IMG/VR virus record: IMGVR_UViG_3300008117_000011
Coordinates: 124,001-188,000 of that record
Strand: one strand, 5' to 3'
Length of the DNA stretch: 64,000 nucleotides
In this document: positions 1-64,000 of the stretch, one piece after another
Position numbering within the stretch: the first letter of the stretch is position 1
How the letters are laid out: each line of letters begins with the position of its first letter
Notes under the pieces: model-generated
Database searches by the model: none
Seen by the model: only the letters and a program-made list of their open reading frames with translations
What the model was told of the DNA's origin: nothing
Position numbers and translations under genes: made by a program

Positions 1-556
1 GTGTTCCGCCAGTTATAGTTAAAAGTGCTGTCCCATCAAAAGTATCAACACCAGATGGGTGAATCACATTACAAAACACATCCATAGGAAATATTGTAAG
101 AACATCACATTCATTTCTAGGTTTAATAGTAATTGGTTTTTTGGGACAAGCATTATTAATACATTTACCACCATTACTAACAACAATACTTCCTTCATAA
201 TCAAAATATGGTTTTGTTTTTGCACAAAAATTAAATGTCTGACCTGTTGGTAAGATACCATCAAATAAAACATTGTTACAATTTACATATTGTGTTGTTA
301 TTGGTTCTGATGGTGTTTTAAATGTGTAACAATTACAATCACAATCACAACTACCACTATAATCTATTGTAAATGTTGTTGTACTAACACAAGTTCCTGA
401 ACTATAGTAGTTTACATAAAAACATTCACCACTTAAGACTTCTGTGTTTGTGATATCTAAAACGACATAATTATTTACAAAACCAGACAGATTTGGTTCG
501 TTACTATAAAATGGTGTAAGAGTTCCATTACAAGGATATAGTTTATAACATGCCAT
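1..556 (-). CDS. Cys-rich virion/fibre-associated protein, 3'-truncated by the window edge; SprB-like repeat begins near the edge
   Basis: Not in the ORF track. Hand translation from ATG at 556 gives MACYKLYPCNGTLTPFYSNEPNLSG...CDCDCNCYTF...NECDVLTIFPMDVFCNVIHPSGVDTFDGTALLTITGGT, open to position 1. TATTTAT motif at 568-574. Confidence 0.75.
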   Translation of the reverse strand, partial: MACYKLYPCNGTLTPFYSNEPNLSGFVNNYVVLDITNTEVLSGECFYVNYYSSGTCVSTTTFTIDYSGSCDCDCNCYTFKTPSEPITTQYVNCNNVLFDGILPTGQTFNFCAKTKPYFDYEGSIVVSNGGKCINNACPKKPITIKPRNECDVLTIFPMDVFCNVIHPSGVDTFDGTALLTITGGT

Positions 557-575
557 TCTTTTTAATAATAAATAA

Positions 576-1556
576 TTACTTTTTTGTTTTTTGAATAAAT
601 GATTTCATTAATTCAATATACTTTATTGTTGATGAATTTTTATCAATATAATCAAAATGATTTTCATTTTTAATTAGACATTCAATTGGGTCAATATTTA
701 TGTATTCACCTTTATAGAATTTTGTTGATTTTAAGTCGTCGGTTACTCCTGCCATATGAAGTATTGGGCACTTTTCATATTTTTCAATGTTATCAGTTGC
801 CCAAGAAAAATTAAGATCCTTAATAACACTTGTTTTGTTTCCATTAAGCCAAAGGTTCCAAAGAAGCGACCACATTTCTGCAGTCCAAAATTGTATCTGC
901 CCTGGATTGATCGGGAACCTTTTTTGATATGAGTGCATTTGAAAATACAATGGTGTTGAGTCTTCGTATATTTTATACCACAACTTGGAGTCAGTATTTT
1001 TTACAATATATTGGCCACCCCCAGAATTTTCTTGATTTTCTTTTATCACATTTACATCAATTCCAATAACATCAGCCATTTCACTTAATAGTTGTCCTTT
1101 CTTAGAATTTTTATGTTGCCTTTCATATCTATCACAACAGTCAATAATGTAATTATATCCAATGTATCCTATGGTGTCTGAAAGGTATGATATATCATCT
1201 TTTAATAATGTTTCAAAATCTGGTAATTCTCTAAAAATAATATCAGCATCGTGAAGAAAAAATGATTTACCAAATTGTGGATATTCTTCAAGCCATCTTG
1301 AAATTAAATATGGTTTTATACTTGGTATATATGTTTTTTTTCTTCTACTATCTTCATAGAAATGTATATTAACCCCAAGATTTAAAAGTTCTTTAGCACC
1401 TTCGGATGGTTCTTTTGCTCCGTGGACCATTGCTAGTATTACGTGAATATTTTTTGGGTTAATTCCTTTTTCAATAAAATTATGAACATATAACTTTATT
1501 TGCCAATGAAAATAAGAAACATCTGGTTGTGCGGATACAAAAACTAAATCTTGCAT
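576..1556 (-). CDS. Glycosyltransferase, GT-A fold, HPAT/SERGT1 (GT95/GT96)-like
   Basis: Ordered motifs YFHWQ, YIPSIKPY, hydrophobic strand + DAD (FFLHDADIIFR), GYIG, GGGQY, WTAEMWS and ILH. These parallel plant peptidyl-serine galactosyltransferase/Hyp arabinosyltransferase motifs as I recall them. Confidence 0.7.
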   Translation of the reverse strand: MQDLVFVSAQPDVSYFHWQIKLYVHNFIEKGINPKNIHVILAMVHGAKEPSEGAKELLNLGVNIHFYEDSRRKKTYIPSIKPYLISRWLEEYPQFGKSFFLHDADIIFRELPDFETLLKDDISYLSDTIGYIGYNYIIDCCDRYERQHKNSKKGQLLSEMADVIGIDVNVIKENQENSGGGQYIVKNTDSKLWYKIYEDSTPLYFQMHSYQKRFPINPGQIQFWTAEMWSLLWNLWLNGNKTSVIKDLNFSWATDNIEKYEKCPILHMAGVTDDLKSTKFYKGEYINIDPIECLIKNENHFDYIDKNSSTIKYIELMKSFIQKTKK

Positions 1557-1615
1557 TTATAATTTACTTTAAAATAAATTTAAATGAAATAGTAAAATAC
1601 TGAATAGATTATGTT

Positions 1616-4600
1616 TTAGTTATTTAAATTCTCAAGAGCCGATATTCTATTTTTTAACTCATCTATTACTACTTGTTGTTCTTTTATAGCTTCAACAAGT
1701 AATGGTATCATAGCGTCAGTATGAACACCTTTGTACTGATCAACTTTATTTGTAAATGATAATCTAGGTTCAACAGATTCAACTTGTTGTGCGATAAATC
1801 CAAATCTTTCATCATTTCCACCAGCTTTTCTATCTTTCCATTGATATGTAACACCACTTAGTTGTAATATTGTATCTAAACCACCAGTTATTGGTTTTAT
1901 ATTTTCTTTTAGTCTTTCATCTGATGTATTTGTTGTTAACTTACCTGTTGCATCTATTCTAATGTCATTAACAAAAGCTGAAGTACCCACACTTCTTAAT
2001 GCAATATTTTCAGCTTCTAAGTAATTAACAACATATACCACAGGTTCATTTGTCCCACTAAAAACTGAAGTTGTATCACCAGATGGTAACAAATATAATG
2101 TGTCATCAGTACCACTTGTTCTAAAAATAATTGGACCATCAGATTCATTAACAATAAATAAAGTAGCGTTTGTTGACCCAGTACTAAAATTAGCTTCAAG
2201 AGCTGAGTAGTTACTATATTGAGTTAGTCTAGTATTTAAACTTGGTGATGTTGTACCATTATATAACCTAATATTTGATCCTGCTGACCCAGTTCTTAAC
2301 TGAATATTATTTTCAATTGACGCTGTTTCTGAGTAAATACCAAGTTCATTATTTGGTCCAACTGATAAACCTGGTATAAGACTACTATAAGTGTTATTTG
2401 GTCCTCCAATTCTTACATTTCCGGTTATTCTTGTGTTACCACTAACGTGTAATTTTTCACTTGGTGTTTCCAATCCAAGTCCAATAAAGCCTTTGCTACT
2501 ACCATTACCATCAATAAACATATGTGCGGTAGATAAATCTGGTGTTGTTCCAGCATAAAATCTTATATTATCAAGTGGAACCGATCCAGATGGTGCGTTT
2601 ATAATATTTAAGTTTCTTGTATTTGCTCCGGCATATAAAAACATATCACCATTACCACCATAACCCGGGAATATGGTATCAGTCCAACTTCTCATTCCAA
2701 CGCTACCTCCAGTTGCTGGTTGGACAAAACTATTAAAGGCTATGGTGACATCAAATCTTGGTATTCCAGTACTTGAGAAAATATTAAACCTTCCTCCTGT
2801 TGATGTTGGATCATAGTAAAATTCACTATTTGTTCCGACAACTTGTAAGGGATATTGTGGTGAGTCGGTACCAACACCCAATCTTTCATTTGCTAAGTCA
2901 ACTGTAATCCCACTATTGGACCCAAAATAAACATTTCCTTCATCTAAAGGATTTATATTTAATGGAGAACAAGAATGAATATTATAAACATATAAATCAT
3001 CAACACAATCTGTCGGTGACCCAATTGTTGTCGCAGATATTGTTGTTGCTGATAATCCACCAGTAAACGTTGTTGTTCCAGTTACAATACCACCACTAAA
3101 ACCACCGGTTGTTCCAGTAACAACAAATCCATTTACATCAATTCCTAAATTATTAATTGATGTACCAGTTCCAAGTAAAGATATGTTTAGATATGGTACA
3201 TAAACGGTATCGTCTGTTGTACCAGTTATATTTTGACCACCAATAACCACAGACCTATTACCAGATACAAGTGAATCGCTTGAGTGTATAAATGATCTAC
3301 TACCATTTGCAATTGATTGGTAACCACCAGCGTGTGAAGCATTTCCAGATGCTATTGTAAAATATCCTTCTGTATGTGAAAATGATCCATTCGCTATTGT
3401 TGCATAACCCTCAGCATGTGAAGCACCCCCGCTTGCGAGTGTTGTAATACCCTCTGCGTGTGCCCAAGTAGTTGTCGCACTTGTTTGTTGACCTTCTGAA
3501 TGTGAATAATCACCAGAGGCTGTTGTTTGATAACCTTCTGAATGTGAATAATTACCGGATGCTGTTGTTTGATAACCTTCTGCGTGTGATGTAATACCAT
3601 TGGCAATTGTTAAACCACCTTCTGCGTGTGAACCAAGTCCGGCTGCGGTACCACCACTTATAATATTAAAACCATCATAATAACCACCTTCAGCGTGAGC
3701 TCCTTGATTTGCAGCCAAAGAATAATACCCTTCAGCGTGTGAACGAAGAGTACTGGCAATTGTTGAGTCTCCTTCTGTGTGTGTATAATCACCAAGGGCT
3801 TGGGTAAAAAATCCTTCAGCATGTGAATAATCTCCTTGTGCAATTGTTGAGAGTCCCTCTGCATGTGAAGCGATACCAGTTGCTGTTGTAAGTTGTCCTT
3901 CGGCATGTGAATTATCTCCAGTGGCTATTGTTCCAGCTCCTTCGGCGTGTGACCCAATTCCGGTTGCCGACCCACCACTAAAATAAAAAAATCCATTAAA
4001 ATATCCACCTTCGGCGTGTGATGCAAAACCTCCGGCGATTGACTGGTATCCTTCAGCATGTGATGTGTCACCGCTAGCTATTGTTGAGTCACCTTGTGAG
4101 TGTGAAGCGACACCAATGCTTGTTGTACTAACTCCTTCTGCGTGTGATGTAGCACCATTGGCAATTGTATTATACCCCTCGGTGTGTGATCTTAAACCAA
4201 ACGCACTTGTAGATTCACCTTCGGCGTGTGAAAAATCACCTCCCGCAATAGTTGAATACCCCTCGGCGTGTGCGCTATCACCACTAGTTGTTGTAGAACT
4301 ACCTTCCGCATGTGATGAGGCACCACTAGTTGTTGTAGAACTACCTTCCGCATGTGAAGCAAATCCGGTGGCGTTTGTTTGAATTCCCTCAGCATGCGAA
4401 TAATTACCTTGTGCTATTGTATTGGCTCCTTCAGCATGACTTATTATCCCTAATGCATATGATGTATCACCCTCAGCGTGACTACCTTGTAAAGCTATTG
4501 TTAAAACACCCTCAGCGTGTGAATAATCACTAGCTTGTGTTTGATAACCCTCAGTATGTGAATAATCACCAGCTACAGTCTGAAACCCTTCGGCGTGTGA

Positions 4601-4918
4601 AGTAAGCCCGCTAGCAATTGACCCATCGCCACTTGCTGTTGAGTTATTACCTGATGCTAATGTTTGGTTTCCCCAAGCAACAGCCCTATCACCAGTGGCA
4701 TCAAGTCCGGTTGGGTTTACAGCTTTTATTGAGTCTACACCAGTAGATCCTGATGTCCAATAATCGGTTGGGAATATGACATTACTCAAAACTTGGCCGA
4801 TGCTTGCTTTATATGATGAGCCAGCTGGATTTTGTGATGTATCACCAGTTATGACAATGTGAATTAAATCATTTAATGTTACGCCAGTAGCTAAAGTCCT
4901 ATCGGTAAGAAATGCCAT
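1616..4918 (-). CDS. Trimeric tail fibre/adhesin with YadA-head-like SHAEG repeats and C-terminal peptidase S74 intramolecular chaperone
   Basis: About 30 repeats of a ~14-aa unit SHAEGxxTxAxG. C-terminus has TSDERLKENI...GVTYQWK...GFIAQQVE...LLVEAIKEQQ followed by a coiled coil. Confidence 0.88.
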   Translation of the reverse strand: MAFLTDRTLATGVTLNDLIHIVITGDTSQNPAGSSYKASIGQVLSNVIFPTDYWTSGSTGVDSIKAVNPTGLDATGDRAVAWGNQTLASGNNSTASGDGSIASGLTSHAEGFQTVAGDYSHTEGYQTQASDYSHAEGVLTIALQGSHAEGDTSYALGIISHAEGANTIAQGNYSHAEGIQTNATGFASHAEGSSTTTSGASSHAEGSSTTTSGDSAHAEGYSTIAGGDFSHAEGESTSAFGLRSHTEGYNTIANGATSHAEGVSTTSIGVASHSQGDSTIASGDTSHAEGYQSIAGGFASHAEGGYFNGFFYFSGGSATGIGSHAEGAGTIATGDNSHAEGQLTTATGIASHAEGLSTIAQGDYSHAEGFFTQALGDYTHTEGDSTIASTLRSHAEGYYSLAANQGAHAEGGYYDGFNIISGGTAAGLGSHAEGGLTIANGITSHAEGYQTTASGNYSHSEGYQTTASGDYSHSEGQQTSATTTWAHAEGITTLASGGASHAEGYATIANGSFSHTEGYFTIASGNASHAGGYQSIANGSRSFIHSSDSLVSGNRSVVIGGQNITGTTDDTVYVPYLNISLLGTGTSINNLGIDVNGFVVTGTTGGFSGGIVTGTTTFTGGLSATTISATTIGSPTDCVDDLYVYNIHSCSPLNINPLDEGNVYFGSNSGITVDLANERLGVGTDSPQYPLQVVGTNSEFYYDPTSTGGRFNIFSSTGIPRFDVTIAFNSFVQPATGGSVGMRSWTDTIFPGYGGNGDMFLYAGANTRNLNIINAPSGSVPLDNIRFYAGTTPDLSTAHMFIDGNGSSKGFIGLGLETPSEKLHVSGNTRITGNVRIGGPNNTYSSLIPGLSVGPNNELGIYSETASIENNIQLRTGSAGSNIRLYNGTTSPSLNTRLTQYSNYSALEANFSTGSTNATLFIVNESDGPIIFRTSGTDDTLYLLPSGDTTSVFSGTNEPVVYVVNYLEAENIALRSVGTSAFVNDIRIDATGKLTTNTSDERLKENIKPITGGLDTILQLSGVTYQWKDRKAGGNDERFGFIAQQVESVEPRLSFTNKVDQYKGVHTDAMIPLLVEAIKEQQVVIDELKNRISALENLNN
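3270..4700 (-). repeat. Coding tandem repeat array, mostly 42-bp (14-aa) period, within the fibre gene
   Basis: 37-bp identical copies at 4279-4315 and 4321-4357. Further near-identical 42-bp-spaced copies around 3491-3582. Confidence 0.9.
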
Positions 4919-4930
4919 ATTTTTTTATTT

Positions 4931-4937
4931 ATAAATA
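4931..4937 (-). promoter_or_regulatory. TATTTAT motif upstream of the fibre gene (representative of about 17 copies)
   Basis: The same heptamer lies in sense orientation 4-45 nt upstream of most intergenic-preceded starts (listed in findings). Confidence 0.6.
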
Positions 4938-4949
4938 CAATAAAATTTA

Positions 4950-5252
4950 TTATTGGAACTGGAATATCTCCCAATCCATAAAATAAAAATCATCCCCGTC
5001 TTGGAATTGTTTTTCTTCTGGTGGAATATCTATACAAGGAAGTACTCCGAATTTTTCACAACCAGTACTATCAATTAGTTTAAAGCCAATGGCCGGAGCC
5101 ATATTAAATGCTGGTGGTAAAGTAATTGTGACTGGTGTTGTAGTTATTTGCCCAACATATACACACCCTACATTATAAACCGTACACACATATCCACTAA
5201 ATGGTGGTACTAATGTTCCGGTTGTAATATTATTAATTATTAGTTGTGTCAT
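4950..5252 (-). CDS. Small Cys-containing virion protein, possible fibre adaptor
   Basis: 100-aa ORF in the structural operon. Beta-rich, with an aromatic/acidic C-terminus KQFQDGDDFYFMDWEIFQFQ directly before the fibre gene. Confidence 0.6.
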   Translation of the reverse strand: MTQLIINNITTGTLVPPFSGYVCTVYNVGCVYVGQITTTPVTITLPPAFNMAPAIGFKLIDSTGCEKFGVLPCIDIPPEEKQFQDGDDFYFMDWEIFQFQ

Positions 5253-5264
5253 TATTTTTATGTA

Positions 5265-7469
5265 TTAGGTACATGCGACACAGGCAATATTATAATCTAT
5301 TATTAGATTTAATTTTATATTTTCATCATTTAATAAATTATATTTTTGTGTTGAGCAATTTTTTTGTATTTCTTCACAATCATTTGTTAGTTTGATTGTA
5401 TTGTTTTCAAAATCAATAATTATATCACCAATTCCGTTAAATTGATTAAATAAAGATTTTACAGTTTCGGACCATAAATAATCTGTTGGGTAATCATTAA
5501 GTGCTGTTGATGTGTAGAACAATTCTTCTTTAATCTCGGATCCAACAACTGCCTGAGCTGTAAATGTAGCACCGGTTACAATACAATTTGTATCACCACT
5601 AGTTAAATCATAAAACCCTTCGCTATACATTTGAAGTATTCCTCTTTTTGCTAGTGCTTTGGTGTTTTCAAAATAACTTTCACATATATTGAAAATCTCG
5701 TAACTTGAGAACAGCTTTGTCCCATTTAATAAAATGGACGTTGTTTTAAAGCACCCACCACCATCTGTTATTGTAAGTTCATATGTTCCAGATGTAAGTC
5801 CTGTCACTGTTGTTCCAGTTTGTCCGGTTATTACTGGATTCCAACTAATTGTAAATGGTGGTGTACCATCTGTTATATAAATATCAATCCTACCATCATT
5901 ACCTAATGCTGGACTTATTGTTGTGTATATATAATCAACACAACTTGATGGTGCAATAAATAAAGTTTTTGTTTGTGTACAAGGAAGTAAATCATTATCG
6001 GTAACCTCTAGTGTGTAAGTCCCAGGGGCTAGATTTTGGAAATATCCAATGTTTTGAGTTACGTTTACAAGTGATGGTGATGGTCCTGTAAGTTTATATG
6101 AAACTGGGAGTGTTGCCCCAGTTGATATTGATGTACTTATTTCTCCATTATTTAAACCAAATGTTGTGTCAATTGTAATCGCACTTATTGTAAACTTATC
6201 AACATTGTTTACCGATGTTGTTCCACTATAAACACACCCACCTTTATCTATTGTAATAATGTAATTACCGCTTGATACATTTAAAAATGTTTCAGATAAA
6301 CTACCATTTGGTATCATACTAAAACTTCCATTTGATCCTGATAATGTATATGAATATGTTCCTGGGGTTCCTGCACCAATATTAACCCCTATACTACCAT
6401 TGTTGTTACTACAATTTGAATTTGTTGTTGATATTGTAACATTATTAAATGAGTTTGGCGTTACAAGTGTTGTTGATTTAGTGTCGGTACATAGTCCGGC
6501 GTCAGTTATTGTGACTTCAAAAAATCCACCAGAAAGACCTGTAAAAGTGTAAGATGTTGCAAAATCAACATATGATGCTCCGTTTGACCCATAGTAAAAA
6601 TATGGTGCCGTTCCACCGGTTACTATAACGGTGACCTCTCCGTCACCTAAAAAACAAGATGGTGGTTGTGTTACAAGTAGTGACCCAATACCAACATTTG
6701 GTACTTTATTTACTTGGAATGCTTTTGTAACTTCACATCCATTTGTGTTTGTAACTTTAACGGAATACAATCCTTGTGTTAAACCAGTAATTGTCGTTCC
6801 GGTTTGACCATTTACATTACTTAACCAATCTATTGTGTAGGCACTTGTAGGTGTTGTAAGTCCGGTTATAAAAATTTTACCCTGACCTTCAGTTGATATA
6901 CAACTTGAGTCGTTTACAATATAGGCACCATAGTCAAAAGTTGTTGACGATTTTACAATTACAGAAGCACTTTTACCAGAGCAACCACCTCCATCATCAC
7001 CAATTATATAATATGTATTTGGCAATAAGTTAGTGAAAACATAACTATTTTCACCAGGAATTACTGGCCCTACAGATATGAGATTATCTGAAAAATCATA
7101 TAAATTAAGTGTTATAGCACCATATGAACTTGGTGTTGTTCCAGTTATTGACCCGTTTGTTAGATTACAAGTTGTACCTTCAGCATCAATACTTACTGAG
7201 GTTCCTGATGATATATAAAATGGTACAACAATATCATAAGTTGAGGCGTCAACTATAGTTAAAAAATATTCACCAGGTGGTAATCCACTGGTTTGATAAA
7301 GAGTATAATCAGTTGATGTATATGCTGAAGAAGGTAATAATCCAGTTGTTGTTGGTCCTTCATAAACCGCCCACCCAGGTGTATTACCGGTAAATAAAAG
7401 GTCAATCGCACCGCTACTCGTAAAAGAGCAATCCCCAGTTAATGATATGTTTATTAAAGTAATTGACAT
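5265..7469 (-). CDS. SprB-repeat (Ig-like) virion protein
   Basis: Repeated units such as C...DG.I.V..TGGTAPY.Y....G.......FTGLSGG.Y.VTITDAGLC, the pattern of Bacteroidota SprB repeats. Confidence 0.75.
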   Translation of the reverse strand: MSITLINISLTGDCSFTSSGAIDLLFTGNTPGWAVYEGPTTTGLLPSSAYTSTDYTLYQTSGLPPGEYFLTIVDASTYDIVVPFYISSGTSVSIDAEGTTCNLTNGSITGTTPSSYGAITLNLYDFSDNLISVGPVIPGENSYVFTNLLPNTYYIIGDDGGGCSGKSASVIVKSSTTFDYGAYIVNDSSCISTEGQGKIFITGLTTPTSAYTIDWLSNVNGQTGTTITGLTQGLYSVKVTNTNGCEVTKAFQVNKVPNVGIGSLLVTQPPSCFLGDGEVTVIVTGGTAPYFYYGSNGASYVDFATSYTFTGLSGGFFEVTITDAGLCTDTKSTTLVTPNSFNNVTISTTNSNCSNNNGSIGVNIGAGTPGTYSYTLSGSNGSFSMIPNGSLSETFLNVSSGNYIITIDKGGCVYSGTTSVNNVDKFTISAITIDTTFGLNNGEISTSISTGATLPVSYKLTGPSPSLVNVTQNIGYFQNLAPGTYTLEVTDNDLLPCTQTKTLFIAPSSCVDYIYTTISPALGNDGRIDIYITDGTPPFTISWNPVITGQTGTTVTGLTSGTYELTITDGGGCFKTTSILLNGTKLFSSYEIFNICESYFENTKALAKRGILQMYSEGFYDLTSGDTNCIVTGATFTAQAVVGSEIKEELFYTSTALNDYPTDYLWSETVKSLFNQFNGIGDIIIDFENNTIKLTNDCEEIQKNCSTQKYNLLNDENIKLNLIIDYNIACVACT

Positions 7470-10468
7470 TATTGATTACACAAAATATTAAAGTTTATTC
7501 CAAGATTTATTTCAAAAACATCAAATTTATCATATGGGACACAATTATTATTATAAATTGTAACAACTTCACGATCTAAATCAATAAAATAATAAATCCC
7601 ACTTGTTTCTAAATTATCAAGTGCTGTTGATATTGCTATAATCCACTCTTCGTTTGTTGGTTGACTGGTATATCCAAATGTATTTGTAACAAACTCTGTT
7701 GTAAGTGTTACACCATTTAATTTTATTTCTGCATACCAATTAACATCAAGTGTATTTAATAAACAAACATCTGGTGGTATACTATTTGATTCTAAATAAT
7801 TATTTAAAACAACAGCCAAGGCCCCGCCAAACGATTCAACCATAGCATTTGATGAATTCCAAGGATAAAGACCGCAATTTAATTCTTGTAAAGGACAATC
7901 GTAAGCGAATAACTGTGTTGTAAGTTCACAAGGGTTACAAGGAACCGGAACAATTTTACAACCAAATTGTCTACGCCAAACAAATTTTTGTCTATGAAAT
8001 ATTGAATTTTCAAGTCGTACTCCTGTGTTCCAGATTGTTGTTGCTGGAACCATTTGTTCAATAAGTCTTACCCAATATGTTCCAAGACCATTTACATAGT
8101 CAATCATTGTCTGATATGTAAAATTATCATTTGGTACATTTATTGCTTGTCCCGACTCAAGGTACTTCCAATATATTGATTGTAATGTTGGGTATCCACC
8201 GGTTTTTCCATCTGTGATAAATTGTCTATTTCTTACATTTATCATATTTCTCCAAAAAGTCTGTGCAAATTCAAAAAATGTCTTTTCTTTTGGTTTTGGG
8301 TTAATTTCTGTCCAATCAATCCCTCCTCTTCTTGGGTAGTTACTTATTGGGTCTGGATTACAATAAGTTGGTTGTACGTAGTTAAGTCCCTCATTTGGAA
8401 TTGGGTAATTATATGTTCTTGACATTGTATAAACATCATATAATAACCCAAAACTAGGATTTAACATTACGTCAACATTTTTAACATTTAGAACTAAACA
8501 TTCTTCACCAACATAGTAGTAAGCATTGAATCCTCCATCAGAATTTACTCTTAAATTCTTTTCAGTATCGGTCCAGCTTTTGTTGTTATCAATTGTTCTT
8601 CTTAATCTGAAACCAAGATCCATATATGGGAAGTTTCTATATCTGTCAAGATATTCTTCACCATAATTAAATGGAAGTAATGTTGTCTGATAGTCTGGAT
8701 TTGACCCAGTAAAGACACTTGTTGTAATGTCAACTTGTTCAGGCATTCTATGTTGAGGTGTTGATTCAAACCAACCCCCTCCAATTTGGAAGTAGTATGA
8801 CTCGCTGTCAACTGGTGTACTAGGACATCCAATATTATCAATTGGGTACTCACTTTCCGTAATGCTAATATCAGTTGTTGTTGTACTATATGTCACACCA
8901 CTATATTGAACCCCCATAATTGAGTAAACATCTGCCGAATCTAACACTGGTGTTTGTTGGACATAGGTTCCTCCAGATATCTGAACGTATTGTCTACCAA
9001 AATCCGCTAAATTAATTCTTTGGTCTGCGGTATATATATACTCATTAAAATCAACTAAAAAATCTGGAGCTCCAATAAGTCTTAAAAGAATTTCAATAGA
9101 TTTTCTTGTTCCTTTTGATTTAAATAGAAACGCCGAATTCAAAACCAAATTTCTATAATATTGGTAATTCAATTCTTCTGGTGTTTGTCCAACTGGAACG
9201 CCACTAAAATCACTTTTTGCCGGTTTAAAAATTGTATCTAATAATTCGGTTTCAGTGATTGGTGAGATATTTGTACTCCACCCAAGTGTCTGTGCTAAAT
9301 TTTTTAATAATTGTGATGGAATGTCGTTTTGTACATTATAATTTACAGAATTCATCATACTTAACGCATCAATGAATTTTTTTGTATTATCAAAACTTCT
9401 TCCGTAGATTTGTAACATTTTTTCCACCTTCTTGTCAAGAACATCAAATTCTTTTAATGATGGTGTTGTTAAAAACCTTGAAATCAAATTAGTTTTATAC
9501 TCATCAAAATTTACGGTAAACTTATTTATTTCCGCAAGATATAAATCAAATGCTGAAGTTCTTATATCAAGATTCCAAACACCATCTATTGGGAATGTAA
9601 CTGTTGTATATTTGAATTTATATGTCCCATCTTCTTGTAGTTCCGGTACTTCAAAATATGCAGTATATTTTGGTCTTATAGATCTATTAAGGAGAAAATT
9701 TTCAATGTTATCAAAATTATCATTAAAAACTTTATTAACATTTATTTCGTTTGGTCTTACAATAAAATTAACATCAGTTGTTGATAACCCAGAAAATGGA
9801 TTTCCAGCAACATATACTTTTAATATAGTGCTTGATGGTGTTGTTGGTACAATATCATTTATTGGGTATTCAACCTCGTTTAAATAAATTGAGTAATAGT
9901 TATAATTTTTTTTCATATTCCTCAAGTCTGAAACGTATATTTCAGATGCTTGAGTATTTTTATCAGCGTTTGTTGTAAAGTCAATTCCAAAAGGATTACT
10001 AATAGCGTCTAGTAGAATTTCAAGTTCTGTTTCATTATCTACTGAATCGTATATAATATTTTGTGCTGTGTTACCCTCAACATAACCAGGTCTAAATTTA
10101 TTAACCTCTAATGCCGCTGGAAAATAATTAATTATCCTTTGTATTGAGTTTGAGAATCTTAATTTAAGCGACCCATAAATTGTTGTGTTTGTAATTTCAC
10201 TTAAATCATAATTTGGGTATATCTGAAAATTATTTGCAACAATCATTCTTGACTGCAAATCATTTGATAGATTCATTGTGTCAAGTGAGATTGGGTCCGA
10301 GAATGAACCTATTTCAAAGTTTCTATCTTGTTTTTCAGATAATGAAGATGTGAACTGAAAATTTCCTTGTGTAAAACCTCCTCCATCAACTAATTGAAAG
10401 CCGACTAAGTTATCAGAAAATGAGCCTTGACCTGATGCTTGTGGTGGACAAGTAAATTTATTTGACAT
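7469..10468 (-). CDS. Baseplate wedge protein (P2 gpI / T4 gp7-like)
   Basis: LLKNLAQTLGW...YYRNLVLNSAFLFKSKGTRKSIEILLRLIG (KGT motif). TAATG coupling with both neighbours. Confidence 0.7.
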   Translation of the reverse strand: MSNKFTCPPQASGQGSFSDNLVGFQLVDGGGFTQGNFQFTSSLSEKQDRNFEIGSFSDPISLDTMNLSNDLQSRMIVANNFQIYPNYDLSEITNTTIYGSLKLRFSNSIQRIINYFPAALEVNKFRPGYVEGNTAQNIIYDSVDNETELEILLDAISNPFGIDFTTNADKNTQASEIYVSDLRNMKKNYNYYSIYLNEVEYPINDIVPTTPSSTILKVYVAGNPFSGLSTTDVNFIVRPNEINVNKVFNDNFDNIENFLLNRSIRPKYTAYFEVPELQEDGTYKFKYTTVTFPIDGVWNLDIRTSAFDLYLAEINKFTVNFDEYKTNLISRFLTTPSLKEFDVLDKKVEKMLQIYGRSFDNTKKFIDALSMMNSVNYNVQNDIPSQLLKNLAQTLGWSTNISPITETELLDTIFKPAKSDFSGVPVGQTPEELNYQYYRNLVLNSAFLFKSKGTRKSIEILLRLIGAPDFLVDFNEYIYTADQRINLADFGRQYVQISGGTYVQQTPVLDSADVYSIMGVQYSGVTYSTTTTDISITESEYPIDNIGCPSTPVDSESYYFQIGGGWFESTPQHRMPEQVDITTSVFTGSNPDYQTTLLPFNYGEEYLDRYRNFPYMDLGFRLRRTIDNNKSWTDTEKNLRVNSDGGFNAYYYVGEECLVLNVKNVDVMLNPSFGLLYDVYTMSRTYNYPIPNEGLNYVQPTYCNPDPISNYPRRGGIDWTEINPKPKEKTFFEFAQTFWRNMINVRNRQFITDGKTGGYPTLQSIYWKYLESGQAINVPNDNFTYQTMIDYVNGLGTYWVRLIEQMVPATTIWNTGVRLENSIFHRQKFVWRRQFGCKIVPVPCNPCELTTQLFAYDCPLQELNCGLYPWNSSNAMVESFGGALAVVLNNYLESNSIPPDVCLLNTLDVNWYAEIKLNGVTLTTEFVTNTFGYTSQPTNEEWIIAISTALDNLETSGIYYFIDLDREVVTIYNNNCVPYDKFDVFEINLGINFNILCNQ

Positions 10469-11376
10469 TATCCAGTAATATTATTAAAAGCTTTACTAAA
10501 ATCTATATTTGTTCCACGATCCTGTCTAACCTCATAAAGAAGTGAATTAAATTGATCACGAATTTCATATAAATTGTATTGTTTATATATGTTATTTTGT
10601 GTATCGTAGATTGTATAAATACCATCATCAATTGACTTGGTTTGATTACCATAAAGTGCAATTGCAAGTGTTGAGATATCTTGATCAACTATTTCAATCT
10701 CCGTTGTTATTGGATTGAAGAATGTGTTTGTTATTATGATATTCTGGTTTGGTTGTCCAATAAATGGTGTTGCGCTTGGTTTGTTTGTTGGTGATGTTGA
10801 TGGTGATAATGTACAAAAAATTAAATTTGTTGCGTTTTCAACATATCTATATCTAATAACTTTTTGTGATGTATTTGTTAAATTTTGATAAATTGGTTCA
10901 CAATAAAATGATGAGGTAATTAATCTAAAGAAATTAGGAATTTTTGTACCATTATCATTTAAATACTCAACTCTAAAACCAACAAGTCCCTGGTTAACGA
11001 ATTTATTTTTAAATTGTGTTGGTACATTTGTAATATCAATTACAATTCCTTTAACATTTGGTAGTGCTGATAAAACACCACAATCTGTAATTTTTGTTCT
11101 AATTTCTGCCGGTCTAATATAAAGTGTATATATTCCAAGTTTATTAAAAACATCAGCGGGTAATTTTAAATTATATAAACCACCAAGAATTTCAACACCA
11201 TTGTTTCCTCCGGTATTTGTATTATGGAAATATGGTCTTAGCACATTTTTTGCGTCAAGTTTTGTTAACAAAAAATTATTTGTATCGTCTCTTGATGGTG
11301 TATAATTTAGTATTATATCAACATCTTCTGGTGATACATCTGCTGGTCTTATGGTTCCATATGTTCCCGTGGCCAT
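10468..11376 (-). CDS. Hypothetical structural protein
   Basis: 302-aa ORF with TATTTAT upstream (11409-11415), translationally coupled to the wedge gene. Confidence 0.65.
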   Translation of the reverse strand: MATGTYGTIRPADVSPEDVDIILNYTPSRDDTNNFLLTKLDAKNVLRPYFHNTNTGGNNGVEILGGLYNLKLPADVFNKLGIYTLYIRPAEIRTKITDCGVLSALPNVKGIVIDITNVPTQFKNKFVNQGLVGFRVEYLNDNGTKIPNFFRLITSSFYCEPIYQNLTNTSQKVIRYRYVENATNLIFCTLSPSTSPTNKPSATPFIGQPNQNIIITNTFFNPITTEIEIVDQDISTLAIALYGNQTKSIDDGIYTIYDTQNNIYKQYNLYEIRDQFNSLLYEVRQDRGTNIDFSKAFNNITG

Positions 11377-11421
11377 ATTGTTTAGTTTTTACTTTTGTTT
11401 ATCTTTTTATAAATAGTGTAG

Positions 11422-12594
11422 TTAATCTTTTTTAACTTTAAAGTATCCATATCCATATTTACTTATATCCCCCAAATTATCTACTTCACCAAGTCTTTGT
11501 ATTGACTCAAGTCCGGATATCTTACCTCTTTCCATAAATAAATTTGATTGTATTTGTGGTTCGTCAATAACATTAAGTAACGCTTCGTTTTTAGTAATTG
11601 CCGTCAAAATATAATCACTACTCACAAGCCCATATGATTGTACAGAATATACCGTTGTTCCGTCATTGAAGTCAAGGTATAGAATGTCATTAATTGTATA
11701 TGCAGTATATGTGTTTGTGGGATCTGGGCCAATTACCATTCCTTGAACCCCGGTACCCCCAGTTACTGGAACATTTAATTTAAATTTACCACCAAATAAG
11801 TTAATCTTTGGTCCGTATTGTTTTAAATCATTTATTGAACTTTTTGTATATCCCGTTACGGTGAATGGTGTTGTTGTATACCCACTTGAGTCATAGTCTG
11901 TAATGGTCGTATTTGAATCTCCAGTAAATATATAATCATAACTTATTGGTGTTCCAGTCCAGTTACAACCAACCGGTGTAAAATAAGCAGTTCCATTTGG
12001 GTTTGATATTGTAATACCAGTGTATGGAAGGGTTATTTCTTTTTTAACAATTGATACACCCCAAGGTGAATAACTTGTTAATGTAATTTCATACGAACTA
12101 TTTTGTGTTGGGTATATGTGAGTTAGTGGTCCGGAAGTAGAAACATTTTGTGTTGGGCTACCATCGCCCCAATCAAGGACAAACACATTAAACGATAAAA
12201 ATTTTAAATACTCAGTTTCTGATGTGTTAAGAAATATCACATCGTATGGATTTAAAGTGTTTGCCGAATAAATAAAATTTGTCATAACATCCTTTTGATA
12301 TATTGCACCATCAAAAGGTGTGTAATAACCTAAATCATTTATATTTTCAGTAAATAATAGAGGAACTGTAAGACAAGAAAGTAGAGATTCACCATTTGTA
12401 CCACCACTTAAAACTACGGACATTGGTAAGTAAACCCCAGTTGTTCCTGTTATTTGATTTATAGTTGTTGATGTTATTGGACAACAAGGATCTATCAGAA
12501 CAGAAATATCTGTCTGTCCTGTATATGGAAAACTAACAAGGTCACCTATAATGTTCTCTGGTGATATTTTAAAATAGTATCGTTGGTCTTGCAT
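11422..12594 (-). CDS. Virion protein with PKD-like domain
   Basis: LDWGDGSPTQ...LTHIY...YEITLT PKD-like signature; Thr/Gly-rich. Confidence 0.65.
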   Translation of the reverse strand: MQDQRYYFKISPENIIGDLVSFPYTGQTDISVLIDPCCPITSTTINQITGTTGVYLPMSVVLSGGTNGESLLSCLTVPLLFTENINDLGYYTPFDGAIYQKDVMTNFIYSANTLNPYDVIFLNTSETEYLKFLSFNVFVLDWGDGSPTQNVSTSGPLTHIYPTQNSSYEITLTSYSPWGVSIVKKEITLPYTGITISNPNGTAYFTPVGCNWTGTPISYDYIFTGDSNTTITDYDSSGYTTTPFTVTGYTKSSINDLKQYGPKINLFGGKFKLNVPVTGGTGVQGMVIGPDPTNTYTAYTINDILYLDFNDGTTVYSVQSYGLVSSDYILTAITKNEALLNVIDEPQIQSNLFMERGKISGLESIQRLGEVDNLGDISKYGYGYFKVKKD

Positions 12595-13406
12595 TACGGA
12601 TTTACATATTCATACCAAAGTATTGGGTTTATATCTGTCCCAACTCTATCTCCGGTTGAGGTTGATAAGATTTCATAATTTCTACTAGTGTAATCTAATT
12701 TTACTTTGTAATAAAAATAATCTTCACTATTAAATGTATAGTAATTACCAGCTAAAGTTGACTGTGGGACATTCATCATTCTAATAAAACTTCCTTGTCT
12801 AGCATTAAAAAACTTTGCACTCATATAAAATTCATCCAAATCTATATAGTCAGTTTCTCTAAGCCAATAAATGAAAAATCCCTCTTTATCCCCAACGTAA
12901 TCAAGTCCATATTTTGGTTTCCTTATTTTAACATTTGTTAAAAATGTTGATATTGTTACAGTATCAAAATCACCTTGTTGTACTGGTAATATTATTGTAA
13001 AATAGTTTTTTTGTGATGTTTCACTTCTTGTATCATAAAAATCTAGTTTAAAAAAAGATTTAGTGAAAGGTTTTATGTAACTATAGATTTCTTTTTCTGT
13101 AAATCCAGCATATTCGTAACTATTATACCAGGATGTTGTATTTGCTATTGTGTCTCCGGTATCAAAAAAATAAAACTCATAATTTACTTTAGTAAGAAAT
13201 GAATTAGTAATATTTGAATAATACTCTTGATGTGGGAATCTAGTTAACTCAAAATCAACAGGGGGTCCAATAACATCTTCAAGAACCGTCTGTTGATATT
13301 GGTCAATTGCTTGATCTCGTTCAAGAAAATCCCATTTCATTTCAATTGGGATGTCTAGTTCCTTGTCAAGGCTGTTTAGTCTTATTTTATATTTACTCAC
13401 ACTCAT
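12594..13406 (-). CDS. Hypothetical structural protein
   Basis: 270-aa aromatic-rich ORF overlapping both neighbours in the baseplate operon. Confidence 0.65.
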   Translation of the reverse strand: MSVSKYKIRLNSLDKELDIPIEMKWDFLERDQAIDQYQQTVLEDVIGPPVDFELTRFPHQEYYSNITNSFLTKVNYEFYFFDTGDTIANTTSWYNSYEYAGFTEKEIYSYIKPFTKSFFKLDFYDTRSETSQKNYFTIILPVQQGDFDTVTISTFLTNVKIRKPKYGLDYVGDKEGFFIYWLRETDYIDLDEFYMSAKFFNARQGSFIRMMNVPQSTLAGNYYTFNSEDYFYYKVKLDYTSRNYEILSTSTGDRVGTDINPILWYEYVNP

Positions 13407-15156
13407 CTGTCGTAGGATCTACAATTAAATCGCCTAGATTTTGTCCGATACCTTGATAGTTGTCCGGAAATAATCTAAAAATTATATTATCATATGGATA
13501 ATGTTTACCATTTGTGAATGGATAATCAACACCAACATTTTCATTATCAATATACCCAAATGGATAAATATCCCTCCATCTAAAACTATTTGATGCATTA
13601 GAGAAAAAGGCATAGTTTGGTATACCAACAATATTTACATCTGCCGGCCCCTCTTCAACGTATGGTGAAAATGTCTTTATTGTTATTGAGTTATGTGGAT
13701 AGTAGTAATAACCAAATGTATTTGTTGGTGATGTGTCTAAATTTTGTGTAAAATAAGTTTGATTAAATGTGATTTTATGTACCTGTTTTGAAATTACTCT
13801 TTCGGTTTGCTCGTAATCGTTCCACTCACAAAAATCACCGTCAATTGTATCACCACTAGTTAAATCTGAAATATATGTGAAAGGTCCAATCCCAATATTT
13901 GAGTTGTATTGTTGTGTTGGTATATTGGTATCTGAAAATGTATTACTCAAGTCCCACCAAACACTTGGTAATCCAAATATTTGTTTTGTATTAAAATAAT
14001 ATCCTTGTTTTAATTTATTTGTCCAGCCCCAATATCCTTTCCAAATACTTGTAAAGAAAAGTTCAGTTATTGGCCTTTTTTGATTATCAATAAGGTTTGT
14101 AGTATCTATGTCAACATTAAATGATAGTGTATACGTTTGACTACCTTCTAATATTGATGTTCTAGGTAGACTTGTTGGTGTTGCAAGTGTTGGTGGATTA
14201 CCATAATAAATTGGTTTTTCGTATTGTGTTTTTAAATTAAAAACATTGTTTTCAAAAGCTGTCTTTACAAGAACTGCGTCTTCTGGGTTTGTAATTATTT
14301 TATTTCGTCTTACATAATATTTTGATGTTGTCTCACCAGAACTGTCTGGATTTAAAACTCTTTTTAGATATCCGATGTTTCCAACATTAAAAGTTGTTCC
14401 CAAATATCCAACATTGTATACGTTAAAATAATTACCTTCACTTCCTGCTGTTCCATTACCAAGTGAATTAATTGCGAAAATATTTTCACCATTATAAGTA
14501 AGTGATAATTGTACATACTCACCATTATTTAATCCGTGAGGCATTGGACATCTAAATTCTATAATACTATTAGAATTTGATGTTATAACAAATGGAATAC
14601 CGTCTTGTGCAATCCAATTCCAGCTAGCAAACGTTTTATCATCTTCAGCAAACATATTTTTGTTTGGATCATTTTCAAATGGATAACTAACATAATGTTT
14701 CCAGTTGTATGTTGTAGCACTTTTATTTACAAATTGTTGATGATTTGGACTGCCAGTGGTGTAGCCATTTTTATCATTATCATTTCTAATAAAATCAAAT
14801 TCTGTATATTGCGGGAATCCACTCCAAGATACTGAAGATGTTGCGCCACAAGCAATTTGTTCCACTGTTTGGTCTAAATTTAAGTAATATAAATAATCAA
14901 TATATGGTTGATATTGTGTGACTCCAGGAAACGAGTTTTTAAATAAAAAAACATATTTACTTACAGGTCTAAAAATATTTGAAGCTTGTCTTTCATCATC
15001 AAATACTTGAAACAGGTTTACGTCAATGGTTCTTTCGTATTCAACAACTTCTTTAGTAGTTTGATATAATGGTAGCTTTTCTGATGAATCAACATCAACT
15101 GCGTTTTGAAATCTTTTACTCCCAAGAACTATTTTTGTGCTATCGTCAATACCCAT
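13393..15156 (-). CDS. Hypothetical structural (baseplate-region) protein
   Basis: 587-aa ORF containing a small beta module (CPMPHGLNNGEYVQLS) common in phage tail proteins. Confidence 0.65.
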   Translation of the reverse strand: MGIDDSTKIVLGSKRFQNAVDVDSSEKLPLYQTTKEVVEYERTIDVNLFQVFDDERQASNIFRPVSKYVFLFKNSFPGVTQYQPYIDYLYYLNLDQTVEQIACGATSSVSWSGFPQYTEFDFIRNDNDKNGYTTGSPNHQQFVNKSATTYNWKHYVSYPFENDPNKNMFAEDDKTFASWNWIAQDGIPFVITSNSNSIIEFRCPMPHGLNNGEYVQLSLTYNGENIFAINSLGNGTAGSEGNYFNVYNVGYLGTTFNVGNIGYLKRVLNPDSSGETTSKYYVRRNKIITNPEDAVLVKTAFENNVFNLKTQYEKPIYYGNPPTLATPTSLPRTSILEGSQTYTLSFNVDIDTTNLIDNQKRPITELFFTSIWKGYWGWTNKLKQGYYFNTKQIFGLPSVWWDLSNTFSDTNIPTQQYNSNIGIGPFTYISDLTSGDTIDGDFCEWNDYEQTERVISKQVHKITFNQTYFTQNLDTSPTNTFGYYYYPHNSITIKTFSPYVEEGPADVNIVGIPNYAFFSNASNSFRWRDIYPFGYIDNENVGVDYPFTNGKHYPYDNIIFRLFPDNYQGIGQNLGDLIVDPTTDECE

Positions 15157-15158
15157 TT

Positions 15159-18100
15159 TTAGTCTGTTGTTTCAATATATAATTTAATGAACTTATCAAG
15201 TGCTGTAAAACCATTATTTAAACCAAAATAGAAGTAGAATGGTGCTCCCACCAATACTTTTTCACCTTCAAGTCCGTTTGTTACTCCGGCATATGTTGGT
15301 TCTGGATCTCCATTTGAATCAAAGTTTGTTATAAACCCAAGGTTATTTGGTGTTGTTGTTGTAAAATATTGATTTGGTGCATCAAAATTTAAATTTTGAT
15401 ATTCATTCTTATAAAACCCTGGAGCACTAAGTGTGTCCCAATTATTATTTTCAGTACCAAAGATAAAATTAGTTTGATCTCCTTGTGGTGCCAACCTCCA
15501 CTTATAATGTGGAACAACTTGATCTTTTGGGTAGCCAAAATCATTAAATACCCCACCACAATTAAGACTATAATATTCATAACCAGGTGTTAATTTTCTT
15601 CTGTAAGAATAATCCTCAGTTGATGATGAGAAAAATATACCGAACAATGGTCTGCTTGGACTTGTTGAATCCCCAATGAATAATGCATTATCTGGATAAT
15701 TCTCACCTAAATATGGTATAACTTTCCATTCGGAATTTATGGCTAAAGCTTGTGCGATATCACCGTCAATTCTATCACCCTTTCTTTCACTATTAAAAAA
15801 TTGTATGATACCTTTACCTTCACTACTATTTCCTGCTGGGTCACCAACCGGAAGTAATTGTTGTATGAACGTTTGATTTAATAGTCTAGAAATGAAACCC
15901 ATTTGTATTAAATCTGAATTATCCTTATAAGATGTTGCTCTCATTTGATCAACTAAATAACCATTAAATTCACTATCACTACAAATTTGGGAAATAAATT
16001 TTTCTCTTGGCCCTAAGTCCATAATTGTTGTAGGAAACTGAATCCTTCTAGTATTATAACCTAAACCTGGATAGTCGTTAAGTAAATAAGCTGGAGCATT
16101 TGGTGGTGTGGGACTTGCAGAGCCAACAAATTGGTTTGTTGTTTTGTTCCAAGGTGAACTTCTGTAAAAGAAACTGTTAGTAATTTCATTAAATATAATA
16201 GTGTCCTGACAATAAACATATCTTGGTTCGTCTGGTTGATCTAATTCATAAAATGTTGATTTATTAAATGAGAACATATATAGAACACCATTAATCCAAT
16301 TGTTTTGGAACGTCTGAGCAAAAACTCCTTTACAAGCAGCAAATGTAACTAGGAATCTTGTTTTCCACTCAAGGAATAATCTTGCATCATCTTTAAATGC
16401 TCCTTGTATTAAGTACAATTTTTTAAAGAATTTATTATCCGATTCTTTATAGTTTAATAAACAATAACAACCTCTGTACACTCTATTATCTGGTACCGAG
16501 CAATTAGGGTTAATTTCAATGCTTGCGCCTGTTCCCACATAACATTGTAATGATTTCATATTTTCACAACTAAGTGTTGAGGTTAAACTCTGAACTAATG
16601 CACTTTCATCATAAACACCTTGACCACCATTAATGTCTGGTTCAAAACCATACACTTCGCCAGATTCAACCCCAGCTTTATAAACCCTAAAATTATTGTT
16701 TTGATGTAAACCATAACTTGTCGTTCCATAATTTTCTTCAACCCCAGTTGAGGTTGGGACTCTATCACTTCTCATTACCATATATTGCGGTTGTCCTGGT
16801 GTTTGGTCAACATTAAAGGTTACTGAAGGTATTGAATATCTATAATAAGCTGGTGAATAAACAGAAAACAGTCTAGGTGCTGTACTTTTCCAATAATCAT
16901 TTTCTCTATCTTGATCTTGTCCTAAGTCACCATACATAACAGTAGAGCTATTACCTACATTTGACATTGTAAATGACCCACCAGCAAAATAATATAAACT
17001 AGTGTTATTGTTTTGCCCAAGTATTGGTGGTGGTGTTAATCCGTTGTCAATTGGTAATAAAAATCCTCGCCAGTTAGGACCACCATAACCTATTGTGTCG
17101 TATCCACCACCATTTGGTGACCCTACCTGGTTTACGGTAGGAAATCCAGCGTCTGGTGTGTAACTATTAAAAGGTGCTACCCCTTCATCAATTGATGAAT
17201 AATAGTGTGGTAATCTTGACTGGAATGTTGTAAATTTATTGTAATCAACACCCCCAATAGTATATGATTCACCAAGTTTAAAATTAAATGGTTCAAAGAA
17301 CAACTCAGTTGCCGTATCATTACTTATAACGTTGTGTGTTGTGGGTCTATTACCAACACCTGTTAGACCTTGTATTGGTATATTGAGATAATAATCACCT
17401 TCAATAACCACCGAGTTATTTGTTGTTGTTTGACCAAATATTACCGATAAATCATAGCGATTTTTTTGTTTTGGTGAATGTGGGTCAACACCTCTTGTAA
17501 TTACAATAATTTCATATTCTTGATAACCTTCAGCCTGAAATATTACAGTTGATTTTTGTTGTGTCAATGGGTCTAAATGTGTCGTATTTTCAATTCCCTT
17601 GAAAGTTTTGATTGTGTTGTATAAATCAGAAAGATATGGGAAACTATTTGACCCATTTGCATATATAAACCCAGCTTTATGGTGTAGATATTTTTGAGGA
17701 AAAAATCCAAGTGTACTACCATTGTACCCAGTATTTGCGATAAATTCATTATAGGTAAAACCTGTTATAACTTGGAAGTACTCAATGTCTACTGGGTATT
17801 TTAAATAGTTCTCCGTAGTATCTCCAGTAATAACATAAGGGACCGAACCATTTCCACCATACGATGTTGCATATGTAACTACTTTAGTGAGTGCCGAATA
17901 AGAAGTACCAGTAACACTATTATTATTAAATTGATTTGTTGTTGCGCTAAAAAATGTAGCACCTGTTAAGTTTTGATTACATTGTGAAAGATTTGGGTCT
18001 TGAAAGGTAAAAATTTCACCGATACCTAAATTTTGTAATGTACCCGGTTTTGCTAAAATAACAAGTGGTTGATCGTAATGTTCTTGAGATGAAGCTGTAT

Positions 18101-21100
18101 TTGTGGGATAATTAAATTTAACTTTTATTTTATTAACACCATCAAAAAATTTAGACCTATAATTAAATTCATTTAATTTTTGAGAATACGCTTCAGATGT
18201 TGGGTGTGCTAAAAATCTGAAACTTTCAGCGGTATCATTATTTTTAGCTCTTCTTTGCGGTGCAAAAACAAATGGTTGTGGTGCGTGAAGTCGTCTAGAA
18301 CCAGGAATTCCGGTTGTATAATTTTGAGGTGATGCAGGATCTAAAGATTCACTCCCAGTTAAAAGCCTTAGAAATCCTAATCCGGCTGGAATACCAATTT
18401 GACCATTAACTCTTTGTTCTGACGCTTGATTAAGAAATGATTTATATTGTGTCCCGTCTCCGTCGGCACCGCAATTGTTATCGGTACCTGGAAACCAAAA
18501 ATTACCAAAACAACGTTCTGGTTCATCATCATCATTTAATGGTTGATTAATGTTTGGGTGTTCAAGATTTACAAAAGTTGATAAGTTATTTATTGGTGCA
18601 AAAATTGAAGTTTGTTTTGATATTTGATTTGGGATTCCTTGTGGCAATTCAACATCAGCGTTTGCACTACCCTCTTCTTCAATTGCCGAATTAATTGAGT
18701 CTGAATCAAAATCGTCAGACATTGGTGCTTCACCACAAGCACAATCACAAGTAGAACAATCTGGATAAGTTATCATTGGAAGTCCTATTCTTGGGAACCC
18801 TTTTACTTTGAGTGCCGCAAATATTGCTAATGCTAGAAAGGCTAATGATAAACCAACAATAAAAATGGCTTTTATTACTAAAACAACAACCTTTAAAGCT
18901 AATCTTAAAGCTTCAAGTAGGTTTGTCAAATTAAATACAGCTCCAGCACCAAAACTAAACAAACCTGCAATTTCATTAACAATTGCGGCAATTTCAGTTG
19001 CTGTTTCATATACTGCAGACCCTGCTTGGACAACAAAGTATAATCCAAGTGCAATTAATAACCATTTAAGTATTGGCCAAATAAGTGCAATTAAATGGGC
19101 AATAAATAATAAGACAAGAATTGGAAATTGTAATATATTAAAAAGTAGGTTGGTTATAAAAAATATAAAATCAAAGTTTCTTATTACATCATTTACTGGA
19201 AAAGTATTGACTGTTGATTTACAAGTTCTATTGTCAATCTCTTTAATACCTAAATGTTTTGCCCTACCAATACCATTTTTATACCTATCTATAAATGCGG
19301 CTGTCGTATAAACTTTATTGTAATGGAATTCATAGAAAGTGTCCTCACAATCAATTGCAGATTGTGGATCAACATAGTCATCCCAATCCAAACTAAAAGT
19401 ATATGACCTTAATAAGTCAAAATAATTTTCAGAATATAATGTATATATTACCTCTGCTTGAGTTAATGGGTCAGTAAAAACCGGAGTAATTGTAACTATA
19501 TCCCCAGGATTTGTGGGTATTACTTGAGTGTCCCCAAAATATGGGATACCATTTATTTCAACACTATATGAACTAACATTTATAACCTCATCAAAAACTA
19601 AACCACCACCATTAGGTCCAATAGTGATTGTATCACTTATCTGATTTCCAAGAATTGAAAAGGTTGTGTTTGGACACCCCCCAACACCTGTAAATGATAC
19701 TGATGATGGTAATGTTGGGTCTGTTTGAACAAATTGAATCAATATACCATTTGTTGTTGTAAGACCTGTTATACCATTTGATAGATTCCCATAATATGGT
19801 TGTAATCCAGATAGAGTTCCGGTTGATGATACATAAACTTGATATGAATCAACGTTTGTAAGAACTGGATTTATAAGTGATCCTGGTCCTGGTACCGATT
19901 GAAAGGTTGAGTTTACTTGTGCTGGAATTATAAATGGTACAGTTTGTGATTGCCCAATCTTAAGTGGGTCATTATTATATGAAACATTTGCTGTGTCCCA
20001 CCCAAATTCCTTTATGTTTGGTACAAGAAAATTAGCTCTTAAAAATTCATTCTGAAGTCCACCCTCATTTTCCCATTTAAATTTAAATCTATATCTTGCT
20101 TTTGTTGGTATACCAATTGTTGGGTCTGTAGATAATGTTTGTTCACCAAATTCATTTGTAAAAACATAATCTAAATTCATTGGTAAATTAACAAGATAAG
20201 CCCCATCCCCATCAATTACTTTTCCGTTGTTATCTAAATTAAATTGTTCAAGTATTGGTAATCCATCGTCATCAACATTTATCGTTTGTCTTATTGATAA
20301 TATTTGTCCAGGACCAGAAACTAATTCACAAAGATTTCCGGTGTTATTTTTTGGTCTACAGCTTGCTCTTAAAGCGTCATCATCTGTTGTTGAGATGATT
20401 GACCCCATAAAAACAGCGGTTGGTTCAATTGATATGTTTGCCTCAGCTGTTAAATCAAAGTCAGCTCTTGTTATTCCTAATTGACAAATTTCTGGTTCAC
20501 CCCAAAGTGGTGAGATATCAATAATTTTATTTAAAGTTTTTACTTGTGGTAATTCATTTAAATTTGTTGAGGATTTAAATTTTGATCCGTTTACTTGTGA
20601 TTCAACCGCTTGACCTGCTTGTATTAAATCTTGTGGTGCCAGTGAGAAACAACCAATGTCAGATAAATCAACATCCATAAAAATAGTTTGACTTCCAAGT
20701 GGGACGCCAAAAATCATATAGTCACCACTATCATTTGTTCTAGTTGTAAACTTATAATATTTGTCGTATACTTCTATGTAAGATTCATCAAGAAGAGCAT
20801 CACTTCTATCCGGAAATGTTCCTGTTGCTGCGTGACCGTCATATGATGGGTTTTTAGGTAATAAGTTATATCTATAACCATCCGCATCCAAATCTGAAAG
20901 TGAGGTATAAGGATATAGCTCAGTAATAATTGGATTTAATGAGTCTTCATTTGATATAGGAATGAAAACTGAAACCCTAGCGTTTGCTAACCCAAAACCA
21001 CCATTCACGAATACTCTACCAACAACAACGCCGTAGTCAGAACATTGTCTATTGTAGATGTCACTTTTTAAAATTTTGAGTGATAGAATGTTGAGTGTTT

Positions 21101-21176
21101 CAAAGTCCTGATCCAATTGGACTTGAATGGCTTTGTCAACCCCAACTTGGGTTCTTATTCTTTGTGATTTCGGCAT
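15159..21176 (-). CDS. 2005-aa virion-region protein with N-terminal carboxypeptidase-regulatory-like beta sandwich and central multi-pass hydrophobic segment
   Basis: VVGRVFVNGGFGLANARVSVF...TTRTNDSGDYMIFGVPLG near the N-terminus. Long hydrophobic helices (about 18790-19180) followed by CSTCDCAC. Confidence 0.65.
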   Translation of the reverse strand: MPKSQRIRTQVGVDKAIQVQLDQDFETLNILSLKILKSDIYNRQCSDYGVVVGRVFVNGGFGLANARVSVFIPISNEDSLNPIITELYPYTSLSDLDADGYRYNLLPKNPSYDGHAATGTFPDRSDALLDESYIEVYDKYYKFTTRTNDSGDYMIFGVPLGSQTIFMDVDLSDIGCFSLAPQDLIQAGQAVESQVNGSKFKSSTNLNELPQVKTLNKIIDISPLWGEPEICQLGITRADFDLTAEANISIEPTAVFMGSIISTTDDDALRASCRPKNNTGNLCELVSGPGQILSIRQTINVDDDGLPILEQFNLDNNGKVIDGDGAYLVNLPMNLDYVFTNEFGEQTLSTDPTIGIPTKARYRFKFKWENEGGLQNEFLRANFLVPNIKEFGWDTANVSYNNDPLKIGQSQTVPFIIPAQVNSTFQSVPGPGSLINPVLTNVDSYQVYVSSTGTLSGLQPYYGNLSNGITGLTTTNGILIQFVQTDPTLPSSVSFTGVGGCPNTTFSILGNQISDTITIGPNGGGLVFDEVINVSSYSVEINGIPYFGDTQVIPTNPGDIVTITPVFTDPLTQAEVIYTLYSENYFDLLRSYTFSLDWDDYVDPQSAIDCEDTFYEFHYNKVYTTAAFIDRYKNGIGRAKHLGIKEIDNRTCKSTVNTFPVNDVIRNFDFIFFITNLLFNILQFPILVLLFIAHLIALIWPILKWLLIALGLYFVVQAGSAVYETATEIAAIVNEIAGLFSFGAGAVFNLTNLLEALRLALKVVVLVIKAIFIVGLSLAFLALAIFAALKVKGFPRIGLPMITYPDCSTCDCACGEAPMSDDFDSDSINSAIEEEGSANADVELPQGIPNQISKQTSIFAPINNLSTFVNLEHPNINQPLNDDDEPERCFGNFWFPGTDNNCGADGDGTQYKSFLNQASEQRVNGQIGIPAGLGFLRLLTGSESLDPASPQNYTTGIPGSRRLHAPQPFVFAPQRRAKNNDTAESFRFLAHPTSEAYSQKLNEFNYRSKFFDGVNKIKVKFNYPTNTASSQEHYDQPLVILAKPGTLQNLGIGEIFTFQDPNLSQCNQNLTGATFFSATTNQFNNNSVTGTSYSALTKVVTYATSYGGNGSVPYVITGDTTENYLKYPVDIEYFQVITGFTYNEFIANTGYNGSTLGFFPQKYLHHKAGFIYANGSNSFPYLSDLYNTIKTFKGIENTTHLDPLTQQKSTVIFQAEGYQEYEIIVITRGVDPHSPKQKNRYDLSVIFGQTTTNNSVVIEGDYYLNIPIQGLTGVGNRPTTHNVISNDTATELFFEPFNFKLGESYTIGGVDYNKFTTFQSRLPHYYSSIDEGVAPFNSYTPDAGFPTVNQVGSPNGGGYDTIGYGGPNWRGFLLPIDNGLTPPPILGQNNNTSLYYFAGGSFTMSNVGNSSTVMYGDLGQDQDRENDYWKSTAPRLFSVYSPAYYRYSIPSVTFNVDQTPGQPQYMVMRSDRVPTSTGVEENYGTTSYGLHQNNNFRVYKAGVESGEVYGFEPDINGGQGVYDESALVQSLTSTLSCENMKSLQCYVGTGASIEINPNCSVPDNRVYRGCYCLLNYKESDNKFFKKLYLIQGAFKDDARLFLEWKTRFLVTFAACKGVFAQTFQNNWINGVLYMFSFNKSTFYELDQPDEPRYVYCQDTIIFNEITNSFFYRSSPWNKTTNQFVGSASPTPPNAPAYLLNDYPGLGYNTRRIQFPTTIMDLGPREKFISQICSDSEFNGYLVDQMRATSYKDNSDLIQMGFISRLLNQTFIQQLLPVGDPAGNSSEGKGIIQFFNSERKGDRIDGDIAQALAINSEWKVIPYLGENYPDNALFIGDSTSPSRPLFGIFFSSSTEDYSYRRKLTPGYEYYSLNCGGVFNDFGYPKDQVVPHYKWRLAPQGDQTNFIFGTENNNWDTLSAPGFYKNEYQNLNFDAPNQYFTTTTPNNLGFITNFDSNGDPEPTYAGVTNGLEGEKVLVGAPFYFYFGLNNGFTALDKFIKLYIETTD

Positions 21177-21248
21177 TAAATGTTTTTTTGATAAATAGTT
21201 TATTTCCTATTTTCAAAAAAATAATCTCTTTTTAAAAAAAATAAATCG

Positions 21249-23000
21249 TCAAGAGAATGTTGTCCCACCGAAATTCAGAACTCTTACATTAATATCCTTA
21301 TTTGGGAATCTTATTTGATACATTTGTGTTGGTTCAGCAAAGATTGTGTCGGCAATTAATTCAATTTGTTTTGTCTCAGGGTCTGAATATTTTTGTGATG
21401 TTTGAGATGACGAGTATTGACCCCCAACTTTATTAAAGAATAAGATATCAGATATACTCACAATACCATCTTCTTGTTGTATTAATCTTCTTATTTCTGA
21501 CACATTAACATTTTGTCCTAGTTGTCTATTTCCGGGTGAAAAATATTGTGTTATAATGTCAATTATTTTTGTAACTAGCGCTCCTTGATTCTGAGTCCCA
21601 TCTAATATAACATCAACTGTTACCCCAAGGTCAATAACATTTGCATTTTCAACAGAAATATAATCATTAATCATTCTGTAATTTGATAAATAATTTGCAA
21701 TATTTTGTTTTAATGTATTTGAGTTTGTTTCACTTAACTTACCGTCATTATCGTATGACAACATTTTTATTTTAATTTTGTTATTCTCCTCAGTAATTGT
21801 TACTTTTGCTGGTGCACCAAATTGTGATGGCATTGTTCTTATTATTGATTCATAATCATTAATTGTTACAGCTCTGTTCTGTGCTGCAAAGTTAAATGAA
21901 ACCATATTCCTAACTTCTTCAACTGTTGGTGTGTTAGCGCCGCCAACTGCCGCTGTAACGTTATTACATTTAAGTGAGTTGATAGTCGTTCTATTTGTTG
22001 TCTCTGATGGACCATTAACCGCAAATGAAAGTTTAAGGGCACTTCCAAGTGCTATATTATTTGAATATTTTGCAAGATTTAAATCAAACCCATTTCTTGC
22101 AAATTCTCTCACTTGATCCTCCGCTGATGTGTTACCACCACCAAAAGTCATTTTTAAAAATCCTTGTGAAGTAAATTCAGAAATAAATTTATCTGATGTT
22201 GTGATATATCTCCCAACTTTAATTCCGGGATTATCAGATACTTTTGTTGGGTCCTCAATAAAAACTCTATCTTCAGCAAGGGCTTTTACTTCATACCATC
22301 TATTATTAAACCCTAAAAATTCTTGTGGTTGTGGAACCGTTGTATATTGGGTTCCTTCTTTAACTAAAACACTTGTTATCCCCAAAACATTTTTTTCTGG
22401 TAAAAATAATTCAAAGAATGGTTTAACATCATTTGGTGTTATAACTCTTTTGAATACTTTTGTTACACCATTAACAACAACTTCTCTTTTTGTTATTGTA
22501 TAATTAAGTAATCTACCACTAGAATCAAAGTTTGGTATTTTAATTCTATTTGGGAACCCTTCAGCATTTACCGCAGATGAAAAATCAATATCGTAAACTG
22601 TTTCAAATGGTTGTCCGGCACCCAAAACTTGTGCACCTCTTCTTAATAAACCACAATATCTTAAATCTTCTTTATCACCAAATGCTGGAACAATAATTGA
22701 AAAATCAACAAGTGACACAGATGGTCTTTGTCCTGGTATCTTTAACCCATAAGTTCTTGCAATATTATATATTGAAGATCTTTGTTGTGCAAATTGTAAT
22801 ACCGTTTCTTGTAAACTTCTATCAATGTGAAAATGTAAGTTGTCGGTTACCGCAGCATTTAAATCAACAAATACAGAAAAAATTCCTGCATCGTTAAAGT
22901 TCTGGATTAACTCTGGGTAATATTGTCTAGTAAAATTTATAAGTTCGGTTCTTACCGCCTGAAAATCTCTAGTTGTATACGATATTTTTTTCTCTGCCAT
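21249..23000 (-). CDS. Baseplate wedge protein (T4 gp6 / baseplate J-like), apparent internal in-frame deletion
   Basis: ISYTTRDFQAVRTELINF N-terminus and AAVGG...EEVR...AQNRAVTINDYE motif; adjacent to gp25. Confidence 0.85.
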   Translation of the reverse strand: MAEKKISYTTRDFQAVRTELINFTRQYYPELIQNFNDAGIFSVFVDLNAAVTDNLHFHIDRSLQETVLQFAQQRSSIYNIARTYGLKIPGQRPSVSLVDFSIIVPAFGDKEDLRYCGLLRRGAQVLGAGQPFETVYDIDFSSAVNAEGFPNRIKIPNFDSSGRLLNYTITKREVVVNGVTKVFKRVITPNDVKPFFELFLPEKNVLGITSVLVKEGTQYTTVPQPQEFLGFNNRWYEVKALAEDRVFIEDPTKVSDNPGIKVGRYITTSDKFISEFTSQGFLKMTFGGGNTSAEDQVREFARNGFDLNLAKYSNNIALGSALKLSFAVNGPSETTNRTTINSLKCNNVTAAVGGANTPTVEEVRNMVSFNFAAQNRAVTINDYESIIRTMPSQFGAPAKVTITEENNKIKIKMLSYDNDGKLSETNSNTLKQNIANYLSNYRMINDYISVENANVIDLGVTVDVILDGTQNQGALVTKIIDIITQYFSPGNRQLGQNVNVSEIRRLIQQEDGIVSISDILFFNKVGGQYSSSQTSQKYSDPETKQIELIADTIFAEPTQMYQIRFPNKDINVRVLNFGGTTFS

Positions 23001-23009
23001 ATCTTTTTA

Positions 23010-23471
23010 TTAAATATTTATAATAAGAAAATCAGATGATTCAAAAGCACTTGCTGTAATCTTATAATCAATTTTTACTTTTGCGGTATATTCTTTTTGC
23101 GCTAATCCAGGAACTCTAAATTCTCTTTGTCCTTCTGAATTAATATAAGTAGCTCCGGCGTTATCAATATCATTCGTAGCTTCAGTTATTGTAATATTTG
23201 TGACGGTAATTCCAGGAAGATATTTTCCAACACTATCTCTAATTTCACTCTCAATTTCAGAAAAGGTAGGACCATCAAGTGGTTCAAAAATATATTCATA
23301 TAGTCTTGTTCCAAAATCCGGAAGAAAGTATCTTGTTCCCTTTCTTGTTAGTAATAAATGAATTAAATCAGATCTAACCTCATCATCACTTGTTTCGGTC
23401 GCACCTAAATACTTACCTTCGTATGATTGTGTAAAAGGAAATTTTAATCCATATGTTACTCCGTTTGCCAT
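23010..23471 (-). CDS. Baseplate wedge / sheath initiator, gp25/GPW-like
   Basis: VRSDLIHLLLTRKGTRYFLPDFGTRLYEYIFEP motif. Confidence 0.9.
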   Translation of the reverse strand: MANGVTYGLKFPFTQSYEGKYLGATETSDDEVRSDLIHLLLTRKGTRYFLPDFGTRLYEYIFEPLDGPTFSEIESEIRDSVGKYLPGITVTNITITEATNDIDNAGATYINSEGQREFRVPGLAQKEYTAKVKIDYKITASAFESSDFLIINI

Positions 23472-23506
23472 ATGTAATAAATATAATGTTGTGATATTTT
23501 ATATAA

Positions 23507-23538
23507 ATAAAAAAAATCACTGATTTCTCAGTGATTCT
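23507..23538 (-). terminator. Intrinsic terminator (9-bp stem, GAAA loop, long U tract)
   Basis: Minus strand AATCACTGA-GAAA-TCAGTGATT-TTTTTTT, overlapping the stop of 23517..23747. Confidence 0.85.
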
Positions 23539-23747
23539 TTTAAGTTTGTTGTTCCTTTTTCATAAAGTGGTTCATAAGGACAATGTCTACATTTTGACCC
23601 ACAACACCTTCCTCTTTTAATATGAAACGATTCGGTCATAACCATATTTCCATTTTTGTCCTTATAAAAGTTAGGTTCAGGAGATTTTTTAGTTGTCTCC
23701 TGAACATATAACTGTTGTATCCAATCTTTTGATGCGTTTACATTCAT
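23517..23747 (-). CDS. DUF5522-like Cys-rich small protein
   Basis: HIKRGRCCGSKCRHCPY motif. Confidence 0.75.
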   Translation of the reverse strand: MNVNASKDWIQQLYVQETTKKSPEPNFYKDKNGNMVMTESFHIKRGRCCGSKCRHCPYEPLYEKGTTNLKESLRNQ

Positions 23748-23748
23748 T

Positions 23749-23829
23749 TTAATTATTTTTTCTTAAGTTATAAAATGCCAACAACACTTGATATGTTAAT
23801 GTTACATTATTTCCCCATTGTACTTTCAT
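23749..23829 (-). CDS. 26-aa small ORF (MKVQWGNNVTLTYQVLLAFYNLRKNN)
   Basis: ATG at 23829, TAA at 23749-23751, one base before the DUF5522 ATG. It fills the gap exactly. Below the ORF-track cutoff. Confidence 0.55.
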   Translation of the reverse strand: MKVQWGNNVTLTYQVLLAFYNLRKNN

Positions 23830-24418
23830 AATATTTTGTATTTAAACCCCATTTAAAATCGTCAATTTTTTTAACATTAAAATCAACTAATTCATTATTT
23901 TTAGTTACTTGATTACATAGAAAAATAAACATATCTTGATTAAAGGTGTTTTTCATCACGTTTATATGTTTATGCACCCATTGTACATTCCCAATAACAT
24001 AACCATTTTTACTATCTATTCTATCTAATGATACAGTGTAACTTTTATCATTCCAACTAATAGGTAATGTGATATCAATTCCAGATAAGTTACATTTGCC
24101 ATTTTGTTTTACATATAAGTCGTAAAGATACTCCTTTGTTAAATTAAAATCTAAATTTCTTCTATTTGACCTTTTAGATGTTTTATATTTAGTTATATTA
24201 TACCATAAATTTCCGGTTATCCCCCCGTCTTTATTTATTTTATTCTTACAACCACAAGAAACTATACCGCCACTACGTAAATGTGTTCCAAAAACTTCTG
24301 TCATATTACCACATTCACATTCACATCCATATCTTATGTGACCATTTTTATTCTTTTTTAGTTCTTCAACCACTTTAAGTTTTCCAAAAACTTTACCAAT
24401 CATTTCAATTTTTTTCAT
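23807..24418 (-). mobile_element. Free-standing HNH-type homing endonuclease gene
   Basis: N-terminal FGKLKVV...CECECG...LRSG...SCGC DNA-binding module. C-terminal QNGKCNLSG...SLDRIDSKNGYVIGNVQWVHKHINVMK His-Me finger. Sits after the RNR terminator with its own TATTTAT (24444-24450). Confidence 0.8.
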
Positions 24419-24461
24419 ATTTCACAAGTATTTGTTATTATATATAAATATATTGTGAAAT

Positions 24462-24499
24462 AAAAAAAGTAAGGAACTTTTAATAAATTCCTTACTTTT
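24462..24499 (-). terminator. Intrinsic terminator after nrdJ
   Basis: AAAAGTAAGGAA...TTCCTTACTTTT inverted repeat followed by a T run on the minus strand. Confidence 0.8.
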
Positions 24500-24505
24500 C
24501 TATTA

Positions 24506-26365
24506 TTAGATTATCTCGCAAGATCCGTTCGCACAAGCCAATTCTCCTCGTAGGTCGGTATTATCTTGTAATTCAATAACTTTTGTTAAATCAACATCAG
24601 ATAATGTTTTAACAAGTTTTTCAAATTCATCTTGTGTACAATCGGTAAATGGGGCCTGTGTATATGTTCCTCCATTATATGGTAGTACTGATAAACCATT
24701 ATAGAACTTACGATTTTTCCACATCCAATCACCAACTAAGTCCCACTCATCCTCTTTTATTGAAACTGTCGCTGACACGTTGTGTGTGTTTTGACCACTT
24801 CTATGACCAAATTTAATCCACTCTTGAGAAACTTTTTTAACTCTTTCAAGCATCTGGAATACAGATTCGTATCGTAGAATTGATCCTTCAGGTGCTTTTT
24901 GTGGTATTGTGATTACAGCGGTATCGTGTGGTCGGAAGTATTCATCTTCAACTAGTTCTGGGTGATTAATTGCAAGATAACTATAAATTGCTTCATTCTT
25001 TCCAACACGAATCCTTCTCAAATAATAATCATTATGCCAAGCGTGAATTCCAGAGGATGTTCCCAATACAAGAGATGAGGTTCCAGATGGCTTAACAGTT
25101 GTAGTTCTAGCGGCCTTGTTAATTCCAATAAGATTTGCAACTCTTTCGTTTTCTTGTTTTACTGCTTCAGCCGCTGCTTTCATATCATAACCCAAAACAA
25201 CACCGGAACCAATTCCTGTCATACCAATACCAATTAGTGCGTCTTTTTCTGTTGTTCTTTTCCAAACGTCACGTAGATAATGGAAATCTGTATAACCAGC
25301 CTGTAGTGTTCCAATAAATGTCGCTGCTTTAACTCGTTGTTCAAAATCTTCTTGCGATTCAATATCTGATGCATTAACTTCACAAAGATTACAGAATTGA
25401 TAAGGGCGAAGTCCAATTTCACAACAAGGATTTGTCCCCCAATCTTTGTCGTTAGACAAGTAAATTCCTGGTTCTCCAGCTCCGGAAAGTTCAATTCTTT
25501 TCCAAAGATCCATAAAATAATCTTGTGTTACTTTGTGACGAAGAAGAACCGCAGAGTTATTTGCTCTACCTCTTTGTGGGTTTGATTCCCACCAGTTTCC
25601 TGATTTACAAGAAATCATTTCATCATCGTCAGCTGAAAACAAACTAATAAGTGCTGCTCTTCTGATACCTCCGGCTAATACTGCGTCAGCAATATGACAA
25701 ACGATGTCGTGTGTTTCAATCGGTGAAAGTTTATCACCATTTTCTTTTGCGTCAAGGACTTTTGTGATATTGTGAATACAATCCTTTAATGGTTGTGGTC
25801 CTGGAGCTTTTCCTCCTGATGTAACAAGAAGGGCCCCTTTGTGACGGATATCTGAATAATCAAATACCGGTGTTGATGATTTTGACCCCATATATGATTC
25901 AATAAGAACTTTAATTGCGTCAGCCCACCCTTCAATTGAATCCCCAATCAAATATCTTCTTGTTCTTGTTGGGTTTGGTTTTTTAATCTCCGGAAGTTTA
26001 TCTACGTGATGTTTTTGTACTGAGAACCCAACTCCAGTCCCACCCAAAAGTAAAAACATTGTTTCAGAAAATGCATCAGTATGATCAATTGGTAAATAAG
26101 CACAATTGTATACTCTATTTGGTGAGATTTCAATTGGTTTACCACCAAACTGAAGTGATCTCATAGATGGAAGTATTTTTTTATCGTAAACCATTTTATA
26201 CACCTCTTCAATTTCATCCTTGATTTGCGGATACTTTTTTTGGTGCATTTCTTTATTTCTTGTTACCAATTCTTCCCAAGTCTCTCTTCTGTTTAGTTCC
26301 GGGATAAACTTTGCGTACTTCATATGTACAGTTATGTCACTTAAAATTTTTTGTGAAATATCCAT
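24506..26365 (-). CDS. nrdJ: Class II (adenosylcobalamin-dependent) ribonucleotide reductase, monomeric RTPR type
   Basis: YNCAY, GTNPCCEI active-site finger, TVKPSGT and C-terminal CANGSCEII cysteine pair. No ATP cone, and no beta subunit in the window. Confidence 0.9.
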   Translation of the reverse strand: MDISQKILSDITVHMKYAKFIPELNRRETWEELVTRNKEMHQKKYPQIKDEIEEVYKMVYDKKILPSMRSLQFGGKPIEISPNRVYNCAYLPIDHTDAFSETMFLLLGGTGVGFSVQKHHVDKLPEIKKPNPTRTRRYLIGDSIEGWADAIKVLIESYMGSKSSTPVFDYSDIRHKGALLVTSGGKAPGPQPLKDCIHNITKVLDAKENGDKLSPIETHDIVCHIADAVLAGGIRRAALISLFSADDDEMISCKSGNWWESNPQRGRANNSAVLLRHKVTQDYFMDLWKRIELSGAGEPGIYLSNDKDWGTNPCCEIGLRPYQFCNLCEVNASDIESQEDFEQRVKAATFIGTLQAGYTDFHYLRDVWKRTTEKDALIGIGMTGIGSGVVLGYDMKAAAEAVKQENERVANLIGINKAARTTTVKPSGTSSLVLGTSSGIHAWHNDYYLRRIRVGKNEAIYSYLAINHPELVEDEYFRPHDTAVITIPQKAPEGSILRYESVFQMLERVKKVSQEWIKFGHRSGQNTHNVSATVSIKEDEWDLVGDWMWKNRKFYNGLSVLPYNGGTYTQAPFTDCTQDEFEKLVKTLSDVDLTKVIELQDNTDLRGELACANGSCEII

Positions 26366-26386
26366 ATTTTTAAAATTTAATTATTT

Positions 26387-27772
26387 TTATTTTTTGTTTT
26401 CTGATTCTCGTTGTTGTCTTTTCTCCAACAATTCTTTAACACGTTGTCTTTGTCTTTCTTCTTTCTGTTCCTCAATACCTAGGAATGTTGTTGTTGATTC
26501 AGTATCAATCTCAAGCATAGAATTGTCAAATTTACAATTTTCAAACACCACACCATCATCTCCAATACGAGATTTGGTAATTGCAATTGTGGCTAGTTTT
26601 AATTCTTTCTGCTGTAACGTTTTTGCTACAGAGATAATGACGTGTCCTACCTGTGCTTTTTTAATTGACCCACCCATCTGGTCTGTTGTCACGACTTCTG
26701 ATGATATTGATGCTCTGTTTCCTTGTGTCGCTGTCCATCCTACAATATTCATTTCGTGACACATAGCTTCAAAAGCTCTCATTACCGATCCTTCACTCTT
26801 CCATTCATCCCCCAGGTTTTTGTCCGGTACAACACAATCAATGTAATCCAAAACAATCATATCAATTTTAGTCCCATCTGCAACCATCTTTCTGATTTCA
26901 TTCTTAATCTGTAACATTGTTTTTGTGTCAGATGGTAACTTTTTTAATATTAATTCATTTGGCATTGTTGTTTTTACCTCTCTTACCTTGGTCATTACCT
27001 CATCTTTTCTTTCTGACAATTCGTCAGGATGGATTTTAGTCCAAAGTGTAAAGTGTTTCCTTTGAATGACTTTTGGATTGTCCTCAAAAAATACTTGAAG
27101 TACATTAAATCCTAGGTTAAATGCGTGGTTTGAAATCTTTGTTAGTAATGTTGATTTCCCGACACCGGTTGGGGCAAGTATTACACCTATCTCCCCTTTG
27201 GCAAGACCACCTTTTAGTAGTCGGTCAATACCTGGAATCCCCATTGGGATTGGATGTCTATAATCGTCCTCTAATACCTGCTCTAGGTCAGAAAACACAT
27301 CCATCATACTTGTATCCTTTGAACCAACAAGTAAGGCCTCTCTTACCATCTCTTCAAGGGTGTCGTAATTCTCAAATTCACCACCATCAATGATTTTTTG
27401 AGCTTTTGTCATAACCTTCTGTAATTCTTGTTGTTTACAGAACTTAAGAGCTTTCTCTTGCACAAAATCCGCTCCGTCTATGGATGCATCTTTAATTTTT
27501 TTAATTGTGTCAAAAACTACTTTAAGTGCTGTTTCCTGTTGAATCTCAGATTTTGTGACCTGTTCTAGGGTGTCAAATGAAGGTGTGTGATCATACTTCT
27601 TATAATACTCCCGAATCATCTGGATTATTATTTTAAAGTATTTGTTCTCAAAATAACTACCCTCAATAACGTCAATAATTGAGTGTGAAAAATCTTTGTC
27701 TACAATGATTTGGTTAAGTAATTGAATTTGAAAGTTGTTGCCGAGATATCCAAAATTTTTATTTGTCGCCAT
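26387..27772 (-). CDS. dnaB: Replicative DnaB/gp41-like helicase
   Basis: Walker A APTGVGKS, Walker B IVLDYID, ATQGNR, KSRIG. Confidence 0.92.
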   Translation of the reverse strand: MATNKNFGYLGNNFQIQLLNQIIVDKDFSHSIIDVIEGSYFENKYFKIIIQMIREYYKKYDHTPSFDTLEQVTKSEIQQETALKVVFDTIKKIKDASIDGADFVQEKALKFCKQQELQKVMTKAQKIIDGGEFENYDTLEEMVREALLVGSKDTSMMDVFSDLEQVLEDDYRHPIPMGIPGIDRLLKGGLAKGEIGVILAPTGVGKSTLLTKISNHAFNLGFNVLQVFFEDNPKVIQRKHFTLWTKIHPDELSERKDEVMTKVREVKTTMPNELILKKLPSDTKTMLQIKNEIRKMVADGTKIDMIVLDYIDCVVPDKNLGDEWKSEGSVMRAFEAMCHEMNIVGWTATQGNRASISSEVVTTDQMGGSIKKAQVGHVIISVAKTLQQKELKLATIAITKSRIGDDGVVFENCKFDNSMLEIDTESTTTFLGIEEQKEERQRQRVKELLEKRQQRESENKK

Positions 27773-27811
27773 AATTTTTTATTCCTTTAGTAAAGATAAA
27801 TACTACGTGGA

Positions 27812-28255
27812 TTAGATAAATTGTGGATAAAAATAATTAAAATTTTTCCCGGAAAAAATGTCAGTAAGTTCTCCAAGTATCCCTTTCAGCTTTGGACGTA
27901 GGTCTACAGTGTATCTGACTTTAGGTGGGTAAGGTTTTGCATCAAATGTTCTATGACAAATTGTCATATTTTCTACTTTAATGTAAAGGTTAAAACTTTC
28001 AGGATTATTCGTAATTGATGTGTTTAGTATCTCCGGATTCTCAGTAATTTCATACTGATTGTCCAACATATAAACAACTGATTTCATTTTCAAATCATAC
28101 TGAAGTTCATTACAAAATCTTTTAATGTAATCATAAAACTCCTCAGATTTGTGAGCTTTGTTATTAAAGCCTTTAACATTAAAAAATCTTTGTACTACAA
28201 TGTTGTCATTACACATTAGTAAAAACTCCACTTTAGTTGCTTCTTGTTCTTTCAT
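27812..28255 (-). CDS. Hypothetical protein in the replication operon
   Basis: 147-aa ORF with ATGA overlap with the exonuclease gene. Confidence 0.7.
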   Translation of the reverse strand: MKEQEATKVEFLLMCNDNIVVQRFFNVKGFNNKAHKSEEFYDYIKRFCNELQYDLKMKSVVYMLDNQYEITENPEILNTSITNNPESFNLYIKVENMTICHRTFDAKPYPPKVRYTVDLRPKLKGILGELTDIFSGKNFNYFYPQFI

Positions 28256-29277
28256 TTGTTTGTTTTTTTTGACTTGTTTCTAAAATTTGTTTTTTCTTTT
28301 CTTGATAACTTTAAAAATGGTTTTAAAAAATTAACCCAGGCTTCATCCCCTTTGGGTAAAAATTTAAAAAGTCCATCTTCCATCATCATTTTAATTAGGT
28401 TTCTATGTCCCCTTCCGTCTGGATCCAATGACTCTGAGTAGTATAACCTAACTAATTCTCTACCTTCTTCTGAAATTAGTGGGTTTGCAAGGTCCACTAT
28501 TTTTTCATTGATAACAAAGAATTCATCTCCAAATATCCCCTCTTTGGTTTTTCCGCTGAGTAGATTTTTTAAGGCAACATTTTCTTTTTGTTCTTTAAGT
28601 AGTGTCTCAGCCTTTGTTAAAATATCGGTATATTTTAATTCGGTATCAAGTATTTCCGGGAAAAACTTAACAAAAGTTTTTTCTCCTAAATAGAAAATCC
28701 CATCAATATTATCTGACATATCACCAGATACTATTTTAAATGTTTTAACATTATAATGTGGAATTTCAATATCGTACATTTTAATCATATCACCTAGTTT
28801 GTAATACTTTTTTTGTTGTGGTGAATAGATTGTTACTTTTTCTGAAATTAATTGTGTTAAATCCCGGTCAGATGAAAAAATTGTTTTTTCCTCATCCTCC
28901 GAGATTTGACAGTAGTAAGCAATTAAATCGTCAGCTTCAGATTGTTGAACTTCTAATTGTCTAACAAACATTTCCTCAAGATATTCCTTAACTCTTTGTT
29001 TTTGTTTTAGAAATGACTGTTCTTTAAAGTCTTCGTCTGTTTTTTGTTTACGATTTAGTTTGTATTTTGGGTATATAATTCTTCTTTGTGAAGATCCGGT
29101 TTCACTATCCCAACAAACAACAATTTTATTGTAATTGTTTTCTTCTAAAAATCTTCTTAAGGTGTTTAAAAAGTGCCAGATACCTCCAACATGCTCGCCT
29201 TTGTTAAAGAAGTCTCTGACACCAAAAAATCCTATTTTAAGAAGGTTGTTACCATCAACCAGTAAGGTCTTAGTCAT
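28252..29277 (-). CDS. 5'-3' exonuclease / flap endonuclease (T4 RNase H, PolI N-terminal type)
   Basis: LLVDGNNL, YPKYKLNR, EADDLIA, SSDRDLTQL, GDMSDNIDG...GEKT. Confidence 0.92.
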   Translation of the reverse strand: MTKTLLVDGNNLLKIGFFGVRDFFNKGEHVGGIWHFLNTLRRFLEENNYNKIVVCWDSETGSSQRRIIYPKYKLNRKQKTDEDFKEQSFLKQKQRVKEYLEEMFVRQLEVQQSEADDLIAYYCQISEDEEKTIFSSDRDLTQLISEKVTIYSPQQKKYYKLGDMIKMYDIEIPHYNVKTFKIVSGDMSDNIDGIFYLGEKTFVKFFPEILDTELKYTDILTKAETLLKEQKENVALKNLLSGKTKEGIFGDEFFVINEKIVDLANPLISEEGRELVRLYYSESLDPDGRGHRNLIKMMMEDGLFKFLPKGDEAWVNFLKPFLKLSRKEKTNFRNKSKKTNK

Positions 29278-30292
29278 TTAAAATTTCATTTACTGGGTTT
29301 GACAATACCGGTTCTTTTTCTGTTATATAGTCAGTTAAAAACTCACTAAAGATTGCTTTCATAACTGGAATACAAATTGAGTTTCCTGCTAATGCTACGT
29401 GTGCTGTGTTTGAAAGTGAGGTTGTTAACATTTTATCTATATCTTCTTCCTGGACACCCATAAATCTATAACCCTCTCTTGCTGTAATTGTTCTTATTCT
29501 ACCATCTCTTGTCATAATTTGTGGTGAACCACTTGTTGTTAAACAAGGGGAACAGGCTTCAATTGAGTATATTCTTCTAGCTTGATCATATTTAACATCA
29601 TCTCTTCTTGCAACAAGTTTACAAATAGAATTTACTTTAGGTGTGTTAGGTGTTGTTGGACAATTAATATATAATGAAGGGTCAACAGTGTCTTCAATGT
29701 ATGGTTCCATTGGGACTCTAGTTTTTTTATAGTTGTCAACATTTAACATTTTTTGTTTTACAACTTCTCTATCTTCATTAAGTACTGAAATCATAAAAAC
29801 CCTTTCTCTGTTTTGTGGACATCCAAAGTCTGCACCATTTAATAATCTCCAATATGATGTATATCCAAGACCTCGTAAAAAATAGATATGTTTTTTAAAA
29901 TTTTCGTAATGGTTTTTTGATACTAGGTTTTTAACATTTTCCATTAACAAATATTTTGGTCTATTTGCCGACAATAGTCTTTCAACATCAAATAATAATC
30001 CACTTCTTGTACCTTCTTTAATCCCTCTTTGAACACCGGAAATTGAAATGTCTTGACAAGGAAATGAATATGTTAATAAATCACACTCTGGAAAGGTATT
30101 CTCGTCAACCTTTGTAATGTCACCCAAGTTACCATTAAGTGTTGTGTGCAACGCGTCATAACACTCATTTGCTTGTTTAAAATTATCACAATTTGCAATT
30201 ACTTCGTGGTCTACACCAATATATTTAAGTGCAAGTTCTTGAGTTCCGTAACCGGAAAATAGAGATACAACTTTTAATTTATTCTTATTCAT
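29270..30292 (-). CDS. Orphan C5-cytosine DNA methyltransferase
   Basis: Motifs I (LFSGYG), IV (SFPCQ), VI (MENVKNL), VIII (QNRERVF) and X (AGNSI). Confidence 0.93.
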   Translation of the reverse strand: MNKNKLKVVSLFSGYGTQELALKYIGVDHEVIANCDNFKQANECYDALHTTLNGNLGDITKVDENTFPECDLLTYSFPCQDISISGVQRGIKEGTRSGLLFDVERLLSANRPKYLLMENVKNLVSKNHYENFKKHIYFLRGLGYTSYWRLLNGADFGCPQNRERVFMISVLNEDREVVKQKMLNVDNYKKTRVPMEPYIEDTVDPSLYINCPTTPNTPKVNSICKLVARRDDVKYDQARRIYSIEACSPCLTTSGSPQIMTRDGRIRTITAREGYRFMGVQEEDIDKMLTTSLSNTAHVALAGNSICIPVMKAIFSEFLTDYITEKEPVLSNPVNEILND

Positions 30293-31289
30293 ATACTTTT
30301 TCTTCTTTTAAATCAAATTCACCATCAGTTCCAATAATAGTTTTCCAATACTCGGCGTGTTCATTTTTGTATTTCTCAATTGATTGTTTTTCTTCTGTCG
30401 CGTCTTTACCCGGTAAAAATCCGTGTGGTGTCACAATAATTTTTCCATCCTCAAATCCAAGTCCATTAATGTGATTTTTCATAACAGATACTTTTGTTCT
30501 TGATGCGAATTTTACAGTTCTCTTATCTTTCGTCGCTGTAATTTTTGTTGTTCCAGCACCTTTTTGATTTCCAAATAAGAATACTAACGATGAGTTTAAC
30601 CAAATTGCTTCACCACCTTTTGCTTTGATTTTTGGTTGACCAAATGGATTATCCGGAAGTTCTACCCAAGGTTGGTTTACAATAATCAAAGTATTTTCAT
30701 ATTTTGATTCAGCTTTTCTTGATCCGGAAATTCTTTGATTAATACCCATACCAATCTTATCTGCAAGAACTGATGCGTTATGTTGTTTACCGCCTTTACC
30801 TTCATATGTCATTTTACAAGGTACTGACCCAACAGAATCCCACATAATACAAAGGGAATAGTCAAGTTCTCCTTTTTCTTGTGCGTCTAACAAATCGTTA
30901 ATATAATCTGTGATTTGTTCTATATAACTAAAGTTATTATTAAAAAGGAAAAAACCATCCCAAGCAAGTTCACCAGTTTCTTCATCAACAACTTCTTCAC
31001 ATTCAAAACCCATAAGTTTTGCGTGATCAAAAGACCATTTCTGTTCAGTAATGATATAAACAGGAAGAATTCCTTTTTTTTGTGCATCAACCGCTGTTTT
31101 AACGAGAGCTGTTGTTTTACCGGTGTCACTATGTCCTAAAAACATATTTAAATGTCCTATTGCCGGACCAGGAAGTCCTACTGCATCCAAAAATGAAGTT
31201 CCTAAATCAAAATACCTTTGTGGTTTATATTTTGCGTCTGAAGAGAATTTTTTCTTAATTGAGCTAAAGTCGTTTTTCTTAATTGCCAT
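30285..31289 (-). CDS. recA: RecA/UvsX-like recombinase
   Basis: Walker A GHSDTGKT, IMWDSVG, IIVNQ, KGGEA, KNH. Confidence 0.88.
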   Translation of the reverse strand: MAIKKNDFSSIKKKFSSDAKYKPQRYFDLGTSFLDAVGLPGPAIGHLNMFLGHSDTGKTTALVKTAVDAQKKGILPVYIITEQKWSFDHAKLMGFECEEVVDEETGELAWDGFFLFNNNFSYIEQITDYINDLLDAQEKGELDYSLCIMWDSVGSVPCKMTYEGKGGKQHNASVLADKIGMGINQRISGSRKAESKYENTLIIVNQPWVELPDNPFGQPKIKAKGGEAIWLNSSLVFLFGNQKGAGTTKITATKDKRTVKFASRTKVSVMKNHINGLGFEDGKIIVTPHGFLPGKDATEEKQSIEKYKNEHAEYWKTIIGTDGEFDLKEEKVYE

Positions 31290-31316
31290 ATTTTCTTTTT
31301 TAAAAAGATAAGAAAT

Positions 31317-31348
31317 TATGGGTATATTGTCTATGCAACATACCCATA
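31317..31348 (-). other. 13-bp stem hairpin between ssb and recA
   Basis: TATGGGTATGTTG-CATAGA-CAATATACCCATA (one G-U pair). Weak U tract, so attenuator/processing site or terminator. Confidence 0.65.
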
Positions 31349-32149
31349 TTTATAGTTACCACCAAAAGATTCTTCAGCTTCAGATGAATCACCGTAGACA
31401 TATTTACCAGCGTCAGAATCCCATTTAGGTGTTTCACCTCTGGCGATTGCCTCAAGATATTCTGTTGGTTTTTTAGAGTACACACCTTCCCAAGTAAGTT
31501 CATCATTAATCCATTCTTCCATAATGTCAGAATCTTCGTGAACCGGGGTTGGGTCGTCATACATAACAGTTTGGATTACTGTGTAAAAAGCACCTTTTGG
31601 TGTTTTTGCTTTTGTAAGTTCAAGAATCAAGTCACGACCTTTTTCTCCATCAGCCACATCACCTTTTGCTTTGTAGATAGGAATAATCTTATCAAAGATA
31701 CCCTCTTGTTTGTAGTTGTGTTTAAAACGCCAGAATTTTGGTCCGTCTTGTTCGTTGTCACGATCAATTACTTTTACAATATAAAATTTACGTGCTTTAT
31801 ATTGTTTTGCAAGTTCCTTATCGGAATCTTTACCAGTTGACATAAGTTCTTCATAAACCTCATTCAATGGAGATTTCTCATTGTCATTTTTTCCTGGATC
31901 GTAGAATTTTTGCCACTTACCATCAACTAGGATTTCGTGGAACCACACTTCTTTGAATGGGGAACTTCCGTCTGGTGTAGGAAGGATTCTGATTTTCTTT
32001 TGAGCCTGTTTCTCATTGTCTTTGAGAATTGCAGCAAAATACTTTTTCATTCTTTCTTCTTGAGACATTTTTGAAGTGGAAGAAGAACCACTTTGTTTTG
32101 AGCTTTCATACTGAGCCAAAACTGCATCTAAAACATTGTTTGTCGCCAT
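31331..32149 (-). CDS. gp32-like single-stranded DNA-binding protein; acidic C-terminal tail appears truncated
   Basis: IRILPTPDGSSPFKEVWFH, KFYIVKVIDRD...GPKFWRF and GRDLIL fit the gp32-like SSB pattern; first gene of the replication operon. Confidence 0.78.
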   Translation of the reverse strand: MATNNVLDAVLAQYESSKQSGSSSTSKMSQEERMKKYFAAILKDNEKQAQKKIRILPTPDGSSPFKEVWFHEILVDGKWQKFYDPGKNDNEKSPLNEVYEELMSTGKDSDKELAKQYKARKFYIVKVIDRDNEQDGPKFWRFKHNYKQEGIFDKIIPIYKAKGDVADGEKGRDLILELTKAKTPKGAFYTVIQTVMYDDPTPVHEDSDIMEEWINDELTWEGVYSKKPTEYLEAIARGETPKWDSDAGKYVYGDSSEAEESFGGNYKYGYVA

Positions 32150-32180
32150 ATATTTGTGTTATTAAAAGTTTACAAGTTAA

Positions 32181-32209
32181 AATATAAAATAAAAAATCGT
32201 CGCAGTCAA
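32181..32209 (-). promoter_or_regulatory. Sigma70-type promoter of the ssb-recA-MTase-exonuclease operon
   Basis: TTGACT (32209-32204), 17 nt, TATATT (32186-32181). Confidence 0.7.
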
Positions 32210-32226
32210 TAAGTCTTAAAAAATTT

Positions 32227-32252
32227 TGAGAAGGACACGAATGTCCTTCCCA
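32227..32252 (-). terminator. Hairpin with TTCG loop, probable terminator
   Basis: GGAAGGACA-TTCG-TGTCCTTCT just after the stop at 32256. Confidence 0.7.
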
Positions 32253-32255
32253 TAT

Positions 32256-32927
32256 TTACATCATTTCTTCGTCAGTTCCAAAATCATTAAATGTTGTTTT
32301 AATTTCTTCTGGTGAATATTCTTCAACATCATCTGTTGTTAAAACATATTCATTTTTTCCAGATTTTTCCATATCTTCTTGTTTATCCATAAAAAAATCT
32401 GATAGTTTTTGTTTGAATGGTCCAGAATCAAGACTTCTTAACTCAAGTTTTTCTTCTGGAGTTTTTGGTCTGTATTTATCAAACTTAGCTTCAAGATCAT
32501 TGATTTTTGATACTAGTTGGTCCATCTCACCTAATTTTGATTCTAAATTAGAAAGTTGTGAAAATAAATTATTAAAATATTCTTCTTGTTTGTCAGACAT
32601 TGTTTTTTGTGTATCAACAAGGTCTGTAATATCAATTTCTTCTTCACCACCCTCTTCCTCAGTCTCAACTTCTTCAACGTCAGTATCTGCTGCAACATCA
32701 ATTGGTGTTGGTCCTTCCGGTTCGGCCGGAGCTTCTGGTGCTGGTGGCATTCCAGCTTCTACACCTGGTTCTGCTGGTGGTATTTCACCTTCTGGAGCTG
32801 GTGGTAAATCAGCACCTAAATCACCAACTGGAGCTTCACCAGTAGGTGGTACCGGTTGTTCCATAATATAATTGTTGATTTCTTTATATCTTCTAATTTC
32901 TTCAAGTATTTGCTTGTCTATTCCCAT
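32256..32927 (-). CDS. Acidic Pro/Glu-rich coiled-coil protein, possible prohead core/scaffold-type protein
   Basis: N-terminal KQILEEIRRYKEINNYIMEQ, disordered PAPE/EEE tract, then heptad region. Confidence 0.55.
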   Translation of the reverse strand: MGIDKQILEEIRRYKEINNYIMEQPVPPTGEAPVGDLGADLPPAPEGEIPPAEPGVEAGMPPAPEAPAEPEGPTPIDVAADTDVEEVETEEEGGEEEIDITDLVDTQKTMSDKQEEYFNNLFSQLSNLESKLGEMDQLVSKINDLEAKFDKYRPKTPEEKLELRSLDSGPFKQKLSDFFMDKQEDMEKSGKNEYVLTTDDVEEYSPEEIKTTFNDFGTDEEMM

Positions 32928-32928
32928 C

Positions 32929-33153
32929 TTATCCGTTTAATAATGTTTTTATACCAGATTTAGTTTCAACCTGAATTTTTTTAAATTGTTTCATTGTATT
33001 ATCAACTCTTTCAATTAGACCATCTTTCATTCTAATTGTATAACAATCTCCAGTATCTAAATCACATACTTGTTTGGTGCCGTCACCATTATCTTTCTCA
33101 CTAACCCTAGTGTTTTTACCAAGATAATTATCTAATATAAGTTTTGTGCTCAT
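32929..33153 (-). CDS. Hypothetical small protein
   Basis: 74 aa, VCDLDTGDCY; TATTTAT at 33168-33174. Confidence 0.65.
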   Translation of the reverse strand: MSTKLILDNYLGKNTRVSEKDNGDGTKQVCDLDTGDCYTIRMKDGLIERVDNTMKQFKKIQVETKSGIKTLLNG

Positions 33154-33192
33154 AATTTCTTTTATTTATAAATATCATTAAGTTATAAAAAA

Positions 33193-36100
33193 TTATTGAT
33201 AACCCACACTACGTAAGTAATCAATAACATATTTTACTTTATTCTTTATTTTTTCTTTATCATCATCACTTAAGTCAGTATAAATTGTGGTTTCTATGTT
33301 TGATGGCCAAGTTGTAACATAAGCTCTTGATATACTATCTATTACTATATTTTTATCACTAGGATTTTCTCTAATATCTGGTGCTTTGTCTTTATATTTT
33401 GCAATAAAGAAATCAACAAAATTTTCAAAACTACTAAAAGAAACATAAGGAACGTTTATTATACTACCTCTTGATACGCAATAATAATTTGGTTTAAAAT
33501 ATGTATTTGCAGCACCCCCATAAGGATTAATATCCAATCTTACTGCGGCATAGTTATTATCGTAAGAAACAAATTTTTGACCTTTACCAGTTTCAATATA
33601 CATTGTTGACATTATGAAGTCTAATAACTTACCTTTGTTTGTAACACTCATTGATGTTGTTTGATTAATTCTAGTTGCAATAATTTGTGTTGCTTTATCA
33701 AAAGTTATTGTTGTTTCCTGTGGTGTTTGGTTTGTATATTGTGTAAATGATGTGTTTAATTTTTCTTGACAAGCTTGGTTTGCAGTAAGAACGGCTTGTG
33801 TTGTATTAATTTTATTAATAACATCAGATTTTAAGGCAAGTATTGTATTCGTGTCATTTATTACTTTTTCTTTTTCTTCAACTCTTTCTTTTAATGTTGT
33901 TAATATTTGTGTTGTTAAAGATTGTAATAATGTCTCAACAGCTGGAATGCTATAAAAAGGTTGTCTTTGACCTTCAATATAGGTATCAAAACCATTCCTA
34001 CTTATTCTATGTTTAACACTTGTTATCATATATGGGCCACTAAATAATGGAACATTTCTTAAATGGAAATACATCATAGGTTGGATAAGTGCGTTACCCA
34101 TCATATCAATTGAACATCTATAACTTCTGTTCCTATATACATTATATAATGAGACACTCTGTGTTGCTCCCCCTCTATTCCTATATTGATTAGCCATTTG
34201 AGTTAATAATTGTTCAGATTCGGCGGTTGGAAGTCCGGGATCTTGTGCAATGTCAAGTTGTTTAAATACTTGTTGGTTTTGAGGACCAAAATCAACTGTG
34301 AATCCAACAACTTTATTTGACTTATCCCAATTTGTTTTGTCTGTTTGATTTTCAAGAAGTGGATTTTCTGTTGCCCTTCTTAAATCAAAAGCATCGTCTC
34401 TATATCTATAATCAACATTTTCGTTCATTGCCAAATGTTGACTTGGGGCATAGGCGTATATTGAGACATACTTTGTTCTTGTATCTCTATAATCAACATT
34501 TAAAAATGTACCAAATAAACTATTTGCAAACTCAGTTGTTCCCTCCGGTTTTGGTGTTGGTGTTTTACTAGCATCTTGGACATTGTAGAAGTTAGCGTAA
34601 GCCGGCATTATAAAAGATTTAAATCTATTATCTACAAATATTTGTTCTATAACGCCCAGCATTCTATTGTTATAGTTCATAGATGATATCATATTTTGAA
34701 CTTTGAAAATATCAACAAATATTCTGTTTCCAACATCTCTACTTGCTCTATCTAATATTAATATATCCTCAAATAATGTTCTTGATTTTAAATCTGCACC
34801 AGAAATCCATTTATCATTAATTGATTTAAATGAGTCCCACATTTCATATCTTGTGACATCCCCATTATATTCTTTAAATTTAACACCCTCTGATTCCGCT
34901 GTAATTGTAATATTTGGTAATTTAGCTCTTGTCGTTGTAAGTGTTGAGTCAAGGATTATATTCAAATATGTTTCACCATTATTCAAATATGTTGTCATTA
35001 AATCCAAAAACTTACTTTGGTTCATTGTTGAGTCTTTTAACTTTTCTTTTGCGTATATTTTTATAATTGGTGATAAATTCTTAATGTTGTTTACACTAAA
35101 CTCAATATTAAAATCAACAAAAAAGTCTGTGATGTACGAACCATTATTGGTATAGACTAATCCTGTTATGTCTGAAAAACCAACATAGGTTTCTAGCGCT
35201 TTCCATTGATCTGGATATGCTGTTTTAGATTGTATTAATGTAACAGACCCACCATTTGTTGGTAGTGCGTTTGGTGTTTTTTGTTGATATCCTTCCCAAG
35301 TATATTTGTCAATGACTGGTAGATTTGAGAAACTATAAAAAGTTCTTCTGTCAAAATTTGATGGGTTACCATTTTTAAATACAACACTATAACCCATAAA
35401 CAAATCAAGGGTATTTTGTATTTTTGTTTTTTGATTATCTTTAAGTTTATCAATAAGTGCTGTTCCGGTAAGTCCGTCAACTTTTTCAATTTTAAACATT
35501 TCCCTCATTAATCCTTGGAAATTCTCATAGGTTAACTCAGTATTTTCGTCTGGATTTTTTGGTGAAAGATTACTTTCAAAGTTTGAGGCGTTTGAACTAA
35601 ATAATAAAAATTGTTCTTCAAACTTATCTAAAATATCCTTTGAGAAAGTAGTAAATAACTCACTTATATTAGTATATTCATTTGTCCCAAATAATCCAAA
35701 GTTTTGTTGTGTTTCACTATCCGAAAATACATCTCTTATGTATTGATCAGGATTTGGTTTAATTAATTTACTAACATCAAAATAACCATAATTTGGTGCT
35801 TGCCAGAATAATCTAACAGAACCATTATGAACCGCCGGATTATTAGGTACCGATAGTATTTTAGTATTTGTTAATGAAAAGCACTCACTTGAAGTTTGAT
35901 TGACATTGGACCCAAGCGAAGGCATCAAATAAATTGATTGATTATCTTGACTTAAAACATAACAATTCCAAGGTGTTACGTTAATAGCTGTAGTTGGGTT
36001 TGTAATATCGTAACCAAATGGTGCATTTATCACTGTTGGTGGTGATATTAACATTTTAAAGTTGGTGTTAATTGCATTTTGTATATTTTGGTTTGAAAAA

Positions 36101-39100
36101 ACCCCAACCTTTTTATTTGTAACAATAAAATTACCTGGTGTTTGACCTGTTAATATATTTGTTGTTTGACTTGGTGATATTTTGTAAAAACCAGTTGACC
36201 CTGGTACACCGCTTATTTGTGAAACAATTTTTGTACCTAGGTCAAGAGAACTCCCTGAAAGTGTTTCACCTGGTTCTAACGCAATAAAATTTACTGATAG
36301 AACTTCAAGGGTATCTCCACTCACATAATAAGTTCCGGTAATATCATTTAATTCTGAAAAAACTTTAGACCCTTGGAAAAATGTGTTATAATCATTTATT
36401 AATTTCGGATAGAACCCGGTATTTATAATGTCTTTATAATTTGTTCCAATGGTGGCTGTTTCATCCAAAAATATATCGTAGTTTTGTCCATCAACATTTA
36501 CTTGATATTGTGTTGTTGATGCCGAATAAAATGGATCATAGTTATATATGTAATCCGTGTCTTTCCAGACATCGGTTAATATATCAACACCATTTTCAAT
36601 CCAGTTTTTATATCTATACCATATAGAACCATATTTTAAAACCCAAGCATATGGTAATTCGTGTACCGCACCAAATTTTAGTAATGAAGGTAATATATAC
36701 CCTTTAGTTGATACACTACCATCTGAATTATAAAGTTTATATTTATCTCTTAATGTTGCTAATGGTAGACTATTCAAAAATAGATATGCGGCCGTTTTAA
36801 ATGGTGACAAATCATTTTGATCATACGTTGCGTTTTTTACACCTAGTTGTATTGCATTTGAGAATATTGGTGTATTAAAAATTGATGTTGTTTGGTTTGG
36901 TGTTAGTCCACCATCATACCCTTCATATGTAACATTACCCTCCGTTGCAAACTGGTCTTTAATTTGTCTAGTTGTGTAAAATGTATTTAAGTTTGTTAAA
37001 TTTAAAGTCTGATTAAAAACATCTTGTTTATAATTAAAGTTTGTAACAGGTGATAATGTTTTATTTTTTATTAACTTTATTGATGTGTTATATTCAAGTG
37101 TGTCACTTGTTTTAAATGTATCACCCTCTGATTGTATTGCAACACCATTTACTAAATTATCTTTACACCAGGTTAAGTTTGTTAATGGATACAAATCAGT
37201 AAAATCAAATTCATCAACAATATTTTTTTCAAAATATGCAACACTTTCATCATTTTTTGTTAAACCAATACTTGGGAGCGCGGCATTACTTTGGAGGATT
37301 GAACCTTTATATAAAAAGAATGGTACATTAACGTCATTTTTAATATATGATGTATTATACTCTTTTCTTATAAAATTTTGGTAAGATGGTCCCTCACCTT
37401 GATTTGATATTTGTTTTAAGAATGTTTGATAGTTTTGCGCATTAATATCATACTCTTTTAATTTTTTAATTAAAAACGGATTATCATTTCCCAACGCTTT
37501 AACAATATCACTTGATTCAGATTCAGATACAAAAGAATTTATGTTATATTGCTTAACACTATTTCTATTCATTTTTGTATAAAAAGAATTAAGTAACATT
37601 CTTTCGTAAATCTCATAAAAGAATTTAACTTCTTCAGTGTTTTGATACACATCATTACCTATTGTGAACTCAATGGCATTGAAGCTAAATCTATCTGGTT
37701 TATCTAAAAAGTTACCTGTGTCCCCAGCGCTAATGCTAGGACTCTCTCTTTCTGTAAACCCTCTTAGGAACTCCTCAACAAACTGGACCTCTGGCCATAT
37801 TTCTGGGAAATACGCATTTATCTTTGTTGCAATATCGCTATCACCAGGATATTTTAGAACATACTTTTCTTTCCCATCTTCCAATACTTCACCGATAACT
37901 TGGGGCCAAGGATATATTGGTGTATTAATTTCGTTATTTTTATTATCAACACTACTTGTATTTAAAACGGCTTTTCGTCTATTGGGATCATCTCTTAAAT
38001 CCCAAGCTTTAGTGTGAACATCATCTAATAATCTTAAAAATGCTTCACCTTGTGCAAAAAACACAGCCATAACATTTCTAATGGTTGGTTGAAATCCTAA
38101 TCCATTAGTTTTATTTTCAAATTGCGCTTGTATTTCTTTTGTTAAACTTTCCTCAACTTCTTGTTTTTTTGTAACAAATTTTTCTTCAATGTTTTTTATA
38201 ACATCCAAAAACGAGTTGACACCATCAAAAACAATTAATCCCTTATATTTTCCTAAACTTACTCCGTTTATAATTTCATTTGCTATTTGATTTCTAAACT
38301 TTTCATATTCATTAGTTTGGAGTGGAACACCATTTCTTTTTTTATATGTTTTTTCAATATTGATATCATTAATTGTTACTGGTTTGAAAAAAATGCCTGG
38401 TGTAATAGCTACTGGTATGTCTTTTCCTACAACCGGATTTGATGTAAGTTGTGTGTTATATTTGGTTATTTTTGATTCTAGATTTTGTAAAGCCTTTTCT
38501 TGGTTTTCACTATCGTTAATTAAGTCTTTTCTAAATTGATAAAATATAGTTTCATTTGTATTGTTTTGAATAAACACAAGTTCTTGATCACAAAATTCTC
38601 TAGCCCAAGATGTTTGTAATTCGTAATAAACTTTTTTTGTATACTCGGCAATGGTGTCAGTGTAACTTTCAAGTTTATTTATTTTATCTAAATTTGTTTT
38701 TTTAAATTGTTCTTCAATATTTGTAATTAACTTTTCAAGTCTTGTTTTTAATTCAAGAATTGTTATTTCAGGAAAATCATCAGCAATTAAACCTTTTGAT
38801 TTATATTCCGAATAAATTTCTTTCATTTTTTGTAGGCCACCACTACTATGTGTCTGTTCTACAGTTGTTTTAGTATTTGCTGGATTATCAGAATTTATAA
38901 TTTGTTTATCAACTTTAACTCTATACATTGATGGAACAGCCATCATTTGTGCCCAAGTGATATCGGCCATAAGTGTATATTTGTAAGTATAAAACTCACA
39001 CCTTACTCTAAAATTATGTGTTGATGGGTCAAATGAAGCATTAAATGATTGTAACATTAATGGAATTCTAATTGCTTTTCCAAGATATCCTTTAAGTGTT

Positions 39101-39681
39101 AAATAAAATAATGGATAAGGTAAATTAAAAAAGGCGGCATATGGGGAGTTGTTCCCAGCTTCAAATAAAGCTCTACCTTTAACATCCTCAAGGGTAATTT
39201 CAATTACTGGTAAAAAATCAGTACCTATATTTACATTAATATCAACAATACCAAGTAATCCATTATCTACAGCTCCTGGGTCGCCATTTGATTTTATTAT
39301 CTGACTATAGTAATAATCATCAGATAAATCTGGATTTTTTGTAATATTAATTGCTGGTTGATTTACACCTTTACCTTGTAGTGTGTCCTTACCAGTTATT
39401 TCATCACTCCAGGCATTGTCTAAAAATTCTCTAAATCCAGGATTTAAAAAATTAATTTTACCTACAGACACTGTTCTTATGGCTTCGGTTTGTGGGACAC
39501 CAACCGCTAATTTTGTTCTTGGTAAAACAGAACATTCAAGATTTGCATACATAACAAGATTTTCTTGTTGTATAAGTCTATCTTGTACATTACCATCTAA
39601 ATCAACAATTTTGTTTGGGTCTATTAGTGATATATTTTGGTAATCAAATTCAACTAATATATTTTCTGAATTATCTACCAT
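33193..39681 (-). CDS. 2162-aa baseplate hub protein (gp27/gpD-like) with probable C-terminal lysozyme/GH73-like domain
   Basis: CSIDMMGNALIQP...SGPYMITSVKHRIS hub signature. C-terminal MYIETG...NNYAAVR...YVSFSSFENFVDFF. Follows the LysM gene. Confidence 0.65.
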   Translation of the reverse strand: MVDNSENILVEFDYQNISLIDPNKIVDLDGNVQDRLIQQENLVMYANLECSVLPRTKLAVGVPQTEAIRTVSVGKINFLNPGFREFLDNAWSDEITGKDTLQGKGVNQPAINITKNPDLSDDYYYSQIIKSNGDPGAVDNGLLGIVDINVNIGTDFLPVIEITLEDVKGRALFEAGNNSPYAAFFNLPYPLFYLTLKGYLGKAIRIPLMLQSFNASFDPSTHNFRVRCEFYTYKYTLMADITWAQMMAVPSMYRVKVDKQIINSDNPANTKTTVEQTHSSGGLQKMKEIYSEYKSKGLIADDFPEITILELKTRLEKLITNIEEQFKKTNLDKINKLESYTDTIAEYTKKVYYELQTSWAREFCDQELVFIQNNTNETIFYQFRKDLINDSENQEKALQNLESKITKYNTQLTSNPVVGKDIPVAITPGIFFKPVTINDINIEKTYKKRNGVPLQTNEYEKFRNQIANEIINGVSLGKYKGLIVFDGVNSFLDVIKNIEEKFVTKKQEVEESLTKEIQAQFENKTNGLGFQPTIRNVMAVFFAQGEAFLRLLDDVHTKAWDLRDDPNRRKAVLNTSSVDNKNNEINTPIYPWPQVIGEVLEDGKEKYVLKYPGDSDIATKINAYFPEIWPEVQFVEEFLRGFTERESPSISAGDTGNFLDKPDRFSFNAIEFTIGNDVYQNTEEVKFFYEIYERMLLNSFYTKMNRNSVKQYNINSFVSESESSDIVKALGNDNPFLIKKLKEYDINAQNYQTFLKQISNQGEGPSYQNFIRKEYNTSYIKNDVNVPFFLYKGSILQSNAALPSIGLTKNDESVAYFEKNIVDEFDFTDLYPLTNLTWCKDNLVNGVAIQSEGDTFKTSDTLEYNTSIKLIKNKTLSPVTNFNYKQDVFNQTLNLTNLNTFYTTRQIKDQFATEGNVTYEGYDGGLTPNQTTSIFNTPIFSNAIQLGVKNATYDQNDLSPFKTAAYLFLNSLPLATLRDKYKLYNSDGSVSTKGYILPSLLKFGAVHELPYAWVLKYGSIWYRYKNWIENGVDILTDVWKDTDYIYNYDPFYSASTTQYQVNVDGQNYDIFLDETATIGTNYKDIINTGFYPKLINDYNTFFQGSKVFSELNDITGTYYVSGDTLEVLSVNFIALEPGETLSGSSLDLGTKIVSQISGVPGSTGFYKISPSQTTNILTGQTPGNFIVTNKKVGVFSNQNIQNAINTNFKMLISPPTVINAPFGYDITNPTTAINVTPWNCYVLSQDNQSIYLMPSLGSNVNQTSSECFSLTNTKILSVPNNPAVHNGSVRLFWQAPNYGYFDVSKLIKPNPDQYIRDVFSDSETQQNFGLFGTNEYTNISELFTTFSKDILDKFEEQFLLFSSNASNFESNLSPKNPDENTELTYENFQGLMREMFKIEKVDGLTGTALIDKLKDNQKTKIQNTLDLFMGYSVVFKNGNPSNFDRRTFYSFSNLPVIDKYTWEGYQQKTPNALPTNGGSVTLIQSKTAYPDQWKALETYVGFSDITGLVYTNNGSYITDFFVDFNIEFSVNNIKNLSPIIKIYAKEKLKDSTMNQSKFLDLMTTYLNNGETYLNIILDSTLTTTRAKLPNITITAESEGVKFKEYNGDVTRYEMWDSFKSINDKWISGADLKSRTLFEDILILDRASRDVGNRIFVDIFKVQNMISSMNYNNRMLGVIEQIFVDNRFKSFIMPAYANFYNVQDASKTPTPKPEGTTEFANSLFGTFLNVDYRDTRTKYVSIYAYAPSQHLAMNENVDYRYRDDAFDLRRATENPLLENQTDKTNWDKSNKVVGFTVDFGPQNQQVFKQLDIAQDPGLPTAESEQLLTQMANQYRNRGGATQSVSLYNVYRNRSYRCSIDMMGNALIQPMMYFHLRNVPLFSGPYMITSVKHRISRNGFDTYIEGQRQPFYSIPAVETLLQSLTTQILTTLKERVEEKEKVINDTNTILALKSDVINKINTTQAVLTANQACQEKLNTSFTQYTNQTPQETTITFDKATQIIATRINQTTSMSVTNKGKLLDFIMSTMYIETGKGQKFVSYDNNYAAVRLDINPYGGAANTYFKPNYYCVSRGSIINVPYVSFSSFENFVDFFIAKYKDKAPDIRENPSDKNIVIDSISRAYVTTWPSNIETTIYTDLSDDDKEKIKNKVKYVIDYLRSVGYQ

Positions 39682-39994
39682 AATATAAGAAATAATTATC
39701 TACTTGTAATTTATAATCTTGTAAAGACGTGACTAATGGAAATGGTATTGTAAGGACCGCTCCGTCAGGAATGTTAGATTCAAATCCGGTATATCCAGGA
39801 TTTGCAACCATAATTAACCAACCAAAAAATGGACTATCATAATATTGTTGTGATATTTTATCAAGTCTTGATTTACCCATAATATAGATATACTTCTTAT
39901 CAGTTGGTTTACTTGGTAAGTCAACGTACGGAACAGTTGTTTGTACTCCGTTAAACAAAAATTGATTATATCTATTATAATATTGCAATGCCAT
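39671..39994 (-). CDS. LysM-like baseplate protein (P2 gpX / T4 gp53-like)
   Basis: SRLDKISQQYYDSPFFGWLIMVANP...IPDGAVLTIP. Confidence 0.8.
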   Translation of the reverse strand: MALQYYNRYNQFLFNGVQTTVPYVDLPSKPTDKKYIYIMGKSRLDKISQQYYDSPFFGWLIMVANPGYTGFESNIPDGAVLTIPFPLVTSLQDYKLQVDNYFLYYGR

Positions 39995-39996
39995 AA

Positions 39997-42900
39997 TTAA
40001 TCAAATGCCACTTTACCGTTGAAGGTGTTTTTCTTTTTATTTGTATTCAAATCACTATACGCTTCTTTGAGTAATTTTTGATTGTCCTTTGTATTGTCGT
40101 TTACCTCTGTTGAGTACTCAAGTTCACTTTCTGGTTTGTCAATTTTAAAATTAACAAATTTTTGATATTCAGGACTTGTTTCAAAATCGGTAAATACCTT
40201 TTTCTCAGCATCAAATTCTTTTATATGTTCTGTTTTAACACTTGCACAAGTTTCTTTTATTGTATTTTCCATTGTTGTGTTAAGTTTTACTCTTTCAGTA
40301 ATAATACTTTCTACAAATGTATTATACTTACTATCATCAGTAAAGATATTTGACATAACAAAGTAAAATCTAAGATCCGCATCATCTAACAATATACCAT
40401 TAACTAATGGTACAAATGTAAAATTACTATCATCTACAAAACTATTATTTAGTATTTTTTTATCATTTATGGTTTTGAAATAATCATTTAAATTTGTTAC
40501 AATTTTATCTGGATAAATTTTTTGTAACTCTTGTTGTTTTGATTGATTTAGAACATTATCTAAATTATAAACTTTATATTTACCTGTCTCTAATTTATAA
40601 CCATCAATTACGTTTCCAATAACAAGATCCAAATCTTTAAATATTTGAACATAATTTTGCTGATAGTTTGTAAGTTCATTAATAAAACCTACGGTATCGT
40701 CAAGTATTTTATTTTCTTGTTCTGAGACAAGTTCAATTAGTTTATTTTTGTATTCTCTTTTTGTTTGTTTAGAATATTCATCAGTTGCAATAGGTCTAAC
40801 TAATGGACAATTATCATCTTCAATATCTTTTATAGTTTGTTTAATTAAACTAGTTACTAAATCTTCATATTGAATCATCTTACCTAGAATTTCAACTTCT
40901 ATTGGTGGTATTGCCTGTTCATTTTCTTTTTCCGGTAAATTACCTTTACTATAATTCCTAGTTTTAGAAAGTATTTGTAGTGTTGGGTAATTTCTAACTT
41001 CGTTTATTGATTTAAGTTGGTTAAATATTGTTGTAAAATACGTATTTGTTGATGTTGATAGATTTTCAAATAATTTAGTATATTCAATATTACCAGTTTG
41101 GTATGCACCATCGTCAAAGTTGCTAGTTGATAGTATGGTACCAATAGTACTTCCACCCTTTTCTGGGATTAAATTTTGTATATCACCATTGTTAACCCCT
41201 AATCCCGGATTGTTATTTAATATTTTTTGAACTAAAGCTTCGTCTTTATCTTTTGTACTTTCTGTTGGGATTGACCTTTCATCATATATTTCTGTATTTG
41301 CATAGAAATTAAATGAAAGTGCGTTTTGTAGTTGTTGGACCGGATTCGCAAGACCCTGTCCACCAATAAAGTCAAAACCTAATGAAATTTTTGCAATCAT
41401 AGGTTGTACACCAATTCCTTCAGGATTTATGTCATATAAAAGTGGTTCATATGATATTTGTAAATCATTTGGTATTATCTTTGAGTGGAAGAAGTCACCA
41501 ATTCTTAGAACTAGCACTGGTGGTGCCCCAAAAGATGTATTTCTAGCATCATTATATTTTGGTTTACCATCCGGACCAATTACTGGAATTGTTTGTCCAG
41601 GTCTTACACATTGTTGTAAGAATGTAAGTCTAGCGTTTAATCCTTCTGGTGTCATTGAATGGAAGGCCGGATTAAAGAATTTTATTTTATCTTTAAAGCT
41701 TGAGTATACCATTGGGTTTGTTTCTTTGATTACCTCAAAATAATCACATTCAGAAAATAATGTTCTTAATACTTGTTTAGAAATACCATCTTTAATTTTT
41801 TTATCAATAGTTGGTTTTGGTGTTGGTGTTGGTTTTGGTGCTTCAATATTTTCTTTACCACAAGCATTACGACAATTTGTTTCACCAGTAAATTGTGCTG
41901 GATCATTTGGTGATGTAACTTCAATACAATTACCATCAACACAATTAAATCTTCTATTGTCAACCGGAACTATAGGATTTACAACTGGTACTTCTACAAC
42001 TTCAATATCTACTGGTGGCGGTGTAAAACTATCAATATTAATTTTAGTTATTGCGACTCTGCGACAAGCCATCGCTGGTACACTATACCATTGTGATAAA
42101 GATGTTACTTTATTTGTACTAGCATCTTGTATGTCCGCGGTACAAACAACATTTGTAATACTAGGGTCACCACTTGTATTAGGTATTACAGTTTCTTCAC
42201 CTAACGAACTAAAAGAAAATTTTACTTGTCCTCCTTCAATCCACTCACTTATTTTTTTATCACCAACAGTTTGATCTTTAAACCAATTTTCAACAACACT
42301 ATTTCTTCTTTGTGATAATTTTTTATTATAAGCTTCTTTTGCTGGCGCCGATGCGGAGCCAGTTAGTTCTATTGTAACTTTTCCTTGATAATCAACAAGT
42401 AGTTCTTTTAGTTTAGGTAGGAATTCAGTTTTTATTGCGTTAAAATTTCCTTCAACAACTTTATTGAAAAATGGTGCAACACCACTAGAGGTGTACTCTT
42501 TCCCAGCGCTGATTACTTTTGCCGGTGCTTTTGACACGTAATCTGTTGATTTTTTACCTATATATTGATCATACCAAAATTGGAAGGATGAATTTAAATT
42601 TGTTTCAAAACTTGTTTGTCCAATTGGGTAGTCATTGTCAAAGTAAAAACCATAACCAATGAATTTGTTTAAATCGTTACCAAATGTATCTTGTGTCACA
42701 TCACTAACTTTAGATGTGAATGTTTCTGTTGTTTGATTATCACCCTTTTTACTACCATCAGATGTACTATTTGATCCATTCGTTCCTTGTCCACCGGTAT
42801 TACCAACAATTTCTTGATTTACCAACTTAATTTCTTCATCGGTTGCACCCGGATTTTGTAATATTTGTTGATAAGTATATAATTTGTCGGTAGGTATTGT

Positions 42901-45108
42901 ATTAAACTTAGCTGCTAGTTCATATAAATCATATTTTACGCAACCAGCAAAAAATGAATCCATTATTGAGTCAATTCTTTCTGGTGGAACGTTTGCTAGT
43001 TGTTTTTCAATAATTGTGTTCATCGCTGATGGGTGGTCAACAATAATTTTCCAACTTATACTTCCACCTCTTGTTGTTTCTTTGTATGTATATATTGGTT
43101 CTGGTCTACCTAAAAATGATGTTGGGTTCCAAGTGGCTCTTGAGGATTCACTAAAACTTAAATCATAAGGTGGGAACCACATAGTTCTACCTCCGTTTGG
43201 TCCTTTTTCACAAGTCGGTAAATCTTGATATGTAAACCCTGGTCTGTCTGATGTTCTCCAAGCTAAGTTTTCAAGTGAGAACATATATTTCTTTACCTTA
43301 CCATCAACAATGTTTGTTGATCCTGGATTTCTTAATGGTGCAATATTTAAATTAAATGTATTATCAAGAACTGAATTATTAAATCTTCTTCCAGCTGTTG
43401 TAATACCATCAGTTTTTTGTAAATCAGCATATGTTAGATATGGTGTATCTTTTTGAAATACTCTACAATATTCAATTCCAGCTTCAGCTCCAGATGTGTT
43501 ATCGGTATATGAAACAACCCTTGACCCTTTTGTCATTTCTTTATACCCATCATTGAAAACTTTTGATACTTGATTAATTGCGTTTCCAACGTGTTGTAAT
43601 CTTCTAATACCAGTTACACTATCAGCAGAGTCTACAAGTCGTTGAGTATTATCAAGTATTGACCCTTGTTTAAACTCAAATCCGGTAGATTCGGTATCAT
43701 CATTAAATTCATTTTTAACTTCAAAAAATTCTTCGTCCTGACTTGTTGGGTCTCCGCCAGGTTTTACTTTAAAGCCTAAGTTATCTTTATATTTTGGTGA
43801 TACCCAAGTAAATTGTCCTGTAATACCCCCTTGGTCAGAATATGATTTACCAGCAAGACCAAATTTTATTTTTGCGTCATTACCTTCATATAGTTTTCCA
43901 AGTTCAGACGGTCCGTAAACTGGTGATGGTTGTTGTTTACCATAAGCGTCAACCGGAATTTCATTATCTGGTGAATCAACTCTTGATGGGTCAGTTTTTT
44001 CGTCTCCAACATAAAATCCACCACCTTGTGTTGTATTGTTACCTAATAAGTTATTAATGGCTGTTGTAGCACCCAAAAGTAATCCTTTGTTATAACTTGG
44101 TCTATATTTGTTATAATCTAAACTTTTAAATAAAACAGATTTTTGTCCGTACCCAGTGTTTGATAAAAATAATTCTGACGGATTTCTATATTTGTTTAAT
44201 ATTGGGCCAAGTAGTCCACCAGTTAAATTATTAACAACATTTAATGCATTTTCTGTTTGTGGTGAAAGAACTTGATTTGTTTCATCAAAGTAATCACCAG
44301 GAATAAAAGATACTGGAAAATAAGTTCCAGTTATTCTATTTAAAAGATTTACACCAGCAAGTAATGGGTTTTCTGGTACAGTAATTTTCCAGTTCTTACC
44401 AATAAGTGGTTGTTGTCCCGTTGCAACAAGACTTGCCTCAAATGGGTCTTGTAGTGAATCTAAATTTACAACACTATTTAAAATTTGTTGCTCTTCATAT
44501 GCAATTCTTTCTTCAAAAGCAAATTTTAAAGAATCAGCACCTATTTTTGCAAGAAATGAATCTTGTGATAAAGGCCCATCTGATCCTTGTGGTGTATTTG
44601 ATGTAATAATTTCAAATGGCGTGTATTGTGAAGGAATAAATACAAGCGGATTTAAATCATAATATGGTAAAAAATATTGGTATCCAGGGGTTACGTCAGT
44701 TACAATTACCAAATCTTTGTAACCAGCTTCTGGTCCAAATGCATTTTTTACATATGCCGCATCAATATAGAATTCATTTATAAGTTCTAAATCACTATCT
44801 TCATATCCATATTCTCCTTGGTTTGACTCAACTGGAAGTGGTGGATTATTTGTGTTTACAATTACACTATAACCACCTTCTGGACCATACTCATTTAACG
44901 GATAAAGTTCATTTGCTTGAACTGCTGTTCCTACTAAGTCATTTGGTGAATCAATTACTGAATTATCAGAAAGTGGCGTTGCTTCATATACAACATCACC
45001 TGCTGGTGCTGTATAAGCTCCGGGAACATTATATGGTGCCAGGTTTCTGGCAATAAGAGTGTTCCTAAACGATGAGGATGATGCAAATGATAATGAGCTT
45101 TCTGACAT
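39997..45108 (-). CDS. 1703-aa tail-tube initiator/baseplate protein with inserted OmpA-like domain
   Basis: FPPYDLSFSESSRATWNPTSFLGRPEPIYTY...SISW and APPVLVLRIGDFF tube-initiator-like motifs. IELTGSAS...YNKKLSQRR...LGE...CRRV OmpA-like motif. Confidence 0.65.
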   Translation of the reverse strand: MSESSLSFASSSSFRNTLIARNLAPYNVPGAYTAPAGDVVYEATPLSDNSVIDSPNDLVGTAVQANELYPLNEYGPEGGYSVIVNTNNPPLPVESNQGEYGYEDSDLELINEFYIDAAYVKNAFGPEAGYKDLVIVTDVTPGYQYFLPYYDLNPLVFIPSQYTPFEIITSNTPQGSDGPLSQDSFLAKIGADSLKFAFEERIAYEEQQILNSVVNLDSLQDPFEASLVATGQQPLIGKNWKITVPENPLLAGVNLLNRITGTYFPVSFIPGDYFDETNQVLSPQTENALNVVNNLTGGLLGPILNKYRNPSELFLSNTGYGQKSVLFKSLDYNKYRPSYNKGLLLGATTAINNLLGNNTTQGGGFYVGDEKTDPSRVDSPDNEIPVDAYGKQQPSPVYGPSELGKLYEGNDAKIKFGLAGKSYSDQGGITGQFTWVSPKYKDNLGFKVKPGGDPTSQDEEFFEVKNEFNDDTESTGFEFKQGSILDNTQRLVDSADSVTGIRRLQHVGNAINQVSKVFNDGYKEMTKGSRVVSYTDNTSGAEAGIEYCRVFQKDTPYLTYADLQKTDGITTAGRRFNNSVLDNTFNLNIAPLRNPGSTNIVDGKVKKYMFSLENLAWRTSDRPGFTYQDLPTCEKGPNGGRTMWFPPYDLSFSESSRATWNPTSFLGRPEPIYTYKETTRGGSISWKIIVDHPSAMNTIIEKQLANVPPERIDSIMDSFFAGCVKYDLYELAAKFNTIPTDKLYTYQQILQNPGATDEEIKLVNQEIVGNTGGQGTNGSNSTSDGSKKGDNQTTETFTSKVSDVTQDTFGNDLNKFIGYGFYFDNDYPIGQTSFETNLNSSFQFWYDQYIGKKSTDYVSKAPAKVISAGKEYTSSGVAPFFNKVVEGNFNAIKTEFLPKLKELLVDYQGKVTIELTGSASAPAKEAYNKKLSQRRNSVVENWFKDQTVGDKKISEWIEGGQVKFSFSSLGEETVIPNTSGDPSITNVVCTADIQDASTNKVTSLSQWYSVPAMACRRVAITKINIDSFTPPPVDIEVVEVPVVNPIVPVDNRRFNCVDGNCIEVTSPNDPAQFTGETNCRNACGKENIEAPKPTPTPKPTIDKKIKDGISKQVLRTLFSECDYFEVIKETNPMVYSSFKDKIKFFNPAFHSMTPEGLNARLTFLQQCVRPGQTIPVIGPDGKPKYNDARNTSFGAPPVLVLRIGDFFHSKIIPNDLQISYEPLLYDINPEGIGVQPMIAKISLGFDFIGGQGLANPVQQLQNALSFNFYANTEIYDERSIPTESTKDKDEALVQKILNNNPGLGVNNGDIQNLIPEKGGSTIGTILSTSNFDDGAYQTGNIEYTKLFENLSTSTNTYFTTIFNQLKSINEVRNYPTLQILSKTRNYSKGNLPEKENEQAIPPIEVEILGKMIQYEDLVTSLIKQTIKDIEDDNCPLVRPIATDEYSKQTKREYKNKLIELVSEQENKILDDTVGFINELTNYQQNYVQIFKDLDLVIGNVIDGYKLETGKYKVYNLDNVLNQSKQQELQKIYPDKIVTNLNDYFKTINDKKILNNSFVDDSNFTFVPLVNGILLDDADLRFYFVMSNIFTDDSKYNTFVESIITERVKLNTTMENTIKETCASVKTEHIKEFDAEKKVFTDFETSPEYQKFVNFKIDKPESELEYSTEVNDNTKDNQKLLKEAYSDLNTNKKKNTFNGKVAFD

Positions 45109-45156
45109 TTATTTCATTTTAATATAAATAGATTGTTGTTACTTTTTATAAAAATA

Positions 45157-45450
45157 TTAATCTTTATTAGTAAGTCTTGGTCCTGTTAAATTATACCTAT
45201 TTTCAACATCCATAATTCTTGATCTAATCAAATTAATGTTGTTATTACTTTCAGCACCTGTAAACCACTTTTCAACACCTTGTGATATTAATGTTGTTAG
45301 TGCTTGATTTTGTAAATTAGGGTCCATTGTTACATTTACATCAACTTTTATATTTTCATTAATATCAATTGGCTTAAATTCAATCGCATTTAAATTTTGT
45401 GAGATTGATTGACTTGAAATTTTTTGTTCAACTTGAAATTTTTTGTTCAA
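45157..45450 (-). pseudogene. C-terminal fragment of the tape-measure-like gene, out of frame because of a 19-bp duplication
   Basis: VEQKISS occurs in both ORFs. Deleting one repeat copy fuses 47194..45157 into a 672-aa ORF. Confidence 0.8.
45412..45449. repeat. Perfect 19-bp tandem duplication ACTTGAAATTTTTTGTTCA x2
   Basis: Copies at 45412-45430 and 45431-45449, followed by ACTT. Confidence 0.97.
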
Positions 45451-47194
45451 CTTTGTTTAATGTTGTATTTGTACCTCCTCCCATTTCTTGAAAATTACTA
45501 TATGGGTCGGTTGTTGATCCACCGATTCCGAACTCTTTTGCTTTTTCGGCAATATAATCATATGTACCACCAAAAATATCTTTAATATTTTTACCTAAAT
45601 TATCTATCATATTTTGTGCTCCAGTAAAATCAAAATTAGTTAAATCAAAACTACTTAAACTTGTCATAACGTTACTTAAGTCTGTCACAAGAGTTTTTGC
45701 CACATTTGCCAAAACTTCAGTACCTTTTTCGCCACCAAATTTCCTCCAGGTTTCAGTTTCGGTGTACATAGGTGTAACAAAACCTTCAGTACCTAATCTT
45801 TTATCACCAAAAAGTTTTTCTCTAGTGGTTGTTGTTGCAAAATCATAACCAGCAAGAACATCTTTTTTTGTTGCAATTCCCATTCCAATTGCTTCAACTA
45901 AAGATTTAAAATTTGCATTTAATTTTGTTTGTTCACTTAATTGGTCAAAGGCAATTTCTTCCATTGATTTGCCTCGTAGTTCTTGATCTTTTTTGATGTT
46001 TTCAAGTTCTTTCACTGTGAGTTGTGAAGCTTCAACTGTTCTATATTCACCAGTTCTATTACCTTCTGCGTCTAATTTTGCAACTTTGATTTCAGCAACA
46101 CCTTGTGCGTTTACTTCAGCTAAAGTTGCGATAAGTTCTCTATCTTCTTTTGATGCAATACTTGATGGGAATCTAATTTGTTTCATTTTCATATCAAGAT
46201 TAGCGGCGTTAAGGGCCATTTTTTGAATTGCCCCATCAGCTAGTCCAAGTTCTTTTCCGATTTCATTTAATCTTCTTTTTTCACCTGGCATAATTTCAAA
46301 TTGGCCTAATTCTTTGTTAAAACGAACAAAATCTTTTGACATATTAACAATTTGATTTTGAAGTTCTGTTGGGTCATTTTGAGATAGATCCATCAATCGT
46401 AATGGGTCTAAAAGAGCGTTTGCTGAAACCCCTAGTCTTTGCATTGCTGCAGCAGTTTCTATAGCACCTTTAGGGTCAAATACTTTATCTACAATTGTAA
46501 ATATTTGTGACATATCAATTCCCAATTTTGAGGCTTGCGCTGACATTTTTGCGAGGCCTTTAACGCCACCCTCAAAATTATAGATATTCATTTTATCTAG
46601 ATTTTTGACGACTTGTTCGGATACTGCCGAAACTGAAACACCTGCCTGTCTTGCGATTTCTGCAACCTGTGTCATATTTTCACCAACTTCTTGAATACTA
46701 ATACCAACACCTCTAAATCCACCAGCTAAATCCTTTGCATTAATATTAGTTACTTTTGCTGTCGCACCAAGTTCAAGTAAATCTTGATCAGATACTGAAA
46801 TATCAGTTTTAAATGTATCAGCTAGAGCTTGATATGTCTTTCCAACGTCAGCAGTCTCAAGACCTATTGATGCAAATTTAGACGCACCATCTGCAATTAA
46901 TTTTTTAAATTCATCAACTTTTTGTGAACCTAAACCAATAAAACCTCTTAATCTAGCTTGTTCATCATCTAAAAATCTAGATGTTTTTAGAATACCAGAA
47001 GTACTAACAAGGGCATTACCAATATCAGCAAAATATTGTGATGCCTCCTTTAAACCATCTCTACCTTTGGCAATATTAGCATAGAAACCTTCAGTAAATG
47101 ATTTTGTTAGTATATCACCTTTTATTCCTGCCGAATCACCGGTACCAGATTTACCTTCAACATCAGAACCTTCTGTACTTTGGAACATTAACAT
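45428..47194 (-). CDS. Tape-measure-like protein (N-terminal 588 aa, premature TGA)
   Basis: Ala/Gly/Lys-rich, helical-looking sequence directly downstream of the tail chaperone and tube genes. Confidence 0.7.
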   Translation of the reverse strand: MLMFQSTEGSDVEGKSGTGDSAGIKGDILTKSFTEGFYANIAKGRDGLKEASQYFADIGNALVSTSGILKTSRFLDDEQARLRGFIGLGSQKVDEFKKLIADGASKFASIGLETADVGKTYQALADTFKTDISVSDQDLLELGATAKVTNINAKDLAGGFRGVGISIQEVGENMTQVAEIARQAGVSVSAVSEQVVKNLDKMNIYNFEGGVKGLAKMSAQASKLGIDMSQIFTIVDKVFDPKGAIETAAAMQRLGVSANALLDPLRLMDLSQNDPTELQNQIVNMSKDFVRFNKELGQFEIMPGEKRRLNEIGKELGLADGAIQKMALNAANLDMKMKQIRFPSSIASKEDRELIATLAEVNAQGVAEIKVAKLDAEGNRTGEYRTVEASQLTVKELENIKKDQELRGKSMEEIAFDQLSEQTKLNANFKSLVEAIGMGIATKKDVLAGYDFATTTTREKLFGDKRLGTEGFVTPMYTETETWRKFGGEKGTEVLANVAKTLVTDLSNVMTSLSSFDLTNFDFTGAQNMIDNLGKNIKDIFGGTYDYIAEKAKEFGIGGSTTDPYSNFQEMGGGTNTTLNKVEQKISS

Positions 47195-47219
47195 TTTTTA
47201 TTTTATAAATACTTTCTTA

Positions 47220-47369
47220 TCATTTTTTATCTTCAAGTAACTTGTCAATGGTATACTTTCTAAAATAGGTGGGCATTATCAAATAATCACTATATGATAG
47301 ATGAAGCATTTTTGCTAAAAAAATGTATTCGTCAATAATAATTTTTCTATACTCAGAAGAAAGGCCGAA
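47220..47369 (-). CDS. Frameshift extension of the tail assembly chaperone (gpGT-like 'T' frame)
   Basis: +1/-2 frame overlapping the end of 47353..48117: FGLSSEYRKIIIDEYIFLAKMLHLSYSDYLIMPTYFRKYTIDKLLEDKK*. Slippery GAA TTT TTT CGG at 47376-47365. Confidence 0.72.
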   Translation of the reverse strand, partial: FGLSSEYRKIIIDEYIFLAKMLHLSYSDYLIMPTYFRKYTIDKLLEDKK

Positions 47370-48117
47370 AAAATTCAACCCCAAAAGTAATGTTTACCAT
47401 TACTCTTTCTCCAGACGGGGCTATAACTTCTTTGTTTAAATCTAATCTTGGTTCATTGTTTACCAAAAATGATCTTATATATTTAGAATCCATTATAGGC
47501 ATTGACTCAACAAATTTTCCAATTTCAGATCTGTCTTGTGATCCGTTTATTTCAACAATTTGTTTGGCAAGTCTTAATGTTATAATTGGTGCTGTTCTTC
47601 CTTGAGGGTATGAATCAACAATACTTTCAATTTCAAGCGAATCCCTAAGTGTTAAAAGTTTTAATTTAACAGTCGCCTTACTTCTTGGTAAAGTTGTTGT
47701 AAATGTACCATCAGTATCTGGTTGTGCTTCACATTTTTTGATATCCATCTCATCTAGTAAAATTGATGATTCAAATTTTTTCTCAGTTTTTGGGTCAATA
47801 AGTGTTACTTTATATTCCGGACCAAAAGATGTGTTTCTTAAAAATAAAAGTATTGCTTCAATATCACCATCAAGCAAATCTTCCGGACGAAGATCTGGTT
47901 CGTAAAGTTTATTTCTTAATAGTGGTAATACAATTGTTTCTTTAATTGTTTTATTACCCTCAATATTAAGTAATATATTCTCATCGCTTGCGGTTAAATA
48001 ACCCACTTTAACTGATTTCTTTTTTGATGGGTAAAAAATACCACCTGATGGTAATGGTACAACATCGTGTGGTAAGTTAAAATTCATTTGTCCAGCATCA
48101 TTTACACTTATATCCAT
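47353..48117 (-). CDS. Tail/baseplate-hub assembly chaperone (T4 gp26-like)
   Basis: VPLPSGGIFYP...LTASDENIL...DLLDGDIEAILLFLR...FGPEY, ending FGVEFFRPFF; lies between tube and tape measure. Confidence 0.78.
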   Translation of the reverse strand: MDISVNDAGQMNFNLPHDVVPLPSGGIFYPSKKKSVKVGYLTASDENILLNIEGNKTIKETIVLPLLRNKLYEPDLRPEDLLDGDIEAILLFLRNTSFGPEYKVTLIDPKTEKKFESSILLDEMDIKKCEAQPDTDGTFTTTLPRSKATVKLKLLTLRDSLEIESIVDSYPQGRTAPIITLRLAKQIVEINGSQDRSEIGKFVESMPIMDSKYIRSFLVNNEPRLDLNKEVIAPSGERVMVNITFGVEFFRPFF

Positions 48118-48161
48118 AACTTTTTTATTATAAAAATACTTGACTTATGTTTTTTGTAAAT

Positions 48162-48191
48162 AAAAAATCCCATACTTGAAATATGGGATTA
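48162..48191 (-). terminator. Intrinsic terminator after the tail tube gene
   Basis: Minus strand AATCCCATAT-TTCAA-GTATGGGATT followed by a T run. Confidence 0.8.
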
Positions 48192-48212
48192 GTAAAAATA
48201 TGTAAAAAATAA

Positions 48213-48701
48213 TTAGTACACGAGTATACAACGATCCATTCGTAAACCACAAGTAATATCAGCAAGTGCATCTTGACTATAAGATAATGTACCAAAGTTA
48301 GCTGAAGTTAAAAATGTTCCTTCTAGAATCCACTTCTCAACAACAACACCTGTTGGATCTAACATCTCAAGGTCAACATTTTTCTTATATCCTGCAGCAT
48401 AACCCATACGACCAGTTACTGATTCAGCACATAAACGAACCCATTCCATAAGTGCTTGTGAGGCTGATGGTCCAATTGGGTCACGGAATTTAACTGAAAT
48501 TTCATCCCAAGTAAATCTACCTGCAACATATGTTGAGGTGTTTAGGAACTGAATCTCAGTTGGGTTTATTTTTATTGAAGGCCGAGACGCACTTTCTACA
48601 TACCATTCATTTATACCCAAACTTGATGGAAATCTCAAGATAAACCTGTTCTGTCGTTTGGGCTCATACGGAACCGGCATCTTCATTAATAAATCAGCCA
48701 T
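48213..48701 (-). CDS. Tail tube protein (gp19-like)
   Basis: EPKRQNRF...SASRPSI...YVAGRFTWDEISVKFRD...LMEW...LEMLDPTGVVVEKWILEGTF. Confidence 0.9.
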   Translation of the reverse strand: MADLLMKMPVPYEPKRQNRFILRFPSSLGINEWYVESASRPSIKINPTEIQFLNTSTYVAGRFTWDEISVKFRDPIGPSASQALMEWVRLCAESVTGRMGYAAGYKKNVDLEMLDPTGVVVEKWILEGTFLTSANFGTLSYSQDALADITCGLRMDRCILVY

Positions 48702-48766
48702 AGTTTTTTAATTTTTAATTATGTTTATTTTTTATTATAAATATATCCGTAATAAATTTTTTCTAT

Positions 48767-49720
48767 TTACTTTGATTTAATTTTGGATACAATTCTATTA
48801 ATTAAGTTCTCTATTATTATTCCTTCATTTAATTCCTCTTCTTTATTATCAGTTTCTATATGAATTTTTGTATATCCTCCTTCTGAAGTATCTTGAATTA
48901 TAAATTTAACTTCTGGATACATCCTTGATAATTCATTTCTTACAAATTCTATCATAGCTTTAACATTCCTTGGGTCATCGTCTGAAAACCCTAATGAAGC
49001 ACTAACATATTTGCCACTTCTAATTAAGTCGTCATATTTTGAAATAAAGTCCGCGAGGGCCACCTTTTTGTTATGTTCAGGGTTTGCCGCACCACCACTA
49101 ACTTCTAAACCAAATCTTTCTCCAAACTCCGGAGATGAAACCGGGTAGTAATCCCCTTTTTCGTCAAGATATAAATCAAGAATTTGATTTTTATCCAAAT
49201 ACTCTAATTTTTCAATAAAATCATCACTAAATTCATTTTCGTGTTTTAAAGTGTCAATAATATTTTCTAACATTTTTTCTTTTTCTTCTGGTGACAATAC
49301 TAAATGAATAAACATTTTAACACCCTTTTTAAGTACTTCTGGGTTGTGACCTCTAGCTGTAATAATTGAAAATGGATTAGCGTAAATTAAACTTTCTTTA
49401 AATTTGTTAAAACTTGGGGATTTTTTATTTTTAAGTATTGCCTCTTTTGAGTCTCTTAAAAAAGTGTCCGGTAATGTAAAATCAATAAAAGCCTCTTTTG
49501 GGTTGTTATTTCTTACTCTATAATCTGGTTCTGTTCTAATCTCCGCAAATTTTTCAGTTGACACCTCAATTGGTTTCCATCTTTTACCAACTTTTTGATC
49601 CATTTTGATTTTGGTCGGCATTTGTAAAATATTATCGTCCCAGTCAAAAGCATAGAGTCTTAACTTTCTATTGCTTTTCATCTCTAAAAGAATTTCTCTA
49701 ACTAATTTTTTGTGATTCAT
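48767..49720 (-). CDS. HAD-superfamily hydrolase-like protein
   Basis: Motif I AFDWDDNI, motif II IITARG, conserved Lys (EHNKK), motif IV GFSDDD. Confidence 0.75.
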   Translation of the reverse strand: MNHKKLVREILLEMKSNRKLRLYAFDWDDNILQMPTKIKMDQKVGKRWKPIEVSTEKFAEIRTEPDYRVRNNNPKEAFIDFTLPDTFLRDSKEAILKNKKSPSFNKFKESLIYANPFSIITARGHNPEVLKKGVKMFIHLVLSPEEKEKMLENIIDTLKHENEFSDDFIEKLEYLDKNQILDLYLDEKGDYYPVSSPEFGERFGLEVSGGAANPEHNKKVALADFISKYDDLIRSGKYVSASLGFSDDDPRNVKAMIEFVRNELSRMYPEVKFIIQDTSEGGYTKIHIETDNKEEELNEGIIIENLINRIVSKIKSK

Positions 49721-49741
49721 AATAATAAATATTATATAAAT

Positions 49742-49772
49742 AAAAAAAGGGAGAACTTGTCCCCCTTTTTCC
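49742..49772 (-). terminator. Intrinsic terminator after the tail sheath gene
   Basis: Minus strand AAAAAGGGGGAC-AA-GTTCTCCCTTTTTTT. Confidence 0.75.
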
Positions 49773-49786
49773 TTATTCTATTTTTA

Positions 49787-52700
49787 TCACACATCCTCAA
49801 ACGAAGCACCTGTTGGTGTGATGTAGAAGGTAATGTCAATAAATTCAAGAGATTTTGTAGGTTTGATATAGATTTTACCAACAAGTTGGTTTTTATCTAA
49901 ATCTTCTGTACTATTAGAAACTGTTACTCTAAAGTCATACAAACCTCTATCTCTTCTAATTGCATCAAGAATTGGGTTAACCGCATTCAAGAAGTCCTGT
50001 CTTACTTGTTGATCATTTTGATCAAACAATAGCCTTACAGAAACCGCAGAAATCAACTTACGAGCTTGTAGTAACAATCTTCTTACGTTAATTCTGTCAA
50101 GAGCAGATTCTCTTACTTGTAGAGTTTTGTTACCCCAGATTACAGTACCAACATCAGAGAAAGTTGCAATTGGGTTAATTCTACCAAGGTAAAGAACATC
50201 TCTATCTTCTTGTGTCAACTTCTTACGAGCTTTAACCGCATTAACAATACCACGAGTATAACCAGCGGCCGCAAACCAAGGGAATGCAATGTTATCAGTT
50301 AACGCCAAGTTTCTTGTAACTTCAGCTGTTGGTGGTATGTAGATTTGTGTATTATTCACAGTATCTCTTGTTAATACCCAAGGATAATAAGTTGCTGTGT
50401 AGTTAGAATCAATTCCTGTTTCTTCTAACAAGTCAACAGCTTCTTGTGGGTAAATTAAACCATCAGATTCAGTTGTTGTTGCTTGGAACATATTAAAGTC
50501 TGGCATTGTTGTTACATAAAGTGAGTCAGCTCTTTCGTTCTCAATCATATCAATTGTACCCTCAACAAGACCGGAGTTATTGTAAAGATCAATACCCGGT
50601 GTTGTAAATACATTGATGTTAACAGCTTCAGGATTTGCAAATGTTCTAATACCTAACATATAAGCATAGTAATCTGTGTTACCGTATTCCACACTACCAT
50701 CACCGATAGATATTTGTTTGAATAGTCCGTTTCCAGTACCATTAGGGTATCTTGTTGATGTGCACGCTCCTTTTAAGAAACCAGATCTACCAAGAGTAAA
50801 CTTATCTGCGTTTGTTCTATATTCTCTATAGATGTCCCATCCGTCAAATCCACCATAAACAAATACTGTGAATTTTCTTGAGTTTAATCTGTAGTAAGGA
50901 TTCTCAGGGTCAGTTGGTTCAGAAGAGAATGATGTATTACCAACCTCAAACGCTGGAGTTCCAGATGATGCGTAAACACTTGAAATTGTTACAGCACTAG
51001 CGAATTGGTCCATATGGTATCCTTTTGTTTGGAAATCCCATTCAACACCTTCACCAGTACAAAGATTAAGAGGTCGTCTTTTTCCTTTATATTGGAAGAA
51101 ATCACTATCGTAACCCCAGAATGATGAAAGTCCAAGATATGTTCTTCTTACGTTATCCCCAGGACTTGTAAATACATCGTCAATTCCGTTAGATAATCCA
51201 AATGGTGGGTTATAAACAACTTCACCAGGTATATCATATTTAGTTTTGTAAACTGGGAATGGAGATGTTACTCCCGGATATTCTCTAAATGTATAACCTC
51301 TAAATCCACAAGGAAGAGCGTCAATTGGTGCGTCCTCATTCATCTCTATTAAAATGTATTTAGAATTCAACACGTATTCACCATCAAGAGTTCCTACTTT
51401 TTTAGCGATGAAATTATTTTCTTGTGGGTTCATAGAACAATTTGTGAACTTTTCAAGAACTGTTGGGTTAGCATCACTATCAAAATAATCTCTAATCAAT
51501 AATGTGAATGTTAAATTATTAAATGAAATATCAGAAATTGACACTTTAATTTCAGTGTTTGCTGAATTACCATCAGAAATGCTATAAACTTTAAATAAGT
51601 TGAATACTTTATTACCTCTAACTTCAGAAACAACCCAAGGTGTTACAGGGGACTGGAATCTATCTAAATACCATCCAATTGTATTAGGGTCATTTGCTTG
51701 AGCTTCTTCTGTTGTTACAAGTTCAGAACTTAATCCTCTAATAAATCCTTTATTCCATCCATAACTTAAAAGAGTTTGGAAATTTTCTTCAACCATAAGT
51801 GGTGTTTGTAATCTTGGTTTACCAAAGTTACTTTTCCCAAATACTTTATTGATATTTTTAGAGTCGTTTGAAGACAATGAAACCTCAAAGTCAAAATCAG
51901 TACCAACTTTATTTGTCGCATTGATTGCAAATTTAGCGAAAGGATTTTTCTTAACTGAAGAATAAACACCTGTCATATCTAAAGTAACATCAGTAACACC
52001 AGTGATTTCGTAAACTGGGTTAACATCAGTACTATAAGTTGAGATACCTCTTGATCTTAAAGTTACAACAACTAAGTCATCATATTCAGTGTATGATGTT
52101 CCAGTGTAATAATAGATAACACCAGTAACATTACCAGAATAGCACTCATTTACAATTGGGGCTGTTGGTGTTGGCGTTGGTGGAACTGGAGTTAAAGTAA
52201 CACAAGGATCTGGTGTTGGTGTTGGCGTTGGTGCCGCACTTGTTGTTGTGGTTGTAACCGGTGTTATATTTGTTAAATCCGTTACTGTTGTAAAGAATGA
52301 ATAACCAGTATAAAGACCTGAACCAACATTGTCCATAAGGGCATAATACCAAGCATCGTTAAGTGGTGATGAAGTGTCTAAAGATTCAAAAGGAATTGAC
52401 TCAACACCAAAAACATTTGTTTCTTGTGTATATCCTGTTGTACTTAAATATGTGTAATCACTTTCTGGTATAGCACCAAAATAGTAAACAACCTCATCTT
52501 CCGCAGTTGATGGGTTACTACTTGTTATCACATCTGAGACCATTAAACTAATTTGGTCATCAAGAGTTGTGATGTCACCATCTAACTCTTCATATTCCTC
52601 AGTCAACATACTTTCAATGTCAGACGGAAAAGCACCTAAGAATAATACGTTAGTTGGATTGAGTGTACAAGCACTAAAAGGAATTGAGAATGACAATTCT

Positions 52701-53122
52701 TTTTTAACAACACATACTGGTTCACAATCAACTGTTACACCACTTAAACAAAAATAATCCAATGTTTTAGGATCTAAGTTAGCTTTAGTTACAATTGACC
52801 AAGATGGACCCGCATCATATCCGGATAATCCTAATATTCTTGTTACAAATAATTGATTTGATTGTTGTAAATATGACTTAGCAATATATGCCGCTTCATA
52901 TTTAGGGATTTGTGTATTTACAAATTTTTCTGGTGAAGTTCCACCGAAATAAACTTGGAATTCGTCGTAGTTCTTAACAAAGATTGGTTCAAATGCTGGA
53001 CCCCTTAAAGTCTCACCGGCAATACCTAATGTGGTAACACCAACACTTTGTGCAACGAAACTCAAATCTACTTCAGAAGTGTACACACCTGGTGATACAA
53101 AAACTTTACTGTTAGTAGCCAT
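49787..53122 (-). CDS. Contractile tail sheath protein (gp18-like) with large inserted domain
   Basis: FVSPGVYTSEVD N-terminus; YYPWV, WFAAAGYTRG, INPIATF...WGNKTL...LDRINVRRLL and IKPTKSLEFI. Confidence 0.95.
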   Translation of the reverse strand: MATNSKVFVSPGVYTSEVDLSFVAQSVGVTTLGIAGETLRGPAFEPIFVKNYDEFQVYFGGTSPEKFVNTQIPKYEAAYIAKSYLQQSNQLFVTRILGLSGYDAGPSWSIVTKANLDPKTLDYFCLSGVTVDCEPVCVVKKELSFSIPFSACTLNPTNVLFLGAFPSDIESMLTEEYEELDGDITTLDDQISLMVSDVITSSNPSTAEDEVVYYFGAIPESDYTYLSTTGYTQETNVFGVESIPFESLDTSSPLNDAWYYALMDNVGSGLYTGYSFFTTVTDLTNITPVTTTTTSAAPTPTPTPDPCVTLTPVPPTPTPTAPIVNECYSGNVTGVIYYYTGTSYTEYDDLVVVTLRSRGISTYSTDVNPVYEITGVTDVTLDMTGVYSSVKKNPFAKFAINATNKVGTDFDFEVSLSSNDSKNINKVFGKSNFGKPRLQTPLMVEENFQTLLSYGWNKGFIRGLSSELVTTEEAQANDPNTIGWYLDRFQSPVTPWVVSEVRGNKVFNLFKVYSISDGNSANTEIKVSISDISFNNLTFTLLIRDYFDSDANPTVLEKFTNCSMNPQENNFIAKKVGTLDGEYVLNSKYILIEMNEDAPIDALPCGFRGYTFREYPGVTSPFPVYKTKYDIPGEVVYNPPFGLSNGIDDVFTSPGDNVRRTYLGLSSFWGYDSDFFQYKGKRRPLNLCTGEGVEWDFQTKGYHMDQFASAVTISSVYASSGTPAFEVGNTSFSSEPTDPENPYYRLNSRKFTVFVYGGFDGWDIYREYRTNADKFTLGRSGFLKGACTSTRYPNGTGNGLFKQISIGDGSVEYGNTDYYAYMLGIRTFANPEAVNINVFTTPGIDLYNNSGLVEGTIDMIENERADSLYVTTMPDFNMFQATTTESDGLIYPQEAVDLLEETGIDSNYTATYYPWVLTRDTVNNTQIYIPPTAEVTRNLALTDNIAFPWFAAAGYTRGIVNAVKARKKLTQEDRDVLYLGRINPIATFSDVGTVIWGNKTLQVRESALDRINVRRLLLQARKLISAVSVRLLFDQNDQQVRQDFLNAVNPILDAIRRDRGLYDFRVTVSNSTEDLDKNQLVGKIYIKPTKSLEFIDITFYITPTGASFEDV

Positions 53123-53219
53123 AGTTTTAAAAATGTTTTATTAATTTATTTTAATAATAAATATTAGTAATTTTCGTAAAAACTTTACTTCTTATAAACT
53201 ATTTATATTTTGGTAAGAA

Positions 53220-53241
53220 TTTTTTCTACCTTTTTTCTACC
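53220..53241 (+). repeat. 11-bp tandem direct repeat TTTTTTCTACC x2, candidate operator
   Basis: 53220-53230 and 53231-53241, ending one base before the ATG at 53243. Confidence 0.7.
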
Positions 53242-53242
53242 T

Positions 53243-53407
53243 ATGGAAAATAAGCCAAAAAAGATAAAAAATTTAAAGATTTCTGTTGAAGCTCATAACA
53301 CTCTAAAGAGTTATTGTGATAAACGTGGTATCAAAATGTATAAGTTTTTAGAGAACTTAATCTTTGAGAAATGTAAAGAAAAAAGAGATATCTACGGAGA
53401 GAATTAA
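53243..53407 (+). CDS. Small ribbon-helix-helix-like DNA-binding protein
   Basis: KNLKISVEAHNTLKSYCDKRGIKMYKFLENLI fits a beta-alpha-alpha pattern. ATG at 53243 preferred over the upstream start at 53210. Confidence 0.65.
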   Translation: MENKPKKIKNLKISVEAHNTLKSYCDKRGIKMYKFLENLIFEKCKEKRDIYGEN

Positions 53408-54441
53408 ATTAGTTGTTGCATGTATGTTATCTTTGCAACCTCAGTAGCATTTACCCTAACAATTTGTAATGATAAAGTATCGTTTGTATTGATTTGTATT
53501 TGACTAAGATTTTCACCATAATAATCACCATTAATATAAACTTGGAATGAACTTACATTTTCAGATGACATAAGTTCTAAATTAAATGTGTAGTTAATTA
53601 ACTCCTCAGTTTCATCGGTTGTTGTTGGGAATACAAATTCAAACACCTGTGGCTCCGGTGGATTTTCTTGTCGTTTCTTTCTTTTCTTATATGGAGTTTC
53701 AGTTTCAAATATTTGAAACGTCCTTGTAATTGCGGGACTTACCTCAAACTGATCCTCGTCAATTAAAAATCCCATCATTGTGAATTCATACTTTTGAATG
53801 TAGTATTTTCTTTTTTCAAGTTCCATCACCGATTCATCAGCAATACTATTAAGTTTTAATGGTATATAATGTCCTTTTATTGTTTGATAAGATTGTAATG
53901 ATGAAAATTTCTCAAGAATAATTTGATTAAATTTATTAATCTCTCTCATTCTATTACAAACAATTGCAACTGTATATGTAATGTCACAAGGAACCGGTTG
54001 TGGTATTTTATAAATGTCATACCCATTTTTATTTCCGTCCCAAGTTGGTACTTTCATATAAAAGTATAATTTTCTATTCGGAATATTATAAACTATCGCC
54101 GGATTATTTCCGTATTTGACCTCCGGAGTTCTAATTACTGTTATGAATGGTGGTTCTGTATTTTTATCAATGTTTTGGAAGTCCCAAGTCTCTGTAAATT
54201 GTGCCCAGTTTTGTGTTGTAATTAAAATATCAATCATTGGAATTGTTTTTCCCTCAACAACACAAGTTAGTTGGTCTCTTACAAAATCTAAAAACCCTCT
54301 ATCAAGATCTGCATGTAGTAAACTTTTAGGAAGAAATGTTCCATCGGCCTCAATCATATCACGAAGTTCTCTTCTTCTAGGTAAAAGAGTTTTTTCCTCC
54401 GTAAGTGGGATATATTTTTTTATTTTTTTAGGTAAAGCCAT
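53404..54441 (-). CDS. Tail terminator / sheath-stabiliser (gp15-like)
   Basis: PFITVIR...PQPVPCDITYTVAI...INKFNQIILEKF; adjacent to the sheath and neck genes. Confidence 0.65.
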   Translation of the reverse strand: MALPKKIKKYIPLTEEKTLLPRRRELRDMIEADGTFLPKSLLHADLDRGFLDFVRDQLTCVVEGKTIPMIDILITTQNWAQFTETWDFQNIDKNTEPPFITVIRTPEVKYGNNPAIVYNIPNRKLYFYMKVPTWDGNKNGYDIYKIPQPVPCDITYTVAIVCNRMREINKFNQIILEKFSSLQSYQTIKGHYIPLKLNSIADESVMELEKRKYYIQKYEFTMMGFLIDEDQFEVSPAITRTFQIFETETPYKKRKKRQENPPEPQVFEFVFPTTTDETEELINYTFNLELMSSENVSSFQVYINGDYYGENLSQIQINTNDTLSLQIVRVNATEVAKITYMQQLI

Positions 54442-54444
54442 TTA

Positions 54445-54957
54445 TTATAATCCTCTAAATTCATTAGGTCCAACAGGAGCCGCAGTGATACTTTTATAGA
54501 ATGGACGAATTCCTCTGTATGTGTGTTTAAAATCAGAAGTTACTCTACCATCATTTACAACAGTATAATATCTTACAAAATTTTCACTATCATAATATCC
54601 TATATAATCACCAAGATCAATATCAATCCCTAAATCTTCTAAAGTTTTTAGATAAACAGATATCGTAATGTTTCCGGGTTCAAGTTGTGCATTTTTTGTT
54701 GTTCCAACCGTTTTATTTTCTGGTGCCAATACTTGGATATACGCATTAAACTCAATTGGTGGCAAAAACTTTATACCATCTGAAACAGTTTCACCATACA
54801 CATCATCTGTTTTTGTTTTTAACCTATCAACTTTATATAACACACAAGTAAAATTTAAATCACCAATTAACCATTCTTGACCCATTTCTATTTCAAGATT
54901 AAAATCGGTATCCCCAAAAAATTTACCAAGTCTTGTTACAGGAATTCTATTTTCCAT
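54445..54957 (-). CDS. Neck/head-closure protein (gp14-like)
   Basis: DDVYGE...FLPPIEF...GDYIGY...YYTV pattern; position next to the gp15-like gene. Confidence 0.6.
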   Translation of the reverse strand: MENRIPVTRLGKFFGDTDFNLEIEMGQEWLIGDLNFTCVLYKVDRLKTKTDDVYGETVSDGIKFLPPIEFNAYIQVLAPENKTVGTTKNAQLEPGNITISVYLKTLEDLGIDIDLGDYIGYYDSENFVRYYTVVNDGRVTSDFKHTYRGIRPFYKSITAAPVGPNEFRGL

Positions 54958-55016
54958 ATTGATTATTTATTGATAAATATTCTTTTTTTGTTTATTTTTA
55001 TATATATTATTTAGTT

Positions 55017-56777
55017 TTGGATTTAAAAAATAATCTAATAGAACACAAAGCTCTTGATTTGTTAGACTCGTATAGTGGTGCTAACAATTATATCCTTTAT
55101 ATGAAATCAAAAAAGGATGTAAATAAAAAGTTCTACCCCACAAGAACTCAGGCTGATTATATTATTAATTATTTTGATGTAAAACCAAAGGTTGCAAGGA
55201 AGTGGGTTGATCTTGATTCTTATTTTGCAAATAAGTTTGCTAAAGATAGATACCTACTTGAAATACCAGAAAAAGTTTATATTGAAAAACTACTTGTTGA
55301 AAAAGATAAGTCCTACCATATTTGGGGTAAGTTCTTTGAGAAGGATAATTTATCAGAATTTTGGGTACCAAAATCATCATTAATAAAATCACATACGATA
55401 GAAAAGGTTGATATTGATTATTCTAAATATGGTCACAGACCACCTTTGTCTCACCAAAAAGAAGCGATAGAAAAACTTGTTGGGTCAAAAAGATTTATAT
55501 TGGCAGACGATATGGGGCTTGGAAAAACAACCTCTACAATTATTGGAGCTCTTGAGACTGGTGCTAAAAAAATTCTAATCATATGTCCAGCGTCACTTAA
55601 AATTAACTGGGAAAGAGAAATAAAAAACTATACCGATAGGAGTGTTTACATTTGTGAAGGAAAAAAATACTCAACAGATGAAGATTTTACAATTGTAAAC
55701 TATGACATATTAAAAAACTTTTACGATCCTAAAGACAAAGAAAATTCTGAACTTGTTAAAACAAAATATGATTTAGTAATTTTAGATGAAGCCCATATGG
55801 TTTCAAACGCTCAAGCTCAAAGAACAAAAATTATTAACAATTTTGTTAAAGATATAAAACAAGTTTGGCTTTTGACTGGAACACCAATGACATCAAGACC
55901 AATCAACTATTATAATCTTCTTAATATTATTGAAAGTCCGGTGGCACAAAACTGGATGGCGTATGCAATTCGTTATTGTCAGGGGTATCAGTTTAGAGCT
56001 GGTAATAGAAAAGTATGGAACGTAACCGGGGCTTCAAATCTTGAAGAACTCCGAGATAGGACATCAAAACAAATTCTTCGTAGATTAAAAGAAGAGGTGT
56101 TAGATTTACCTGAAAAAATAATAACCCCGGTTTATTTAAGAACCTCATCAAGAGAGTATAAAGATTTAATGGGTGAGTACTACGAGTGGTTAAAAAACAA
56201 AAAAGAAGAATCATCATCTCTTACAATTCAGTTCACAAAACTTATGAAAGTAAGAAAGGTAATCGCAAATGAAAAAGTTAAAGACACAATTGAGTTCGCA
56301 CAAAATATTATAGACCAAGGAAAAAAAGTAATCATATTTACAAATTTTACCGATACCCTACAACTAATTCATAATCACTTTGGTAAAGAATCGGTGTATC
56401 TTGATGGTAGTTGTAATAAAGTACAAAGACAATATGCTGTTGATCAATTCCAGGATAATGAAAAAATTAAAGTTTTTGTTGGTAACTTAAAAGCCGCTGG
56501 TGTTGGTCTTACATTAACCTCAGCCGAAGTTGTAATAATGAATGATTTATCTTTTGTTCCTGCGGAACACGCACAAGCTGAAGATAGGGCTTACAGATAT
56601 GGTCAAAAAAATAATGTACTTGTTTATTACCCAATATTTGAAAACACAATAGAAGGTGTTGTGTATGATATTTTAAATACAAAGAAAAAAATAATAGGGA
56701 CTGTAATGGGTGATGAGGTTACAGAATCTTTTGACGTTGTTGAAGAAATCCTAAATCTTATAAACTCAAAAAGGTAG
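55017..56777 (+). CDS. SNF2-family helicase/ATPase (SMARCAL1/ZRANB3-like)
   Basis: LADDMGLGKT, ICPASLKINW, ILDEAH, LTGTP, AAGVGLTLT, QAEDRAYRYGQ. Confidence 0.93.
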   Translation: MDLKNNLIEHKALDLLDSYSGANNYILYMKSKKDVNKKFYPTRTQADYIINYFDVKPKVARKWVDLDSYFANKFAKDRYLLEIPEKVYIEKLLVEKDKSYHIWGKFFEKDNLSEFWVPKSSLIKSHTIEKVDIDYSKYGHRPPLSHQKEAIEKLVGSKRFILADDMGLGKTTSTIIGALETGAKKILIICPASLKINWEREIKNYTDRSVYICEGKKYSTDEDFTIVNYDILKNFYDPKDKENSELVKTKYDLVILDEAHMVSNAQAQRTKIINNFVKDIKQVWLLTGTPMTSRPINYYNLLNIIESPVAQNWMAYAIRYCQGYQFRAGNRKVWNVTGASNLEELRDRTSKQILRRLKEEVLDLPEKIITPVYLRTSSREYKDLMGEYYEWLKNKKEESSSLTIQFTKLMKVRKVIANEKVKDTIEFAQNIIDQGKKVIIFTNFTDTLQLIHNHFGKESVYLDGSCNKVQRQYAVDQFQDNEKIKVFVGNLKAAGVGLTLTSAEVVIMNDLSFVPAEHAQAEDRAYRYGQKNNVLVYYPIFENTIEGVVYDILNTKKKIIGTVMGDEVTESFDVVEEILNLINSKR

Positions 56778-56808
56778 AAATAACCTAATTTGTATATTTA
56801 TTATATAA

Positions 56809-58890
56809 ATGAGAGTTAAAGTAAAACACGTAAAATGTGATATGTCTGAAAAGGACAAAGAACTTATGAACGATTTTATTAAGTTCTTACAGAAGAAGTA
56901 TCCTTTAAAGGATGATATTACTATTATTTTTACCGGTGAAAGATATGGTAAAATGTCCACAGGTAGTAGGACACAAGATTCTGAACTTAAGATTTTCACT
57001 AAAGACAGAATGAATAGGGATATTGTAAGAACATTAGCTCACGAATGGATACACGAAAGACAAATTAAAATCCAAGGTAAAAAACCAAAACAAGATATTG
57101 GTGGTCCCCTTGAAGATGAGGCAAACGCAAAAGCTGGTTCTGCAATTAAACAGTTTGAAAAGGAGTTTCCAAAAAAAGAAGAGTTAATGTACGAAGGTAT
57201 AAATAATAAGTTAAATCTGATTAACGAGCAAATCTTATTAAAGGAAAAGGAAAATATTAAAGGTGAGTTTTTAACCGAAATGAAAAAAATCGGTATTGAA
57301 AAATTACCTTATTCATATTCAGCTTTAAAACAATTTGTGGATCCGGAAACAATGGATATTCATTACAACAAACACTATAAAGGTTATGTCAAAAAATTAA
57401 ATGACGCTCTTTCTAATAAAAAAGGTGAAATGGAGCTTGAGGATATTGTAAAAACAATATCAAAGTTTAACACTAAAGTTAGAAACAATGCTGGTGGTGC
57501 TTTTAATCACGCGTTATTTTGGAAAATGTTATCACCAAAAAAACAATTACCAAAAGGTGAGATATTAGAAAAAATTACAAAACAATATGGTAACATCAAA
57601 AAAATGAAAGATGAATTCAATGATGTTGCTAAAGAAAGATTTGGGTCCGGATGGGTTTGGCTTGTTTTAACAAAGACAAATAGACTTAAAATTATGTCAA
57701 CACCAAACCAAGATAATCCACTTATGAATGTTATTAAAGATGGTGGATATCCACTTTTAGGTTTAGATTTATGGGAGCATGCTTATTATTTGAAGTATAG
57801 AAATAAAAGGGATGAATACATTAAAAATTTCTGGAATTCTGTAAACTGGGAATTTGTAAATGAACTTTTTGTTTCAAAGACAACAAAAAAGTTAAATGAA
57901 TCATATATGAAAATTTTATTAGAAAACGAGGATTTACAACCAGATCTGAAAAAAATTATGAGTCGTGAATTACAAAAAATTAGACTTATACCATTAGATG
58001 CTGAGGCAGGAGCCGAAGCAATTAACAACATTACAACAGCTGAAATTTCAAGGGGGAACCTTGACTTTAATAGGACTATAAGTGGACTTATGACTCTTGA
58101 TTTATCAACTGTTTCTGAAAGATCAAAATATAGATTTAATAATTATTTTCAAAGATTTATTAAAAGCAAAACTAGAGGTTTTGACTTTGAGGGTATGGTT
58201 ACCGGATTTCTTGATGGTGAACTAGCAACAAGCTTATCGTCTCCTTATGATATCTCAACATCAGAGGGAGATTTAATTTCTTGTAAAGTAGTTAGAGACA
58301 CTAATGAAAGAATATCACTTAAAAGTATTAGGACTGGGGTTAAAGATTTTGTTGAGAAATACGAAGGGTCAGAAGAAAATAAATATATATTAAGTGGGTT
58401 AACTCAATTTCCAAATTTTTTAGAACTAGTTGTAACACACGAAAATTCAGATATACAAAATCAAGGTGAAGATATTTTAAACAAATTACTTATTGATATT
58501 ACAGGATTACTTGTTGGTGTACCAAACTCACAAAATCTTGGGGTTGATTTATACTACTATGATAAAGCTCGTCTAATTGAACTTGCTAAAACACCAGGAA
58601 TTCTAAAAGCTGGAAGATCAGCTGAAGCTCAAACAATATCCTATTCGGCTAAAATACTTAAAATGGGTACAACCAAAAGTGGGTTTATTCAGTTTCCGAT
58701 TGTTACTCAAGAACAATATGCCGAATTTTTAATTGGTAATGAAAAAACAAAAGAAATTGTAAATATTTTTAACACTATGGGTGAAAAATATGGAGTCCCA
58801 AGATTAGGTGACAATATCCCACAAGATATTATTAGGGATTTATCAAAAAATGAAAGATTCAAATTAGATATTAGAAGAATACTTAAATAA
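56809..58890 (+). CDS. Three-domain fusion: HExxH zincin-like domain + Fe/Mn superoxide dismutase + PD-(D/E)xK-like domain
   Basis: RTLAHEWIH...LEDEANAKAG. SOD ligands HYNKHY, NNAGGAFNH, FGSGWVWL, NQD, DLWEHAYY. C-terminal RGFDFEG...PYD...ISCK. Confidence 0.85.
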   Translation: MRVKVKHVKCDMSEKDKELMNDFIKFLQKKYPLKDDITIIFTGERYGKMSTGSRTQDSELKIFTKDRMNRDIVRTLAHEWIHERQIKIQGKKPKQDIGGPLEDEANAKAGSAIKQFEKEFPKKEELMYEGINNKLNLINEQILLKEKENIKGEFLTEMKKIGIEKLPYSYSALKQFVDPETMDIHYNKHYKGYVKKLNDALSNKKGEMELEDIVKTISKFNTKVRNNAGGAFNHALFWKMLSPKKQLPKGEILEKITKQYGNIKKMKDEFNDVAKERFGSGWVWLVLTKTNRLKIMSTPNQDNPLMNVIKDGGYPLLGLDLWEHAYYLKYRNKRDEYIKNFWNSVNWEFVNELFVSKTTKKLNESYMKILLENEDLQPDLKKIMSRELQKIRLIPLDAEAGAEAINNITTAEISRGNLDFNRTISGLMTLDLSTVSERSKYRFNNYFQRFIKSKTRGFDFEGMVTGFLDGELATSLSSPYDISTSEGDLISCKVVRDTNERISLKSIRTGVKDFVEKYEGSEENKYILSGLTQFPNFLELVVTHENSDIQNQGEDILNKLLIDITGLLVGVPNSQNLGVDLYYYDKARLIELAKTPGILKAGRSAEAQTISYSAKILKMGTTKSGFIQFPIVTQEQYAEFLIGNEKTKEIVNIFNTMGEKYGVPRLGDNIPQDIIRDLSKNERFKLDIRRILK

Positions 58891-58900
58891 GATATTAAAG

Positions 58901-58907
58901 TATTTAT
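58901..58907 (+). promoter_or_regulatory. TATTTAT motif upstream of the neck gene
   Basis: The motif switches strand with gene orientation (also 56795-56801 on +). Confidence 0.6.
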
Positions 58908-58921
58908 ATAATAAAATCATT

Positions 58922-60049
58922 ATGGCAATTATTGGTGAACCACAAAGAAGTCAACTATATACTAAAGTAAGACATTTACTTGGTGCCCCACAAAGAAGTG
59001 TGGAATTAGAGGACGAACAAATGGATACATTACTTGAATTCTCAATTGATGAATATTCACAGTATGTCCAAGATTGGTTAATTGAATCTCAATGGACCGC
59101 TCTTAATAACTTAAATCTGGATACGCAATCTTTAAGTAGGGCTTTTACGACTAGAAGTTTGGATTATGAAACAAGATATACTTACGCCTATTCTAAGATA
59201 GTTGGTTTGCAGGCCGGTGGTGAATGGGAATTAAAAAAAGATTATATACAATTAGTACCAAATCAACAGATATATGAAATACCGGCGGGTAGAGAATTAA
59301 ATGAATTATTGTGGTTTACGCCAGCAACAATGAACAATATGTTATTTGATCCTTGGGCTTTTGGGGGTATCGCTGGTGGTGGTATTGCTGGTCCAGCAGG
59401 TTACGCTCAAGTTGGTAACTTATCTGGTAGTTACTTTATGATGCCAGCTTTTGATATGCTTTTAAGGATGCAAGAAATTAATATACAAAGAAGAATTATT
59501 GCTGGTGATTTAACTTATAGAGTAACCGCTCTTCCGGGTGGGAAAAAGGCGGTTCACTTAATGAACACACCAGGTGGTAAATTTGACTTTGGTAACTCAA
59601 CCCTTATGAAGGGTAGAGTTTGGTATTGGTATTATGACACAACTGATGGTGACAAGGATAAGTGTCTGGCCGATAATCCGGATATTATTAAATTACCATC
59701 TGATGTTCCGTTTGACAAAATGAACTGGGATGAGTTAAATAATCCAGCACAAGTTTGGGTTAGAAGATGGTTTATCGCATATTGTAAAGAAACATTATCT
59801 AGAGTTCGTGGAAAATTTAGTGGTAACTTAAAAACTGGTGATGGTGGTGATTTAACAATGGATTATACCTCACTTGCAACTGAAGCCAAAGATGAAAAGT
59901 CAAAATTAATTGAAGAACTAATTGGTGCTGAAGGAAGACTTACAAGATTGAAACCTGAAAAGGTTATGGAAAGGGAGGCTCTTATTGCTGAAAACTTAAA
60001 TAAACAGCTCAAGTTTAGAGCGATGCCGAGACAAATTTATGTAATATAA
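58922..60049 (+). CDS. Neck / head-tail adaptor protein (gp13-like)
   Basis: VRHLLGAPQRSVELEDEQMD N-terminus and WVRRWFIAYCKETLSRVRGKF C-terminal motif. Confidence 0.8.
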   Translation: MAIIGEPQRSQLYTKVRHLLGAPQRSVELEDEQMDTLLEFSIDEYSQYVQDWLIESQWTALNNLNLDTQSLSRAFTTRSLDYETRYTYAYSKIVGLQAGGEWELKKDYIQLVPNQQIYEIPAGRELNELLWFTPATMNNMLFDPWAFGGIAGGGIAGPAGYAQVGNLSGSYFMMPAFDMLLRMQEINIQRRIIAGDLTYRVTALPGGKKAVHLMNTPGGKFDFGNSTLMKGRVWYWYYDTTDGDKDKCLADNPDIIKLPSDVPFDKMNWDELNNPAQVWVRRWFIAYCKETLSRVRGKFSGNLKTGDGGDLTMDYTSLATEAKDEKSKLIEELIGAEGRLTRLKPEKVMEREALIAENLNKQLKFRAMPRQIYVI

Positions 60050-60423
60050 TGAGTGGATTTAGAGTAGAAAATCTTACACCAAGAAAGAACGTTGTAAGAT
60101 ATCAAACACAAACTATTGTTGAACAACCAAAACCAATTGAGTTGCCAAAAGAAATTCAAAAAATAATATCAGACCCTATTTACACAACTGGTCTAGAAAC
60201 ATTACTTGTTGTTAAGGGTGAAGGTTCTGAAGTGACACTTAACTCAAGTGAGAATGAAAAAATTACAATTAAATCACTTACAACAGTTCTAATTAAATCA
60301 GATGTTGGTGCAATTGATGAAGAATGGGACGAACTCCTTTTAGAAAAAGGTGCTTGTGTTCACTTCCAATTCGTTGAGGGTAACTGGTACATATTAAGTT
60401 CTGACGGTCTGAAGATGAGTTAG
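60049..60423 (+). CDS. Hypothetical protein
   Basis: 124 aa, TAATG-coupled to the neck gene; beta-rich C-terminus (GACVHFQFVEGNWYILSSDG). Confidence 0.65.
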   Translation: MSGFRVENLTPRKNVVRYQTQTIVEQPKPIELPKEIQKIISDPIYTTGLETLLVVKGEGSEVTLNSSENEKITIKSLTTVLIKSDVGAIDEEWDELLLEKGACVHFQFVEGNWYILSSDGLKMS

Positions 60424-63347
60424 ATTAATTCTTCCCACCCATCTTCAGCTAATTCATATATGTAATTTGGGTCAATACCTACGTTTTTCCAAAAGTCAAC
60501 TTCACCTTGTTCCATCATAATAAGGTCCTTCTCAATATCATCTTGATCACCATCATCAAATGGAATACCATTGATAAGGTCACATTGGTCTTTGGTGAAG
60601 AATGGTCTTTCTTCTGGATTCTTAACTAGAAGTGAGTCTCTAATTTCTTGTTTAAACACAACAAGTAGTGGTTCAACTCTTTTGTTAAAAGTTACAATTG
60701 CTCTTTGGATATTATACTCACCTGTAAGTCCTGGATTACTTTCTAATTCTTGGGGGTCAATTCTATAACAATTAAGTTGTACAACAGAATCTGAACTAGC
60801 GGCTCTATATGCTACATCTGTAGGTATACCGGTATTTGCTTCTTTGTTTGGTGAATCACTTCTCACCCAGTTATCATCTGACCAGGATTTTTCCCAACCA
60901 TTATTTAATAAGAATTGTTCTTTATTTTTATAGTTTGACTTTTCATTGTTTGAAAAAAATAAACCTATCTGCTCTTCTGTCCATCCTTTCTTTGGTTTAT
61001 TAACTTTCTGAACATCTCCGTGTGATGCTTTTGTTCCGTTGTTTACATAATAGATTACATCACCAAGACTCACATTTAGTTTTTCTTTAATTACAAGTTC
61101 CATATGAGCTTGTCTTGACATTAAACTACCAGCTTTAGTTTTTGTCATACTCCTTTTGATGTAGTCATCAATTGTTTGTTTGACCTTTGCTTTGTTTGCA
61201 ATATCAATAAGAGGGATTCTTTGATCAAATATCTTTTGTAAGTATTCATAATACCACTCAACAAATCCTTGACCATCACCACTAAGAAGTAATTTAATTC
61301 CTTTATCTAAAAATACCTCAATATATTTTGGCATCTTCTTTGATTTAATTGTATTTCCGGTAAGTTTTACTTTACCTCCGTGTTCTAATGTTGCATAGTT
61401 TTTACGAGCAAGGTTAATACAAGAATCCCAAGTACCGTCACAATCAAGACCCATTGTTCCTCTCATAAATCTATCGTTAAATTCTGCAACATCAGCATCA
61501 TAACCATTGTAAACCTTTCCTTCTTTGACAAGCCAGTTTAATCCTCTACCGGTATAAACTCTATCGTCCACACCACCATCTGGTAATGAGAAGTTCATAC
61601 CGTCCGTATCACAAACAAGAGGGGTGTATCCCCTTTTGTTAAAGAATTTTAACATCTGTCTTAGGTATTGTCTACCGGTACAGGTAATCTGTTCCCCCAT
61701 ATCCATATCACCCCAAGGAAATACTTGTGGTGCTGAAAGAGCACCAAATAGTGAGTTGATAAAGATTTTAATCGGTAATTGTTTATTATCAAAAGATTTA
61801 GCTTTTTTACTATCAATTGATTTATATTCTGACGCAAGATTCTTGTACATAATACGAGTATCTCTAAAGTAAGATAATAAACCCTTCATTACACCAGAAA
61901 TGTCTGATTGAGGAAACACATCGTGTGTTAATTGGATTGATGGGTAAAGGGAAGAGTAGTCAAGTTTAAGTACGTCTTTTGAATACCCGGTTTTAAGAAG
62001 TCTTGATAAACCACCAACAAAGTTTCTTTTCTCTTTCTTTGCTGGAATCGCAAGTCCGTGTTTATAAGACCATGCAAGCATTACCATCTTCCAGATTGTT
62101 GCCGTACCCATTGTGGATACTCTTTCGTATGTTGTTGGGAGAAGTGATGCAAGAAGAAAAGACCCTTGATTAAACTCAGCATCTACAAGTAGGGTTTCCT
62201 CAAGGTCATCGTCAAGATACCTCTCAATAATATCATCACCGGTTGTTTTAATGTAGATGTCATTTCTTTTTTCACATACCTTATCCACTTTACTATCAAC
62301 ACCAACCTTTTTGTATTTACCATTTTCGGTATTTAACCAATAATCTTCTTTATCGCGATACATTGAACCAATTTTGTCGTGGTCAACATATACACGATCT
62401 GGTGCTTCAGCGTTAATAAATTTTGTAATATACTTAAGACCGGCCTCTTTAATTGACGAGTTAATTGCTTGTGCTCTACGGACCGAATGTAAAATATCAA
62501 TAATATTATAACCCCACATTTGGGTTTGTGTAAAACTCTCAACTTCGTTACCTAATTTAAGCATTGAGTCTTTTTGTGTGATTTTTCTTTCAGAGTGTAA
62601 TGTCTTTGATATTTTTTTAATATCAAGATTTAAAATTTTACATCTTTCATAAATCCAATACCAGTCAAAGTTTGCTGAGTTATAACCAGAAATAATTGAA
62701 GGTTTTATTTCGTCAATTATATTAAAGAACTCAACAAGTCCCTTTCTTTCCTCATCTTCATTTGTACACTCAATTACTTTCTGAAATCCCTTATTTGTTT
62801 TAAGACCAATCATAAAGATTCTACCATCTTTAGGCTCTAAAGATGTTGTCTCAAGGTCAAATACAAGTCTTGTAATGTCATTATAATCCTCAAATCCTTT
62901 AAACAATCTTTTTTCTTTTGAAACAAGAAACTGCTCAACCGGAGTTAACATTAAGAATTTATCTCTTACTTTTTCACCCCAGGGATCAATTCCACCATCT
63001 CTAAAAAATTGTGATAAAGCTCTATATCCTTTAAGTGATTTAACTAGGAATGTTAATCCATTCTCTAATTGTTCGTTCCCATCAGTACGAAGTTTTTCAA
63101 TTACAATACCATACTTTGACATTGCTTCTTTTTGCATTGCTTTGGACCCCTGATAAAAGTTTAATCCTTTTAGGTCACCAACCCATGCAAATGCGATTAA
63201 ACTATCTCTAACGATAGATTTACCTTTTCCCGGAACTTCTTTGATTTTATATATGTGATCCTTTTGATAGTCAAACTCAACTGAAACGATATGTTCTTCT
63301 GGATCATTTCCTTCTAGGAAGGATTTAATTTCTTCTGCTGTTATCAT
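60420..63347 (-). CDS. polB: Family B DNA polymerase with 3'-5' exonuclease
   Basis: ExoI VFDLETT, ExoII GYNSANFDW, motif A LDYSSLYPS, motif B KIFINSLFG, motif C CDTDG. ATG at 63347 has an A-rich leader; the ATG at 63380 lies in a hairpin. Confidence 0.95.
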   Translation of the reverse strand: MITAEEIKSFLEGNDPEEHIVSVEFDYQKDHIYKIKEVPGKGKSIVRDSLIAFAWVGDLKGLNFYQGSKAMQKEAMSKYGIVIEKLRTDGNEQLENGLTFLVKSLKGYRALSQFFRDGGIDPWGEKVRDKFLMLTPVEQFLVSKEKRLFKGFEDYNDITRLVFDLETTSLEPKDGRIFMIGLKTNKGFQKVIECTNEDEERKGLVEFFNIIDEIKPSIISGYNSANFDWYWIYERCKILNLDIKKISKTLHSERKITQKDSMLKLGNEVESFTQTQMWGYNIIDILHSVRRAQAINSSIKEAGLKYITKFINAEAPDRVYVDHDKIGSMYRDKEDYWLNTENGKYKKVGVDSKVDKVCEKRNDIYIKTTGDDIIERYLDDDLEETLLVDAEFNQGSFLLASLLPTTYERVSTMGTATIWKMVMLAWSYKHGLAIPAKKEKRNFVGGLSRLLKTGYSKDVLKLDYSSLYPSIQLTHDVFPQSDISGVMKGLLSYFRDTRIMYKNLASEYKSIDSKKAKSFDNKQLPIKIFINSLFGALSAPQVFPWGDMDMGEQITCTGRQYLRQMLKFFNKRGYTPLVCDTDGMNFSLPDGGVDDRVYTGRGLNWLVKEGKVYNGYDADVAEFNDRFMRGTMGLDCDGTWDSCINLARKNYATLEHGGKVKLTGNTIKSKKMPKYIEVFLDKGIKLLLSGDGQGFVEWYYEYLQKIFDQRIPLIDIANKAKVKQTIDDYIKRSMTKTKAGSLMSRQAHMELVIKEKLNVSLGDVIYYVNNGTKASHGDVQKVNKPKKGWTEEQIGLFFSNNEKSNYKNKEQFLLNNGWEKSWSDDNWVRSDSPNKEANTGIPTDVAYRAASSDSVVQLNCYRIDPQELESNPGLTGEYNIQRAIVTFNKRVEPLLVVFKQEIRDSLLVKNPEERPFFTKDQCDLINGIPFDDGDQDDIEKDLIMMEQGEVDFWKNVGIDPNYIYELAEDGWEELI

Positions 63348-63410
63348 AATATATTTTTTGAGTGGTGTATTTTCTGTCATACTAACGATGACATTTACCT
63401 TACATCAATA

Positions 63411-63439
63411 AGTATATTAGTAAATTTGTTTTTTGTCAA
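63411..63439 (-). promoter_or_regulatory. Near-consensus sigma70-type promoter of polB
   Basis: TTGACA (63439-63434), 17 nt, TATACT (63416-63411). Confidence 0.8.
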
Positions 63440-63441
63440 AT

Positions 63442-63475
63442 AAAAAAAGAGGGTTTTTGTGACCCCCTTTTTTTT
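63442..63475. terminator. Probable bidirectional intrinsic terminator
   Basis: AAAAAAAGAGGGT-TTTTGTG-ACCCCCTTTTTTTT, flanked by A and T runs. Confidence 0.75.
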
Positions 63476-63490
63476 ATCTTAAAAAATAAT

Positions 63491-64000
63491 TTAACTTGCA
63501 ACATCTGTAATTAACAGTGTATCAGTTGAGTCGTAATATGATAGTCTAGGTTGAGCATCACTTCTTAAAAATATAGTACAATTATAGTTAGCATATACGT
63601 GAGTTGATAAACTAAAGTCTACAGAATTTAAACCAAATTTAACTTCGTTTAACTGAAAAGTGCTATTATTAATACTATTGGTACTGAAATCATTGGCAAT
63701 TTGGTTATACCTAAAATCACCCTGAATTGTATTGTTACTAAAACTAAATGCGATATTATTTTTATAAAAATTATATGACCCTAAATTTATTGAGTCACCA
63801 ATCGTGTTGTTACCAAAATAATCACCAATAACATTGTCTTCATAATTACTATACAGTTGGTTATTATTAAAACCATTACCTATTTTATTACCCTGATTAC
63901 TACCAAATGTTCTATTATCATTATAACCATTTCCTATTGTATTTTTATAAAAATCATTATCTAATTTATTATTATTAAATTGATTTCCTATTTGGTTATT
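63491..64000 (-). CDS. C-terminal part of an Asn-rich beta-helix repeat protein (5'-truncated by the window edge)
   Basis: Not in the ORF track. Hand translation NNQIGNQFNNNKLDNDFYKNTIGNGYNDN...NKIGNGFNNN...YYDSTDTLLITDVAS* shows a 9-aa NxIGxxFxx periodicity. Confidence 0.75.
   Translation of the reverse strand, partial: NNQIGNQFNNNKLDNDFYKNTIGNGYNDNRTFGSNQGNKIGNGFNNNQLYSNYEDNVIGDYFGNNTIGDSINLGSYNFYKNNIAFSFSNNTIQGDFRYNQIANDFSTNSINNSTFQLNEVKFGLNSVDFSLSTHVYANYNCTIFLRSDAQPRLSYYDSTDTLLITDVAS

What the first reader, a model, noticed from the sequence alone, without database searches (positions are those of the whole stretch)
568..58907. TATTTAT heptamer marks most gene starts and is the reverse complement of the T4 late promoter
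Seen in sense orientation shortly upstream of starts at 568, 4931, 11409, 21191, 23477, 24444, 27796, 33168, 45124, 47205, 48737, 49725, 53157 and 54973 (minus strand) and 53200, 56795 and 58901 (plus strand). It follows gene orientation and is absent before ssb and polB. Established: T4 gp55 reads TATAAATA, whose reverse complement is TATTTATA. Inference: a lineage-specific late promoter read by a phage sigma factor. The copy before dnaB-nrdJ shows it is not purely structural.
Basis: partly seen in the sequence, partly recalled or inferred. Interest (0 to 1): 0.6.

Follow-up and report, generated by a model that had tools for sequence, protein, structure and literature searches.

The report
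Strict phage promoter motif TATTTAT
A near-invariant eight-base signal (V-TATTTAT) sits just upstream of about two thirds of the transcription units in this ~305-kb freshwater phage and its many uncultured relatives; it is most likely a phage-specific promoter, a two-base variant of the phage T4 late promoter, read with a phage-encoded sigma factor.

Summary
All 17 listed sites are exact and face the downstream gene. The heptamer is not enriched in the window as a whole (46 found, 46 expected). It is concentrated in upstream intergenic DNA on the sense strand: window 16:2, genome 41:7 against about 8 expected, z = 12.

The window belongs to a T4-superfamily jumbo phage, about 305 kb once an overlapping contig is joined, probably infecting Bacteroidota. 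The motif is strict: every single-base variant loses the strand bias. It has no -35 partner, is absent from translationally coupled gene starts, and is conserved before orthologues in relatives at about 49% protein identity. A distant relative, G001, uses AATATATA instead.

A second class, the Bacteroidota host-type TAnnTTTG, precedes other genes, including the operon of a host-like phage sigma-A copy.

The "reverse complement" point is a red herring. Read directly, TATTTATA is the T4 late promoter TATAAATA with AA changed to TT.

No phage RNA polymerase was found. Three phage sigma genes exist. The likeliest reader is a divergent gp55-like sigma encoded just beyond the record's end. This is inferred, not shown, and no transcription start could be mapped. 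I rate it a new variant of a known kind.

The parts
568..574 (-). P site (TATTTAT), 11 nt before the ATG of gene 2-556
4931..4937 (-). P site, 12 nt before the ATG of the tail-fibre-like gene 1616-4918; part of the composite TATTTATAAATA (4926-4937)
11409..11415 (-). P site, about 31 nt before gene 10468-11376
21191..21197 (-). P site, 14 nt before the 2005-aa gene 15159-21176
23477..23483 (-). P site, 5 nt before the ATG of gene 23010-23471 (leaderless-type spacing); a second copy lies at 23503-23509
24444..24450 (-). P site, 25 nt before the HNH endonuclease gene 23807-24418
27796..27802 (-). P site, 23 nt before the DnaB-like helicase gene 26387-27772, followed by the ribonucleotide reductase gene 24506-26365
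33168..33174 (-). P site, 14 nt before gene 32929-33153; conserved before the orthologues in G003 and G002
45124..45130 (-). P site, 15 nt before the 1703-aa gene 39997-45108; conserved in G003 and G002
47205..47211 (-). P site, 10 nt before the 588-aa gene 45428-47194; conserved in G003 and G002
48737..48743 (-). P site, 35 nt before the tail tube gene 48213-48701; conserved in G003 and G002. The gene is covered exactly by a metatranscriptome contig
49725..49742 (-). Two P sites (49725-49731 and 49736-49742), 4 and 15 nt before gene 48767-49720, directly after a terminator-like hairpin; invariant before orthologues at 33-47% protein identity
49742..49772 (-). Intrinsic-terminator-like hairpin plus T run that ends the sheath transcription unit just upstream of the P sites
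53157..53163 (-). P site, 34 nt before the tail sheath gene 49787-53122; conserved in G003 and G002
53200..53206 (+). P site, 3 nt before the small ORF 53210-53407, in a divergent region
54973..54979 (-). P site, 15 nt before gene 54445-54957; conserved in G003 and G002
54964..54970 (+). P site, 46 nt before the helicase gene 55017-56777, in a divergent region
56795..56801 (+). P site, 7 nt before gene 56809-58890
58901..58907 (+). P site, 14 nt before gene 58922-60049; conserved in G003 and G002
63411..63439 (-). Contrast case: the polB gene (60420-63380) has no P site. It has TTGACA-17-TATACT behind a terminator

Best explanation
V-TATTTAT-W (V = not T, W = A or T, never G) is the single recognition element of a phage-specific promoter class. 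I call it P.

How it sits:
- It lies at about -12 to -5 relative to the transcription start, on the non-template strand, facing the gene.
- It has no -35 partner.
- It often follows directly after the terminator of the preceding unit.
- The start codon comes either 4-7 nt after the heptamer, which would give leaderless or nearly leaderless mRNA, or about 14-15 nt after it.

How it most likely works:
- The phage has no RNA polymerase of its own, so the host core enzyme is redirected by a phage sigma factor.
- Early genes carry the host (Bacteroidota) type promoter TAnnTTTG. These include the operon of a phage sigma-A copy whose DNA-reading helices are host-like.
- P drives the virion and lysis genes and a minority of replication genes.
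- P is most likely read by a divergent gp55-like sigma. Its gene lies about 7 kb beyond the right end of the assembled record and is conserved throughout the clade.
- In sequence, P is the T4 late promoter TATAAATA with the central AA changed to TT.

Shown: the motif's statistics, strictness, strand, spacing, conservation and segregation from the host-type class; the presence and nature of the sigma genes; the absence of detectable polymerase genes.

Inferred: that P is a promoter, its timing, the leaderless starts, and which sigma reads it.
For: **Enrichment and strand.**
- The record shows 41 sense to 7 antisense against 7.9 expected.
- The joined 305-kb genome shows 61:10, relative G003 71:7 and relative G002 47:14.
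- Eighty diverged tail-module loci show 195:28.
- ATATTTAT in 80 sigma loci shows 131:16.
- VTATTTAT in 80 gp55-like loci shows 105:3.

**Strictness.**
- Every single-base variant has a sense:antisense ratio near 1:1.
- VTATTTAT gives 155:7.
- G at position +8 occurs in 2 of 232 sites, and there is no -35 element.

**Not a translation signal.**
- P occurs at 3 of 466 coupled gene starts.
- It occurs at 26-44% of starts that follow an intergenic gap.

**Phylogenetic footprint.**
- The heptamer is invariant 4-6 nt before the ATG of orthologues at 33-47% protein identity, while the flanks vary.
- P presence is conserved between orthologues: odds ratio 14, p = 1e-10.

**A second promoter class.**
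- TAnnTTTG matches the published Bacteroidota consensus T-12 A-11 T-8 T-7 T-6 G-5, with the start 4-5 nt downstream (PMC6847099).
- It clusters where P is rare.
- It is conserved before the sigma-A-like operon in 73 of 80 loci.

**Transcription machinery.**
- No RNA polymerase families were detected.
- The sigma-A-like protein has regions 2.4 and 4.2 nearly identical to Bacteroidota sigma-A. It is therefore expected to read TAnnTTTG, not P.
- The ECF-like sigma is absent from the near-complete relatives G003, G006 and G007 (CheckV 99-100%).
- The gp55-like sigma matches the gp55 profile weakly. Its N-terminal domain superposes on T4 gp55 at Z 9.2, rmsd 2.9 A, over 96 residues, among about 20 consecutive sigma hits.
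- It is present in a near-identical contig that bridges the record's ends and in at least 355 IMG/VR stretches.

**Comparison with a distant relative and with T4-like phages.**
- Relative G001 has a gp55-family hit, no sigma-A-like gene and no P (3:12).
- It uses AATATATA at the same spacing.
- T4-like phages are known to vary their late promoter along with gp55, as in Aeh1 (PMC1524935).
Against: - No transcription start was mapped. The only RNA data were assembled contigs, which show that the tail tube gene is represented but not where transcripts begin.
- The gp55-like assignment rests on weak sequence scores (E from 1e-3 to 1e-5) and a model of pLDDT 66. Its Z of 9.2 ties with S. aureus sigma-B.
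- The same protein seems to have a sigma-4-like C-terminal domain, yet P has no -35 element.
- No gp45-type clamp was found. That search did not ring in any control either, so it is uninformative. gp33 was not tested.
- With strict T4 geometry (element at -13 to -6), the commonest spacing would start transcription inside the ATG. The spacing fits host sigma-A geometry better.
- P also precedes non-late-looking genes (DnaB-RNR, helicase, many small ORFs in the left arm). 'Late' may really be 'middle plus late'.
- Gene calls are my own longest-ORF calls, so some start codons may be wrong.
Confidence: 0.6

Rival explanations
1. P is a promoter, but its reader is the phage sigma-A-like (RpoD-like) protein rather than the gp55-like sigma. 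Host sigma-A would express this protein early from the conserved TAnnTTTG promoter, and it would then redirect core polymerase to P.
For: - The protein is clade-wide and unusually conserved: 80-89% identity in more than 360 contigs, while a neighbouring structural protein is at 32-47%.
- Its operon has a conserved host-type promoter in 73 of 80 loci, as expected for the first step of a cascade.
- The P-to-ATG spacing matches sigma-A geometry.
- P begins with TA like the host -7 element.
- G001 lacks both this sigma and P.
Against: - Its regions 2.4 (FISYAVWW.KQSI.QSL) and 4.2 (LTKERVRQIKEKALRRLR) are almost identical to those of Bacteroidota sigma-A. This predicts TAnnTTTG/TTTG specificity.
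- P has A where the host element has its invariant T-7, and it excludes G-5.
- P has no -33/-35 element, although this sigma keeps an intact region 4.
Confidence: 0.2
2. P is simply a strong variant of the host -7 element. It would be read by unmodified host sigma-A, or by host sigma-A retargeted by a small phage co-factor in the manner of T4 AsiA/MotA, with no dedicated phage sigma.
For: - P shares T-12, A-11, T-8 and T-6 with TAnnTTTG in the same register and at the same distance from the ATG.
- An AT-rich patch about 14-17 nt upstream of P recalls the AT-rich tracts reported upstream of F. johnsoniae promoters.
Against: - In F. johnsoniae the six positions T-12, A-11, T-8, T-7, T-6 and G-5 are nearly invariant. 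P has A at -7 in all sites by definition and G at -5 in 2 of 232.
- No single-base variant that moves P towards the host consensus keeps the strand bias.
- The two classes are spatially separated in the genome.
Confidence: 0.1
3. The heptamer acts at the RNA level, as a UAUUUAU element for translation initiation, ribosomal protein S1 or bS21 binding, or RNase processing, rather than as a promoter.
For: - It lies close to start codons in a host phylum that does not use Shine-Dalgarno sequences.
- Its spacing shows preferred classes at 4-7 and 14-15 nt.
Against: - It is absent from 463 of 466 translationally coupled gene starts, which also need translation initiation.
- The spacing ranges from 3 to about 60 nt.
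- It often lies directly after terminators.
- An 8-position invariant element with T excluded at -1 is more typical of protein-DNA recognition.
Confidence: 0.05
4. P is read by the ECF-like sigma (192 aa, record coordinates 17573-18151, minus strand).
For: It is a clear sigma with regions 2 and 4, encoded by this phage.
Against: - It is found only in this lineage (7 loci).
- It is absent from the near-complete relatives G003, G006 and G007 (CheckV 99-100%); G003 clearly uses P and G006 and G007 are close members of the same clade.
- ECF sigmas normally need a -35 element.
- Its own gene sits behind a P site.
Confidence: 0.03

Closest known systems
T4-type late promoter (TATAAATA at -13 to -6) read by gp55 with gp33 and the gp45 clamp
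   Same: - A single, strictly conserved, AT-only 8-mer at the -10 position with no -35 element.
- It precedes virion and lysis genes in a T4-superfamily myovirus.
- 6 of 8 positions are identical in the same orientation.
- A gp55-like sigma is encoded by the clade.
- Lineage-specific drift of this promoter together with gp55 is documented for Aeh1 (PMC1524935).
   Different: - The central two bases are TT, not AA.
- T4's own sequence is not used in sense orientation (16:106).
- The candidate sigma is 250 aa with an extra sigma-4-like domain and is barely alignable to gp55.
- No gp45-type clamp was detected.
- The spacing to the ATG suggests a start one base closer to the element.
- The host is probably Bacteroidota.
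Bacteroidota sigma-A (sigma-ABfr) promoter: -33 TTTG and -7 TAnnTTTG
   Same: - The same register and distance to the start.
- Shared T-12, A-11, T-8 and T-6.
- A weak or absent upstream hexamer, with AT-rich tracts upstream.
   Different: - The invariant T-7 is replaced by A.
- The invariant G-5 is excluded.
- Positions -10 and -9 are fixed as TT.
- The true host-type element is also present in this genome as a separate class.
Phage sigma cascades such as Bacillus phage SPO1 (gp28, gp33/34)
   Same: Host core polymerase is reprogrammed step by step by phage-encoded sigma factors that recognise phage-specific promoter classes.
   Different: - SPO1 promoters are bipartite (-35 and -10).
- Here one sigma is a near copy of the host primary sigma, and the main phage class is a single element.
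AT-rich promoters of phiKZ and AR9 jumbo phages read by phage multisubunit RNA polymerases
   Same: Short AT-rich, lineage-specific promoter elements in jumbo phages.
   Different: Those phages encode their own RNA polymerases. None was detected here, and the clade encodes sigma factors instead.

Membership tests
T4-type late promoter / gp55 system | A single conserved element of about 8 bp at about -10, with no -35 element | tested here: met
   Logo of 232 sites from three genomes: 7 invariant positions plus biased flanks, and no upstream hexamer. All single-base variants lose the strand bias.
T4-type late promoter / gp55 system | Sequence TATAAATA on the non-template strand | tested here: not met
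   The sense sequence is TATTTATA (106:16). TATAAATA in sense orientation gives 16:106. Six of eight positions are shared.
T4-type late promoter / gp55 system | The phage encodes a gp55-family sigma | tested here: inconclusive
   - Profile hits to phrog_234 at E 6.5e-5 to 4e-3.
- hhalign against T4 gp55: E 0.0044 over 40 columns.
- phmmer: E 1.7e-4.
- Structural Z 9.2 to T4 gp55 (7d7d_F), tied with sigma-B.
- The gene is in contig G008, not in the window's record.
T4-type late promoter / gp55 system | gp33 co-activator and gp45 sliding-clamp coupling | tested here: inconclusive
   phrog_223 (gp45) found nothing in G000, G008, G003 or G001, but the search rang in no control either. gp33 was not searched.
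T4-type late promoter / gp55 system | Precedes late (virion, lysis) genes and is active late | tested here: inconclusive
   - P precedes sheath, tube, baseplate, tail-fibre, Hoc-like and endolysin-like genes.
- It also precedes DnaB-RNR, a helicase and many small ORFs.
- Timing cannot be tested with these tools.
T4-type late promoter / gp55 system | Transcription starts about 6 nt downstream of the element | not testable with these tools
   Only assembled metatranscriptome contigs were available.
Bacteroidota sigma-A promoter (TTTG / TAnnTTTG) | Near-invariant T-12, A-11, T-8, T-7, T-6 and G-5 | tested here: not met
   In the matching register P has A at -7 and G at -5 in only 2 of 232 sites.
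Canonical sigma-70 promoter (TTGACA-17-TATAAT) | Bipartite -35 and -10 hexamers | tested here: not met
   P sites have no -35 element. Sigma-70-type matches are not enriched: 101 found against 96.3 expected.
Promoters of phage-encoded RNA polymerases (T7-like, phiKZ/AR9-like) | The phage encodes its own RNA polymerase | tested here: not met
   No hit to RNA_pol_Rpb2_6, RNA_pol_Rpb1_2 or T7-type RNA_pol in the record. The T7-type search had no positive control. The 81 kb recovered from G008 was not searched for these families.

The most novel reading that the evidence does not exclude
An abundant, uncultured clade of ~300-kb freshwater Bacteroidota phages runs a three-tier programme on host core polymerase.
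- Tier 1: host-type TAnnTTTG promoters. They may also be served by a phage copy of the host primary sigma that has a shortened region 3, perhaps to outlast a shut-off of host sigma-A.
- Tier 2: an almost invariant single-element promoter, V-TATTTAT-W, read by a gp55 relative that has kept a sigma-4-like domain.

Many of the resulting mRNAs would be leaderless. That would tie phage-specific transcription to a phage-specific mode of translation initiation in a phylum without Shine-Dalgarno use. The distant relative G001 has retuned the same element to AATATATA. Together these would give a natural series for studying how gp55-type sigmas change specificity.
Probability: 0.3. Interest if true: 0.7.

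Novelty: new variant of a known kind. Interest (0 to 1): 0.55.

Why it matters
- **Annotation and timing.** A strict 8-base promoter shared by hundreds of uncultured jumbo-phage contigs gives an immediate handle for annotating transcription units. It also allows phage gene timing to be read from lake metatranscriptomes.
- **T4 late-promoter paradigm.** A second natural variant (AATATATA) is available for comparison.
- **Synthetic biology.** The motif could serve as an orthogonal promoter-sigma pair in Bacteroidota, where standard bacterial parts do not work.
- **Host prediction.** The presence of the host-type TAnnTTTG class, the lack of Shine-Dalgarno sequences and a host-like sigma-A copy independently point to a Bacteroidota host.

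Tried and rejected
- **Nucleotide search.** Megablast of 10 kb of the window against GenBank phages found no match. There is no cultured close relative. The sheath gene hits only distant T4-like phages at about 30%.
- **Literature.** Full-text searches found no phage promoter described as TATTTAT. The paper on bS21 phages of freshwater Bacteroidetes never mentions sigma factors or promoters. A regex search for bS21 in four genomes found nothing, so any link to that clade is untested.
- **RNA polymerase.** Searches for multisubunit and T7-type polymerase families in the record were negative.
- **Reads.** One run search found two freshwater metatranscriptomes holding 7-12% of the words. Laying them gave exact contigs over the tail tube gene but no information on transcript starts.
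- **Clamp.** The gp45 clamp search was negative without a positive control.
- **Canonical sigma-70 promoters.** They are not enriched. A few near-perfect ones exist, but I could not establish them as a third class.
- **A P site 39 nt before the gp55-like gene.** It is not conserved in four relatives, so I rejected it as chance.
- **Foldseek on the gp55-like model.** It gave only weak E-values, although nearly all hits were sigma factors. The exhaustive structural search was clearer.
- **Giant ORFs.** PHROG and Pfam scans left the 2005-aa and 1703-aa ORFs without a family. The 2162-aa ORF had only a weak tail-protein hit. The idea that they might be a virion RNA polymerase has no support.
Full report
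**1. What the window is**

The 64-kb window is positions 124001-188000 of a 223,671-bp IMG/VR viral record with 31% G+C.

- Its genes include a tail sheath, tail tube, baseplate wedge and hub, and tail-fibre-like proteins. It also encodes a DnaB-like helicase, ribonucleotide reductase, a helicase of the PHROG 'DNA helicase' family and a family-B DNA polymerase.
- The sheath protein finds only distant T4-like phages at about 30% identity. No close cultured relative exists.
- The record is a fragment. Contig G008 (154,296 bp) matches both ends of the record at about 100% identity and adds 81,441 bp. The joined genome is about 305,112 bp.
- Start codons have no Shine-Dalgarno sequences upstream and are preceded by A-rich leaders.

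**2. The observation**

All 17 listed sites are exact and lie 3-35 nt upstream of a same-strand start codon.

The heptamer is not enriched in the window as a whole: 46 found against 46.05 expected. The enrichment lies in upstream intergenic DNA on the sense strand.

| Sequence set | Sense : antisense |
|---|---|
| Window, one-directional upstream segments | 16 : 2 |
| Record (223.7 kb) | 41 : 7 |
| Joined genome (305 kb) | 61 : 10 |

- In the window, 18 of 27 upstream segments carry the motif in sense.
- For the record, an order-1 Markov model of the same AT-rich segments expects 7.9 (z = 12). An order-3 model expects 17.9 (z = 5).
- 39% of all VTATTTAT copies in the joined genome lie in sense orientation within 60 nt of a start. 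Intergenic DNA is only 6% of that genome.

**3. Anatomy of the motif**

I pooled 232 sites from three genomes.

- The consensus is V-TATTTAT-W.
- A is preferred at -1 (150 of 232), and T is avoided there.
- G is almost excluded at +8 (2 of 232).
- There is a weak AT-only patch 13-17 nt upstream.
- A is enriched 5-7 nt downstream.
- There is no -35-like element.

None of the 21 single-base variants of the heptamer shows a sense bias comparable to the exact motif. VTATTTAT gives 155:7.

The spacing to the ATG has two modes, at 4-7 nt and at 14-15 nt, with a tail out to about 60 nt. In relative G002 only the 13-17-nt class exists.

Many sites follow directly after a GC-rich hairpin and T run.

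P is found at 3 of 466 translationally coupled gene starts. It is found at 26-44% of starts that follow an intergenic gap. It therefore marks transcription units, not translation starts.

**4. Conservation in relatives**

- Before orthologues of gene 48767-49720, at only 33-47% protein identity, the heptamer is invariant 4-6 nt from the ATG wherever an intergenic gap exists. The flanking bases differ.
- Eighty tail-module loci give 195:28.
- Eighty sigma loci give 131:16 for ATATTTAT.
- Eighty gp55-like loci give 105:3 for VTATTTAT.
- Whole genomes G003 (317 kb, CheckV 100% complete) and G002 (270 kb) give 71:7 and 47:14.
- P presence is conserved between orthologues at about 49% identity: odds ratio 14, p = 1e-10. 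The genes that keep P in all three genomes include the sheath, the tube and other genes of the same gene cluster.
- A more distant relative, G001 (249 kb), lacks P (3:12). It uses AATATATA at the same spacing (AATATAT 29:3).

**5. A second promoter class and the host**

Other intergenic regions carry TAnnTTTG, often with TTTG about 20 nt upstream. Several lie only 4 nt from the ATG.

This is the published Bacteroidota consensus: T-12 A-11 T-8 T-7 T-6 G-5, with the start 4-5 nt downstream and a weak -33 element (PMC6847099).

The stretch of small genes at about 67-88 kb of the record has no P at all. The wider 60-100 kb has only six, against 4-10 per 20 kb in most other bins. TAnnTTTG sites are commonest in the first 100 kb.

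If both elements are aligned by their distance to leaderless-type ATGs, they fall in the same register:

| Position | -12 | -11 | -10 | -9 | -8 | -7 | -6 | -5 |
|---|---|---|---|---|---|---|---|---|
| Host type | T | A | n | n | T | T | T | G |
| P | T | A | T | T | T | A | T | W |

**6. The transcription machinery**

No RNA polymerase families were detected in the record. Three sigma-like genes exist.

(a) *Sigma-A-like protein, 274 aa (record 108762-109586, minus strand).*
- It has regions 1.2, 2 and 4.
- It is 80-89% identical in more than 360 contigs.
- Its best cellular relatives are Bacteroidota and other FCB-group sigma-A proteins at 39-44%.
- Its regions 2.4 and 4.2 are nearly identical to theirs, and region 3 is about 24 residues shorter.
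- Its operon is preceded by TAnnTTTG in 73 of 80 loci.

(b) *ECF-like sigma, 192 aa (record 17573-18151).*
- It sits behind a P site.
- It is confined to this lineage and absent from the near-complete genomes G003, G006 and G007.

(c) *gp55-like protein, 250 aa.*
- It is encoded about 7 kb beyond the record's right end in contig G008.
- It is conserved at 61-78% in G002, G003, G006, G007 and at least 355 IMG/VR stretches.
- Sequence similarity to gp55 is weak.
- In the structural search its N-terminal domain ties T4 gp55 (7d7d_F) and sigma-B at Z 9.2, at the top of about 20 consecutive sigma hits. Its C-terminal domain resembles sigma region 4.
- It has no conserved promoter of its own and lies inside a long operon.

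**7. Interpretation**

P has the position, strand, strictness, terminator context and conservation expected of a promoter. It is distinct from the host-type class.

Read in the same direction, TATTTATA differs from the T4 late promoter TATAAATA only at the two central bases. G001's AATATATA also shares 6 of 8 positions with it.

The sigma-A-like protein keeps host-type DNA-reading helices. The ECF sigma is not clade-wide. The gp55-like sigma is therefore the most plausible reader of P. The known co-variation of late promoter and gp55 in Aeh1 is a precedent (PMC1524935).

This assignment is an inference. The spacing fits sigma-A geometry slightly better than T4 geometry. The candidate sigma has a region-4-like domain with no matching -35 element. 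No clamp was found. 'Late' is also only partly apt, because P precedes DnaB-RNR, a helicase, homing endonucleases and many small ORFs as well.

**8. Expression data**

Two freshwater metatranscriptomes hold parts of the region. Exact contigs cover the tail tube gene. Contigs cannot show transcript starts.

**9. Verdict**

The feature is best filed as a new variant of the T4-type single-element late promoter, in a phage that probably infects Bacteroidota and carries three sigma genes. The reader of the motif and its timing remain to be shown by experiment.

Noticed in passing
whole record; contig G008 (loci L227-L234): The 223.7-kb record is incomplete. A 154-kb IMG/VR contig matches both of its ends at about 100% identity and adds 81,441 bp, giving a circular or circularly permuted genome of about 305 kb.
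   Followed up: yes
record 110103-110160 (minus strand), outside the window; loci L005-L084: A Bacteroidota-type promoter (TTTG-N20-TATCTTTG) precedes the small gene upstream of the sigma-A-like gene. The TAnnTTTG element is conserved at this place in 73 of 80 related loci, although the flanks diverge.
   Followed up: yes
record 108762-109586 (minus strand), outside the window: The phage sigma-A-like protein is far more conserved (80-89%) than structural proteins (32-47%). It keeps host-like regions 2.4 and 4.2 but lacks about 24 residues of region 3. It may be a phage replacement for host sigma-A.
   Followed up: partly
record 106210-108793 (minus strand), outside the window: Three consecutive C-5 cytosine DNA methyltransferase genes lie directly downstream of the sigma-A-like gene.
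   Followed up: no
window 63411-63439 (-); record 40648-40718 (+) and 215834-215941 (+): Near-perfect canonical sigma-70-type promoters occur at a few places: TTGACA-17-TATACT before polB, TTGACA-17-TATAAT, and TTGACT-17-TATAAT. Such matches are not enriched overall. Whether they form a third promoter class is open.
   Followed up: partly
genome G001 (loci L181-L193): A distant relative that shares the tail gene lacks TATTTAT (3:12) and the sigma-A-like gene. It has a gp55-family hit and uses AATATATA at the same distance from start codons.
   Followed up: partly
window 15159-21176, 33193-39681, 39997-45108 (all minus strand): Three giant ORFs of 2005, 2162 and 1703 aa sit in the virion module. 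They have no Pfam or PHROG family apart from one weak tail-protein hit.
   Followed up: partly
window 23807-24418 (-); record 66270-67022 (-): Homing-endonuclease-like genes (HNH type and GIY-YIG type) each have their own P site. The second is the only P site in the otherwise P-free stretch of small genes at about 67-88 kb.
   Followed up: no
window 4926-4937 and 33163-33174: The composite TATTTATAAATA contains the motif on both strands. These two copies account for both of the antisense counts in the window's one-directional upstream segments.
   Followed up: no
window 48140-48150 (-), upstream of gene 47353-48117: This baseplate-hub-like gene is preceded by a terminator and by TATTTTTAT instead of TATTTAT. 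That variant has no strand bias genome-wide (14:9), so its promoter is unexplained.
   Followed up: partly
window 48234-48709: A 491-nt contig from a freshwater metatranscriptome matches the tail tube gene without a mismatch. It then continues for 15 letters unlike the window, starting 8 nt upstream of the ATG. This may be strain variation in the leader or a library artefact.
   Followed up: no

Follow-up and report, generated by a model that had tools for sequence, protein, structure and literature searches.

What is a 326-aa glycosyltransferase-like protein doing between two virion genes of a large phage, and on what does it act? An earlier note, made from the sequence alone, had pointed out a DxD protein with plant HPAT/SERGT1-like motifs encoded inside the fibre operon of a 64,000-nt stretch of viral DNA (IMG/VR record IMGVR_UViG_3300008117_000011, positions 124,001 to 188,000; hereafter the window), and proposed that the phage glycosylates its own fibre, sheath or baseplate proteins. 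To answer these questions, we examined the protein, its family and the genes surrounding it in the 224-kb freshwater jumbo phage containing the window and in other phages carrying homologues.

The 326-aa protein and its relation to named families

The presence of the gene was confirmed. The ORF starts with ATG, and the motifs YFHWQ, YIPSIKPY, HDADIIFR, GYIG, GGGQY and WTAEMWS occur in its product in this order. In alignments of 45, 22 and 49 homologues, the W of YFHWQ, the Y of YIPS, both D residues of the DxD motif (D103 and D105), the G and Q of GGGQY, and W/M/W of WTAEMW were found to be invariant or nearly so, as were H267 and K282. D105 and H267 are invariant in all three alignments, while D103 is invariant in one and conserved at 90% or more in the other two. 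The features of the region are listed in Table 1.

Table 1. Coordinates of the gene, codons of its conserved residues, and neighbouring and candidate acceptor features in the window
Coordinates	Strand	Feature	Basis
1..556	-	First 185 residues of the gene immediately downstream, encoding a 620-aa SprB-repeat, Hoc-like, Cys-rich protein (3.7% Cys, 24% Ser+Thr) that runs off the window	Gene map; SprB repeat; Hoc-like PHROG hit
576..1556	-	326-aa soluble glycosyltransferase (GT) with a predicted GT-A fold (phrog_4417 family, remotely HPAT/GT95-like); proposed initiating Thr-O-glycosyltransferase for virion proteins	ORF and motifs; family profile; AF2 model; PDB matches; hydropathy; synteny with poly-Thr proteins
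756..758	-	Codon for H267, presumed third metal ligand	Invariant in three alignments; role inferred from GT-A enzymes in general
1242..1250	-	Codons for D103-A104-D105 (gat gct gat), the DxD motif, presumed metal and nucleotide-sugar binding site	Sequence; three alignments
1616..4918	-	Upstream tail fibre (1100 aa, 23% Ser+Thr) with SHAEG-type repeats and a C-terminal self-cleaving chaperone domain; weak acceptor candidate (two SSTTTS motifs at residues 193-212)	PHROG tail-fibre hits; Peptidase_S74
29270..30292		C5 DNA methylase
49787..53122	-	Tail sheath (1111 aa) with about 800 extra N-terminal residues	phrog_23 tail sheath, E 1e-53; Phage_sheath_1C
52157..52276	-	Thr5 plus Pro/Thr-rich insert of the sheath (residues 283-322), the best candidate acceptor tract inside the window	Tract scans

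Searches of Pfam, NCBIfam and PDB sequences with the single protein gave nothing useful; the only PDB hit (AAR2) was a spurious match to the low-complexity C-terminal region. However, the protein matched phrog_4417, a phage family of unknown function, over nearly its entire length (E 4.7e-68; residues 6-319 against profile positions 3-290 of 293). This family spans 845 clusters at 50% identity, nearly all of them viral. Longer homologues are fused to other GT domains (PF11397, O-FucT, GT7C) and to F5/8-C domains.

The AF2 model of the protein was of high confidence (pLDDT 97.4, pTM 0.94). A Foldseek comparison retrieved 220 PDB chains at E<=0.001, the top ones all being GT-A enzymes (GT8, GT24, GT6 and GT31), with a probability of 1.0 for WbbM, glycogenin, XXYLT1, UGGT and GTA/GTB. 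No membrane segment was detected: the maximum 19-residue Kyte-Doolittle hydropathy is 0.76, and there is no N-terminal hydrophobic segment. The TM-scores are only 0.39-0.47. The earlier note had held that best structural matches of the GT8 type would count against its proposal. Such matches were indeed obtained in the PDB, but they are uninformative, because the TM-scores do not exceed 0.47 and no HPAT or SERGT1 structure appeared among the PDB sequence or fold matches.

The resemblance to HPAT is real but remote. HPAT is the nearest named family by language-model (Atlas) features, with 22 of the top 100 named clusters carrying this domain and the best scoring 0.96 (206/256 shared features). 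It is also the nearest by predicted structure (TM 0.73-0.75 to HPAT clusters, against 0.62 to GT8), although the structures compared were those of a close relative and not of this protein. At the sequence level, one family member reached 21.9 bits (E 1.3e-4) against the HPAT model PF23452, over profile positions 9-230 of 307, just below the Pfam threshold of 23.9 bits. The window protein itself gave no hit at E<=10, and only 3 of 94 members gave any HPAT signal (3 of 45 in one set, and none of 49 further divergent members), so the sequence-level link remains weak.

A search of PDB with the family profile gave a single sub-significant match, to the GNPTAB catalytic domain over the DxD region (E 0.33). 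GNPTAB also appears in the Foldseek list, and two divergent members touch Pfam Stealth_CR2 at E 0.018. It is therefore conceivable that the enzyme transfers a sugar-1-phosphate rather than a sugar, like Stealth/GlcNAc-1-phosphotransferase enzymes. However, all of these signals are below significance, GT8-, GT24- and GT6-type sugar transferases score better by structure, and the nearest named family, HPAT, is a sugar transferase. We consider this alternative unlikely.

Poly-Thr tracts in the neighbourhood of phrog_4417 genes

To identify possible acceptors, the position of the homologue was first examined in individual phages. It is located directly after the major tail protein gene in phiFL1A, phiCTP1 and SA2, and directly after the major head protein gene in R3.3. 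Each of these proteins ends in a poly-Thr tail. In phage nattely, in contrast, the adjacent capsid protein has no tail.

The analysis was then extended to 252 loci. An initial tract definition (8 of 10 residues Ser/Thr) missed the T6 repeats of the window phage itself, and therefore the analysis was re-run with a run-based definition. A tract was found at position -1 in 135/247 cases (55%), at +2 in 62/240 and at +5 in 50/208, compared to 17/1230 (1.4%) at distant positions. Greedy clustering was used to define GT lineages, since single-linkage clustering chained them into only 11 groups; of 22 lineages, 20 have a tract within two genes. The tract-bearing neighbours fall into 52 unrelated families, almost all encoded on the same strand as the GT, and in capsid- and tube-sized proteins the tract is always C-terminal. 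It should be noted that many loci are related to one another, and that the ORF calling and tract definition were our own. No tract at all was observed in 22 of the 252 loci, though several of these are short.

In two small phage genomes scanned whole, phiFL1A and R3.3, the only poly-Thr proteins are the major head and major tail proteins, with the tract at the extreme C-terminus in both. In a reciprocal test performed on the phiFL-type tail-tube family, 12/12 proteins with the poly-Thr tail were accompanied by the GT, and 15/15 without the tail lacked it, with 4 state changes on the tree, of which at least 2 are forced. In the R3.3 capsid family, the one GT-less relative has an Ig-like domain in place of the tail.

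These results show functional coupling but not the chemistry, and the transferred group could be a sugar-phosphate or something else. The GT and the tracts might also travel together without being enzyme and substrate, for example if the tracts were flexible linkers, since Pro/Thr-rich linkers are common in fibre-like proteins, and the GT acted on a small molecule or another protein. This seems improbable, as in phiFL1A and R3.3 the tails are carried by two proteins encoded 5-6 genes apart and are the only such tracts in the genome, a tail at the extreme C-terminus links nothing, and tail and GT were gained or lost together several times.

Another possibility is that the enzyme modifies a host surface glycan (teichoic acid, LPS or capsule), leading to lysogenic conversion or superinfection exclusion, its location in the virion module being a moron-type insertion. 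Several carriers are temperate (phiFL1A encodes an integrase and a repressor), and the best PDB match, WbbM, is an O-antigen enzyme. However, this match is weak (TM 0.47), the protein has no membrane segment, and the family also occurs in large virulent-type phages, including this jumbo phage. Moreover, this explanation gives no reason for the perfect coupling with poly-Thr tails on capsid and tail proteins, and it is regarded as unlikely.

Candidate acceptors and proposed function in the window phage

In the lineage of the window phage, tracts are enriched at positions +1 (34% of loci, where they are internal) and +2 (28%). The host of this phage is probably a member of the Bacteroidota. Its own +2 gene, located just outside the window, encodes an 844-aa protein with four T6 runs. 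The other candidate acceptors are the sheath insert and a 350-aa Thr/Pro-rich protein. The tract TTTTTSAAPTPTPTP, which the earlier note had regarded as a candidate acceptor, is real and corresponds to residues 290-304 of the sheath. In contrast, the 1703-aa protein proposed in the same note is not a convincing acceptor, as it contains only PKPTPTPKPT and no Thr run. The immediate neighbours of the GT, the fibre and the 620-aa protein, have only weak tracts, and the best candidates are two genes or about 50 kb away.

Extra GT genes are present in the same contig, including PF11397, the family found fused to this GT elsewhere. A cluster of four GT and methyltransferase genes lies 3-10 kb past the other end of the window, and probably extends and methylates the glycan. 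No 2OG-oxygenase or P4H family was identified among the precomputed Pfam hits, which cover most of the window (except for roughly 33-39 kb) plus about 10 kb on each side, and no arabinose-pathway genes were seen in the regions surveyed.

Since the window encodes a C5 methylase and the phage has several GT genes, glycosylation of phage DNA (hydroxymethyl- or hydroxy-pyrimidines) as protection against restriction was also considered, as in the case of the T4 glucosyltransferases, the RB69 and DLP3 arabinosyltransferases, or methylase-TET-GT systems. HPATs are arabinosyltransferases, and arabinosylated phage DNA exists (PMC6024577, PMC13326640). However, the known DNA arabinosyltransferases are GT-B/GT4-like, and the DNA-modifying GT-A enzymes form a JGT/TarP-like group with R..DDD..EDY motifs. 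The methylase is flanked by RecA-like, gp32-like and exonuclease genes, with no TET or hydroxymethylase found next to it. Furthermore, the 38.7-kb temperate phage phiFL1A, whose deposited annotation lists no hydroxymethylase or sugar pathway, carries the GT between tail genes. This interpretation also does not explain the poly-Thr coupling, and appears very unlikely.

Taken together, the core proposal of the earlier note, that a phage-encoded GT modifies the phage's own virion proteins, is supported, although no experiment supports it yet and no glycan has been shown on any phage that carries this family. The most likely function, which we hold with reasonable confidence, is that of a cytoplasmic, metal-dependent (DxD plus His) GT-A glycosyltransferase transferring a sugar from a host nucleotide-sugar onto the hydroxyl groups of threonines, and some serines, in poly-Thr tags on virion proteins, before or during assembly. 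This would give parts of the particle a mucin-like sugar coat, the benefit (shielding, protease resistance, hydration or adhesion) being inferred, as are the acceptor, the donor and the timing. In small siphophages of Gram-positive hosts the tags are C-terminal tails on the major capsid and tail-tube proteins, while in this jumbo myophage they are internal linkers. The recurrent acceptor signature is a run of threonines, rather than the Ser/Pro-rich or hydroxyproline tracts suggested by the comparison with plant enzymes.

A broader reading, which we regard as about as likely as not, is that phrog_4417 is the initiating polypeptide Thr-O-glycosyltransferase of a widespread, portable two-part module, a poly-Thr tag plus its GT, grafted repeatedly onto capsid, tail-tube, sheath and fibre proteins by phages of Bacillota, Bacteroidota and uncultured freshwater hosts. 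Mucin-like coats on phage particles would then be common, and the enzymes would be the prokaryotic-virus branch of the clan that gave plants and algae their HPAT and SGT extensin glycosyltransferases. The replacement of tag plus GT by an Ig-like domain in a near-identical capsid hints that the glycan serves the same surface-adhesion or decoration role as Hoc-like domains.

If the family functions as the genomics implies, sugar-coated virions exist in phages of enterococci, staphylococci, lactobacilli, lactococci, clostridia and flavobacteria, and in abundant freshwater jumbo phages. This would bear on the immunogenicity, clearance and mucus adherence of therapeutic phages, on dairy and gut phage ecology, and on the interpretation of disordered C-terminal tails in cryo-EM. 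A family of more than 800 sequence clusters now labelled hypothetical would gain a function, and the tag-and-enzyme pair could possibly be used for glyco-engineering.

Comparison with known glycosylation systems

The plant and algal hydroxyproline O-arabinosyltransferases (HPAT, CAZy GT95, Pfam PF23452) and the related peptidyl-serine alpha-galactosyltransferase SGT1 (GT96) act on hydroxyl groups of low-complexity protein tracts, and GT95 is predicted to be GT-A-like. The plant HPATs are Golgi type II membrane proteins (PMC8012813), while the window protein is soluble, and the tracts associated with its family are composed of Thr, not Hyp or Ser.

Retaining GT-A enzymes of the GT8, GT24 and GT6 type (glycogenin, XXYLT1, UGGT, blood-group GTA/GTB, the WbbM GT domain) are the best solved structural matches, with a shared Rossmann-like core and a DxD, and several of them act on proteins or protein-bound glycans. 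With identity of only 8-12% and no sequence-level match, they share a fold class and not a family.

In giant viruses, the PBCV-1 capsid protein glycosyltransferase (bioRxiv 10.1101/2023.12.21.572611) is a virus-encoded cytoplasmic GT-A enzyme that glycosylates the major capsid protein, apparently independently of host secretory machinery. This is a eukaryotic virus with a different GT family and glycan attachment, and there is no poly-Thr tag.

In the literature that we could search, phage virion glycosylation has been shown experimentally only for a few mycobacteriophages, in which it alters antibody recognition, while ten other phages tested by glycostain were negative (PMC12894461). In Che8, Corndog and Myrna (Freeman et al. 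2023, as described in PMC12363180, PMC11600133 and PMC12619734), phage-encoded glycosyltransferases modify the phage's own capsid and tail-tube subunits, with glycans reported at their C-termini, which is also the location of the tags found here in siphophages. The window phage pairs GT genes with methyltransferase domains, as Corndog-type phages do. The enzyme family is different, as judged by tblastn and without a direct profile comparison: of 50,697 phage records searched, 77 were matched, none of them a Mycobacterium phage. Glycosylation by the family described here has not been demonstrated, and its presumed acceptor signature is a homopolymeric Thr run. The host range is far wider (Enterococcus, Staphylococcus, lactobacilli, Lactococcus, Clostridium, Chryseobacterium and freshwater jumbo phages), and in most small carriers a single GT gene is located directly beside the putative acceptor gene.

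Gene content of the window and identity of the glycosyltransferase

The ORF of the putative glycosyltransferase (GT) was confirmed. It starts with ATG and contains, in order, the motifs YFHWQ, YIPSIKPY, HDADIIFR, GYIG, GGGQY and WTAEMWS, as the earlier note had stated. These motifs coincide with the most conserved columns of the family: in three separate alignments, residues D105, H267, G180, W224, M228, W229 and K282 are invariant, while D103 is invariant or nearly so. The upstream gene encodes a tail fibre with a Peptidase_S74 self-cleaving chaperone domain and 23% Ser+Thr. It is built from dozens of degenerate repeats of about 14 residues centred on SHAEG, gives a faint YadA_head hit and matches phrog_25468. 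In a relative (locus L008) the fibre is 700 aa long, so the repeat number varies. The downstream gene, which leaves the window, encodes in full a SprB-repeat, Hoc-like protein with 3.7% Cys. The description of this region as a fibre operon in the earlier note therefore holds.

The window belongs to a 223,671-bp contig from a freshwater metagenome, which encodes a sheath, baseplate proteins, a family-B DNA polymerase, a ribonucleotide reductase and a DnaB-type helicase. It is therefore a jumbo myophage. The GC content of about 30%, the SprB repeats and a Chryseobacterium-phage relative point to a possible Bacteroidota host. The ribonucleotide reductase (phrog_367; a weak Pfam RNR-II_ins_dom hit suggests class II) and the replication genes are located between the baseplate-fibre block and the sheath block, so that the structural genes are split into two modules. 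Three giant ORFs in the structural region have essentially no PHROG or Pfam matches, the only hit being a weak tail-protein match for the 2162-aa product. Interestingly, a protein with Fe/Mn superoxide dismutase N- and C-terminal domains (Sod_Fe_N, Sod_Fe_C), unusually long for a SOD, is encoded next to a T4 gp13-like neck protein gene.

Coordinates of the features discussed in the text
Feature	Sequence	Coordinates	Strand	Length (aa)
Glycosyltransferase	window	576..1556	-	326
Tail fibre (upstream gene)	window	1616..4918	-	
SprB-repeat, Hoc-like protein (downstream gene)	window	starts at 556, leaves the window		620
Giant ORF	window	15159-21176	-	2005
Ribonucleotide reductase	window	24506-26365	-	
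C5 cytosine DNA methylase (PF00145)	window	29270-30292	-	
Giant ORF	window	33193-39681	-	2162
Giant ORF	window	39997-45108	-	1703
Superoxide dismutase-domain protein	window	56809-58890	+	693
Cluster of four sugar-handling genes	L317 (same 224-kb contig, about 3-10 kb beyond window position 64000)	5950-12879		605, 706, 415 and 544
Major tail protein end and +1-frame ORF	L011 (Staphylococcus phage SA2)	6661-6924		87 (+1-frame ORF)
Capsid protein with Ig-like domain	L280 (IMG/VR relative of Lacticaseibacillus phage R3.3)	8001-9116		

Searches of Pfam and NCBIfam with the GT protein found nothing, whereas comparison with PHROGs placed it firmly in phrog_4417, a family of unknown function (E 4.7e-68). 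This family is large, comprising 845 clusters at 50% identity with E<=1e-3, and the Atlas labels its clusters 86-100% viral. AlphaFold, supplied with a 45-sequence alignment, gave an excellent model (pLDDT 97.4, pTM 0.94). A Foldseek search of the PDB with this model returned only GT-A glycosyltransferases, led by retaining GT8-, GT24- and GT6-type enzymes, although these are weak matches (TM 0.39-0.47, 8-12% identity) and a retaining mechanism is only suggested by the nearest folds. The viral structure library added only uncharacterised phage proteins, such as LP65 Orf49 (TM 0.71). The protein has no hydrophobic segment. It is therefore a soluble GT-A enzyme with a DxD motif, an invariant His presumed to be the third metal ligand, and no close solved relative. 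Longer family members, of up to 1369 aa, carry the GT domain fused to PF11397 (GlcNAc), O-FucT, Glyco_transf_7C, F5/8 type C, methyltransferase and sulfotransferase domains, which fits a role in building a multi-step glycan.

The resemblance to plant HPAT proposed in the earlier note was only partly borne out. HPAT (PF23452) is the only Pfam family touched by more than one of 45 family members (3 members), and one member scores 21.9 bits against a 23.9-bit cut-off, aligned over profile positions 9-230 of 307. The Atlas ranks HPAT-bearing clusters as the nearest named ones (score 0.96, 206/256 shared features) and gives a predicted-structure TM of 0.73-0.75 to algal ShK+HPAT and bacterial PqqD (peptide-binding)+HPAT proteins, compared to 0.62 for plant GT8, although the model used in this comparison was that of a close relative and not of the window protein. 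However, the window protein itself gets no hit, and neither does any of 49 further divergent members. We therefore call the enzyme remotely HPAT-like, but it is not a member of PF23452/GT95. GT95 has been described as related to GT96 and as comprising Golgi type II membrane proteins, and is predicted to be GT-A-like.

The possibility that sugar-1-phosphate, rather than a sugar, is transferred rests only on sub-significant Stealth/GNPTAB signals, and appears unlikely. DNA glycosylation is even less probable. The known DNA arabinosyltransferases are GT-B enzymes and the DNA GT-A enzymes are a different group. The C5 cytosine DNA methylase of the window lies among replication genes (encoding a 5'-3' exonuclease, a DnaB-type helicase, and gp32-like and RecA-like proteins), and no TET, dioxygenase or hydroxymethylase was found near it.

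Association of the GT family with poly-threonine tracts

To examine the genomic context of the family, phage records were searched by tblastn. Homologues (33-39% identity) were identified in 77 records, all annotated as hypothetical, with hosts including Enterococcus, Staphylococcus, lactobacilli, Lactococcus, Clostridium and Chryseobacterium. In phiFL1A, phiCTP1 and SA2, the gene lies between the major tail protein gene and the chaperone and tape-measure genes, while in R3.3 it directly follows the major head protein gene. All four of these structural proteins end in a run of threonines, for example a 21-residue Thr/Ser run in phiFL1A gp50. The upstream protein in Chryseobacterium phage MA9V-3 has an internal run, whereas in phage nattely the neighbouring capsid protein has no tail. 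In SA2 the major tail protein ends ...TTTTTTTTP with the codons CCC TAA G, and an ORF in the +1 frame continues with about 50 more Thr/Ser residues, which looks like a programmed +1 frameshift that gives some tube subunits a much longer Thr tag. In Lactobacillus phage Bacchae (Herelleviridae) the GT is not in the main structural module. Even so, it is flanked by a 115-aa 'major tail protein'-type gene, a 168-aa protein ending in a Thr-rich tail, and a 64-aa ORF ending APTTTSTTTSKQ.

A survey of 252 loci was then performed, in which a tract was defined as a Ser/Thr run of 5 or more with at least 4 Thr. Tracts were found in 135/247 ORFs at position -1 relative to the GT, in 62/240 at position +2 and in 50/208 at position +5, compared to 17/1230 at seven or more genes away. 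The +5 peak is the tail-tube gene in phages where the GT follows the capsid gene. Of 22 GT lineages (greedy clusters at 50% identity), 20 have a tract within two genes, against 5/21 control windows (Fisher 9e-6); at 70% identity the figures are 64/80 against 18/57. It should be noted that many of the loci are related to one another, that the ORF calling and tract definitions are our own, and that 22 of the 252 loci show no tract, though several of these are short. After masking of the tracts, the tract-bearing neighbours form 52 unrelated families, and almost all lie on the strand of the GT. In the capsid- and tube-sized families the tract is always at the extreme C-terminus (28/28, 18/18, 14/14, 13/13, 13/13 and 11/11), while in large Cys-rich fibre-like proteins it is internal.

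As whole-genome controls, the complete ORF sets of phiFL1A (65 ORFs) and R3.3 (67 ORFs) were scanned. In phiFL1A only gp45 (major head protein, phrog_544) and gp50 (major tail protein) have such runs, and in R3.3 only the major head and major tail proteins do. The deposited phiFL1A annotation lists no other GT and no hydroxymethylase, while the R3.3 record is annotated only as hypothetical proteins.

To test the association reciprocally, 27 relatives of the phiFL tail-tube protein were compared. Twelve have the Thr tail and all 12 have the GT next door, whereas the other 15 lack the tail and all 15 lack the GT. On a tree of the tube cores the two states are interleaved and need 4 changes, of which at least 2 are forced by well-supported branches. 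Among 39 relatives of the R3.3 capsid protein, nearly all have both the tail and the GT, and two apparent exceptions are a threshold artefact and a frameshift artefact. One close relative (L280, 94% identical core) lacks both and carries an Ig-like (Big_2/Hoc-like) domain at the same C-terminus, which suggests that the glycan tag and the Ig domain are interchangeable surface decorations. Modification of a host surface glycan does not explain this coupling to tags, nor the solubility of the enzyme, and is considered unlikely. It is also doubtful, although possible, that the GT and the tracts travel together without an enzyme-substrate relation.

Candidate acceptors in the window phage and proposed function

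In 80 loci of the lineage of the window phage (57-100% GT identity), tracts are concentrated in the two genes downstream of the GT (+1: 34%; +2: 28%) and are absent at +6 to +8. In this phage specifically, the candidate acceptors are (i) the +2 protein (844 aa), encoded about 1.3-3.9 kb beyond the start of the window, with four T6 runs spaced ten residues apart plus Pro/Thr repeats, (ii) a 350-aa protein further on, with PPTTTTTTSP and Pro/Thr tracts, and (iii) the sheath, encoded inside the window, which has TTTTTSAAPTPTPTP in its large N-terminal extension. The fibre just upstream of the GT has only two SSTTTS motifs. The 1703-aa protein, in which the earlier note had also placed a candidate acceptor tract, has no Thr run.

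Beyond the other end of the window, the contig carries four more sugar-handling genes, encoding proteins with (i) Glyco_transf_9 (GT9) plus Methyltransf_21, (ii) Glycos_transf_1 (GT1-family) plus Methyltransf_24, (iii) PF11397 (GlcNAc) and (iv) HtrL_YibB domains, in the order of the lengths in the table. PF11397 is the family found fused to this GT elsewhere, which links the two genetically. These genes probably encode the glycan-extending and methylating partners of the GT.

Taken as a whole, the computational evidence makes it fairly likely that the enzyme is a cytoplasmic GT that O-glycosylates Thr tags on virion proteins. In this jumbo phage, the other GTs and methyltransferases would extend the glycan.

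To our knowledge, within the literature that could be searched, neither this family nor the use of poly-Thr tails as phage glycosylation tags has been described previously. The known precedent is mycobacteriophage virion glycosylation, which occurs on capsid and tail-tube C-termini; in one study, ten other phages were glycostain-negative. Compared to that system, the one proposed here has a different enzyme family, a distinct acceptor signature and a much broader distribution.

Follow-up and report, generated by a model that had tools for sequence, protein, structure and literature searches.

A conserved threonine/proline-rich loop in a phage tail sheath is a probable glycosylation tag for a predicted phage glycosyltransferase family

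A short threonine/proline-rich tract in the tail sheath of a phage is real and conserved, and it is probably one of several sugar-attachment tags that would be served by a previously unnamed phage glycosyltransferase family, PHROG_4417, which travels with such tags in many phages. The sheath gene lies in a window of 64,000 nucleotides (positions 124,001 to 188,000 of IMG/VR record IMGVR_UViG_3300008117_000011), and positions given here are those of the window unless stated otherwise (Table 1). A first-pass annotation made from the sequence alone had described the tract as a mucin- or extensin-like brush exposed along the tail, and as the most obvious substrate of a glycosyltransferase encoded in the same window. 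The observation of the tract is confirmed, although its position had been given one base too high so that translation of that interval is out of frame. The interpretation is supported only in part, as set out below. Glycosylation and surface exposure of the loop remain inferred.

Table 1. Features of the window discussed in the text, all on the minus strand.
Position	Strand	Feature	Basis
49787..53122	-	Tail sheath gene, 1111 aa	PF17482 4.6e-10 (39.9 bits, cut-off 26.9); PF04984 2.3e-7 (31.2 bits, just under its cut-off of 31.4); PHROG_23 1.2e-53
52157..52264	-	Thr/Pro-rich tract, residues 287-322; bipartite, with run 1, then Asp-Pro-Cys307 and a short spacer, then run 2	Conserved in 179 of 179 standard-length homologues; pLDDT below 50 in the model
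52091..52777	-	Insertion domain, residues about 116-344, carrying the tract as a loop between strands 270-285 and 327-343	Only confidently modelled part of the sheath, pLDDT 70-90
52202..52204	-	Codon of Cys307, in the spacer between the two runs	Invariant in 70 aligned homologues, preceded by invariant Pro306
52142..52144	-	Codon of Cys327, at the start of the strand following the tract	Invariant in the same alignment
576..1556	-	Predicted GT-A fold glycosyltransferase, 326 aa	PHROG_4417 4.7e-68; AlphaFold2 pLDDT 92
1242..1250	-	DxD motif of the glycosyltransferase, Asp103-Ala104-Asp105	Invariant in 37 homologues; at the end of strand 98-102 of the model
2..556	-	Start of a 620-aa SprB-repeat / Hoc-like virion protein, 20 nt downstream of the glycosyltransferase	Its own Thr-Pro tract lies just left of the window, near genome position 123.87 kb
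1616..4918	-	Tail fibre gene directly upstream of the glycosyltransferase	Several PHROG tail-fibre families, 1e-14 to 1e-24
48213..48701	-	Tail tube gene, downstream of the sheath gene	PHROG_4542 9e-25; weak PF06841 hit
47353..48117	-	Baseplate hub gene, downstream of the sheath gene

The threonine/proline-rich loop of the tail sheath

The tract contains 14 Thr and 12 Pro in 36 residues, against 14.1% Thr+Pro in the rest of the protein (binomial P 5e-15). In 2000 shuffles of the protein the best 36-residue window reached at most 18 Thr+Pro. At the DNA level there are only two tiny 6-bp arrays, of 3.3 and 3.8 copies, so the tract is not a VNTR.

The protein is a genuine tail sheath. A profile of the family searched against sheaths in the PDB gave an E value of 2.6e-38, aligning residues 794-1111 with residues 319-652 of a solved phage tail-sheath chain (9ev2), and about 829-1111 with T4 gp18 residues 358-653. 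About 700 residues lie between the gp18-like N- and C-terminal parts, so that the first-pass annotation was right to place the tract in a large insertion. More than 3400 metagenomic homologues were found; the 120 examined are 1046-1220 aa in length, mostly 1103-1121 aa. A megablast search of cultured phages with the sheath gene found no match, and the closest cultured sheath is that of Microcystis phage Mel-JY01, at 30% identity.

An alignment of homologues for length polymorphism, a check proposed with the original annotation, does not support a variable brush. In the 179 standard-length homologues the loop measures 45-54 aa between anchors, has a T+S+P content of 58-85%, and always contains exactly one Cys. 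All 10 Cys residues of the sheath are invariant in the 70 aligned homologues, and Cys is generally enriched 3- to 5-fold within 8 residues of T/S/P tracts. Within the runs, poly-Thr and (Thr-Pro)n versions interchange at the same position while the Thr content is kept. A further 12 homologues carry about 105 extra residues at this point, and in three of these the alignment shows one insert between the two runs. A Pfam search found nothing in the inserted segment of the 1219-aa variants.

In the structural model the tract joins two adjacent long beta-strands of a single domain. That domain lies in the segment that replaces gp18 residues about 60-318. The full-length AlphaFold2 model, made with 70 homologues, was poor (mean pLDDT 40.5) and could not be used to place the loop on a sheath lattice, so outward exposure is only inferred, being plausible from topology, by analogy with gp18, and from the tolerance of inserted residues. 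Foldseek and VIA searches with the model found no significant known fold for the insertion domain, returning only weak PAS-like rows with Z below 5.

A predicted GT-A glycosyltransferase family and its association with threonine-rich tracts

The putative enzyme has no Pfam hit at E<=10 and no NCBIfam hit. It is nevertheless predicted with confidence to adopt a GT-A fold. A Foldseek search of the PDB gave 296 matches at E<=1e-3, and every one of the top 50 ranks is a GT-A fold glycosyltransferase. VIA Z is 14.8 to glycogenin, 14.5 to Skp1 alpha-GalT and 12.9 to GlyE. The best structural neighbours include protein-directed enzymes (glycogenin, Skp1 GalT, GlyE and UGGT), and clusters containing HPAT-type peptide glycosyltransferases match by shape with TM 0.71-0.72. 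The first-pass annotation is supported in calling this ORF a glycosyltransferase, by fold and DxD motif.

Comparative evidence ties this family to Thr-rich tracts on virion proteins. In 8 of 8 cultured phage lineages with a homologue of the enzyme (33-39% identity), virion proteins near it carry poly-Thr tracts, often at the C-terminus of the major tail or capsid protein. Cultured phages that have both enzyme and tracts include Enterococcus phages phiFL1A, VPE25 and nattely, Lacticaseibacillus phage R3.3 and Chryseobacterium phage MA9V-3. In five of the phages with the enzyme, all siphophages, the enzyme gene lies in the tail module, after the major tail protein gene or its Thr-rich extension and before the chaperone and tape-measure genes. 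In the reverse test, of 120 IMG/VR loci selected only by a poly-Thr DNA pattern, 19 contain the enzyme gene, and in 17 of these it is within 70 nt of a tract-bearing ORF on the same strand. None of 117 control loci selected by a random 14-mer contains it (Fisher P 1.8e-6); a poly-Glu control pattern found no loci.

A paired comparison was made using 27 loci homologous to the major tail protein of the Enterococcus phage phiFL1A. The 12 with a poly-Thr tail all have the enzyme gene immediately downstream, while none of the 15 lacking the tail has it (P 5.8e-8). The gene-positive loci fall in at least three separate identity groups.

Within the sheath clade, 6 of 6 IMG/VR records that reach the expected position 44-49 kb from the sheath carry the enzyme gene. 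Five of the six sheath loops could be extracted, and these include both poly-Thr-type and Thr-Pro-type loops. Moreover 77 of 80 IMG/VR loci of the enzyme have a T/S/P-tract ORF within 3 kb on the same strand, against 3 of 117 controls, and poly-Thr and Thr-Pro forms occupy the same position of the neighbouring protein, which is homologous to the 620-aa protein of Table 1. These last two comparisons were made within one clade and are not phylogenetically independent. Literature searches found no paper linking this enzyme family to poly-Thr tracts.

We note that the sheath is one of at least seven tract-bearing proteins in this phage, since at least six other ORFs of the genome carry the same kind of tract. 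These include the two genes directly downstream of the glycosyltransferase, the adjacency that is seen elsewhere, whereas the sheath gene is 48 kb away. The sheath loop is therefore not the most obvious substrate, as had been claimed.

Interpretation and alternative explanations

We consider it more likely than not that the tract is a conserved, intrinsically flexible loop that serves as an O-glycosylation tag. In this view, a soluble phage-encoded GT-A glycosyltransferase would transfer sugar from a nucleotide sugar onto the Thr hydroxyls in the infected cell, before or during tail assembly, and further glycosyltransferases encoded at the end of the record could extend the glycan. The sheath would be tagged alongside the Hoc-like and other proteins next to the enzyme, and the virion would then carry a regular array of short glycopeptide loops on the tail, not a long mucin brush. 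The analysis establishes the tract and its conservation, its placement as a loop in the model, the fold and DxD motif of the enzyme, and the coupling at the gene level between the enzyme family and Thr-rich tracts. That this particular loop is a substrate, that Thr is the acceptor, the transfer activity itself and the sugar used, that the loop faces outward, and any benefit (shielding, solubility or adhesion) are all inferred, and there is no direct evidence of any glycan. In addition the loop of this phage is mostly Thr-Pro, while the strongest tests used poly-Thr. The fixed loop length and the invariant Pro306-Cys307 and Cys327 point to a structural constraint that glycosylation does not explain. 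A predicted complex of the enzyme with sheath residues 116-344 gave an ipSAE of 0.01, which is not evidence either way.

The main alternative, which we think unlikely, is that the loop is purely structural. It would be a stiff, protease-resistant Pro/Thr spacer stapled by Cys307 and/or Cys327, forming disulfides after lysis within the domain or between sheath subunits, and carrying no sugar, while the glycosyltransferase would act only on other tract-bearing proteins such as its neighbours. The nearly fixed length, the single Cys in the loop, the invariant and tract-associated Cys residues, the distance of the enzyme gene from the sheath gene and its place directly beside other tract-bearing genes are consistent with this. 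However, two adjacent strands need no 36-residue spacer, and the sequence within the runs drifts freely between poly-Thr and Thr-Pro. The same composition is what co-varies with the enzyme elsewhere, and every clade record that is long enough keeps the enzyme.

It is less likely still that the loop is a ligand-binding or docking site, either an adhesion strip for host or environmental polysaccharide or an attachment point for a decoration protein, whether or not it is glycosylated. The extra residues of the 12 longer homologues make it look like a display site, and the phage encodes Hoc-like and SprB-repeat adhesin-type proteins with the same tracts. But no binding motif or fold was found, and low-complexity Thr/Pro sequence is a poor specific binding surface unless modified. 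Lastly, the ORF at 576-1556 might not modify proteins but glycosylate phage DNA or a host surface polymer, its co-occurrence with the tracts being incidental. Phage glycosyltransferases often modify DNA or host polysaccharide (PMC12619734), and this genome has a thymidylate-synthase-family gene and a separate cluster of six or seven glycosyltransferases, but this reading is very unlikely because it cannot explain the co-variation with the poly-Thr tail of an otherwise homologous tail protein, the 17 direct adjacencies to tract-bearing ORFs, or the position of the gene inside the tail-gene run of five siphophages.

A broader possibility, that we offer tentatively, is that PHROG_4417 is an unrecognized family of virion-protein O-glycosyltransferases whose acceptor is a portable poly-Thr / Thr-Pro tag, enzyme and tag being gained and lost together. 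The module would occur in phages of Bacillota and Bacteroidota, in one phage whose record lists an Arcanobacterium host, and in a very abundant uncultured clade of large T4-related phages, where it would coat the contractile sheath, the fibres and the head decoration. A further cluster of GT2, GT7C-like, GT10 and GT11 (fucosyltransferase-type) enzymes and a methyltransferase might build a complex glycan on these tags.

Virion glycosylation by phage enzymes is documented for very few phages. If the module is real, glycosylated virions could be predicted from sequence alone in Enterococcus, Staphylococcus, Lactobacillus, Clostridium and Chryseobacterium phages, several of the cultured phages being available for direct test, and in the more than 3400 metagenomic sheath homologues. 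This bears on phage stability, stickiness, immune recognition in therapy, and the identification of virion proteins by mass spectrometry, and it offers a compact peptide tag and enzyme for glyco-engineering. For the sheath itself, it would to our knowledge be the first case of a contractile sheath carrying a regular array of glycosylated loops.

Comparison with known systems

The tract shares its composition (Thr, Pro, some Ser), a likely extended conformation and likely O-glycosylation with the Pro/Thr interdomain linkers of secreted bacterial enzymes and with mucin or extensin domains. A mucin-like domain has high Ser/Thr/Pro content, as does this tract, but it also has a long tandem-repeat array with length polymorphism, which is absent here. 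The tract has no Ser-Pro(3-5) motif of the extensin type, and no prolyl hydroxylase (2OG-FeII_Oxy_3) match was found in the 224-kb record, which is about 76% complete; with no HPAT model hit either, we rejected the extensin / hydroxyproline reading, although a shape resemblance to HPAT clusters remains. Interdomain linkers join two domains, while in the model this tract is a loop within one confidently modelled domain, although the rest of the protein is poorly modelled and in 12 homologues the two runs appear to flank the extra residues. Modification would be cytoplasmic, not secretory.

The enzyme resembles the GT8/GT24-type retaining GT-A glycosyltransferases (glycogenin, LgtC, UGGT and GlyE) over the whole chain, with Z of 13-15 over 210-246 aligned residues and a DxD motif, and it has the shape similarity to HPAT (GT95, PF23452) noted above. 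Several of these enzymes act on proteins or peptides. However, identity is only 8-13% and no HMM of any of these families matches. The PF23452 HMM found nothing in the genome at E<=1, though that search also gave no hit in any control genome.

The sheath itself is of the T4 gp18 type, the N-terminal about 60 and C-terminal about 300 residues aligning to gp18, and it is encoded beside the tail tube and baseplate genes. The extra material is inserted where gp18 has its outer domains; domains I/II of gp18 face outward (Aksyuk et al. 2009). About 700 inserted residues stand where gp18 has about 260, the one modelled insertion domain has no significant known fold, and there are ten invariant Cys residues.

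Among the closest known systems is the virion glycosylation of mycobacteriophages (Freeman et al. 2023, as described in PMC12619734), where phage-encoded glycosyltransferases reportedly modify repeated virion subunits (capsid and tail tube) in the cytoplasm, the acceptor being a short appended peptide and not the folded core. The cultured relatives found here likewise carry the tract at the C-terminus of capsid or tail-tube proteins next to the enzyme gene, and in the window the gene lies between a tail fibre gene and tract-bearing virion genes. The present family differs in having no Pfam or NCBIfam name, and in its inferred tag, which is a poly-Thr or Thr-Pro run that in this phage forms an internal loop of a contractile sheath rather than a C-terminal tail. 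Its hosts span Bacillota and Bacteroidota, with one record listing an Arcanobacterium (Actinomycetota) host, in addition to the abundant uncultured clade.

A conserved Thr/Pro-rich loop in the tail sheath

The Thr/Pro-rich peptide is encoded on the minus strand as residues 287-322 of an 1111-aa ORF. The observation made in the first-pass annotation is therefore confirmed, although its coordinates were one base off, so that translating them directly gives a wrong frame. The tract contains 14 Thr and 12 Pro in 36 residues, compared with 14% Thr+Pro elsewhere in the protein; the binomial P is 5e-15, and in 2000 shuffles no 36-residue segment exceeded 18 Thr+Pro. At the DNA level there are only two 6-bp arrays of 3-4 copies. 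The window is part of a 223,671-bp IMG/VR virus record with 31% G+C and about 76% completeness, which has no close cultured relative.

The ORF is a tail sheath. Pfam PF17482 and PF04984 and PHROG_23 (1.2e-53) match its last 300 residues. A profile of the family aligns residues 794-1111 to a solved phage tail-sheath chain (9ev2) at residues 319-652, and about 829-1111 to T4 gp18 residues 358-653, while residues 9-64 align weakly to residues 4-59 of the 9ev2 chain. Genes for the tube and the baseplate hub follow. About 700 residues therefore sit where gp18 has its roughly 260-residue outer domains.

The sheath has more than 3400 metagenomic homologues, and the 120 that were listed are mostly 1103-1121 aa in length. 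The tract is present in every one examined as a bipartite element, comprising a first Thr-rich run of about 18 residues, an invariant Pro-Cys (Pro306-Cys307) with a short spacer, a second run of about 8 residues, and an invariant Cys327 that opens the next strand. Between sequence anchors the segment measures 45-54 residues in 179 homologues, always containing exactly one Cys, with T+S+P of 58-85%. The runs drift freely between pure poly-Thr and (Thr/Ser-Pro)n, so that composition is kept but sequence is not. In twelve homologues the segment between the anchors is about 105 residues longer. In the three seen in alignment (P0016, P0022 and P0038, about 1219 aa) the extra residues form one insert between the two runs; in these and in the sheath of IMG/VR locus L326 (1218-1223 aa in all) the insert is about 105-110 residues with Cys near each end, and Pfam finds no family in it. 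Eight further homologues of roughly normal total length also gave a long anchor-to-anchor segment.

The full-length AlphaFold2 model of the sheath is poor, with a mean pLDDT of 40.5. One domain, formed by residues about 116-287 plus 323-344, is confident at 70-90. Within it the tract (residues 288-322) has pLDDT below 50 and connects two long neighbouring strands, 270-285 and 327-343. In the model the tract is thus a long loop of one domain, not a linker between domains and not a variable mucin-like array. Structural searches with the model gave no significant match of this domain to a solved fold. Exposure of the loop is inferred, and three observations argue for it: the domain lies in the segment that replaces the surface domains of gp18, the loop is predicted to be disordered, and homologues tolerate about 105 extra residues at this point.

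All ten Cys of the sheath (residues 125, 133, 137, 152, 307, 327, 562, 605, 688 and 787) are invariant in 70 homologues. We note that Cys is enriched 3- to 5-fold within 8 residues of T/S/P tracts generally, with frequencies of 0.068 against 0.021 in the IMG/VR poly-Thr loci (L011-L130), and 0.116 against 0.024 in this genome. This suggests disulfide staples at the tract boundaries, or a recognition element.

A predicted GT-A glycosyltransferase associated with Thr-rich tracts

The first-pass annotation named a distant ORF as a glycosyltransferase that might act on the tract. Pfam (even at E 10), NCBIfam and PDB sequence searches with this protein give no meaningful match, the only PDB rows (E about 0.01) being to an unrelated splicing factor, and PHROGs places it in an unnamed family, PHROG_4417. 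By contrast the AlphaFold2 model is confident, with a pLDDT of 92. Foldseek finds 296 PDB matches at E<=1e-3, and every listed row (the top 50 ranks) is a GT-A fold glycosyltransferase, led by glycogenin, UGGT, GT6 enzymes and XXYLT1. An independent aligner gives Z of 14.8 to glycogenin, 14.5 to Skp1 alpha-galactosyltransferase, 13.8 to LgtC, 12.9 to the serine-rich-repeat adhesin enzyme GlyE and 10.9 to the chlorovirus capsid glycosyltransferase A64R. Asp103-Ala-Asp105 is invariant in 37 homologues. Among predicted structures the nearest named clusters carry the HPAT domain at TM 0.71-0.72, although the HPAT sequence model does not match, and a Bacteroidota protein fused to a galactosyltransferase domain matches at TM 0.89. 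The protein is therefore a GT-A glycosyltransferase by predicted fold and by motif, but not a demonstrable member of GT8 or GT95.

The association of this family with Thr-rich tracts is our main result. A tblastn search finds homologues (33-39% identity, about 96% coverage) in 77 cultured phage records. We examined eight phages of different groups: Enterococcus phiFL1A and nattely, Staphylococcus vB-SscS-F1, Lactobacillus Bacchae, Lacticaseibacillus R3.3, Clostridium phiCTP1, Chryseobacterium MA9V-3 and Arcanobacterium TPWB06. In all eight, virion proteins near the gene carry poly-Thr tracts of the same style, i.e. Thr runs broken by x-x-Pro. In phiFL1A and phiCTP1 the enzyme gene directly follows the major tail protein gene, while in the Staphylococcus and Arcanobacterium phages it follows a short Thr-rich ORF at the end of the tail protein gene region; in all four it precedes the chaperone and tape-measure genes. 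In the latter two phages the poly-Thr ORF overlaps or closely follows the 3′ end of the annotated major tail protein gene, and may be a frameshift or read-through extension of the tail protein and not a separate gene. The tail proteins of phiFL1A, phiCTP1 and nattely end in a poly-Thr tail.

The association was also tested in reverse. A DNA pattern encoding six Thr, two other residues, Pro and five Thr selected 120 IMG/VR loci (median 8.9 kb). Nineteen contain the enzyme gene, and in 17 of these it is within 70 nt of a tract-bearing ORF on the same strand, whereas none of 117 loci selected by a random 14-mer (median 8.9 kb, similar G+C) contains it (Fisher P 1.8e-6). In five of the poly-Thr loci (L016, L018, L062, L078 and L087) small ORFs of 60-107 aa, consisting of a Cys-Cys-Asn-aromatic motif followed by poly-Thr runs, lie directly beside the glycosyltransferase homologue on the same strand; these may be small glycosylated decoration or carrier peptides.

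A paired comparison was made using 27 IMG/VR loci homologous to the phiFL1A major tail protein (65-100% identity). The 12 whose protein ends in a poly-Thr tail all have the enzyme gene directly downstream, while the 15 without the tail have none within 3 kb (P 5.8e-8). Positives occur in at least three identity groups interleaved with negatives, so tag and enzyme are gained or lost together.

In the sheath clade the enzyme gene sits at a conserved 44-49 kb from the sheath gene. All 6 IMG/VR records that reach that position have it, and the 7 without it end before that position. Five of the six sheath loops could be extracted, of which three are Thr-Pro-type and two poly-Thr-type. In addition, 77 of 80 IMG/VR loci of the enzyme have a T/S/P-tract ORF within 3 kb on the same strand, compared with 3 of 117 controls, and poly-Thr and Thr-Pro versions occupy the same position of the neighbouring protein. 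Note that these last two comparisons lie within one clade and are not phylogenetically independent.

Other tract-bearing and structural genes of the phage

At least six other ORFs of the genome carry Thr-Pro tracts. Two of them follow the enzyme gene on the same strand. The first, directly downstream, encodes a 620-aa protein with SprB repeats (PF13573, 3.5e-11), weak Hoc-like head-decoration similarity and its own Thr-Pro tract; the second encodes an 844-aa protein. A tail fibre gene precedes the enzyme gene, and its product carries repeated Ser/Thr/Gly-rich units built around a His-Ala-Glu-Gly motif (PHROG_25468, six stretches) and a conserved fibre C-terminus. The sheath is thus one of several tagged proteins and, by adjacency, not the most obvious one. 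The structural region also contains three giant ORFs that have no PHROG match at 1e-5, and a ribonucleotide reductase gene (PHROG_367, 8.6e-132).

The far end of the record encodes a run of further glycosylation genes: a weak GT1-like ORF, GT2_5, a GT7C/GT2_2 galactosyltransferase-like ORF, GT11 and GT10 fucosyltransferase-type ORFs, another GT2 and a SAM methyltransferase, with a PolB-type exonuclease and a dUTPase interleaved. These could extend or build a complex glycan. No prolyl hydroxylase was found in the record, which is about 76% complete. A thymidylate-synthase-family gene (PF00303, 1.8e-59) elsewhere in the genome may be either ThyA or a pyrimidine hydroxymethylase; the latter would imply modified DNA. 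The SprB repeat, the low G+C and the Chryseobacterium phage being the nearest cultured carrier of the enzyme hint at a Bacteroidota host.

Coordinates of the sheath, its tract and the other features discussed (window positions unless stated; L-numbers denote locus records)
Feature	Position	Strand	Length
Tail sheath ORF	49787..53122	minus	1111 aa
Thr/Pro-rich tract	52157..52264	minus	36 aa
Predicted GT-A glycosyltransferase, PHROG_4417	576-1556	minus	
SprB-repeat / Hoc-like protein	2-556, continuing to genome 122694	minus	620 aa
Tail fibre gene	1616-4918	minus	
Giant ORF	15159-21176	minus	2005 aa
Giant ORF	33193-39681	minus	2162 aa
Giant ORF	39997-45108	minus	1703 aa
Ribonucleotide reductase gene	24506-26365	minus	
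Glycosylation gene run	genome 215.9-223.6 kb (L355:2942-10628)		
Thymidylate-synthase-family gene	genome 67095-67886 (L356:3071-3904)	minus	
Poly-Thr ORF, Arcanobacterium phage TPWB06	L359:18425-19187		
Poly-Thr ORF, Staphylococcus phage vB-SscS-F1	L008:19197-19919		

Proposed mechanism and comparison with known virion glycosylation

We propose that a soluble phage enzyme would O-glycosylate Thr in short, flexible, Thr-rich tags on virion subunits in the cytoplasm. In this view the tag in the sheath is an internal loop of an outer domain, so that the assembled tail would display one glycosylated loop per subunit in the helical array of the sheath. The analysis demonstrates the fold of the enzyme (as modelled), its DxD motif and the genetic coupling, while the acceptor residue, the sugar, the modification of this particular loop, its exposure and any benefit are inferences. 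The fixed length of the loop, the invariant Pro-Cys and Cys327 are not explained by glycosylation, and may reflect a disulfide staple.

The interpretation offered in the first-pass annotation is thus supported in part. The link to the enzyme is well supported by comparative genomics, but the descriptions of the tract as a mucin/extensin-like brush and as the most obvious substrate of the glycosyltransferase are not supported, and outward display and glycosylation remain inferred.

We found no paper linking this enzyme family to poly-Thr tracts, in a literature search that did not extend to most subscription journals. The nearest known system is the glycosylation of mycobacteriophage virions, reported to occur at the C-termini of capsid and tail-tube subunits (Freeman et al. 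2023, as summarised in PMC12619734). The present case, in which glycosylation is inferred, resembles it in logic. It differs in the enzyme family, in the nature of the tag (poly-Thr / Thr-Pro), in the internal position of the tag in a contractile sheath, and in host range.
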